64,000 nt of DNA from Rhina ancylostomus (Eukaryota), in contig JARFYF010000064.1 of assembly GCA_030265395.1 (NCBI GenBank), positions 232,650 to 296,649 of the forward strand, read 5' to 3'. Shown one piece after another: positions 1-64,000 of the stretch. Positions within the stretch are counted from its first letter, which is position 1. The number at the start of each line of letters is the position of its first letter. Below the pieces are notes generated by a model. The model was given only the letters and a program-made list of their open reading frames with translations, made no database searches and was not told where the DNA came from. The position numbers and the translations under genes are program-made.

Positions 1-95
1 GTTAGATAGTGTGAGGTGTGGTTTGATGGACGGCACAACACGGTGGGCCGAAGGGCCTGTATTGTGCTGTATTGTTCCATGGTTCTCTGGTTCTA
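1..95 (+). mobile_element. CR1 LINE 3' terminus
   Basis: GGGCCGAAGGGCCTGTATTGTGCTGTATTGTTCCATGGTTCT. The same terminal motif ends other CR1 copies here (about 41150-41186, and reversed at about 6020-6050). Confidence 0.7.
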
Positions 96-1289
96 ATATC
101 TGTTCTAACTGCATAAGAGGACGTGGGGAGCTTTTCATTGTTCCACTCTCGCCCCCCCCATAAAAAACGGCTGGGTGCCCGAGGGACGAGTTGTGATCAA
201 GTCCTGTGCACGGCGAATGGGCAGAAGTTGCTTCTTTCACGGACTGTGTGTAAAGGGACACTTAGATTAGCAGCTCGGTGAAGTCTTGTCATTTTCACAG
301 GTTGTGTGGGAGACCTACTGGTGCAGCACAATTCTTCAGGACTGTCCCAGAACAATATGCCGTATGCCACAGGGCACCGTTCCAGAATCAGGTATGATTC
401 CATTTCCACTGATAGCTCCTGCCCCAAACAGGACAGGATATAATGAGAGAACCGCTCCCTGTAAGTGTCATCACTTTTCAGTGAATCATTCAAACCCAGC
501 CGCAGGGAAGCAAATTTACTGGTTTCAGGAATAGGTGAGAGTTGCTTCCGGAATCTGAGACCAGCTGTGGGAGGCTGTGCATTCAAGATCGAGCTCTACA
601 TTCTCATCGTGAATTCGGTCTCAGACCCGGAAGGATATGAATGTCTTGGATTTGCCTCTGAACCTGAAACACATCAACTCCCCTCTATACCATCAGCTCT
701 TTCCTCATTTCAATCACGTACACAGGTGGCACAATGTCCACACATATATCAGGAAACCGGAGCACCCGTTAAACTCCAGGGGGTCATGGTCTAATCCCCT
801 TTCCAACACTTGGTCTGAGGTCCTGCAGACTCCTGTCTTCAAATCTACGTCATAGTAAATTTCACGTTAGGGTTTCAGATGTTTGGTTTGAGTACCCTAG
901 CTCTCTCTTGAAAATTGCTGCTTTGTCTCCACCTTTATCTTTCTACTCATTACTACGTTCACAATGATAACCGGGAATATTGGGAAACCTCAGCAGGCCA
1001 GACAGGAGTCTTGGAAAGAAAAACAGAGGCAAAGTTTCCCGATAAGAAACTTTCCTCAGACCGGATCAGTTCCGGCAGACTTTCGACATCTGGGTTACTC
1101 TGCATTGTTGTATCTGATATGAGATCCCAGATCTGGAAGTTCCAAGTCCGAACAAAGCCACATTCTGGTTGATAGAATTCACATTTACGTTAGAGGGAAT
1201 GAACTGTTCTGAGGTCAATTATGCTAAACGCCAGATCACCATTTGCTCAGCATAAAGCAGCGTCTCCACATCTCTGTTCTTCGCTGGAA

Positions 1290-1800
1290 TCGGACAGATG
1301 AAGTTTTGAACTTATAAACAGAAGCACTGAGACGAACAACTACGAAATCATGGTGCACACTGATCCGGCCACAGCTGGAGGGTTGTGCCGAATGTTGAAG
1401 AAAATACTGAAGATGAAGAACTTCCGAAAACAAAATAGACAAAGATGGAAAGGCAACAGGTCTCGTGTGAACCGTGGAAAGAGAAACAGTTAATTGTTCG
1501 ACCTCCGAAGTCCACTTCATCCTGTTGCCGCCGGATCTGCTGACTGTTTCCAGCTTTTCCGATTTTCGTTGGAGTATTGTGTTCATCTCTGGGCGCAGCA
1601 CTTCAGCAAAGCTGCAATGACTTTTGATATCGTGCAGAAGGGACCGACTGGAGTAATTCCATGGAGTTTAGTGATATGATAGACTGCAGAATCCGGGATT
1701 GTTTTTCTTTCCTGGAACATAATAGGTGGCAAGGAGATACAGTGAAGGTACTGGGATTTTAAAACAGAATTGGATTTCATGAAACTCAGCGAACATCCCC
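1290..1800 (+). mobile_element. Degraded CR1 reverse-transcriptase C-terminal fragments
   Basis: Translates to LEYCVHLWAQHFSK...VQK, matching the CR1 ORF2 'LEYCVQFWSP' motif also seen at 6411-6620. Confidence 0.55.
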
Positions 1801-2401
1801 GGTTCTGATTTGTGATGGAATGGAATTCGAAGAGGCATCTCAGTGCAGAAGGACGCCGGGGGACTTCTGTGGAACGGTTGCAGTGATGTACTTGGGTCTA
1901 GGATAATGGACAATTGACAAGCACAACAGTTCTCAATAGTGTGGGAGATGACTCCGACTATCGGAGTGTTTTTCTTCGGTTCCCATTAACTTCNNNNNNN
2001 NNNCTAAAAGGATGGAGTTCATGGGATCCAAAGCATGTTGAAGATTAAGTTACGAACTGGCTAGAAGCATAAGGCAGAGATTGATGGAGGAAAATTGCTC
2101 CATGATTTAATGCCAGCATCACAAAAGAACCGGGCTGGAGTTTGTAGTGATATTCTGAACTTAGAACAGTAAATTGTCAACAACTCATTGGAAGCTTGAT
2201 ACATTCCGGAAAAGGAAGTCCATCAATTGGCTCAACATCACATGCCATTTCCCTCACCAATGCTCATCCAGTCAGCACCTCTGCAACGAAGGGCAATGGC
2301 ANNNNNNNNNNNNNNNNNNNNNNNNNNNNNNNNNNNNNNNNNNNNNNNNNNNNNNNNNNNNNNNNNNNNNNNNNNNNNNNNNNNNNNNNNNNNNNNNNNN
2401 N

Positions 2402-2530
2402 TCTGCCTCAATATCAGGTCGAAGACAACGACAAGTGAGTCCGCTGCTGCCATGGCCACCAGATAACGAGTGACGCCTTTTGAGAGACCACATTTTCCCC
2501 GGGACAGGATCGCAATGGTCACAAGGTTCA
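2402..2530 (-). CDS. GPR139/GPR142-like class A GPCR, start of exon 2; the remainder is lost in an assembly gap
   Basis: Pyrimidine tract plus AG (CT at 2531-2532 on +), then phase-1 (V)NLVTIAILSRGKCGLSKGVTRYLVAMAAADSLVVVFDLILRQ, open up to the N run at 2302-2401. Clear paralog of 18184-19070. Exon 1 was not found. Confidence 0.75.
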
Positions 2531-2825
2531 CTGTGAAGAGGGAAATAAACAGTAAATTTACATGGAAAATCAACAGACCCCAGCTGCTCAATCTGTATTA
2601 ACACACAAAGAGCTGGAGGAACTCAAGGGGTCAGGCAGAACCTACAGGTGCAATTGGAAAGTCCAAGCTTCGGCTCGAATCCCTTCATCTGGACTGAGAG
2701 AAAGGGGAAACAGCCAGCATAAAAACGATGGTGTAGCAGCCGGCAGGTGACCTCGGAGAGATTTAGTTGATTCGCTGAGAACAAAAGTTCACTGAGAACA
2801 AAAATAACCGTGTTCCAGAGGGGTT

Positions 2826-3087
2826 TGTCACTGTGTTGCTCAAAGAGAAAGCTCATAGAGAACCCAAATGCGGCACACTGAGACAAGACTGGAGTCAGGA
2901 TACNNNNNNNNNNNNNNNNNNNNNNNNNNNNNNNNNNNNNNNNNNNNNNNNNNNNNNNNNNNNNNNNNNNNNNNNNNNNNNNNNNNNNNNNNNNNNNNNN
3001 NNNTAATCAGTCCAGCATGGAATCCATGTGCTGGACAACAAGGCATTAATGGAGCCAAATTGAGGGCCAGAACTCAGAATTATGACA
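2826..3087. mobile_element. LTR-like element (TGTCA...TGACA) with internal gap; same family as 29715-30052
   Basis: Both gap flanks closely match 29745-29791 and 29978-30052. Terminal TGTCA/TGACA present; flanks GGGTT and GTAAA do not form a TSD. Confidence 0.65.
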
Positions 3088-4215
3088 GTAAAAATAGTGT
3101 ATAGTGGAGTGAGTGGTTAGTAAATCTCAATTTCTGTTTACTTTTCTCTCCCCATATTTACAATTAACCATTACTCACCTGTTGCAGATGCGTCAGCGTG
3201 AAGCTTTGCATGTGCTATGAATGGATTTGAAATCTCACCATTTCTACCGTTCCATCATTGAAATGTCTCACTGTTGACTCGCCGACATGTTGCACAATCT
3301 GGTAACTCAAAATCTCGAAACTCTGTTTGAGGGAAAACGGCTATTAATCGATTTCAAGCTGTCCCGGGAGATTTTTACCTACAAGAAGACACTGCAGAGA
3401 TCACAACGCAGAAGCAGTGAAAGATACACAAACTCCATGGCCCATATGTGCTCAGTGCTGCTAAACCGAACGCTGGCAAAATGGTGCGTTGCAGATGCAG
3501 CGATTGTTATTTGCATGCCCGGCAGAGCCTGATTGGAGATTCCAAAAAGAACCGTTTAGTTTAGGCAGTTAACTTGGATTTTGAAAGTTATTCATCCATG
3601 CGGAACGATACTAAATTAACTAGTGTAACTTCTTTGCGGCCAGCCCTCGATGCCAGAGAAATTTGTTAAGGACGCTTGTCCTGAAAGCACTTTCAAAAGC
3701 AGCATCTGTGCTTTATAACATTAAAACAGTAATTGCACATCTAAAGTTATTTGTTTTCGGAGAACATTCTGGAATGCGATTGCTGGGTGAAAGCTGCTTA
3801 ATAAATGAAGTTTGAACTGCCGAGAGGCGAATATTGCGCATTTAAAACACCTGGAAACTTGTGAACTTTGAGGAGAATGTTCGAGTGTATGCAATTGATA
3901 CGTATTTACTCGCTGGAGTAGAAGAACTAAGTTTCTTTTCGTGCAGCTTCTGTTCCGCCGTCAGGATGTACACATTGATTCAGTTATGTCCTTGGGACAC
4001 TGCCAAGTCTCGTTTAAACATTCACCAGGCTCAATGCCCTTGAAATCTTTGACTCTGTCTTATCCTCATGCGCATGGCGTTTCCTCTGATCAGATGTGAC
4101 CAGTTTATTTCAGGTTCATCATCACCACGACCCTGAAATCGTAAAGTCACCCATCCTCTCGAATTTACTCCTCCAATTTTCTTTTGTGTGTTTCATTCTG
4201 AAGCTGGTGGGGGAC

Positions 4216-5235
4216 ATGTGGACGAATGGCTCTGTCGTCTTGGTTATTATTCCACCGCTCTGAAACAAGTCACTGTTCCGTTGGTAAAACAACCTTATTA
4301 TTCAGTTAAGCTGATTTGAACTCAAATAGTGGAACCACATTTCGGTTTAAATCTCAACACCTCCCTTGCAGGTGGGGATTGCCATTTTGCTGCGAGGAAA
4401 ACGGGGATGTATCAAAATGCATTAGTCGTTTCCTCGTGGCTATGGCGTCGGCAGACGGCCCGGCCTTCATCCTCGGTGTCCTTTTATTGAACACTGGGAA
4501 TAATTATTTCACACTCACATTCTTAACCCTTACCCCAGTGTGCCCTGCCGCGGCGTGGCCACAGAAGCGTCTGTCTGGTTCACGGAGATGTTCAGCTTTG
4601 ATCAATTTACGGCCATGTCTTGTCAGAATCTGACAGTCAAGGACTGCACCGAGGAAACAGCAGCTGTGGTTATAGGTTGCAATGATGGTGCTGAGTTGCA
4701 TAATGAACATTCCCAGATATTTGCTGTTTGACCAGTGGTATATGGTGGACAATGGTCCGCGCGGGTGTGCTTGAATACAGAAGTTCTTTAGTTCATCCAC
4801 GGGGACCGCATTTCACAAGGTCGAACTTACGGTAACAGCTTGTGCTTCTCACTTTCTGTTGCTGTTGTTCAATTCCCTCACTGTCAGACATATTTCCCTG
4901 GCAAGTTGATGCTGCATGGAACTCCGGGGTTTGAGCAGTGGAGAAAACCGGAGCAATCCACAAATGGAGAACTCAAGGGAATCTCTTGCTGTCTTCTTCA
5001 GTCAGTTACATTCCATTGCGGAGCCCACAGTTTGCAGACATCGTAAATTTACATGTTTCAGACGATCAGAACCTCGCAACCAATGACTTTCCCTTCATTG
5101 CATTCATGCTGCCGGTGCCTAGTTGTTGCACTAACGCACACATTAACGTTGTGACTCTCAGTGAATTTTCAGAGAAGATGAAAATCGCGATCATATACCC
5201 CATCAATTTAATTATTAAATTAATAAAATTAAATA
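4216..5235 (+). pseudogene. GPR139-like GPCR pseudogene (candidate exon 1 4216-4283, 88-bp intron, exon 2 from 4372)
   Basis: Split across frames: IAILLRG / SKCISRFLVAMASAD / TPVC / ATEASVWFTEMFSFDQFTAMSCQNLTVKDCTEETAAVVI / SCCTNAHINVVTLSEFSEKMKIAIIYP. Contains frameshifts and stops. GT at 4284 and AG at 4370-4371; upstream YYSTALKQVTVP resembles the exon-1 motif YYPVLxxVGxP. Confidence 0.8.
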
Positions 5236-6000
5236 TTTCAGAACCTTTGATCCGTGAACAAGTGGAATCCTTTTGCTAACTGGACTTTCAATTGTTTGCA
5301 CCAGCAAGTGTCCATTCACATAGTCCCCTATTAATGATTGAAAAGCCGTTGATTTCAATATATTGAGTCATGCATCTGATATTGACATAACATCATGTAT
5401 GTGTTTCAAAATATCAGAAATCGATCATAAGTTTAATCAATAAATAAAAGTTATATGTCGAAGTATATTTGTACTTGTCAAAGTGAAGTAGAATTAACAC
5501 TCTTTTATACTTCTGATCACGAATTCTTTCCTCTCGCACAATGTTCCGGGTGAAAGAAGGAATGAGGCTGCAGTGTCAGAATCAGTGGTCGTCCATGCTC
5601 AAACGGTAATTGAATTATTTCCATCAGTCCAGAACAAATAGAAAATGTAAACCAAATAAATATCGGGAGAAATTATTATTTTTCGTCATTGGCACGTTGG
5701 TATCTGAAATACACCAACTTTACTTCTTCCACGTACAATCGTCTGAATGTAAACCAGAATATTGGCCAGGATGATATGAATGCGCTGACTCCCTCGACGA
5801 GCATCGAACTATATTATCAAAAGGTCACTTGCATCCACATTCTCCCCATTACCACCTTTGATACCAGTTTATCTATCCCAGTGGATTTCTGGCGAGTTTC
5901 ACGTTTGACTTTGTCCGAATTGACACAGGCGCCGATAAATTCAGCCCAGCTGAGATCATTGATCCGAATAGACTCTTGGCCAATTAATACCCACTGATGG

Positions 6001-9000
6001 AGTCATCGTGTGATAAATTCATACAGCATAGAAACAGACCCTTCGGCCCAACTCTCCCATGCCGACCGTTTTGCCTAGTGAGCTAGCCCCATATGCCCGT
6101 GTTTTCACAAAGTCCTCTAAACCTCTTCTGTCCGTGTACTTATCTAGATGTCTTTTAAATATTCCTAATGTGCCCGGCTCAACCACTATTTTTGTCAGCT
6201 GGTTCCAAATAAGCGGCACTCTTTGCGTGAAGAAGCTGCCCCTGATGTCCCTCTTAAATCTCGCAGCTCTGATCTTAAACGTATGTCCTCTCGCTTTCTC
6301 CTCTCTCACTGGGAAAACAGCAACGTGTTTTCACCACTGTCAATGCCCCTCATGATCGTATAAAAGTCAATCTGGTCATCTACCAATCTCGAAAGTTCCA
6401 GGTCAGAACGTCATCGTTTCCACGACGTCTCTCTCCCAAGTCTAAGCAACATCCTGGTGAATGTTTTCTGCACTCTTTCTAGTGTAATAACATCTTTCCT
6501 AAAACAAGGTGACCAAAACTGTACGCAATAATCCGAGTGCTGCATCACCAATGTCTTGGATAACTGCAACATAACTTTCCTACTCCTATATTCAATGCCT
6601 TGACTGATGAAAGCCAGCATTCTTCACCACTCTGCCTGTCTGTAACGCCGTTTTATGCGGACTAGTCACTGGCACTCCGAGGTCACTCTGTTCCAGAACA
6701 CACCCTGGTTCCCTTCCATTCAATCTGTAAGTCCTAGCCTGGTTGGATCTCCCAATATGCAACACTTCACATTAATCTGGACTGAAAGCCACTTTCCAAT
6801 CTTCAGCCCACATACTTAGTTGATCAAGAGCTCCCTGTATTTTTTCATGACCGTCTACACTTTCTACAACACCACATATTTTGGTATAATTCATGAGCTT
6901 ACTAACCAGCCTTGCATATTCACATTCAAACAATTGATATAAATTATTAACAGCAAAGATCCCAGTACCGACCGCTTTGGCACACCACTAGGCACGGGTT
7001 TCCAGTCCGTGAAACCACCCTACACCATCACTTTGGACTTCCTACCACTGAGCTAATTAAGAATTAAATCCGTGAGCTCCTCCTGGAATATAGGCGAACA
7101 AAGCTTTCAGACTCACTGCCATGACGCACCTTGTCAAAGGCCTTCCTAACGTCCATATAGCCAACATCGATTGCCCTACCCTCATCTACCCTCTTGGTTA
7201 CCTCGTCGAAGAGCTGCAAGAGATTTTTCAGACATGACTTACCACATTAAAAGCAATGCTGATGTTCTGGAATCAGACACTGTCTCTGCAGATGTTGATA
7301 GATTCTGTCCGTCATCATATCCTCCAACAAATTACCCACCACATATGTCATATTCACCGGCCTGGAGTTTTCTGACTTGTTTTTGCTGCGCTTTGTAAAC
7401 AATGGTGCAACATTAGCCATTTCCCAGTCCTCCGGATCCTCACCTGCAGCCAGTGATGGAGCTATATCCCTGCAAGGCCCTCCAAAATTTCTTCTCTCGC
7501 TTCCCACACGATCCAAGAATGCACCAGGTCAGCCCTTTGGAAGTGAACCACCTCAATGCCCTTTAAGGCCTCCAGTACCTTCTCCCTTCTAATTCGCATG
7601 TGGTTCAATATATCTTCCCTCATTTTCCCCGTTTCCTCCATCTTTTCCTCTACAGTAAAAACTGAAGAGAAATATTCGTTCAAAATCTCACCCATTTGCT
7701 TTGGGTTCACATACAAACAACCATGCTGTCCTTCAAAGGGACCTATTCTCTCCTTCGACTCCCCTTTACTTATAATTTACCTGTGGATTCTCTTGAGATT
7801 TTGCCTCATCTTTCTTTCCAGATCTCACTAATATCCTATTTCTGCGCTGTTAACCTCTATAGTAAGTGCACCCCTGCACTTGCAGTAATCATGAGATTCA
7901 CTGGTCCTTAATTGCTTGTGGGCAGTGTATGCCTCCCTCTATTTTTCTTAACTCGACCCTGAACAACTCTAGTAAACCAGATTACTTAAACCTTCCAGCC
8001 TTGCTCTTCCACTTACCAGGAATATGCAGGCCCTGACTCTTGACATCCTACTTCCACTTGACAGACGTTACGTTCCCTGCAAACAATCTCGCCCAGTCAA
8101 CCACTGCAAGATCCCGCCTAATGGTTCCAAAGTTTGCGCTGCCCCAGTTCAGGACCTAAACCTGTGGACCAGTCGTATCCTTCTCTATAATTCTTTTAAA
8201 GTTAATGGAATTATTGTCACTGGACCCCACGTGCTCAAGGACAGAAACCTCCGTCACCTTCTCCACCTTATTCCCCTGGAGGAGGTGCAGTTTTGCACCC
8301 TGTCAAGCAGATCCCTCGAAATATTGACAAAGAAGGCTTTCTTGGACACCTTTTCCAATTTCCATTCCGTCCAGCCTTATCCATTCTGGTCCCCAGTCAA
8401 TGTGAGGGATGTTAAATTCTCGCACTAATACTGTCCTATTGTGTTTAGATTTGACTGCAATCTCTCTACATATCTGACCTTCCAATTCCTGCTGAAATTG
8501 GTGTTCCATCATACAACCTCGTAAGAGTTACCATCCCCTTTCTCTTTCGAAGTTCTAACCATATAGCCTCACCACATGATCTCCCATGAATATCCTTTCT
8601 AATGGCAGTTGTTGTGTCCTCTTTCATCAGGATGCCAAGTCCCGCTCCTCTCTTACCTGCACCTTTGTCACACCAGCAGTATTTATACACGGGAATATTG
8701 AGCTGCGGGCCGTGTCTTCCCTCAGCCATGTTTGGCATATGGCAACGTCATCCCTTTTCCGAGAGCCAATCTACGCACTGAATTCATCCACCTTGCTTGC
8801 CAATCCTCTTGCATTGAATTAAATGCAGTATAAGCCAATGGCCGTTCATCTCCCATTACCATCGTCTTGTCTATCCTGACGACTAAGTTTGCTCTCATTG
8901 GCTGTAGTATTGTCTCCTGATTTCTCATCAGCCGCTATGCTGCCGTCCTATAACTCTCGTTTAAACCTTCCCGACTGCTACTAACAGATTTCCCAGCCAG

Positions 9001-9770
9001 GATATTGGTCGCCTACCAATGCAGGTGCAACCCGTCTCTCCTGTACAGCTCAACCCTACAACAGAAGAAATGCCAATGATCCAAGAACTTGAATCCCTGG
9101 TCCCCTGAATGAGCTCTTCTGCAACATATTCATCTGAGCTGCCGTTCTATTTCTACCCTCTCTAGCGTGTGGCACTGGGGGTAATCCAGAAATTACTACA
9201 CTCGAAGTCCTGCGGTTTAGGTTGTTTCCTGAATGCCTGTGTTCACTATGAAGGATCTCATCCCTCTTGCTACCTGCATTGTTCCTGTCAAGAAGCACCA
9301 CGACAGCGGTCTGCTCCCTCTTCCCTGAGAATGGTCTGCAGCTGCTCCGAGACGTCCCTGACCCTGAGACCCGCGAGGGAGCACACCATCCTGGAGCCAC
9401 TTCTTCGGCCACAGAATCTCCTGTCTGTCCCGTGAACTATGGCGTCTCCTTTCACATCCGCCCTATCTGAACTCTCCCTTACCCGCTGACTCTCAGAGCC
9501 TCTATCAACGCCACCGATTTGGTTACTGCTGCTGCTGTGTCCACAGAGGTCTTCCTCCCAGCAGTATCCAAAGGGGTACACTTGTTGCTGAGGGTAGCAG
9601 CCACATGGGGACCTTGCACTCTCCGATATTTCCCCTTACTTCTGGTTTTCACCCAACTTATCTGCAGCCTGCACCTTAGGTGTCATAACCTCACTAAATC
9701 TCTTGTCTGTGATGTCCGCACCCCGGATGATCCTAAATACATCCAACTCGAGCTCCAGTTCCTTATTGCG
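6001..9770 (-). mobile_element. Long, degenerate CR1 LINE (ORF1 coiled-coil/SGNH esterase, ORF2 APE and RT, 3' tail)
   Basis: ELELELDVFRIIR and GTDRRFCGRRSGSRMVC (ORF1); FNIPHIDW and EAIWLELR (APE); PEDWEMANVAPLF, DYCVQFWSP and RGHTFKI...FFTQRV (RT and C-terminus); reversed CR1 tail at about 6020-6065. Many stops and frameshifts. Confidence 0.9.
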
Positions 9771-10959
9771 GTCAGTGATGTGTGAAATCTCATCATTTCT
9801 CACTTTCACCTTCACCACCACTTTCCAGTCGCTCATCCTCACAGATATCTGTGCTTCTGTTCTCCTGGTTTTATCTGGTAGTTGTCTGACACGGGGCCAA
9901 TTGGTGTGCAATTTTGCTGTGGTACTTGAAGGAGTTTGAGTTCTGAATGAACGATAAAGGCCATGGAAATGACCAACAGCCTCCCTGACATCGGCGGACA
10001 CGCCCTATGCCTACTTCAGATGTTCTAGAAATATTCAGCTCTGCTGTTGTTATCTTTATACTTGACGCTTCCATTTCTTGTCTGTCCAGTGTCCTTTGCG
10101 TAACCAGCAGGTAAATTTCAGGCCATTGACATCTCTATTGACATGTATCAAATCGCATAACTCTACCACTAATGTGCATTCACATATTCTCTGGCTCCCA
10201 GTTATGGATGCCTTGATTATCCATTATCATCCTGCGACGAAACCCTTCCATATAAGCATTTCAGGTCCCTCAATATAATCTCCCGCAGCCATCAACCCTT
10301 CTGAGCGACAGCCTGTTTCTCCAGCAGCATGATAATTTATCGACCGTCATTGGCGGATCTGGTTAAGCTGCTAAGGCAGCTTATTTGTAATTACCCTGAA
10401 TGTCCACAGCTATAAACAAAAACAATTTCTTAAAAATAAAGTTGCCTGAATGTAGGTACGCGATAGTCCCATATAAAAATTGATTGGAAAGTTATCTACG
10501 ATTCATTATTTTAATTGGAATCATGCTTTTACCAGCAGACTATCGTCTGTGGCAAAGTTAGATGGAGCTAAATCGAAAAAAAATTTGCCAACTCTAACAG
10601 ATGTCATGCAGATTGACCTCACAGAGTCATCACATCTGAGAATGAAGCTTAAACAGGTCGAGAAATGTGGTAATGGATTCTACTGGAAGGGGAAGAACAG
10701 ACTGACGTGTATGAGAGTTCCAGCGGAAAACGAGGACATTTGTCTCACCGATTATCTACCACCCATTATCAGTAATCCCACATTAATGCATTTATTCTTA
10801 TTCTAATCATATGTTCATCGAATACTCCAGATCCTACCGCTCATCTGCAGACAAGGGCCAATTGATAGTGGGAATACCTTACTGTTGTAGAATTCGTTGG
10901 TGTGATTGCACTTGGATTGCACTGTGTCTTTCCGGTCTCCTACCGAGACGAAGGACCTC

Positions 10960-11430
10960 ATTAGGATGAAAAAGGTGCAGATAAGATTCACGGACATGTT
11001 TCCTGCACTCGAGGGCTTAAGATATAAGGAACGACTGGATAGACTGGGTCTTTTTCCATTGGAGCGAAGGGGCCTGAGTGGTGATCATCTAATATCATGA
11101 GCGGCAAGATAAAGTGAATGTCACTGTCGTTTTCCAGGTTAACGTAATCTAAATTTAAATATGATAGGTTTAAGTTGAGAGGGGAATGATTTAAATAGGA
11201 TCTGAAGGGCAAAATTTTCACAGCGAAGGTAGTGGGTGGATGGAACGAGCTGTGCAACGAAGTGCAGTAAAACTGCGACGACGACTGGCCATTTGGACAG
11301 GCAGATGGATTGGAAAGGTGTCGAGAGGTATCCGCCAAACGTCGGTAAATGAAATTAGCTGAGGTAATCACCTTGTTCTTCATGGAGCTGTTGTACAGAA
11401 AGGCTGTATAACTGTGACTCTATGCCGTGA
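10960..11430 (+). mobile_element. 5'-truncated CR1 3' fragment
   Basis: KVQIRFTDMFPALEGLRYKERLDRLGLFPLERRGLSGD followed by a degraded tail. Confidence 0.8.
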
Positions 11431-11439
11431 CTAAGACAC

Positions 11440-11582
11440 AAGTCTTGGAATACGTGAGGAAACCGGAATACACGGGGAAAATCCACGATATTATAGGGAT
11501 AAAGAGCAATCTCCACGCAGACGGCACCCAAGGTTCGCTGGAACAGCAAGACAACGGCCCCAGTATCAGTGCCACTGTGCGG
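11440..11582 (-). mobile_element. Degraded V-SINE fragment
   Basis: GAGGAAACCGGAATACACGGGGAAAATCCACG is the reverse of the V-SINE core seen at 18000-18030. Confidence 0.55.
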
Positions 11583-12359
11583 CTTTCACGGCGATAAGAA
11601 AGGTAACTGAACGGAATAAAGACTGTGACAGTCGTTTAATCTAAGAATGCAGTTCAGAAACATGAATGAATTGTTCTGAGAAATGTTATGCATTTTTATT
11701 TTGTAGTAAACAGACGGTGGAACCATTTGTTAACCCCTTCAATGTTCATGCTGTCCCGTTCGGGAAACCTAATGCCTGGCTAGCCCTGGACTGACCGTGG
11801 GCGCTGGCAGTCTGGTGAGTGGAACGATATCGATAATAGAACCGGAAGATGGGCTGCAGCAGACATTTAAAACTCCGTCCGCGTCGCTGTGTTAGGTGGA
11901 TAGCTCGCCCACGCTTTCGTCACCCACAGCTTCAGCTTCAGCAGACAGAGGCTCCCACGCAACAGAGAGGCATTTCCCGTTTTACATCAGAGCTGTGGCA
12001 TTCTTAACGCATATCCAAACGTGAATAGCGAAGATACTGAACTCTTCCCCAGGGGAGTGCAGCAAGGCAGAAAAACAAATACAGTGATTACATTAGGTTT
12101 CAATGCACATGTGATTGAACGATAAGGTGCTGCAGGCAGACAATGGGTAGCAAGCAGCACGACACAATTTTTACCACAATCGAACCATATTACTACAGGT
12201 GCACGTAGAAGAAAATGCAGAAATAGGAACATGGTGACTTTGCCCGCATTGTACAGAGAGGGTGAGATTGTTTGGGACATCTGCGCGTTATCTGGAAGGT
12301 TTAGGACCTGTATCAGTTGAACGTTTGAATCTCAACAGTGGCCGCACAAGTGACGTCAT

Positions 12360-12860
12360 TCAGAATCATACTACAGAGAAACAAACCTTTCGGCCCTTTC
12401 CTTTCATGTTGTTCATCAAGTGCCCATCTGGGCTGATACCATTTATGAACAGTTCGTCCAAAGACTTCTGCGCCATGCCGATTCAATGCTCACCCAGGCA
12501 CGTTTTACATTCTGCGATGATACCACCATGCACGGATTTATCTGGGAGTGTGTTTCTTCAAGCAATCACATGCCTGATCAGAAAACAAGTCACTCAGAGC
12601 GGCTCGAAACCCCGCACTCTTCAGTGCAAACTATAGCAAGTCTCTGGTATTTAAATAATTGCCTCACATTCCGCCGTATCTATGTTCGTCATTATGCTGT
12701 ACACCTTTCTTTGATACCTATCTCCCGTCGCTTCCTCTCCGCAGAAGACAATTCCCCCATAGCCAGTCCTTATTCCTAAATGAAACATTGTATTTGTATC
12801 GGATGCAACATGCTGGAGAAATCCGTCCGTACCCTCTCCGGTCATTCCCATGCTGACTAT
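12360..12860 (-). mobile_element. Degraded CR1 3' fragment
   Basis: Begins with a reversed-tail-like CATACTACAGAGAAACAAACCTTTCGGCCC and continues in CR1-like sequence. Confidence 0.5.
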
Positions 12861-24680: not shown

Positions 24681-27600
24681 ATTCTCTGTGAAGGCCGATC
24701 ATTTGTTCAGAATATTCCGGTTGCTCAGATGTACTAGTGATTGGTTAAATACACTCTTATACAGGTGATGAAGATTCCACTGAGACCATGAGTATAAGCA
24801 CCTGCTTAGTCACATTAGCCACAGCCACTGAACAAACATTGAACTGTAATCAATTTTTACCCACTATGTCACTGTGCAATGAAATCCGCTCCTCGAGGAA
24901 TATTGTACAGAATTAATATTACTTATTAACCTCTTCAGAAGGGAATGGTGCAAATTCTATTGGTATGATAACGTTCCAGCTGCTTAAGCTCAATTTAACT
25001 TGGGAGCATTATCATTTAAAACATGGGCAATCACATCATATGAGATTAATCATAAAACTAAGAATGGCAGGTGAAATGAAGTAAAAGCCTTCCTGGATGC
25101 AGAGCATTTCTATTGATTTTACGGCGAGAAGCGGTAGTCATATGCCGGCGAGATTTAAGATAATAAATCTTTACTCTATTTACTGATCTCAAAATCCATC
25201 AATAGACTCACACAGTTATTAGAACCTCTCTTGAGGAACACAGAGTGTCTCGTTCACAAAAATTAGCTAGAGTTTGCAGCTAGGCAGGGAAAAACAATTT
25301 TCAGCATAGAAATGGATCTTTCGGAGCGATGTATCCGATGGTCTCCCAAGGAAAGAGCAAATCACCTGATATCGCATACTTCACGTTTGTTGCAGCATCC
25401 TGAATGTTTTCACGTTTACCCATTAACATCCATTACTTCAGCTGAAATTTTGTCAGGCCATTTCTTCTTATCTCGTGACATTTTGCCTCATTTACTTAAG
25501 GTGGTCCACCTTTAGAATATCACCTATTTAATAATTGAATCGTATTGAAATCACCAAAACAGAAGTCCATAAAATGAAGATGTATTGTTCCGGCACTGTT
25601 CTCGTGTCTGAGAAATTCCACTCCCTGATTACCTCAACGTGAATCACGGCCCTGGTGACTACTTTAAACGCCTGTAATTCACTCTGAACAACAATCATAC
25701 CGTTTGAAACTACGCTACCTCATTGTCAAGAGTGAAGTGTGAACTCTTTCGCCCGAATGAACAGCATTCCTTTAATGAAAGGCCACTATGTGTCCGGTCC
25801 AAGTGAATATTCCTCGCAATTTAACTATTGTTGTCGTTCCAGACAATTTGCAGTTAATGCCTTTCATTTTAAATAATTTCTCACTGGAGCCACGCCCTGA
25901 CAAGAATTGAACAGAGGTTTAGGATGGAAACCAAGCAGAAATATATGCGGCACATATTACATGATATTGTGAGATTGCCGTTGTGTGCCTCCATGTGCCT
26001 GAAATTTGAATGGACTGTTTCCTGACAGTATCTTTCAGAGGTTGAACCGGTCTGTCTGCCGCCGTCCATTGTTTGAGAGGAAGCAGGGCTGTCTCTGACT
26101 CAACAAGATAGGACAGAACTATGCAAGAAGGCCGTGCTGAGATTTTGAAGATTTTCGTCCTTCTGGTACAGAGCTGAGTTTGTCATGGTAATTGTTCTTG
26201 TAGTATAATTTGGAGTGTTTTCGCTCGTTAAGAGTGTGCAGAACAGGCAGCTCAATATTCCGGGGTACCGACTATCCTAATGTGGTATAAGACAAAACGA
26301 GAAATGCCATTCTTGATTGGGGGGTAACGTCACTGCAGTACCTCGAAAGAATATCGTGAGGAGAATGTCCAGCCAGGGCACATCGTTAGCATTGGGAATA
26401 GTATAGTCGGCATAGATGCGATGCGCCGATGAGGCTGTTTCTCTCTGACGCTGTAAATCTCGTTGGAGAGACTCATAGAGCGGGACATAACTACCAAATA
26501 AAGGAAAGATTATAAAAAAAAGACAAAGAGAAATTTACTCTCTCAGCGGGTAGTGAATCTCCGACTGCGGTGGACGCCAGAACATTAGATATTTATATAA
26601 AGTGGAGACGTATAAACATTTGAAACATCAAGGAATTGAAGTTTGTGGAACTGGCAAAAGAAGGCGATTTCAAGCCAACACGTCAGCCATGTTGACATTG
26701 AATGATGGGACTGGCTTGAGGGCCCTGGTTGACAAATGTTTCTATCTTTCTGTGTTCTTGTGTTCCTTGTACATTTTCGGTGTGTCAACAGCACTGGGAG
26801 AAGTGGTGACTCTGATGGAGATCAATACCATCTGACGTTTAGTTGGCGAATACTGCACATCTCTGTTTGAACGATGCAGATCTCGTTCTTTTCCATGCCT
26901 GTACTTAAAGTGCTCAGTGTAGGAGCTTCACGGCTCTATGTCCACTGTGTTCTATGTGGTTATTGGTGTTTTGCCAGGCTGTGAGTGAATGCAACAACGC
27001 TGAATGTTGAAACTCAGACGATCTTCCTATCACAAACGTTGAGGGGTGATAGTTACCCGGAACTTTTCTGGACAGTCTCCGGAACGAGTTTTCAAACTAC
27101 TCAACAATGTTTGGCTGCTGTGGAGGGAACACCAGCTGACAGAGTGTTGAGAGATTGCTGCTTATTACGAGAGTTTAAGAAGTGTTCACTACGTTGCTGA
27201 TGCTTAGAAGAGGGGGGCCAGTCCAATAGTTGTTCAGCAAACTTAGTGAACGACAGCTTCCATCGTTGTCCAGGTGTGTATGGTGTGGATGATTTGAGAG
27301 AGCTTCGTGATATTCGCGTTTTGGTCAGACGAATAGGTTAGGATCCACAGTGTTTGCTGTGGCTTTCAGGCACTTGTTTGAAGACAGCGTCAGTCGTTGT
27401 CCAGCTGTGAGTGTTGTGCGTGAACTGGAAGAGTTTGGATGTATTTACGGTTGGGACTGAGTCACAGGCCGGGATCCACAGTGTATTCTATGCTAATGTG
27501 CTCAGCCAGTTCTTATAAGAATATAGATAGTGTTACGTACCAGCAACAACAGAAACGCACGGAGACATGTATGTGTTAAAAACTACTTTATTAATAACTA

Positions 27601-27749
27601 CTTATGATAATAAGTAAAATAAAAGTAAAAATGTTAGAATGTTAGAAGTNNNNNNNNNNNNNNNNNNNNNNNNNNNNNNNNNNNNNNNNNNNNNNNNNNN
27701 NNNNNNNNNNNNNNNNNNNNNNNNNNNNNNNNNNNNNNNNNNNNNNNNN

Positions 27750-28002
27750 AGGAGAAATTTCTGGACAGAGGGTTGTGAATCTGTGGGATTCGTTGCCAAT
27801 GATGGCTGTGGAGGCCAAGTCATTGTACGTCTTTTTTTTTAAAGCCGAGGCTGATAGGTTCTTGATTAGTAAGGATGTCAAAGGTTACGGGAAAAAACAG
27901 GAGAATGGGATTCAGAGGGAAAGTTTAAAAAAAGTCGTGATCGAATGATGTTGCAGACTCGATGTGCTGAATGGTTCAATTTTCCTCCTCGTCTTATGGT
28001 GT
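27750..28002 (+). mobile_element. CR1 3' fragment
   Basis: RRNFWTEG-like start and a degraded CR1 tail (GACTCGATGTGCTGAATGG...TCTTATGGT). Confidence 0.65.
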
Positions 28003-28715
28003 TCAAGTACAGGATTAGATATCTGGGTAATATCACCAAACGTTACTCCATTGACTGCATCAATCTGCCAAAATTCTTCACGGGTCTTTGTCCATCAAGC
28101 CCAGGAAAGGAGACAATGCACTGACAAAATGTGAATTATTAGTTCAGGATTCTGCATAAAGGTTGCAAGGTCCAAAGAACTGCAATAGCCTCATCTTAGA
28201 TTCGAAGAGGGGTGTTGAGTATAATGACATTAACGCCACTGAAACCTCGGTTATAATAATCGCTGATAGCTTGGAGGAGCAGAGCCTTCACAAGTCACAA
28301 AGGAAGTGTTGTTTCCTCAATCCACCAGACGTTAAGATACTGAAACAAAGTCAAAGAGGAAAGTTTTCTCCAGGAATATCCATCATATTTACACTTGATG
28401 AAAATTCATGGACCGCGCAGAAGCATCACGGAATGGTCCCAGCAACGGGGACGTTTCGGGACCCTCAGTTTTTACAACGTGTTGTATCAATTAATGTTGC
28501 TCTTCTGCCTTGCTCTTTCCCTAAGAACTGTTTTTACTTTTATTTTTCTTCTGACGCTTAGGCAGCTCTCATTTTTTGTCCTTCACTCGCGACCTCGTCA
28601 ACGAACTAGGGCACGAATCACAGTTTGTGTGAAAAGACCTTTTCCTCCTCACTTTGCTGTTTCGATACTCCTTCATTGTTTTCTTCCAGTTCTGTCCGCC
28701 CCTCAGCAAAAGCAG

Positions 28716-28768
<53 letters not shown>
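28716..28768. repeat. (CT)n microsatellite
   Basis: Directly visible. Confidence 0.95.
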
Positions 28769-28770
<2 letters not shown>

Positions 28771-29714
28771 CCTGACTCTGACTTCTGATCCGCTCTAAAC
28801 TTTCAAACTTCCAAGGAGATTGAATCCCATCTCCAATTGTTTCCCAAAAAACAACCAAAGACTCTTGGAATTGATTTTGAAAATATCTTGTTTAATTGGT
28901 AAAGAGCGAAGATAAAATAGAAACAGTAAAAATTAATAGAGATTAAACCCACTTTGTGGATCTGTTGATCTATGGAGTACGGTATTTCGCTCCCATGCAT
29001 GCTGTAAGTATATATGGGAGTGACAACAAAATTGGTTCTGATTCTAATTATGATTCTGACTTGAAACAAATTTCCCAGGAGTACATTAATTTTACTGAAA
29101 ATACCGTGAAATCAGACGCCAGTCATCGTCACCGATCAATGTCGATCGGCTCACCCCTTCAGAAATGGTTACGTTAATGCCTGCTCTGTTTTTCAATAAG
29201 ATCATGGGGGACTGACAAGTTTTCTCTCATTCTTTTAGTTTCATAACCCTTCAGCATGGAAATACTCAGCAGTTCTGGTAATACCTGCCGTGAGACAAAC
29301 AGAGGATCAACTGCACCGACTGACTTTTCAATGCTTCATGTGGTGGAGGAGAAAATCAATAGATCCACGTTGACCAAACCATTAACGAAATACGGTGGAA
29401 CTGCTTTTTTCACATTCAATTTACATCCGCTCGTGAGGAAAGTCTGTTGACAACCCAACAACACCGCTGTAACTGAGATGTAATTCAATAAATCAGACAA
29501 ATTTCCACAAGTCAGTTGCGCATTCCGTTTGGTTCGCTTGGGCTGTTCATATACGTAAACATGCCGTCTCTACTGATCCGAGACCAACAACATGGTAATT
29601 TTCAACTGTCTTCTGAAATGAAGAATCAATTTAGTCAATTTAGTGGCAATTAGGATGTGTGATCACTGCCGACGCGATCTCACACCAGGTGATGGATGAC
29701 ATAAATTATAATAA

Positions 29715-30052
29715 TGTCACAAAGTTGAGCAAGGAGCAAGGTCACAGAGAACCCAAATGCGGCACACCGATACAAGACTAGAGTCAGGATAAAACACTTG
29801 CAGCAACTGGAAGGAATCTTGCCTCGGAGATCTGAAGAGGAATCCCAACATGAACTGGATCTTCAGAAAGGAATAGNNNNNNNNNNNNNNNNNNNNNNNN
29901 NNNNNNNNNNNNNNNNNNNNNNNNNNNNNNNNNNNNNNNNNNNNNNNNNNNNNNNNNNNNNNNNNNNNNNNNNNNNCCAGCATGGAATCCATGTGCTGGA
30001 CAACAAGGCATTAAAGGAGCCAAATTGAGGGCCAGAACTCAGAACTATGACA
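29715..30052. mobile_element. LTR element (solo LTR or collapsed element) with a 5-bp TSD
   Basis: TGTCA (29715) ... TGACA (30052), flanked on both sides by AATAA (29710-29714 and 30053-30057); internal 100-N gap. Confidence 0.8.
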
Positions 30053-33000
30053 AATAATGACAAATGGGGAACAAGGAACCGGGAATGTCTGTTCAAGAGA
30101 CAGAAATATTCCGGTCATTCTGGATTTAATTTGTTCCATCCGTCCTCAGTGCCAGATGAGATGTCGGGAATAATAATTATTTTTATTCAACCTTTGTCAG
30201 TGTAATTTCGAAACACAGTCCCAAGGAATGGATTTATATTTATTTTCATCACAGTTGCACTCCGAGAAGAGATAACTCCGTGAAGAGGCTCAGCACTTCT
30301 TCCGACAGAGTGTTTGTTCAAGTTTTTTGTTTGTTATTGAACATACTGACAAATAAACCCTTGAACCATTGTGGAACGCCCCAGCAATTGGGAAGTTTAC
30401 TCATTTTACGAGCGATTGAGGATTTATAAGTGTAAGAGGCGCAACGATACGAAAAGTGAGACATGACTTTGTCCGTCAGAGTCTTGGACTTCACAGATTA
30501 GGAATTGAATATATCGAGTGTAACGTGTCGGAATTTAAAGGCAATAATCCTGAAAGGAGAAATGGATTCCGGGGTGTCCTGAACATCAAGGTAGTGATAT
30601 ATTAATGGGTAAAATAAACGGGACTGAACAAACCTTTCGTTCTGCAACCATTTATTTTTGAAAATGGTAAACCGAAACAAAATGACACAACGTGATGAGG
30701 TATTTCGAGAAGTTTATGACATTTAGGTAAACAAAAACGACGTGTTAAGAATTTAATGTGTTAAAAGAGAGATTTTAAGACAGATTTTGTATTACACAGT
30801 GTCATTTTCAATGCTATATATATTTGGTCACACAGGGAAATTGTTCCTCTGATTCAGAAGGTTGGAAGAAGAGTTTTCAGAATGTGATTAAATTACATAT
30901 ATACCCGGCATAGTTCAATAACGAAACTCAAGTTTGGTTTTCAAGTTAGTCTGGACAGGTATAGTTATATATAGTTAATTAAGCATTCTTTCTTCGAGTA
31001 TCTCGAACTGTACATGCTGAATGTGGTACAACCGCAGTCAATATCCTGACTGCGACATGAACAGGTGACTGGATGTCTTCATTTTTCGTGCTCTTTTGAC
31101 GATCGTCTGAGAGCCAAATTGGATGATACATGCAGCAGGACAGAGCCACCCGAGTGAAATTGATTGCTTTCGAGGGAGGCAACATAATGTGGGAAATGCA
31201 TGGTGTGGTTCGGGTGTCAGATATGCGCAGTTACTTTTTAAACCATGTTGCTGGTTTTGCTCAGAAGAGAAAAGAAACTGCAAAGGCACTGTAAAGAAAC
31301 AAGTCACCCACACAAAGACTATGGGAAATTATTTTGAAACAATTAAGACTACATTGAAAAAAACTCATGGAACGTTGACTGGGAAGCTACGAAGGGTAGC
31401 CTGAACATAACCAAAATTGGGAGTGAAAAGGGGATAGAGATGTGAATTGTGATAGCTGAAGGCAAAGGACAGCTTATATTGCGTTGCAGTGCAATACATT
31501 CACAATATATTCCAACACAGCACTGCGATGTCGTTTATTTTCCCCCACAAAGAAACTAATCATGATTTACTGCATTTGAATGTTATTTTAGCATTTCATT
31601 GAAAATTCTACAGTATGAAGAGGTGCAATGGTAAACTCCTTCAGAACAATTATGTTTAATTATCGACGATACAAAACGATGCAAAATCTGTGATGAAATT
31701 GAATGTTCTTTCATTCAAGGACGAATGTCACAGGGAAGGCAAACAGAGTTTACGGGATTAATAATACAAACATGAATGCAGATCAGAAAGAAACTGAGAA
31801 AATGGTTGGGAATGCAGCAGAGTTGGTATAATTTCCCATTTATGGATTCTTATCCAGTCCGTTGTGACAAAGAATGTGGCACGTCAGATCACAGTTCAAT
31901 ACGGTTTCAGCACAAAAATCCAAAAAAAAATCAGCATTTGATCTGGAGAATACACCAACATAATTTGGGTGATCGGCATAAAAATTGCTCGCTCTTAAAT
32001 GGAGACTTGGGAAGAAATATTTCAAATCAAATAGTGGAATATTAAAAATGTAAAAGTCAATCGAACATTCCTCATCTGTCTGGTGTTTTAACGTCGCTGT
32101 TGAAATGAGGCAGGGCTGCTCAGATGTCAAAATAAATCTAGTTGTATTCACCCTGTATAAAAACTGGCCTGTTGCCAAAATAGCGTTCCCTGTGAAGAAT
32201 GTGATGAAAAATAATTATATTTCAATCTTTCACACTGCGGTCTGTTTTCTTTCGTTCTGCTGAAAGCAGAAATTGTGCACCGGATGAAATTAGGGCATTC
32301 AATCTCACAGAAATATGTTGGAGAAGTTGGGAACTAAGAAACAGTAAATTAGGGGCAACGTAGAGCAAGAGGCATCGAGTTAACCAACGGAGAGAAACGC
32401 TCAAAGGGGCATGGCTCTGAATGTTGGGAAAGGCTACTACGAAAACGCAAGCGAAATGTATGGCATAATTCAAGGAATAAGAGTGGGACTACTATTTAAC
32501 TAATAGCACAGTCTGTGTGAGGGTGAAGAAGGGTGGGAAGGAACAGATCAACCTGAAAAATCCGAAAAAGGCGATAACTACATAGGTTAAACACCACTGC
32601 TAATAGAGTATAATGTCACATACCTGTGTTGTTGCTGCAAATAAGTGTTTTCATTACACTTGTGCACACATGCCCTTGTGCACTTGAGAATAAACTCGAC
32701 TGTGAATTTAACTTTCTTTCCAAGGTCCAGCCTTAAGATACGTCAGGAAATTGACATGTAAAAACAAACAATGGTGTTCAACAATAACACGGGAGAGAGT
32801 TATTTATTAATTACTGGTACTTATTTGTTGCACGGAATAGGTTTTGAGCACCACTTCACAAAACCATGACATGAATTAATGAACAGACACTGAATAGAGT
32901 TCAAGGTTTCAAAGGTATCGAACAGTTTTGGTTAAATAGTTATCTTTTACATCTTTGCGGAAGGCTAAATATATCAGATAACAATCTGTCTTTCGTTTGC

Positions 33001-33181
33001 ATAGCTTTCAATTGACAAATATTCATTTTTCATTTTGCCGCAGACAATCAATGAACGTGGGTTGTGATCTCGAATGGGATCAATCTCAGCGAGTTGCTGT
33101 GAAGATGTGGGGATGCAGTTGTGTTGATTGAAGTACAGAACCTTTTGGCTCTCTTCAAATGTAGGGAATTGTTGGAAACGT

Positions 33182-34088
33182 TTACTTGCGCGATATACAC
33201 TGCCTAGGCATCTTGAAAAGCAGATTGACGGGGGAGAGCACCGCAATCTTCAGCTGCTCTCTGAACTTTGTCTTGGTCACTCCGCAAATAAAGGTGTTTG
33301 TGTAGCAGCTAAAAAGCTGAGTCACAGAACCAACAAACTGAGCTTGAAAAAGCCTATAGACGTTTCCAGGTTTGTGTAGAGACATCGCATGAGAATGAAG
33401 ACCACAGTGGTTGTGGCCCAGCAGAGAAGGAAACTCGCCGACAGGGTGAACAGCAGAATGATGGATTGTCTCCGGCTTTCCATCTCCGCATCTCGCTGTT
33501 TCCCTAAATTCCCCCTCAGCCCCCTGCGTACTCTGCTCGCAGCCAGAATCTTTCTGACGGTCAGAGCATTGAAGTTCAAAATAAGGAAGAAAGGAATCAA
33601 CGGGTTTAACAGACGGTCCACCCAGTAAAACCCCTCAAAATACCGACATAGCAAGAGCGGGTCGACCAAAACACACCCCATCACCCTCACCAGTAATGTT
33701 GCGGTTTCCATATACAGGAAATAGAAATGGATATCCTTAAAACAGAACCCGATACATATTGCTCCAATAACCAATGCCGCAATTTGGGGGTGCNNNNNNN
33801 NNNNNNNNNNNNNNNNNNNNNNNNNNNNNNNNNNNNNNNNNNNNNNNNNNNNNNNNNNNNNNNNNNNNNNNNNNNNNNNNNNNNNNNNNNNNNNNNNNNN
33901 NNNNNNNNNNNNNNNNNNNNNNNNNNNNNNNNNNNNNNNNNNNNNNNNNNNNNNNNNNNNNNNNNNNNNNNNNNNNNNNNNNNNNNNNNNNNNNNNNNNN
34001 NNNNNNNCCATTGCCACCAGATAGCGAGTGATACATTTGGAGAGACCGCAGTTTCCTCGACAGAGAATGACGAGCTCAATAAGGTTAA
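33182..34088 (-). pseudogene. GPR139-like GPCR exon 2, probable pseudogene (214-N gap, apparent 1-nt deletions near 33783 and 33355)
   Basis: Acceptor at 34089-34090, then VNLIELVILCRGNCGLSKCITRYLVAM...NALTVRKILAASRVRRGLRG...EMESRRQSIILLFTLSASFLLCW. TM7 and helix 8 (SCYTNTFICGVTKTKFREQLK) lie in another frame. Confidence 0.85.
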
Positions 34089-34314
34089 CTGAATCGAAAT
34101 GAAAAAAATGAAACATAAGAATTAAACAAATCGAACCTCAGTTTGTATATTTCGCTTGAAATAAAATTCATCGTTAATCACCAGTTGATTTACGATTGGA
34201 TGTAGTTGTGTTTGCACGGCTTATCTGAACACTTCACGGCAGCCCAAAGCAAAATACAGCGACAAATTTCCACTTAATATCTGACGTGCAAGAACCGCAG
34301 CAGCTGTGCGTCAG

Positions 34315-34690
34315 AGAGTCACAGAGTGCGGCAACAGGCCCTTCGGTCCATGACGATCCAGATGCCTTTCTAAGCGAGTTCTACTTTTCCGCCTTTGGCG
34401 CATGACCATCTGAATCTCTTCTCTCCATGTACTTACCCATCTAAATGTTGTTAGTGAACCTTCCTCAAACACTTCCTCCGGCAGTTCATTCCACATATGG
34501 GTCATCCACTGGGTGAAATTTTTGCCCCGTAGGTTTATGTTAAATTTGTCCCTTTTCTACTTAAACTTGTGGCCTCTCGTTCTTGATTCCCCACCTAGGT
34601 AAAACACCGTGTGCATTCACATTATCTTTGTCCCTCATGATTTTATACGCCTCTACAAAGTAATCAATCAATCTCCTACTTTCCAATGAT
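34315..34690 (-). mobile_element. CR1 3' fragment
   Basis: Reversed tail CAACAGGCCCTTCGGTCC; translation HMWNELPEEVFEEGSLTTF. Confidence 0.75.
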
Positions 34691-35544
34691 TCTGTTGAAG
34701 GCGACGCGCATGTGAGGACCTGGATTGACCACAGTCACTGGGCCACAGCTGGAGCGGAGGATCATTTATCTCTGGATGTGACGGGAATTTTACCGTGCAG
34801 CTGCACCATTTGATTTCCTGTCATTAAATATATTCCTTCCACCCCCCACACAAAAGCCGCCCTCATTGCCGATGCACATGAAACAACCTGGTTATTGTAA
34901 AGCCCTATCTGTTTGACCGATGTCCATCATGGGTGGAGATTAACCATCTTTACCTCGTCTGGATTGTATGTGAAGGTATACACACCGATCTGGTGGATTG
35001 TTACCTTCATCTCCTGATCACAGGCAATTGGATGAAGCTAATCAATTCAGAATTGGCAACGATGCCAACATTCAGTGAACAGGCTAAATACAAACAGGAA
35101 AAATCTATACATATTCACAAGTTGAAGTCGAAGTTAGTTACTATGAATTAAAAGCTTAATCGTTTTCCCAGGGGAAGGAATTTGAGGGAGTGAGCTCCAA
35201 TAATGACAAGCAGTTTTGAGACGCACGGATTTATCTATGTTGCTTCGGTACAGTTAGAAGCCTTACTTCACAAATGAGAAGTCCACAAGTAGTTGGAGTG
35301 ACTGGTCTGCATAACCAGGTGTAAATAGGAACTGGTACCAATATTTCATAGGAGACTGAGAGGAATGAGTCAGCATTTTAAGGGCATCCAAGAACAGCGA
35401 ATGAAGATATGCAACAAAGTGCTTATCGATCAGGGTATCAGTGAGCAGCTCTGGCTCTGCTGATTGTTTGAAGATATCAGAAGATGGCAGAGCAAAGATA
35501 GACATAATAGATTCTTTAAACGCTGGAATCTGTAATTCCATCAT

Positions 35545-35645
35545 AAAACATGTTGGCAGAATTCAGCAGGTCAAGCAGAATTTCCTGTTTATTTCACTCC
35601 ATCGATGCTGCCTGACCTGCTTAGTTCCTTCAGCATTTTGTGTGT
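35545..35645. repeat. Short inverted-repeat interspersed element (possibly Penelope-derived)
   Basis: ATGTTGGCAGAATTCAGCAGGTCAAGCAG pairs with CTGCCTGACCTGCTTAGTTCCTTCAGCAT. Related half-copies lie near 2605-2640, 29255-29285 and 55365-55400. The family assignment is tentative. Confidence 0.5.
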
Positions 35646-38600
35646 GTTTATTGAAGAACAAATCCGTTTGAAAGAGTCTATCAGTCAAAGATATTCAAAC
35701 AAGGAATGTGAATGAGAACAAAAATGTCATCACGTAAACAAAACTGAGGTGTGAATTATGTAACAAAGAGAAATTAAAATCGTATCAGCCATCTTTCATA
35801 GCCGCCTGATATCGCTGCCTCCGAACAAGTCACCGAAAGTAAGCCGGTATGCCAAGAATGACAATTACCGTGTAACAAATGGTCCTCTCTTGTAGCATTA
35901 TTGATCCTAGGCTGTTAAAATTTAAAAGTCTNNNNNNNNNNTCCTATGTTTCATGGAAGACGGCTCCGGCCATTAAATTCAAACCAACATTACAAAGTCG
36001 ATTTAGAAAATTTCAGCTGCGTAAAACGGGTAAGCTACAGCACGGATTGTTGAGTGTACGCTGCGCTTGAATGTTTCTGTCTGAAGTGTAGCTGGGGCCC
36101 AGAATGATCATCCTTTGTAGAACAAATCCGTTCCCCGATAATGACAACAACTCATACAGCGACTGCTGTTAATTACTCTTTGGTGTCCCATGTCACCCAT
36201 GTGGGAATTACACGATTTATACAGTGGAACCGGCTGGAACACGAAACATGGAGACACAAGAGACGACAGATGCTGGGACGGCAACACCAATCGTGCTGTT
36301 GTCATGCTAATCCTTGTAATAATAAGACATAATTTGAGCACCACTGGTGGCGGTAGTAGGCTGTTTTCATGTCAAAGCACCACATGACCAGTGTTGATTT
36401 CTCTTCAAGGTTGCGGGTGGAGTCTCCACTCCTGCACAAATTATGGCAAAGTTAACCGAACAATGGAATTCACACTGCCTAGTTTTATTTTGTGGTAACT
36501 CATTTTAATACGATTCGCCTTTACTTTGTTCAGGTGGTCTTGCTGCACATGATATATTAACGTTAATAGCGCCAACCTTTAAAGTTTGCACTGTTACCAA
36601 AGTGAGTCGTAAACAACGCCGTTGCTAATTATGCAGTTTGAGTTGCAATAATACAGTGATCGTGGATTATAGACCTGATTCTGCACCACTTTTGTCACAT
36701 GCAGTTCCAGAGAAACAATGAAATATAATATCAACGTTACGTTTACATGGACACTGTCCAGGTTCCGAGAGCTCAAAACTGTTTAGAGGCACCAGATGAT
36801 GCTCCAAAAGTTATAAGCTCCTAAACAGGGGAGTTCCGTGCTCAGAACGTCGAAAAAGCATCAGGGCATGTTCAGCCATCCATTACTGAAGTATATGGTT
36901 TACTTTACTAAAATTTATGAACAACACGCTGTTCATCTTCAGACAGAGAAGTATGCAGTCATAGGATTGTCTCTTTGAAAACTCAGGAAAATTAGACTAC
37001 AGCATGAATAGTGCGCGGAATTCGGCCACCATACTTTCGGAACAATGTGAAGGTCCAAGGGAACACGTGGATGAGAGCACCGGAATACTTCCACGGCATT
37101 TGATCTCAAAAGCAAGTCTCAATTGCAGAAGCCAGGGTTATTCTACTGAAGCAAAGAAAGCTGCGGAGATATCAGAAACAGGTGGACAGGATAATGACGG
37201 TTTTAAGGTTAACGGTAAGAATGGGTTCCCATCTGTTTATGGGTCGAAGACCAGACACACAGATTGAAAGTGATGGAAAAATTATCGAGGGGGGTGTGAG
37301 AGGAAATCAGCATCATACCCAGAGAGTGATTGTTGTCGGGAACTCACGATCTCTGAGGATGGTGGAAAAGGAGGCAATCTGAACAGACAGTCAATTCCAC
37401 TGTCCCGTGCGAAGAAGTTGCAGGGCTGCAGTAACAGAGTAACGAAAGAAGGGGAATAGTTTTTTTTCAGAAAATCGACGTGGACTCAGAAAACTTTAAC
37501 GGTCATTCCTCAGCTGGTACGATTTCACTGCTGTAAAAGAAGAGGCGAAACAACGCTGTCCAAGCTGGGAAATGTTTAAAGCTGTGAACTGAGACAAGAT
37601 GCATAAACATGTGGAAATGAACCAATCGGTTGTCAGGCAATAAAATGTCTTGGCCATCGAGTGTTTGTCCACGGTGCAAGAGGTTGTTCAGGGTTGTTCG
37701 CTTATGTTCAGGTTACTGTACAGGAATCGTTCTTCAGCCGCAGGTGTGATAATTGCCATAATAATAATAAGTGAGGTTTCTGAATATGATAATCATGGTG
37801 TGGGGCTGGGGATCCAGGTCCCTGAGTGCCAGTGTCGAGCTGTCGGGGCTATTAGCCAATAAGCATCTTTCTGAAGGTCGTAATTCAATAGTTCTGCTTT
37901 TGGCAGCGCAGTTGCGCCGTCACTGAGTTTGAAATGCAAACACCCCCGATGACGTGCCAGGTTTTCAAGACGTGCTTAAATCAATGGAGCAGCAGTAGTC
38001 GAACCTCGTACAGTCATCAGCCAATTTGCCTCATGTCTCACTGCAGCGAATATCTGAACCAGTCTTTTGAAGGAACATTAATTTAGGCTGAAAGATTACG
38101 ATATTGTTGCCATTACAGAGACCTGGTTGCGTGAGGGAAAGGACTGGCAGACCAAGGTTCCTGAGTTTCTTTGCTTCACACGTGATTAGGAGGGAAACAA
38201 AAAACGTGAATGGGTTGCACTACTGATGAAGGAAAATATCACAGCAGTAATCAGAGAGGAGATATTAGGAGGTTCATCCACAGAGACCATTTGGATGGAG
38301 CTCTGAAAGAAGAAACGTGCAATTGTGCTGAATGGATTATTTATATTGGTCCACCAATAGCCACCGAGAGGTGGAGGAACAGAAATGGAAACAGGTATTG
38401 GAAAAGCCCAGAAATAAAGGGGTTGTCACAGAGAGAGACTTTAAGTTCCGCAGTATTGATTGGAACTTCCTCAGTACAATAAGATGAGATGGGACAGGAT
38501 TTCTTCAGTCCATCTGAGAGGGGTTCTTAAGAAGCACGATTTTTTTATTATTACGACCACAGCTGCTAAATCAGTTCCGAACTTGACGATATCGTAAAAT

Positions 38601-39099
38601 AGTACAAATGACTGGGAGTTAACCTGCTATTGCTCAGCTGGTCAAGCTACATTTGAAATCTCATGGGGAGAATGTGAAGGGTGGTCATATTGTAATCATT
38701 GGTATATACATGTAATATACAGTGGATTGCAAGCACTGCTATACGATAATCACGAAACGAGTCATGGAATAGGGCAAAAATAAATCTGCAGTGTTTTATG
38801 GGCATAGAGCTTATTAGCTTATTAGAGGGTGTGTATCGATATTGATAACTATGCACTAGACCCATGATATTGCTTGGCAGTGTGTAATTCGTGATAATAG
38901 GCGTTTACTTGAAAACAACCCCCAACCTGAGATTCATCCTTGCATTTAGATGTAGACAATGAAGAAACAGGGAGGTTGAGGATTGTTATTCCAATGGGTT
39001 TAATATCAGTTAAGAGTGAAACAGCTGCATCAGTAAATATGAATATTTTCCTTCTCTCTTCAAAATTCGCAAAATTATTGGACATTTTGATCCGTGCAG

Positions 39100-39706
39100 A
39101 ACTTTTAAAGAAACAGGTTATCTGGGTAATACACCGCAATCTTCAGCGTCTCTCTGAATTTAGTCTGGATCATTCCGTAAATATAGGTGTTCGTGCAGCA
39201 GCGGAACAGCTGAGTCACAGATCCCGAAAACTGTGCCCCAAAAGCCGGACATCCGGTAACAAGTCTGTGCAGAGACATCGGATGAGAATGAAGACCAAAG
39301 TGGTTGTCGCTCAGCTGAGAAGGAAACTCGCCGACAAGGTGGAAAACAGAATGACGGATTGTCGCCGTCTCTCAATCTCCGTATCTCGCTGTTCCTCGAA
39401 ATATCTCTGATCCCTGATCACCCTTAGGACTCTGCTCGCCGCCATGATCTGTCTTAAGGGCAGAGTGTTGAGGGTCAAAATGAGGAGAAAGGAAGCCGCA
39501 GGTTTAATTGAGGTCTTCCAAAAAAAACCACTCAAACGTTTCCGACACAGGAACCAAGGATCGAGTGAAACACGGCCAATTGCCGTGCTGCTGAGAAGTA
39601 AACTCCTTATACAGGAAATAAAACTGAACATTCGATAAACAGAACGTGAAAGATATTGTGCCAATAACCATACCCGCAATTTTTCGGGTGCAGTATTTTG
39701 TTTAAA
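39100..39706 (-). pseudogene. GPR139-like GPCR pseudogene, TM4-TM7 part, cut by an LTR
   Basis: LNTLPLRQIMAASRVLRVIRDQ...EIERRRQSVILFSTLSASFLLS*, then SCCTNTYIYGMIQTKFRETLK; stops and frameshifts. Confidence 0.85.
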
Positions 39707-39707
39707 A

Positions 39708-40038
39708 AGTAGCACAATTAAGGAAAGAGTTAAATTAGCCAAAGGTCATTTCTGATTCCTGCTCAGTATGCAGTTGTGTGTAACACAAAATGCTATCAGC
39801 TTGGACTGTGGGAATGTTTCGAGAACTTGTGGAAGTCAGACGCACATCCTTGTGATTAGATACTGGTGAAGAAAGTTTCCTTATTTACAGACCAGTTGCC
39901 TCTGTTTCCATGTAAGTTGTTCAGGCCGATGGTCGTGAGTAAAAAGAGGATGCAGGCTGGTATCACGAAGGAATTGAAGAGTGGTGGGGTGAAGTTTATG
40001 TTAAGTTTTTGAGGCTTATAAAAGGGGGCATAGTCTTT
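39708..40038 (+). mobile_element. 5' half of an LTR inserted in the GPCR (same insertion as 48026-48674)
   Basis: Aligns to 48026-48358; TATAAAAGGGGGC lies just before the gap. Confidence 0.75.
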
Positions 40039-40559
40039 NNNNNNNNNNNNNNNNNNNNNNNNNNNNNNNNNNNNNNNNNNNNNNNNNNNNNNNNNNNNNN
40101 NNNNNNNNNNNNNNNNNNNNNNNNNNNNNNNNNNNNNNGACACAAAACATGCAGCATTTCAGTTGTATTCCAAGAGGCGCACTCAGGGGAACTGCAAGGT
40201 GGATTATGCAAGTTTACGGATTTGTCCCATACATGGCAGAAATGATATCTCATTTCGGAGGAGAAAATGAAGAATTTTTACATGCCGTCAGTTTTGGAAA
40301 TGCTGCCTTCGTCAGGGATCCGGGTGATTCTTTACCCCAGTCACTGAATGCAGCTGATAAGGACAAGGAGATATGAAAATTTATTGAAATGCAGGCCCCA
40401 GATGTCTCACTGCAATAACTTCAGGACCTTCAGACACTACTGCTGGATTGTTTCGTGCAATTTCGGTCACAGAAGCTGAAATATAGAAAATATTTCCAAC
40501 AAGGATACACCAGACTGATTCCCTGCCTCCTTGAAATTATCAATGCAACTGGACGCAAC

Positions 40560-41186
40560 AGTAAAGAACGCATGTAGCATGCTTGCATGAGGTGATGGGG
40601 GCATCGAGTATAACGTCAGTAACTCATGATTCAGTTTTGGAAATCCTTGGTTTGGTCACACTTCGAGTATTGCGTTCCGGTCGTCCCATGACAGGAAGTA
40701 CAAGAAAACTTGCAGATGCGGTTCGCAAGGATGTCGCCTGGATTGGAGGATGATGAATACAAACATAGTTTGAATAAACCGGGATTGTTTGTTTGAGCGT
40801 GGGGGGCTGAGGGGAGAACTCACAGAAGTTTATAAAACAATGAGAGGCAGATAAAAGGCAGACAGTCAGATCCTTTTTCTCCAGAGCAGAAATGTCGAAT
40901 ACTAGAGGGCACGGTTTAATATGAGAGGGGGGTGTTGAAAGGGGATGTGAGGGATGGGAATGTTTTGTTTATACAGAGGGTGGTGTATACCCTCAATGCG
41001 CTGCCAGTGGTGGTAGTAGAAGTACTTAGGTTGTGCCGTTCAAGACGACTTCGCATAGGCAGCTGAATGTGTGGGGAATGGAGAGATATGGCTCCTGTGC
41101 AGGCGAATGGGATTCGTTAAATCGTCGTGGCTAGTGACATTGTGTTCGGAAGGGCCTGTTCCTGTGCCGAATTGTTCTATGTTCTG
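40560..41186 (+). mobile_element. CR1 3' fragment
   Basis: HFEYCV-like segment, ACTAGAGGGCACGGTTTAA, and tail GAAGGGCCTGTTCCTGTGCCGAATTGTTCTATGTTCT. Confidence 0.8.
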
Positions 41187-41662
41187 AATCCTGTGAGGAG
41201 ACAACGGCTTCAACAATGAATGTATTCACCAAGGCTGGAGGAAGTAAAGAAGATCTGGAAAGGTAGGCTTCCAGAACAAAAATCTTTCTTTCCAGAAAGA
41301 AATCCAACAGGTTTCGACAACTCACTACAGGGAGGACGTGTTCCGTGTCTATGGAACCTGTAACCAGGGAACATGTTTTGAGAATTAGCAGTACAGCGGT
41401 TGTGAATGTGACGGTGACAAAGTTTTTCCCTCGGTTAGGATGAACATGTAGAATTCTCCACGACAGGAGGCTGTGGAGACCAAGTTGCTGAACACAGTTG
41501 GGCAGGCGGTAGACAGATTACATCTGTCATCAGAAAGCCATCAACGGGTTTGGGGAAAGAGCTGGAATTTATACTGAGATAAGGTATCAATTGCCAAATC
41601 ACGCATTTATCTCTCGGTATTTACTCCTTTCTGAGTCTCTGCTCAACAGGGGCGCGATCACT

Positions 41663-42135
41663 CATCATCACTAAATTGCTATCAGAGACGGGTCTAAATT
41701 GGTTGAAGGTTCACCCCTTAGCATTATAACACATGACAATTACCCTCCAATTGGCCACCGGGGTATAGGCTGCCGAAATCGCCTATGGACGTCCCGGAAC
41801 AACCCCATGGACGCTGACACGCAGCTCCCACCCAGGTTGACCTTAATATCATGGGGCATGAACTACATAGGTATTTCACACAACTTACGTCCTCTTTAAA
41901 GTTTCTTCATTCACAAGTGGAGAGCTCCTTTAAACCACTGGAAGGACAGAATGCGGAATTGCCTGGTCGGGTAATCGGAGATTCGGTACTGATACGCGAT
42001 TGGGAGCACCCTAAACTCGGACTTCGGTGGAATGGCCCCATCCAGATACTGCTCCAAAATACTAAAGCCGTGGAAGTACAGGAACGCTGGATTCATCTGA
42101 GTGACTGTAAGCCATGGCCACCGGAAGAAAGATGA
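41663..42135 (+). mobile_element. Endogenous retrovirus (gamma/epsilon-like) integrase C-terminal remnant
   Basis: TKLLSETGLNWLKVHPLAL*...TGV*AAEIAYGRP, then GDSVLIRDWEHPKLGLRWNGPIQILLQNTKAVEVQERWIHLSDCK (W-x-GP...WIH-x-S motif). Confidence 0.85.
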
Positions 42136-43753
42136 TATTTCTTAGATTCGGACTCCTGAACATTACTAGTACTCTTGCGTGGGCATTAGGGGATAATTTG
42201 TTTTACAAAGTACACATGCAGTTACATTGGAATCGCACCGTTTCCTACCCCTTGGCAGAATGGTGAAAAGCCTTTTTGTAGCCACACCAAGCTGGAGCCC
42301 CAGGGCCCTCTTAAAGTATGAACATTCAAAAACAGATTGTATTGGGCAGACGGGAACTTACGGGAGGGTGCTGCCGGGTAAATTCTTGCAAAAATAGTAA
42401 CAGGTCCTGTGGCACAACCAACAAGCAGTTCTGCTCCCGCTGCTTCACAGGTAAAGGATGGGGTTTGTTCGATAGCCATCGTACATCACACGACATCATG
42501 TGCAACCACTACTTGTACAGAGAAAAAATGTGTATTTAAGGGGGAGGTGTTTTCGGTGTGAATGAGCTGCTACTATGTGTGTTACGTTACTTGCAGGAGA
42601 GCGATGGGTTTGTGGGGAAGGGAACGGAACCCATGTGAAATTATCTGTTGTATCTTTAGAATGGCTAACCGGGGAGAATTACCTGAGAGAGCATGGGAGA
42701 AATGTTGTTGGAATCTCTAGGTATTCTCAACTGCCCAGTCGACAGCAATCGGGTAATGTAACCTGTTACCGGGCTAAGGAAGTGTATGTGTTCCTCTTTA
42801 ATGGTACTTACACTACCGCTACCCCCACTCTGCCAGCCTGGCTTGCAATGGGAACGATCGGGTCGGTCACGGTCCCGTGATACCAGAAGGCTCATGTCCG
42901 ACGAAGATTTGTGATACAGTCGGTTAAGTGAGGAGTTCTGTGAGGACAGGCGGGATCTTCTTACGTTGGGATCTCCCTTATCGTCGTTAAGCTATGGGTT
43001 TCTGAGTATTTCTGAGTACTCTGGCGGGGGGGGGCGGGCGTGGTTCAGCAGCAATTGTAGCCGCAATAAAACAGAACTACCATATTTGTGGACTGGCCGC
43101 GCTGGGTAACAGTACCATAAATGGCCTGGAGGCACTGAACCGGGACCTGGCGGAGCCTCGAATTTTATGCCCGGCAGACCTGGTATGCTGTGGACTACCA
43201 GTTGTCTCAGAAAGGAGGAGTATGTGCCATAGTAGGGGAAAATGTGTCACCAATGTAAGAGTTGAGTCCAACAACATTTTCCATGCCATTCAGGACATTC
43301 AGAAGCAAGTAGATAGCTTTAGGCAGAGATTTACAGGAGGGACGGATTGGTTGCTGTGGATACTAGGAGGATCGTGGGCATCATACCTGCTGCATGGAAC
43401 AGTGGGGCTAATCGTTATGACAGTAGTGCGCTGTGTGGTGCGAGGCCGCCCAACTAGCTGTTGCAAGGTCCTTATCAATAAACTATCGACCCCGTTCTCG
43501 GCGCCACTCCAGGTTATCATTAAATGATAACAGGAGGAATGAGGACGTAAAGGGTTAAAAACCGTCACCATGCCAATAGCTGATAGGAAAAAAAGATACC
43601 TCGCAAGCAAGAGCACGCAAGCCTCTGACAATGGATAAGGTGCTAATTACTCTTTCCGGGACCTTGATCAATCCCGTTATCCTGCGCAACAGGAGTACTG
43701 GGTGCAATAAACAACGAGTAGGAAGCTTGTTCTTCACAATAAGGGGTGATAAC
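42136..43753 (+). mobile_element. Endogenous retrovirus env remnant with candidate polypurine tract
   Basis: Heptad GLAALGNSTINGLEALNRDL; immunosuppressive-domain-like QTWYAVDYQLSQKGGVCAIVGE/KCVT (43175-43253, frameshifted); anchor WLLWILGGSWASYLLHGTVGLIVMTVV; purine-rich AAGGGGTGATAAC before TGT at 43754. Confidence 0.8.
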
Positions 43754-43799
43754 TGTCTTTGAACTTTTTGGGAGGGGGCGAAGACAGAATGTCCGGTGT

Positions 43800-44666
43800 G
43801 ATGTCCGGTCCTTGTTTATGTTTTCCACTTCCTGAGGCCAATACATTGTGGAGGTCGACAACTCGGATTCCTGGGTGGGGGCGGTCCTCTCTCAATGCTC
43901 CAGTGTGTATCAGAGACTGCACCCCTGTGCCTTTTTTTCTCGCTGGTTGTCCCCAGCTGAACGCACCTATGACGTGGAGAACAGGGAGTTGCTAGCAGTC
44001 AAGCTTGCATTGGAGGAGTGGGGGCACTGGCGAGAGGGAGCAGAACACCCGTTCATCGTTTGGACAGACCATCAGAAACTGGATACGGACTGCAAAACGC
44101 CTGAATTCCCGTCAAGCACGGTGGGCATTATTCTTGGCAGGTTCCGGTTTACACTAACATATTGTCCTGGGTCCAAGAACGGGAAGCCCGATGCTCTCTC
44201 CCGGCAATGCTCTACTGAGGAGGACCATCCTGACCCCAAGACTATCCTTCCTCAGTCCTGTGTGGTGGCGGCCCTCACCTAGGAGATTGAGGCTGCAGTG
44301 AAGAGGGCCCAACGGACCCAACCTGACACAGACAATGAGCTACCCAACCGCCTTTTTGTACCAGCGTCTGTGCGGTCTCAAGTTCTGCAGTGGGGACATT
44401 CTTCTCGTTTTGCCTGTCATCCGGGGATTGATAAGACTCTCTTCCTCCTGAAGAAACACTTCTGGTGGCCCTCCATGGACGCGGATACTCGTTCCTTTGT
44501 ATCTGCCTGTACAGGCTGCGCCCGTGGAAATGCCTCCCACCGACCACCTGCTGGAGTGCTTCGCCCCTTACCTGTACCTAGCCGTCCATGGTCCCATATC
44601 GCCCTGGATTTTTTCACGGAACTGCACCCTGCTCACGGAAACACCGTTGTCCTCACCATTGTGGAT
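43800..44666 (+). mobile_element. Ty3/Gypsy (Sushi-like) pol fragment: RNase H and integrase N-terminus
   Basis: [67 protein letters not shown]...[20 protein letters not shown]; frameshift and stop present. Confidence 0.92.
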
Positions 44667-47419
44667 GCTGGGACGGCAACACCAATCGTGCTGTTGTCAC
44701 GCTAATCCTTGTAATGATAAGACATGGCTTGAGCACCACTGGTGGCGGTAGTAGGCTGTTTTCATGTCAAAGCACCACGTGACCAGTGTTGATTTTACTC
44801 CAAGTTTGCGGGTGGAGTCTTCACTCCTGCACAAATGATGGCGAAGCTAACCGAACAATGGAATTATCACTGCCTTGTTTTATTTTGTGTAACTCATCTT
44901 TAATACGATTCTCCTTTACTTAGTTCAGATGGTCTTGCTGCACATGATATATTAACGTTAATAGCGCCAACCTTTAAAGTTTGCCCTGTTACCAAAGTCT
45001 TTTTATGCAATGCGAGTTGCAATATAGTGATCGTGGATTATAGACCTGATCCTTCATCGCTGTTCTCATATGCAGTTCCAGAGATAGAGAAACAATGAAA
45101 TATAATATCAACGTCACGTTTTCACGGACACTGTCCAGGTACCGAGACCTCAAAGATGTTTAGAGACACCAGATGATGCTCCAAAAGTTATAAGCTCCTA
45201 AATAGGGGTGTTCCGAGCACGAAACGTCGAAAAAGCATCAGGGCATGTTCAGCCATCCATTACTGAAGTATATGGCTTACCTTACTAAAATTTATGAACA
45301 ATACGCTGTTCATCTTCAGACAGAGAAGTATGCAGACATGGGGTTGTCTCTTTGAAAACTCTGGAAAATTAGACTACAGCATGAATAGTGCGCGGAATTC
45401 GGCCACCATAATATCGGAACAATGTGAAGGTCCAAGGGAACACGCGGATGAGAGCACCGGAATATTTCCGCGGCGTTTGATTTCAGAAACAAGTCTCTAT
45501 TGCAGAAGCCGGGGTTATTCTACTGGAGCAAAGAAAGCTGCGGAGAGATCAGAAACAGGTGGACAGGATAAATGACGGTTTTAAGGTTAGAATGGGTTCC
45601 CATCCGTAGATGGGTCGAACACCAGAGACACAGATTGAAAGTGATGGAAAAATCATCGAGGGTGGTGTGAGAGGAAATCAGCATCATACTCAGAGAGTGC
45701 TTGTGATCGGGAACTCACGATCTCTGAGGATGGTGGAAAAGGAGGCAATCTAGACGGACAGTCAATTCCACTGTCACGTGCGAAGAAGTTGCAGGGCTGC
45801 GGTAACAGAGTAGCGAAAGAAGGGAAATAGTTATTTTTTCAGGAAGTCGACGTGGACTCAGAAGGCTTTAATCTTCATTCCTCAGCTGTTACGATTTCAC
45901 TGCCGTAAGAGAAGAGGCGAAGCAACGCTGTCGAATCTGGGAAACATTTAAAGCTGTGAACTGAGACAAGAAGCATAAACATGTGGGAATGAACCAATCG
46001 GTTTTCAGGCAATAAAATGTCTTGCCCATCGAATGTTTATCCACGGTGCTAGAAGTTGTTCAGGGTTGTTCACTTTTGTTCAGGTTACTGTACATGAACG
46101 GTTCTTTAACGGCAGGTGTGATATGTGCCACAATAATAATAAGTGAGGCTTTTGAACATTAAAATCATGGTATCGGGCTGGTGATGCAGGTCCCTGAGTG
46201 CCAGTGTCGAGCTGTCGGGGCTATTAGCTAATAAGCATCTTTCTGAAGCTCGTAATTCAATAATACTGTCTTTGGCCGCGCAGTTGCGCCGTCACTGAGT
46301 TTAAAATGCAAAAACCCCAGATGACGTGCCAGGTTTCCCAGACGTGTTTAAGTCAATGGAGCAGCAGTAGCCGAACCTCGTACAGTCATCAGACAATTTA
46401 CCTCATGTCTCACTGCAGCGAATCTCTGCATCAGTCTTTTGACGGAACATTAATTTAGGCTGGAATATACAGAACTAATTACGATGTTGTTGCCATTACT
46501 GAGACTTGGTTGCGTGAGGGAAAGGACTGGCAGACCAACGTTCCTGAGTTTCTTTGCCTCACACGTGATAAGGAGGGATAAAAAACGTGGATGGGTTGCA
46601 CTACTGTTGAAGAAAAATATCACAGCAGTAATCAGAGAGGAGACACTGGGAGGTTCATCCATGGAGACCATTTAGATGGAGCTCTGAAATAAGAAATGTG
46701 CAATTATATTGGCCCACCATTAGCCACCGAGAGGTGGAGGAATAGAAATGGAGACAGGTGTTGGAAAAGTCCAGAAATAAAGGGGTTGTCACAGAGGGAG
46801 ACTTTAACTTCCGCAGTATTGATTGGAACTTCCTCTGTACAATAAGATGAAATGGGACAGGATTTCTTTAGTGCATCTAAGAGGGGTCCTTAAGAGGCAC
46901 AATTTCTTTTATTATTATGACCACAGCTGCTGAATCAGTTCCTAACTTGACGATATTATAAAATCGTACAAATGACTGGGAGTTAACCTTCTATTGCTCA
47001 GCTGGTCAAGCCACATTTGAAATCTCCTGGGGAGAATGTGGAGGGTGGTCATATTGTAATCATTTGTATATACATTTAATATACAGCGGATTGCAAGCAC
47101 TGCCATCCGATAATCATGAAACGAGTTATGAACTACAGCGAAAATAAGTACTCTGTGTTTTATGGGCATCGATCTTATTAGAATTAGAGGGTGTGTGTCG
47201 ATATTGATTACTATGCACGTTTACTTGAAAACAACTCCCAACCTGAGATTAATCCTTGAATTTAAATGTAGACAATGAAGGAACAGGGAGGCTGAGGATT
47301 GTTATTCCAACGGGTTTAATATCAGTTTATAGTGAAGCATCTGCATCGATAAATATGAATATTTTCCTGCTCTCTTCAAAATTCGGAAAATTATTGGACA
47401 TTTTGATCCGTGCATAAAG

Positions 47420-49092
47420 TTTAAACGAACAGGTTATCCGGGTAAAACATCACAATCTTCAGCAGCTCTCTGAATTTAGTCTGGATCATTCCGTCAATAT
47501 AGGTGTTCGTGCAGCAGCGGAAAAGCTAAGTCACAGATCCAGAAAACTGTGCCCCCAAAAGCCGGACATACGTTAACGGGCCTGTGCAGAGACATCGGAT
47601 GAGAATGAAGACCAACGTGGTTGTCGCCCATCTGAGAAAGAAACTCGCCGACAAGGTGGAGAACAGAATGACAGATTGTCGCCGGCTCTCAATCTCCGCA
47701 TCTAGTTGTTCCTCGAAAATTCTCTGATCCCTGAGCACCCTTCGGACTCTGCTCGCCACCATGATATGTCTGAAGGTCAGAGTGTTGAGGGTCAAAATGA
47801 GGAGAAAGGGAAGCCGCAGGTTTAATTGAGGTCTACCAGAAAAAACCCTCAAACGTTTCCGATACAGGAACCGTGGATCGAGTGAAACGCGGCCAGTTTG
47901 CTGTGCTGCTGAGAAGTAATCTCCTTATACAGAAAATAAAACGGAACATTCCTTAAGCAGAACGTGAAACATATTGTGCCAATAAACATACCCGCAATTT
48001 TTCGGGTGCAGTATTTTGTTTAAAAAGTAGCTCAATTAAGGAAAGAGTTAAATTAGCCAAAGGTCATTTCTGAATCCTGCTTAGTATGTGTAGTGGTGTG
48101 CAATACAAAATGCTGTCAGCTTGGACTGTGGGAATATTTCGAGAATTTGTGGAAGTACAGGCGCACATCCTTGAGATTAGATACTGGTGAAGAAAGTGTC
48201 CGTCTTTACAGATCTGTTGTCTCTGTTTCCATGTAAGTTGTTCATGCCGATGGTCGTGAATGATAAGAGGGTGTAGGTCGGTATCACGAAGGAATTGAAA
48301 AGTGCTGGGGTGAAGTTTATGTTAAGTTTTTGAGGCTTATAAAAGGGGGCATATTCTTTTTTGCAAACCGGGACATTCCGTTAGGGCGGCTCACGACTGA
48401 TACCAAGACGCTGACAGAAGGCTGCGTGAAAGGCTGTCACGCACCTGAGTTTCCCCGCATTTATGTAGATCAGATTATTCATTGGTTTATAAGTATTAAT
48501 TTGCTTCCTTCTGTATTTTTATTCTTCTTTCTTTCTGAATTTTATTCTTCATATAACGAATAAAGTAGTTTCTAGAATCTTTTACACGCGTCCTGTACCT
48601 CCTTTGTTTGTGACTACCTCTTGCTGCTGAATCAGAAAAGAACAATGAACGGATTTTAAAATATTTTCGTTACAGCCTAGCGAATGGCCACAAAGCGATC
48701 GAAAGTAAAGGCTACCGTCAGCCACACGGAACCATCTAAAGCCACGTGACACAGGACTTAGTGGACAGAACTGAGCGTTGCTCAGGAATCCGTACAGTAC
48801 GACTGTTTAACCCAGCCGGTAGAACAGGACTTCGATAATCACCACCATTAGATCCGCATCAGCTATCTCCACCAGATAGAGAGTGTTTTATTTGTTGAGA
48901 CTGCAGTTTCCTCGTCAGAAAATAAAGATTGCCACCAGGGTAGCTGTGGTAAAAGAAATGAAGCTTAAAATTGTCATAAATTATAAAATGCAATTGAAAT
49001 ACGTTTGTAAAAACAGTTCTAACTTTTACCCTGGTATCCCATCTTTGGCCTTTGAGTGACTACACAACTGGAATAACGGTGGATATATTCAT
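47420..49092 (-). pseudogene. GPR139-like GPCR pseudogene interrupted by an LTR just after the DRF motif
   Basis: Degenerate candidate exon 1 (MNISTVIPVV*...GIP, about 49031-49092); acceptor at 48944-48945; LVAIFIF*RGNCSLNK*...ADLMVVII...LTVAFTFDRFVAIR*; LTR; then YCTRKIAG...LNTLTFRHIMVASRVRR...ESRRQSVILFSTLSASFFLRW. Confidence 0.88.
48026..48674 (+). mobile_element. Solo LTR of about 650 bp
   Basis: Interrupts the GPCR frame. TATAAAA at 48338, AATAAA at 48559, ends ...TTCGTTACA. No 5' TG or TSD is recognisable. Confidence 0.75.
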
Positions 49093-49684
49093 TTACACCA
49101 CTGTTTTGAAGCTCTTTACAGCGACATCTTACACAGTGAACTTATTACATCAGCCGCGGGAAATCTTAGGAATGTGGAGAAAATCAATCAATATTAATAC
49201 GTTGTCTGAGAGTCACATGATGGCATGACGAGAGTAGCGGCCACAGACGTCTTCGGGAGATCGCTGTGTCAACGATGTCGTCAACATGAGATGTCCGTTT
49301 AACACCCCAGACCAATGAGAAAACTGCACCCTCCAAGTTTTCATTGCAGAGCTGGTCTTTACTGAGTACTTCGTCTCGCAGGCAGTGGGGATGAGAAATG
49401 TTCCAAACTGAGTTTAATTGAAAATGCTGCTGGAACTATTTTACAATGGTAAGTGTTTTAAACAACAAAGGAATAATGTAACTTTCGTGAGCTGGATAGT
49501 AGAACGGACGACTGAGTTAAACCCCAAGAAGTAGACAACATGATGAATTCGGGAAGGAAGATTACTAATGGCATTGTCTATCCGNNNNNNNNNNNNNNNN
49601 NNNNNNNNNNNNNNNNNNNNNNNNNNNNNNNNNNNNNNNNNNNNNNNNNNNNNNNNNNNNNNNNNNNNNNNNNNNNNNNNNNNN

Positions 49685-51025
49685 GAAGGAATTGAAGAGT
49701 GGTGGGGTGAAGTTTATGTTAAGTTTTTGAGGCTTATAAAAGGGGGCATATTCTTTTTTTGCAAACCGGGACATTCCGTTAGGGCGGCTCACGACTGGTA
49801 CTAAGATGCAGACAGAAGGTTGCGTGAAAGGCTGTCGCGCACCTGAGTTTCACCGAATTTACGAAGATCAGATTATCCTTTGGTTGATAAGTATTAATTT
49901 GCTTCCTTCTGCATTTTAAGTATTCTTCTTTCTTTCTGAATTTTATTCTTCATTTCACGAATAAAGTAGTTTCTGGACTCTTTAATACGCTTACTGTACC
50001 TCCTTTGTGACTACCTCTTGCTGCTGAATCAGAAAAGAATAATGAACGGATTTTAAATATATTTTCGTTACAGCCTAGCAAATGGCTCAAAACTATCGAA
50101 AGTAAAGGCAATCGTCAGCCACATGGAACCATCTGTGGCGTGACACAGGACGTAGTGGACAAGCCAGAACTGAGCGTTGCGCAGGAGTCCGTACAGTACG
50201 ACTGTTTCACCCAGCCGGTAGAACAGGATTTCGATAATCACCAGCATTAGATCCGCAGCAGTCATCTCCACCAGATAGAGAGTGCTTTATTTGTTGAGAC
50301 TGTAGTGTCCTCGGCAGAACATAAAGATCGCCACCAGGTCAGCTGTGGTAAAAGAAATGAAGCTTAAAATTGCCAGAAATTATAAAATGCAATTGAAATA
50401 CGTTTGTAAAAACAGTTCTAACTTTTCTCCTGGTGTCCACCTTTGGCCTTTGAGTGACGACACAACTGGAATAACGGTAAATATATTCATTTACGCCGCT
50501 CCTTTGAAGCTCTTAACAGCGACATCTTACACATCTTCCAGTGGACTTATTACATCAGCGGCGGGAAATCACGGAATTATGGTGGTGATAATCAATCAAT
50601 ATTGTTGTCAATCAATAACGTTGTCTGAGAAACACATGATGGCATAACAAGAGTAGCGCCACAGACGTCTTCGGGAGATCACTGTGACAACGATGTCATC
50701 AACATGATATGTACACCCGTTAACACCCCAGACCGATGAGAAAACTGCACCCTAGAAGTATTCATTGCAGAGCTGATATTCACTGAGTACTTCGTCTCGC
50801 AGGCAGTGGGAATGAGAAATGTTCCAAACTGACTGTAATTGAAAATGCTGCTGGAACAATTATACAATGATAAGTGTTTTAAACAACAAAGGAATAATGT
50901 AACTTTAGTCAGCTAATAGTAGAACGGATGACTGAGTTAAACCCTGAGAAGTAGACAACATGATGAATTCGGGAAGGAAGATTACGAATGGCATTGTCTA
51001 TCCGACTACAACAGATATTTTCACA
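49685..51025 (+). repeat. Segmental duplication copy C (3' half of the LTR 49685-50072, GPCR 5' part, upstream flank)
   Basis: Collinear with 48288-49584. Confidence 0.92.
50073..50490 (-). pseudogene. GPR139-like GPCR pseudogene, TM1-TM3 part
   Basis: Acceptor at 50343-50344; EMTAADLMLVIIEILFYRLGE...ATDGSMWLTIAFTFD, ending at the same LTR junction as copy B. Confidence 0.82.
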
Positions 51026-51504
51026 CCATAGAATATACTAGTGGGATTTAACCGTGGAAACAGAATACAGTCGCGTTACTGAGGTTCCCAGAGTTACTGA
51101 ACGCTGATCCAGGAAGCTGAGCTGGAATCCCACGATGACAACTGGGGAATGCAAAGTCAAGTAATTTGCATCTGGTCCCCGGAACAGTGACCATGAAACT
51201 AGCAGACTGTGGTAAAACACTTATGTTTCTCCCATATTTTAGGGAAGTAAATCTGCCATCTTTACCATCGAGGTTTGTCCGTGACTCCACCGGAACCAAT
51301 AGTTTTCATCTTTACAGTGTACCCGGACACGACATGATTGAGAGAAAATGAGGAATTGTTAGCAACATCCGCATCTCCAGAATGAATTTAGAGAGTCGGG
51401 GAAAGCGAACTTGATTTCAAACCTTGCAGCCGTTGCAAATGATGATGTGCCAAATTATTTCCACTTCATGACGAAATCTGACAATTTCCAATCATGTGAG
51501 GCAT

Positions 51505-51664
51505 TGTGAAAATATCTGTTTTAGTCGGATAGACAATGCCATTAGTAATCTTCCTTCCCGAATTCATCATGTTGTCTACTTCTTGGGGTTTAACTCAGTC
51601 GTTCGTTCTACTATCCAGCTCACGAAAGTTACATTATTCCTGTGTTGTTTAAAACACTTACCAT
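51505..51664 (-). repeat. Inverted copy of the GPCR upstream flank (matches 49447-49584 and 50866-51025)
   Basis: The reverse complement reads ATGGTAAGTGTTTTAAACAAC...GGCATTGTCTATCCGACTAAAACAGATATTTTCACA. Confidence 0.9.
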
Positions 51665-54600
51665 GAGGGTTGACTCGATAATAATTAGAAATGCACAACA
51701 GATGTGAAATTGGATCATATAATTAGGATGCAATGTCGCCATTTCAGCCATCTGACATATGGAAAGTTGTCCGAATTTCGGTGAAAATCCGTCAACCGTT
51801 TTTGACAATCTCAGCCTAAAACTACATGAGGATAAATCAGTTTAACTGTGATTTGCCTCTTCCTCTGATGGACGCATATCAGCCACCTAAACGAATTGGT
51901 TAGTTTTGAAACAATTTCTTTGAAACTATTGCTTTCAACATTGCCGTGTAAAAATTAAAAATACACGGCGAAACCACCAGGGAATTGGACGGCGAAAATT
52001 ATTACGTCACAAGTTGCAGTGAACGTTATGAGAAAAAGCCATCGCCACTTCTGGACAAAGAACCAATTCCAAGAAAAAAGCTTGCGCGAGACACCGCCAG
52101 TTATATCAAGGAGGCAACATACTGTTCCATGGTCTATAATTATTTTAGGATCCTGAGCAGTTCTTTCCTGTCCAAGACTGCAGGGGTCACCGGGTGGAGA
52201 ACTATGCATTTGTTTTTGAAAATATATCGTATTGATTAAAAATTACTCACTTCGGAAATGAAATGCAGAAAACATAAGAAAGGCATTTTGATGAACATCA
52301 TCTCACTCAGATATTTCACAGATCAGTTGTTCCCTTGTTGAGATGTCTGTTACGAGTTCAGTACGTCTCGACTGTTCGTTCCGAAGTTCAATGGAGACAC
52401 TGAGATGTCCCTTTTACGTTTGAACAAACTGTTAGCCAATGATGTAAACAGGATGCACAATAACTGGTGATAATGATATTTCCTTCAAAAATTAAACAAC
52501 TTTTTCTGCTTCACTATACATGGATGCCAAATGAAGATACACTGTTCCTTCGACCAGCGACACAGCATTAACACTAATTATGGTGCTGCCTCTCTGGTCT
52601 TTTTTGCAGGAGAGGTGGTGACTATACTTAGGGTTAGGGTTAGAGACAAATATTTGGGAAATACACAGCCTGTTAATACACAGCCCGAAAAAAATGCTGG
52701 TTCCGTTCCAACATGAACAGTGCGGATCCCACGGCAGTACAGCGCCAATGATCTAAGTCTAAGTACCGATGTGTTTGCATTGCCACAACATTCTGGGTTC
52801 AGTACTGTAACAGGGAAAACCAGAGACATCGTGTCATTTTGCAATCCGTTTTTTTTCCTGGCATCCATGCTATAACATGTTATTGCGGTACGATAAGGTG
52901 TCAGAAACGGATTCATAAATGTGAAACGGAAAATGTGAAACGAGGGCAAGGACGTGGCCTCTTTCAACAGAAAATACAGACGTATTTGGATTAAAAGGTT
53001 GAACTGGAGTATCGAGTGATGCACAGAGAAGAGCAACCTGGATTGTATATACAGTTCGGTCTCAGGGAACCGTGTGACAGCTGTTAGTAAAACATCACAG
53101 TGTTCATCAAGCGGGCGCAGGAAGAGAAGCACTGGGTGCATGTGTGTATTGCGGTGTCCGGTCACATTGGGACAGCGTTGGTAAAACATACAGGATCACG
53201 GTATTCATTAATAGACGCATAGAGAGTTGAAACAGAGAGTTGTGCTTAAAACTTTGGACAGAACTGGTGAAACTGGATGATTACACCTGAAGCCGTAACC
53301 ACACACTGAGAAGTATCTGACCGTCCCGGTGAGAGCGCAGGTGAAATTTGCTGGAAAGTTTCCAGATACGAGGGATTTCAGACACAGATTAGACTAGAGC
53401 AGTTGGGATTCCTGTCCTTTCACTTAAGGTGTCTAAAAGCTGATTTTCTACATGTGGACGTAACACAATGGATCTTGTTAGGAACAGGATTTGTTCAACG
53501 AGTAGTGTAACAGCAGTGACGCGGAAGTTACCTTAACAGTGGGAACAGGGATCCGGATTAACACTCCAGAGATCTGAAGTGTGAAAGATAATTTCAAACA
53601 ATAAATAATGTGGAATTTTCAGGAAAAAGACAACCACCAAAAAAAAACTTGTACAAATCAACCTTGTTCACCACTAAAACCTCAGGTGAGGAAACCTGCA
53701 AACCTGAGCCGGTGCGTCATATGCGTGACTCCAGTCCGACTCCCAATCTCTGAGGTGGCCTTTCGATATTCGATTGTACCATGACTGCCACTAACAAACG
53801 AAGAAAAAACATTACTGTATGATCACTTGACATCGACAGATTGCGGGCAGGGCGAAGTCGCAACAAACGCAGTGCACTTTTCGTACTTACACATAGCTTA
53901 AACGTGATATAGAAAACGACCATTCCCCCATCGAATCCACGCCTACTCACAAAGCAAGTCCATTTCCCAAATATTTGTCTCTGCAACCCATTCCACCAAA
54001 ATTGCCATAAATTGTCTGCTGAACATCCATGGAACATTAGCATTGTATTCAACCTGGTAACACCCACGTCTTTGGAATGTGGGAAACTGAATACCCCTGG
54101 GATACCCACGAGATCAAGGAAGAATATGTAACGTCCATGCAGATAGTACTTAAGGTTAAGATCGCTGGCGCTGTAAGGCAGGACCTGATCGGCTCAGTCG
54201 ATGTTCCAATGTCCTCCAAACAAATACGTGAGGCTGGTCCCTAAATGTGGAGATGACACCCATATAGTTGACATGCAACAGCAGGGCGGACGGACACACG
54301 GAATCAATACTTAATGGAAATGGCCAGGACCTTCCATTGCAACACCAAACAGAATCTGAAGCTCTGGAATCAAGGTGGAAGACTTCAAGAATCTCGCAGC
54401 TTCAGGTTAATCATTGGCAAGGACCTTTCACCAAAATACTACCTACAGTCCTCCTGAGCAGCTGATGAATCAATGTTCCTCTATACAGAACAACACTTGG
54501 AAGAAGTATTGACAGTAACAAGGACACATAACCAACACTGAGTGGGGACGACTATGTCCGTTACCAACTGTGACTTGGTAAAACTAGCACCGGCCGAATA

Positions 54601-55899
54601 CTGATGGATGTCACTGCCAGAGTTAAACGGCAGCAGGTTGTAACGAACCAGCACGAACAATGGGCCTGCCTGACCTTGTCCTCCAGTGGCAGATGAACAT
54701 TGGGTGACAATTTCCAGCTCAGCTCTCCCGCAGATGGTGACGTATAGAAGGAAGTCACAACTGTCCGAGTGAAAAGGATGCAGATAAAATAAAGCCAACC
54801 GAAGCCTCACTAGCAGGAGATATCCCGGGGACAGACTGTGTGTGAATGCAAGCTGACACTAGACATCATGGAAAATATTGCAGGCCCCAGATCTCGCGGA
54901 CTGAGCGCCACTGGTTAAATAACATGAGCAAATTATGCTTTCCTCTCTCATTGTGGTTGGGTTGAGCGAAGCCGCTCTCCGCCAGTGAAACCTCATCTGT
55001 CTGAGCTGTTTCACGGTGCCCAGCACAAGGTTGTCCCCATGACTCTCATCGACATCACCCTGAACCTCCTGAAATGTGGTGTTTACAGAGAACGGGACGC
55101 ACATTGCAGATGTAAAAATGGGCGACGAAAGTTGCGGCTGCGCGTTGAAGTTCAGTGCTGACCTTTCTATCAGAGCGTCAGACCTCGTAACACGTTCACA
55201 AACGGAGTCATGACAGTTTTGTAAAAAGTTATCTTAACCTACGAGGAATAACACAGACAGTAAGTGTCGGGTAGTAAATGTCACAGAGTTAGAGACTTTT
55301 TTTCAGACTCATTGCTCTTGCAACTAACCGGAAGTAATCGTTCTAATCTAACACATCAATAGAAAATACTGGAAATACTTGATAGTTCAAGGGCCATTTG
55401 TGGAAAAAGAAACAGAGTGACCGTTTCATGTCAAAAACCTTCTTCAGATTTGGCAAGGAGAAAAAAAATACAAGTTGGTATTTTCAGAAGGGGAAGCTGG
55501 GATCGAAAACGCCGACCTCGGATAAGGTGAAAGCTAGGTGATATGCTGGAAACTAGACATATAGATAGACCATCGCAATCAAAGTAGCTACATCACTGTC
55601 CTTCAGAACCGCGTGTATTATGATACATTTGGAGGAGAATCACGACGAATCATGTCGGAGTGTTCTCCAGCGTCGTGGAGAGAGAGTACGTTACTTTGGT
55701 CGCCCACCTACTTCCGTCCGTTATATTGGCGACGATTTATCAGAAATAATGCTTTACTAAATCAATGAACAGAACCATTCCATCAACATTAGCTATAATT
55801 TCGTAACTTTAAAAGTTTTTGCCACTGTGAGTAACATATGAGCAAGCATTGAAACTTCTCAATCGAACCAAAAGTTGGAAAATGGATAATTATCAGGTT

Positions 55900-56600
55900 A
55901 GTCCACTGTAACCGCTGAGGTGTCAAATGTGGGTCCTCAACTGTTTAACCAGTTTAATGATTACACTTCGTACATTGCAGCCACTTGTGCTGATCAAGTG
56001 AAGATGGACGGGAAATTTCGTGATGAGGATGGCACAATGTTTGCGAAGGCAAGGAGATGGGAGAAGGGAAAGTGCTAAATTAGCAGAGGGAGGTGTGAAA
56101 TAGACCAGTTCTGTGAGAATAATTGAGAAGAAAAACGTTCTTCACGTGGAGAGAAGAGACAACAGGATAATGCTTTACCGAAGGAATCACTTGCCCTCCT
56201 ACATTAACCAGAACATTAGCAGCAGAAAAAAGCAATCCCCGAGTAAGGCAATATGAATATTATCCTTTATTGTAAACCCGAGCTCGCGAAGTGTGGATTC
56301 AACGGTAAGAGTACTGGTATGATCACGCCTGAATATTGCGCACAGTTTTGTTCTGGAGGTTTAAGTGGGGATAGACGTACTGAATGACACTGAGAAGTTT
56401 ATCTCCTTAAACTCCGAAAATTAAAGTATGAATTAATGATCAGAACTTGAGCATATTAGTGTATACTCATACGGAGAATAACAGGTGAACGCATACGAAA
56501 GTCTGGAGAATTCCAAGTGAACTTTAAAATAGACATTGAAGGGACGTTTCACGTTAACAGAGCATCTGTATCTGATGGGCATAGTTTGAGACTAAAGCGG
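55900..56600 (+). mobile_element. Highly degraded CR1 RT fragment
   Basis: GPQLF-like GGTCCTCAACTGTTT and EYCAQF-like GAATATTGCGCACAGTTT. Confidence 0.5.
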
Positions 56601-56689
56601 TCCACTTTTTATCTCTGAAAACGGAGAGCTGAAGAAAATCCATTGTATCACTGTTCAGTGTATCGGGCAGCTGCGTGCTGTTGTGGTTG

Positions 56690-58661
56690 TCGGCGGCTGT
56701 GACCAATTCTGTGGGTCTAAACATAAAATCTGATCCCGATTATTCTTCTCCCGTATATATTGCGTCTCACACTGGATACCTGCTCTCGTGCCTGAATTCG
56801 AGAACAAGCCGGGTATTTACGAAGTGACCCAAACTAAATTCAGGGAGTAGCGGCCTACGTTGTTCGTGTCACCTGGGACCTTCATTCTGACATTGACCAA
56901 GAAACACGTAAGTCAAACCGAGTCGTCCTGTCCTACGTAGGTTCAGTTCCATCTTGCGCCCCCGTTACGCCAGGCACTATTCTGTCTGGAATTCGGGTTG
57001 CTTGAATATGCAAAGTGGACGGGAATTTGTACGAGGTCAGAAGCCCGACCAGACGCAAGGCCAAGGCCGAAGGCCGGCGCGAGGGCGTCACGATACCCGA
57101 CCCAACGTGGGGCCCAACCAGCCGTGCAGGGTCCCGACGTCGATGCCCCTCTTGACGACCTCACTTATCTGCTGACGTCCTCTTCAAGGGCTTAAACCTG
57201 TGTGGAAGCAACAAATTAACTCAGCGGCATCTACTCCAGATCTTCCAAGCTTACCTTCCAGTGCAGGTGAGTCCCCTCCAGGTCTTCAATGTCGAGCAAG
57301 GAGAAGTCACTTACCATCCAGTCCAGGGTAATCCAGTCCAGGTCTTACTAATCTGACCCTAAACAATAACTTACCTGGTGACTCCACTTCAAGAAACGTG
57401 GGAAGAGGGTTGGGCTGCAGGCGAGGCTGAAACAACGTGGTTACAAGATGCCCCTTCCCAGCATACTACTAGCTAACTTCCTGTCCATTGAGAACAAATT
57501 TGATGAACGAAGGACCAGACTGACCTACCAAAAGGAACTGAAGGACTGCTGTGTACTATGTCTCACTGAAACGTGGGTCACACCTTCCTCATTCAACTCT
57601 GCTGTCCAGCCTGAGGGCTTCTCAGTTCATAGAATGGAACGTACAGTGTATTCAGGCAAACTTGAAGGCGGAAGGGTCTGCTTCTCAATCGAGTTCTGCT
57701 CGGACGTGACGGTCCTGGCGATCTCCTACTCACCCAGCCTGGAATATCTAATGGTGAAGTGTTGACCATTCTATCTGCCGAGGGAGTTCGCTTCAGCTAT
57801 CCTGACGGCAGTTTACATCCCACCACAGACGGACATGAAACCTGTATTCTGTGAGCTACACTCCGAGGTCAACAACCTTCAGACAGGATACCCTGAGTTC
57901 CACTTTCTTATCGCAGGTGACTTCGATCAGGCCAACATCAAGAGTGTGTTACCAAACTACAATCAGCACACCCCCTGCTACATCAGGGGCATCAACACAC
58001 TTGACCATTGCTATACAATCATCAAAGATGCCTTCCGAGCCACCCCCTTCCTCACTTTGGAAAATCAGACCACCAGGCTGTTCTCCTTCTCCCTGCATGC
58101 AAACATAAACTGAAACGGGAGGGTCCGGTACGAAGAGCCATGCCGTGCTGGTCTGAGGAAGCGGATGAGCTCTTTGGTGACTGTTTTGATACGGTGGACT
58201 GATCCATGTTCAAAGACTCGGCTGCCAACGAGTATGCCACCACCATCACAGACTTTATCAGCAAGCGTGTGTGGGATTGTGTATTAAAGAAGATAATACG
58301 GGTGTCCGCAAACAGGAAACCACGGATGAACCGAGATATCCACTCCCTACTGGTGGAGAGAATTGATGTGCACTAATACGGCGATTCTTATCTATACACA
58401 AAGTTGAGGTATGACCTTCGGAAAGCTATAATCTATGATGAAATACCGACTCAAAATAGAGTCCCTGACCAGACGTCTGTTATGGTAGCACTTCCAGCCA
58501 TAATAGGCTGCAAGACGAATTCAGGCTGCATAGCTTACAACAGCGCACCCCTTCCTGATGAACCTAACACATTCTATGCACAGTTTGAAGAGAAGGGAAA
58601 TGGATTGTCTCTATCCATCCTGACGGCCACCAATGCAGCTGAAACTGTGATCACAGTAAAG
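56690..58661 (+). mobile_element. Rex1/Babar-like LINE, 5' half (related to 19470-21600), cut by a hAT insertion
   Basis: PLPSILLANFLSIENKFDE...LCLTETW, LIAGDFDQAN, TLDHCY, HFGKSDHQAVLLLP, APLPDEPNTFYAQFE. The 5' boundary is approximate. Confidence 0.88.
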
Positions 58662-59158
58662 CAGAGGTTTTCAACCTGTGGTCCGCGGGCCCCTGATGGT
58701 CCTGGTGGGTTTCCGGGCGTCCGCCAACTAGCCAAGAAAAACGATGGAAAAGCGACCTGATACAAAGAACGTAGCTTACTTGCTTGCTCCAGTTTTCCCA
58801 CTGCAGGTTGCAGTTCCTTTTTCCAGACCTTCCTTAACCCGATTTTGTATGTAACTCGGAACAGTGTCCGTGCATGCACACTTGGCTCGGGGATCGCCGC
58901 CGCACACAGGCCCCAGCCACACATATGCACTTGGCGCGGGGTTCAGAAAATCTGTCATATCTGTTCTTTCTGTTATAGGCGACAACCTCAGAGATTCAGA
59001 CGGTGTTCCCTTCTGGTAAGCTGCCGCTTAGTATTTGATTTGTGAGGTCAGAGTAGTCAGTACTGTTCACTACTCACTACTATTCTGATACTGTAGTGTT
59101 AGTACTATTAGCACTGTAGTGTTAGCGATACTGAGTGCCGTTGTTGGTGTGTCTTAAT

Positions 59159-59410
59159 TGTGGCGACTTACCTTTCACGAACCGGCTCCCACGGTCGCGA
59201 GAGTCGTCGGAAGCCCCGACACAAGATGGCGCGGGGCACTCCTTATTTGTGGGATAGTGGAGCCCGCGCGCGGGAAGGTCACGTGACCTGCGCGTGACGT
59301 CAGCGCGGGAACGGTGTTTATAAAAGGGGCAGCGCACACCAGTCGTTCATTCGACTCTTGGACTCCAAACAAGTGTCTCGTGTCTTTATTCAGTGTAGCT
59401 AGTCGCTACA
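59159..59410 (+). mobile_element. 252-bp solo LTR with a 4-bp TSD, nested in the hAT element
   Basis: TGTGGCGACT...AGTCGCTACA inverted termini (9/10 match), TAAT on both sides, TATAAAA at 59319, CpG-rich. Confidence 0.88.
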
Positions 59411-59548
59411 TAATAATGTTTCTTACTCATCGTGCATTAACGCCACATTGACGTCACAGTTAAACAAACAGTGCGCAAGCGTGTAAATTTCAGATTAGTT
59501 TTGATAATTTTGTTCATCAGTAATAGTAATTAAATTGTCCAGTGTGTC

Positions 59549-60765
59549 ATGCTGAGTATGGAGAAAATTCTGAAGAGAAAAGCTGACCAGAAATCGGAAG
59601 ATTCTGATGACGAAGAGGATAAGGGTGACCGAAAGAGAAAACAACGGAAGTACGATCCAGAATACATTTCATGTGGCTTCATCGCAGTGGTGACAAATGC
59701 GGACCAACCACTCTGTGTTGTGTGTTTACAAACACTGCCCAACTGTGCAATGAAACCAGAGAAACTGCAGCGCCGTTTAACAAGAGTGCATCCAGATATT
59801 GCCAGGAGGCCGAAGGAATATTTTGAGCGGCAAAATGAACTGCACCTCAAGCAGAAAGGCAAAGTGTCACCCTGCGCCACTGTAAATGAGGAGGTTCTTC
59901 GCGCATTGTATTTGGTAGCATTACGAATAGCACGTTCCAGAAAGCCTCACACAACTGGAGAAGAGCGTATCCTGCCTACAGCAGTAGATATGTGCGAAGT
60001 TTTACTGGGAAAAGAATCCAATCAAAAACTGGAAGCCATTCCACTGTCTGATAACACTGTCAGCAGAAGAATTGGCGATATGGCGGGATATCTACAGAGC
60101 CAGCTGACAGCACGTCTTCAGCAAGTCAGATTTGCGATTCAGCTCGATGAAAGTACTGATATTGCCAGTGCTGCGCAGTTGTTGGTTTATGTTCGATATT
60201 GCTGGGAAGGAGAGGCTTTGGAAGACTTTTTCTTTTGTAAGGTGGAGCGCGTACAACCGATGAAGAACTTTTCCGAGGGCTTGACACGTTTTTTGTATAA
60301 TCGGCATTGGCGTGGGCACAGTGTACTGAAGTCTGCACAGATGATGCTGTCACAATGACGGGACGGAAGTCGGGTCCAGTCGCAGGAGTGAAAGAAGTAG
60401 CTCCACATGCAGAAGCAACCCACTGCATGATTCACTGAGAGGCTGCAAAGGATATGGATGGAAATCTTGCCGATGTGCTTTCCATGTGCATTAAAATCAT
60501 AATTTTATCAAAGCCAAGCCGCTCAGTCATCATTTTTTTGAAAATATATGCCGTTAAATGGAAGCCGAGCATCAGCATTCGTTGCTTCACACAGAGTCAG
60601 ATGGCTGTCACGAGGACGCATTGTGCAGCGTGTACATGAATTGCGAGATGAACTGCTCAGTTTTCTAAATGAGCATAACGGATCATTGGATAGTTCTTGA
60701 CAGATGAGACTGAGGTTGACAGATTATCTTATCTTGCAGATATCTTGCAGATAATTTCAACATAC
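59549..60765 (+). pseudogene. ZBED5/SCAND3-like (Buster) transposase, disrupted
   Basis: RKYDPEYISCGF, BED-like CVVC...MKPEKL..H, KPHTTGEE, IPLSDNTVSRRI, FAIQLDESTD, THCMIH* and RWLSRG. Frameshift near 60242 and stop near 60436. Confidence 0.9.
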
Positions 60766-62580
60766 TTCGGGGGCTTCACTTCGGAGGACTTCGGAGCAGG
60801 TATGTTTTTCTTATGATATTTTTTCTAAGGTTTTAAAGTGTAAGTTAGTTTTAATAAGATTGTAATTTAGTGGGGTTAATGTTTTTATAAGGCACTTTTA
60901 TAAGGGTTGTAAAAGTTTTAAGTGGTGGAGTAGGGGCTGAAATGCGCAGGCGCGACGCGGACAGATGAAAAAGGGAACAGCCTCTCCAGCGGGCAGAGTC
61001 GGAGCAGGCAGTGGAGTGAGGAAGAAGCAGAGTGTGACGGGCTTTGGCTCAAGCGACTTCGCGTGAAGGGGCGAGGAAAGGTAACATACTTGCGTCAAGA
61101 AGGGGCACTCGCGGTTTCCTGTACTCACTGACAGATGTGGGAATTCATGGAGTCTCCCTACTTCCGGGCAGGCTACGTCTGCGCTCGGTGTGTCGAGCTG
61201 CTGCTCCTGAGGGAACTGGAAATGTAACTCGATTACCTACATCTGGCCAGGGTGAGTGAGGAGGTGGTAGAGAAGAGTTATAGGCAGGTGGTAACGCCGG
61301 GACCATCGGAATCAGGCAATTGGGTCACCAGTCATGAGGAGGAAGGGAAAGGGGGAAGAGTCAGGTACTAGAGCTTGCCCCATGTGGCTGTACCCATTGA
61401 CAATAAGTACATGCTGCTAAAGTACTCTTTGGGGAGACAGCCTACCTGGGGGAAGCAACTGTGGCGGTGTCTCTGGCACAGAGCCCGGCCTGTGGCTCAG
61501 GTGGGCAGGAGAGGAGTGAGGAGGACCCTAGTAATAGGGTCCGGGATGTTTCGGATCGTGTCTAGGATATCCTGAAGGGGAGGGAGAACAGCCAGAGGTC
61601 GTGGGACACATTAGTACCAACGACATAGGTAGGGAAAGGAATGAGGTCCTGAAAAAAGATTATAGAGAATTCGGAGGGAATTTGAGAAGCAGGACCTCAA
61701 AGGTAGTAATTTCCAGATTACTGCCTGTGTTCAGCGACAGCGGGTAAAGAAACAGGATGAGAAGGAGGTTAAATGTGTGGTTGACGGATTGGAGTAAGGA
61801 TCAGGGATTCAGTTTTCTGCATCATTAGGGCCTCTTTTGAGGCAGATATGAACTGTTCAAGGAGACCAGATTGCACTTGAATCCTAGGGGGACCAAGATA
61901 CTGGCGGGGAGGTTTGGTCAGGCTACCGGGGAGAGTTTAAGAGAGATTTGTTGGGGGTGGTATCTGTACTGCAGAGACTGGTGTTTGTCTCTCAAGTCGA
62001 GGAAGCTAGGAGAAAGTACCATAAGCAGGTGAGAGAGAAGGGATGTATTCAGACAGGCTTTAAATGTGTCTATTTTAACGCAAGGAGTATTGTCAACAAG
62101 GCGGATGAGCTTAAGAGCTTCGATCGATACTTGGAGCTATGATTTGGTGGCAATTACTGAGACTTGGATGGCTCCGGGGCTGAAATGGTTGATTCAAGTG
62201 TCGGGTTTTAGATGTTTCAGGAAGGACAGGGAGGGAGGTGAGAGAGGTGGGGGAGTGGCACTGTTGATCAGAGAGAGTGTCACGGCTGTGGAAAATGTGG
62301 ACGTTGTGGAGGGATTGTCTACAGAGTCTCTGTGGGTGGAGGTCAGGAACAGGAAGGGGTCGATAACTTTACTGGGTGTTTTTTATAGGCCGCCCAATAG
62401 TGACAGGGATATTGAGGAGCAGATAGGGAAGCAGATCCTGGAAAGGTGTGAGGATAACAGAGTTGTTGTGATGGGGGATTTTAATTTCCCAAACATTGAT
62501 TTCCCAGACAGTGAGGGGTTTGGATGGGGTGGAGTTTGTTAGGTGTGTTCAGGAAGGGTTCTTGACACAATATGTAGATA
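60766..62580 (+). mobile_element. CR1 LINE 5' portion (5' UTR, ORF1 remnants, ORF2 APE), running into a gap
   Basis: YVCARCVELLLL, HISTNDIGR (SGNH block), CVYFNARSIVNKADEL, AITETW, GGGVALLI, GVFYRPP, VVMGDFNFPNID. Confidence 0.9.
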
Positions 62581-62699
62581 NNNNNNNNNNNNNNNNNNNN
62601 NNNNNNNNNNNNNNNNNNNNNNNNNNNNNNNNNNNNNNNNNNNNNNNNNNNNNNNNNNNNNNNNNNNNNNNNNNNNNNNNAACTAACGAAAAAGATGAT

Positions 62700-63420
62700 C
62701 CTCCTGCATCTTTGGTGTCTATTTTACAATTGCTTCGAAAACGCACAGATGATTCTTCCGTGGCGTTTCAACAGCTTAACTCCAAGCTGCACTCCATTCA
62801 AAATCCCTCAGACGATCACGATAAGGAATTTGAAGTGAACGAAACGACTCCTTCGATTTAGGATGCGAAAATTGATGATTTAGGAAAGCTTTGTAAAAAA
62901 GATCAAAATTTAATGAAAAGTGAATGCAGAAGCTTGTCGATTTAGAAAACAGATGCAAAAGAAATAAACTATGTGTTCTGGGTCTTAAGGAATCGATCGA
63001 ATGTGCCCAGGCTGCGAAATTCTTTGAAAACATTTTGGCACAACTATTCCCTAATATTTTATCATCTCCGTCTCAGGTCAATCGAGCGCAGAGATCGCTG
63101 GTGCAAAAACCTGGTGCTGGAGATAGACCCAGATCGGTTATAATCTGTCTACATCACATTCAAATAAAAGAGCTTTCAATTCGTAATTCCCGTCGAAGAG
63201 AAATGATCGATTACCAAGATTACAAGATCAGAATTGTTGACGATCTTTTTTTACCAGTTATGAATGAACGCGTGAAACTCAAAAAGATTATGTGAGAATA
63301 TTTGAACTTCAGTTTCAAGCCTTCTCTCCGTTGCCCTACAAAGCTTAGAATTATTCGGAAAAGTGGCTCGCAGAAGTGGTTTCGTTCGGTCGATCAAGTA
63401 TTTCTGGAACCTGAAGATTA
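62700..63420 (+). mobile_element. L1-clade ORF1p remnant
   Basis: KLVDLENRCKRNKLCVLGLKESIE...VNRAQRSL...PRSVIICLHHIQIKE...KIRIVDD, matching the DLENRSRRNN / RAHR / PRxII pattern of L1 ORF1p. Confidence 0.85.
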
Positions 63421-64000
63421 ATGGTTCCGAATTTTTCTGCAGGATCTCTTGGTAACCCTTTGTAGCTAACACTCTTTCTGAATCTTTGATGCCTCACTAA
63501 GAGAGTCAGGTTTTAATGAGCTAATACCTTGCATGCACATGTATTTTTAATTATTGATATTTTAATATTTTATTTTATATAGCTTTTGAGGTTTTTCCTT
63601 TATTAAGGAGGCTCAGTACAGGTGCTTATCATTTAATTACTTTGAAATCGTGTTTTATTTTTCAATTCGCTGTTTTGACTGGGTTGGAATTATCTAACCT
63701 TGAAACAAAGGAGCAGGACTCTTTTGAGAGGGACTTTTCTGTTTCTTCAGCTGCCGACTGTCTATTGGTCGGCTTTATGTCTTTGGGTGATTGGAGGGAA
63801 GGTGGATTCCTTCTTTGGAAGCTGTTTTGGGTTCACAGCCAAGTCTGTTGCTTGGTTACATTATTTGAAAGCTCGTTGTCTTGTTTTAATTTACATTCCA
63901 TTATGGTCTGATTGTTACCCTCTTTTTTAACTGCACCTGAATAATATTAAAATGTATCAAACTATTGATCTACTTAGTTTTAACGCGAAAATGTTAAAAC

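Follow-up and report, generated by a model that had tools for sequence, protein, structure and literature searches.

The 64,000-nucleotide stretch of Rhina ancylostomus DNA analyzed here (the window) contains one cluster of a receptor family of cartilaginous fishes whose hundreds of members are two-exon class A G protein-coupled receptors (GPCRs). The anatomy of the family and the composition of its promoters suggest that it may well be an external chemosensory, probably olfactory, repertoire of these animals. The family apparently arose from a single-copy vertebrate orphan receptor that is related to, but distinct from, GPR139 and GPR142.

A receptor gene cluster with one intact copy

A tblastn search of the window with family proteins detected eight exon-2 pieces within 2402-50490 and, outside this range, a ninth at 56618-56850. 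The first eight belong to six loci, of which one is intact and the other five are disabled or incomplete:

2402..2530, minus strand: 5' part of exon 2 (TM1-TM2), ending at the N gap 2302-2401
4372..5230, plus strand: old pseudogene, its entire exon 2 present but interrupted by several stops and frameshifts
18184..19070, minus strand: exon 2 of the intact gene, from the second half of TM1 to helix 8 and the stop
19071..24610, minus strand: 5.5-kb phase-1 intron of the intact gene, immediately before N1.50, in position and phase as in GPR139
24611..24680, minus strand: exon 1 of the intact gene (70 nt), with ATG, short N-terminus, first half of TM1 and phase-1 GT donor
24681..24900, minus strand: proximal promoter of the intact gene, predicted from sequence
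24761-24756, minus strand: predicted TATA-like box of the intact gene
24838-24832, minus strand: predicted forkhead-type element of the intact gene
24899-24890, minus strand: predicted imperfect O/E-like palindrome of the intact gene, with 2 mismatches
33182..34088, minus strand: probable pseudogene of a divergent subfamily, with a 214-N gap over TM2-TM3 and a frameshift before TM7
39100..39730, minus strand: 3' half of pseudogene twin B
47415..48943, minus strand: pseudogene twin A, with an insertion of ~650 bp after TM3 and stops in common with twin B
50070..50342, minus strand: 5' half of pseudogene twin B, parted from the 3' half by scaffolding gaps
56618..56850, plus strand: TM6-TM7 fragment of a further family member, beyond the range of the original prediction

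The original prediction counted at least seven loci in the range; self-alignment of the window reduces this number to six. Specifically, 36269-40038 matches 44664-48359, and 48288-49584 matches 49685-51004, at 89-91% identity, so that a single pseudogene, interrupted by the gaps at 40039 and 49585, accounts for both the piece at 39.1-39.7 kb and that at 50.1-50.3 kb. Twins A and B have stops and the insertion point in common; their duplication came after inactivation. For the 33-kb copy, the exon-1 matrix scan of the window found no exon 1, and its frameshift is reproduced without an indel by a separately assembled public contig (run X1, record 1), possibly from the same sample. The predicted inventory of one intact copy, one undetermined copy (the 2.4-kb one, which runs into the N gap) and otherwise disabled copies was borne out, and the reported receptor motifs are present in the window copies, degenerate in the broken ones. 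There are no tRNA or Rfam matches in the window.

The two exons of the intact gene (24680-24611 and 19070-18184) splice to exactly the 318 amino acids originally proposed, exon 1 being the sole strong match of the exon-1 matrix in the window. A single-exon reading of this gene was rejected, given that the upstream ATG is out of frame and exon 1 was located. The product matches Pfam 7tm_1 (E=4e-23), and its AlphaFold model is a seven-transmembrane fold with an ECL2 hairpin (pLDDT 86.5), for which Foldseek returns NTSR1, TRHR and CCKAR (TM ~0.7). The nearest solved folds are thus peptide receptors, and the language-model neighbors are FMRFamide-type neuropeptide receptors. The Pfam match, the model, the Foldseek results and the motif counts given below identify the window receptor and its family as class A (rhodopsin-like) GPCRs. 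No match to OR, TAAR, V1R, V2R or T2R profiles was obtained at Pfam E 0.01, only 7tm_1 and a sub-threshold Srx.

Family size, conserved signaling face and variable pocket

At least 448 distinct family loci are present in the R. ancylostomus genome (one non-family row was removed from the census), and 312 of these have a near-full, stop-free exon 2. The tandem-clustered, birth-and-death GPCR family of cartilaginous fishes that had been proposed thus holds genome-wide, with many copies rather than few. None of the 157 fetched full-length copies has a near-identical neighbor (>=98% identity), so the copies are not alleles, and allelic inflation of the counts is ruled out for this set. One 17-nt family motif occurs 627 times in the genome, compared with 62 for the reversed control, a figure that does not scale to a gene total; likewise, the contig depths added up over the conserved TM1-TM2 motif (5847 vs ~6) do not represent a copy number. 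Exon 1 has 150 matches in the genome, many of them followed by an exon 2 at a distance of ~1-6 kb, which rules out a single exon 1 serving many exons 2. The 73 proteins listed for the exon-junction region of a relative include none from Logan; in the clusters examined, there are four Logan-only proteins without names. Most family loci lie in clusters near scaffold ends: on scaffolds longer than 9 Mb, 80 of the 104 loci are no more than 1 Mb away from an end, where 11 would be expected.

With a median identity of 50% among copies, the family retains N1.50, D2.50, D3.49, R3.50, N7.49 and Y7.53 each in 156-157 of 157 genes. The pocket positions 3.28-3.36, 5x44, 6.51, 7.39 and 7.43 carry 2.7-3.3 bits of variability (109 genes), and the 157 genes display 148 distinct 12-site pocket signatures; the divergence of extracellular faces noted between the window copies extends to the entire family. 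Across 47 paralogs, omega is 0.28 overall, 0.37 in the outer half compared to 0.19 in the inner half, and 0.09-0.15 in ICL1 and the inner halves of TM2, TM3, TM6 and TM7, so that the intact copies evolve under purifying selection rather than neutrally. Positive selection on the family is weak: in site models that do not control for gene conversion, M2a does not improve on M1a (p=0.65), M8 is preferred over M7 (p=0.0008) and M8a (p=0.011), and M8 assigns omega of 1.29 to 2.8% of sites. Four sites in ECL1/ECL2 score above 0.9 for positive selection. Large size, clustering, a hypervariable pocket and turnover by birth and death together make up an anatomy of the chemosensory type.

Promoter composition

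We compared 70 family promoters with 70 introns and with shuffled sequences, using the O/E consensus of PMC3247239 (Table 1). The exact consensus occurs in 9 of 70 promoters and in one of 70 introns; with one mismatch, it is found in 36 promoters and 8 introns (shuffle maximum, 12). The promoter counts are not independent, as 30 of these 36 matches come from two subfamilies. The O/E sites are enriched in two of four subfamilies and, in two, occupy fixed places; in the C68 group, a single promoter of 10 has one, and the intact gene of the window falls short of the one-mismatch cut. TATA-like elements are present in 44 of 70 promoters vs 4 of 70. O/E and TATA sites, as in the olfactory receptor families, are found in part of the family's promoters. 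The most widely shared element is the forkhead consensus (50 of 70 promoters; shuffle maximum, 16). Homeodomain cores show a modest enrichment (26 promoters, 15 introns; shuffle maximum, 20), and the O/E-type half-site came fourth rather than first in a de novo scan for palindromes. The forkhead element is not a reported feature of odorant-receptor promoters: neither 'fox' nor 'forkhead' appears in the text of PMC3247239 on these promoters.

Candidate functions of the family

If the family is a chemosensory repertoire, each gene would be driven by a TATA promoter of its own, in sensory neurons with active O/E-type and forkhead factors. The receptors would each bind a different water-borne ligand, likely a small peptide or an amino-acid-like compound in view of the peptide-receptor fold and of the amphibian sister gene, whose pocket has stayed similar to that of GPR139 (see below). 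A common G-protein interface would carry the signal for all receptors, and duplication in the end-of-chromosome clusters would continually renew the receptor set. More tentatively, this could be a fifth olfactory receptor family, which, with several hundred genes, would amount to about five times all known chemoreceptors of cartilaginous fishes together. Such a family would go back to a peptide-type orphan GPCR that was recruited before the chimaera lineage separated from that of sharks and rays, with one or a few receptors per microvillous olfactory neuron, and would replace the bony-vertebrate OR repertoire. The family resembles OR, TAAR, V1R/ORA and V2R/OlfC in its clusters, birth and death, variable pocket and conserved signaling face, but differs from these olfactory families by the coding intron in TM1 and the peptide-receptor ancestry, and is known here from genome sequence.

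Rather unlikely, in our assessment, is an immune repertoire deployed on leukocytes, such as B cells or granulocytes, for the recognition of microbial or host peptides. The birth-and-death, end-of-chromosome, pocket-diversified anatomy fits immune families too, the nearest solved folds are peptide receptors, and the O/E (EBF) and forkhead sites correspond to a B-cell regulatory pair, these factors also being drivers of B-cell genes. However, the positive selection observed is weaker than a host-pathogen race would lead one to expect, and the subfamilies are old, common to rays and sharks. Such a repertoire would work like the formyl-peptide receptor and MRGPR expansions, in which one animal group built a sensory or immune receptor set out of a non-olfactory class A lineage, but the present family has a different ancestry, is far larger and predates the chimaera-elasmobranch split.

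Internal or reproductive sensing of nutrients or endogenous peptides, in gut endocrine cells, ionocytes, brain, or gonad and sperm, would extend the metabolite-sensing role of GPR142 and GPR139, and is suggested by the wide sharing of the forkhead element, by the FMRFamide-type neighbors, and by the amphibian sister gene, which retains F3.33, W6.48, N7.39 and a basic residue at 6.51, like GPR139. We consider this reading unlikely because pockets that diverge across hundreds of genes, together with many pseudogenes, are hardly explained by a fixed set of endogenous ligands.

A further reading, in which subtelomeric segmental duplication amplified a small gene in a largely neutral way and left most copies without function, is improbable and, for the open-frame copies, largely refuted. 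The excess of loci near scaffold ends, the duplication of an already dead copy and the five damaged or incomplete loci of six in the window would fit such a process, but the low omega of the intracellular-side segments, the near-invariant signaling residues and the promoter elements held at fixed places do not.

The context for a chemosensory function is what is known of cartilaginous fishes. Published work puts the known chemosensory repertoire of the catshark at 65 genes (PMC6368271), credits cartilaginous fishes, large as their nose is, with ~65 chemoreceptor genes (PMC6368271, PMC10116579), reports that the catshark V2R co-receptor v2r1 labels olfactory neurons at only moderate frequency (PMC10116579), and describes these animals as GPCR-poor (PMC8455134). 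No GPCR is among the top 50 genes of a catshark brain-plus-olfactory library (PMC11979771, section 11), an absence that weighs little because sparse receptors are not expected there. For window positions 18000-20500, no RNA run was listed, the single run matched being of unstated kind. No description of the family was found in the literature searched outside subscription journals, including text look-ups in PMC11979771, PMC8455134, PMC10620051, PMC6368271 and PMC10116579; family terms have no match in the supplements of PMC8455134 (13 of 24 files), PMC10115646 and PMC11589584, as far as these were accessible. Whatever its function, the family overturns the GPCR-poor count with its more than 300 open-frame receptors, which the automatic name 'probable GPR139' had concealed. 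An olfactory role would resolve the small-repertoire puzzle of shark smell and mean that a chemoreceptor family arose independently one more time in vertebrates; an immune role would give the oldest animals with adaptive immunity a large receptor set that is new.

Phylogenetic position relative to GPR139 and GPR142

The canonical GPR139 and GPR142 are single-copy genes elsewhere in the same genome (the GPR139 ortholog is at G000:C112). Family members are 18-26% identical to this GPR139, and a tree joining the family with GPR139/142 is rejected (AU p=0.021), so that a reading of the copies as GPR139/142 duplicates is not supported. Neither is L-Trp/L-Phe sensing. According to PMC5430874, GPR139 requires F3x33, H5x43, W6x48, N7x38 and R6x51 for its Trp/Phe responses. 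In the family, these residues are mostly replaced, being kept in 38, 20, 149, 16 (position 7.39) and 2 of 157 genes, respectively, with at most three of the five in any gene and the W alone in the window gene. Tandem GPR139 duplicates that still sense L-Trp or L-Phe are therefore very improbable, even though human GPR139 is the best sequence match among solved structures (E 8e-12), the intron position is identical, and databases label the copies 'probable GPR139'.

The family does fall within the GPR139/142/GPR210-like orphan group, as judged by a common clade and the phase-1 intron before N1.50, although the node linking GPR139/142 to the rest of the group has modest support of 86/48 with few outgroups. 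GPR139 and GPR142 are the family's closest relatives by sequence among named receptors and share with it the class A fold, the short N-terminus and this intron, but form a separate lineage, an amphioxus protein falling on the family's side (99/95). Moreover, GPR139 lacks the TM3 cysteine C3.25 that the family keeps in 154 of 157 genes, and GPR139 and GPR142 have one copy each, compared with hundreds in the family, where the Trp/Phe pocket is not kept.

The sister group of the family is a single-copy orphan of amphibians and sturgeon (for example, XP_069092602 and XP_031757816; support 100/100), with a single gene in each of 20 amphibian species and one sturgeon, in contrast to the hundreds of the family. 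A Callorhinchus member is nested inside the family, which is older than the chimaera-elasmobranch split; its radiation took place in the chimaera as well as in sharks and rays. The 'GPR210A/B' orphans of Rinne et al. 2019 are a closely related group (PMC6504862); the word 'shark' is absent from the main text of that paper. Two more single-copy lineages of the orphan group are present in the R. ancylostomus genome (C53 and C2), with relatives in coelacanth, teleost, crocodile, frog and lamprey.

Receptor loci in the window

Six-frame motif scans and tblastn of the window detected eight pieces of exon 2, the main coding exon (second half of TM1 to the stop), within 2402-50490; one more such piece lies at 56.6-56.85 kb. 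Given the segmental duplication revealed by self-alignment (89-91% identity) and the common stops, four of these pieces represent two twin pseudogenes, one divided by scaffold gaps. Thus, this range holds six loci rather than the seven or more of the original prediction, whose picture of a single intact copy among mostly disabled ones was retained (one intact, one gap-cut, four disabled). The 33-kb copy carries a frameshift that recurs in a public contig, possibly of the same sample.

24680-24611, minus strand: exon 1 of the intact gene (N-terminus matrix match, phase-1 donor)
18184-19095, minus strand: the sole long open frame, containing exon 2 of the intact gene (18184-19070)
47415-48943, minus strand: twin A, pseudogene
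50070-50342 and 39100-39730, minus strand: 5' and 3' halves of twin B
about 55243-55300, minus strand: degenerate, weak exon-1-like stretch (score 8.9), 4.9 kb upstream of twin B

The long frame lacks an in-frame start and opens at a splice acceptor. Splicing it to exon 1, located with a matrix built on 37 database N-termini, reproduced the predicted 318-aa product, free of internal stops. The exon-1-like stretch may be the dead first exon of twin B.

The intact product belongs to the class A GPCRs: it matches Pfam 7tm_1, its AlphaFold model (pLDDT 86.5) shows seven helices followed by helix 8 and has an ECL2 hairpin, and its closest folds are NTSR1, TRHR and CCKAR. It matched 2046 database proteins at E 1e-10 or better; among the best 120, 114 were from sharks or rays, every one named 'probable/putative GPR139', and 6 were nameless. 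The nearest among the matches listed was a stingray protein (83%), so the source of the window is probably a ray. Database proteins P0185, P0353, P0354 and P0126 are members that carry different automatic names (vasopressin V2 receptor-like, GPR15-like, GPR39-like and uncharacterized), so counts by name will undercount the family.

Family size and genome layout

The genome contains at least 448 family loci, of which 312 are near-full without a stop, 87 have a stop and 49 are partial (originally 449 and 313, before removal of one non-family row). These loci are the union of seven protein searches, each scoring the best 119-150 of 1490-3679 candidates; three were entered whole, and four contributed mostly-new rows only (60 of 131, 21 of 119, 33 of 125 and 23 of 150). 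Rows known to lie outside the family were excluded and the flags kept as in the search tables; 448 and 312 are lower bounds for loci scored on their main exon, and some stop flags may be intronic. A 17-nt family motif occurs 627 times in the genome versus 62 for the reversed control. Among 157 full-length exon 2s retrieved, every nearest neighbour was below 98% identity, and the proteins share a median identity of 50%. On the 19 scaffolds longer than 9 Mb, the terminal 1 Mb at either end holds 80 of 104 loci, where 11 were expected, a bias to which Hi-C scaffolding may contribute; four more clusters lie 0.4-5.3 Mb from an end.

The expansion is real and apparently undescribed. The genes are present in RefSeq under the automatic name; no paper on the expansion was found in the literature searched, although a description or tissue data may exist in subscription papers or supplements, and the parts of PMC11979771, PMC10620051 and PMC3247230 examined contain nothing on the family. 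Published work describes GPCRs as scarce in cartilaginous fishes (PMC8455134) and counts 65 chemoreceptor genes in catshark (PMC6368271).

Descent and separation from GPR139 and GPR142

The GPR139-alignment pattern had a single genome match, a highly conserved GPR139. The GPR142 orthologue is locus L033 (G000:C50:8.90 Mb, G000 being this genome; 54%), where the match shows two stops and spans an N run. Two more orphan GPCRs of this group, each single-copy, L047 (G000:C53:27.24 Mb) and L129 (G000:C2:82.06 Mb), have relatives in coelacanth, teleost, crocodile, frog and lamprey. Orphans of this kind in fish and coelacanth are called GPR210A/B by Rinne et al. (PMC6504862), the main text of which lacks the word 'shark'.

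Distant relatives were found by searching 50% representatives. One of these, a salamander protein used as query in a word-index-limited search, retrieved 25 proteins: one from each of 20 amphibian species, one from a sturgeon and four members from chondrichthyans. Amniotes and teleosts were absent from this result. In the IQ-TREE phylogeny (41 rows), with which FastTree on 145 rows agrees, the family forms one clade (97/91) with a chimaera member nested within; its sister is the amphibian/sturgeon gene (100/100), and GPR139 and GPR142 fall outside a wider group in which amphioxus is included (99/95). Forcing the family together with GPR139/142 was 41 log units worse (AU p=0.021), with few, long-branched outgroups. 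A phase-1 intron ahead of N1.50 is common to the family, GPR139 and their group.

Receptor anatomy and selection

With generic residue numbers counted outward from anchor residues, signalling residues are near-invariant, and variability is greatest at pocket positions. Among the residues that GPR139 requires for Trp/Phe responses (PMC5430874), W6.48 alone is general in the family; the amphibian sister gene retains three and has a basic 6.51. That the family consists of GPR139 copies sensing Trp/Phe is thus the least credible reading. A codon model written for this analysis, which reproduced the IQ-TREE likelihood, gave an omega of 0.28 overall for 47 paralogues of the window gene's subfamily (0.37 for the outer half and 0.19 for the inner). 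The signal of positive selection is weak and varies by test, in a model with fixed branch ratios and no recombination. Neutral amplification, set beside these values, appears improbable.

Promoters

Every gene has its own exon 1. We compared 70 upstream regions, from four subfamilies and three other genes, with introns as control. The top de novo EM element, on a fixed strand about 145-175 bases ahead of the ATG and present in 49 of the 70 as against 13 of 70 introns, fits the forkhead consensus (PMC8034652), and TATA-like boxes are present in 44 of the 70. The EBF-type O/E consensus of odorant-receptor promoters (PMC3247239) is enriched chiefly in two subfamilies, at differing fixed places; homeodomain cores are weakly enriched. 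Because these sites are inherited among members, they amount to two to four independent events. A TGATGT-like second common element, at about -135 to -170, is found in 40 of the 70 promoters against 3 of 70 introns (loci L232-L261 and others).

Proposed function

We give about even chances to the family being an external chemosensory repertoire, in which many pockets would sit over one signalling face and duplication would renew the set. EBF and forkhead factors are active in B cells too, and an immune receptor repertoire is possible but unlikely; internal or reproductive sensing seems slightly less likely still. For an external chemosensory repertoire, the read-out would probably be in microvillous olfactory neurons, a cell type proposed by inference, like the G protein and the ligands. 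In catshark these neurons are all Go/TRPC2-positive, and labelling for the V2R co-receptor is moderate, at 5.9 cells per mm, which is an absolute figure rather than a share of all neurons (PMC10116579).

Candidate mobile-element remnants around the receptor loci

20357-21586 and 57393-58643: repeat fragments, 74% identical, LINE-like by eye; one within the intron of the intact gene
41818-43527, plus strand: remains of a retrovirus-like element, in fragments; one frame matches the MLV-type integrase C-terminal domain weakly and below cutoff (PF18697, E 3e-4), and after it come broken frames, envelope-like by eye, without a Pfam match
43836-44705, plus strand: remnant of an LTR-retrotransposon pol, in which an RNase H-like domain and an integrase zinc-binding domain are recognised, immediately ahead of the duplicated block
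59534-60358, plus strand: broken frame, hAT/ZBED-type DNA transposase-like by eye, without a Pfam match
62033-63295, near the window end: endonuclease and L1-ORF1-like frames
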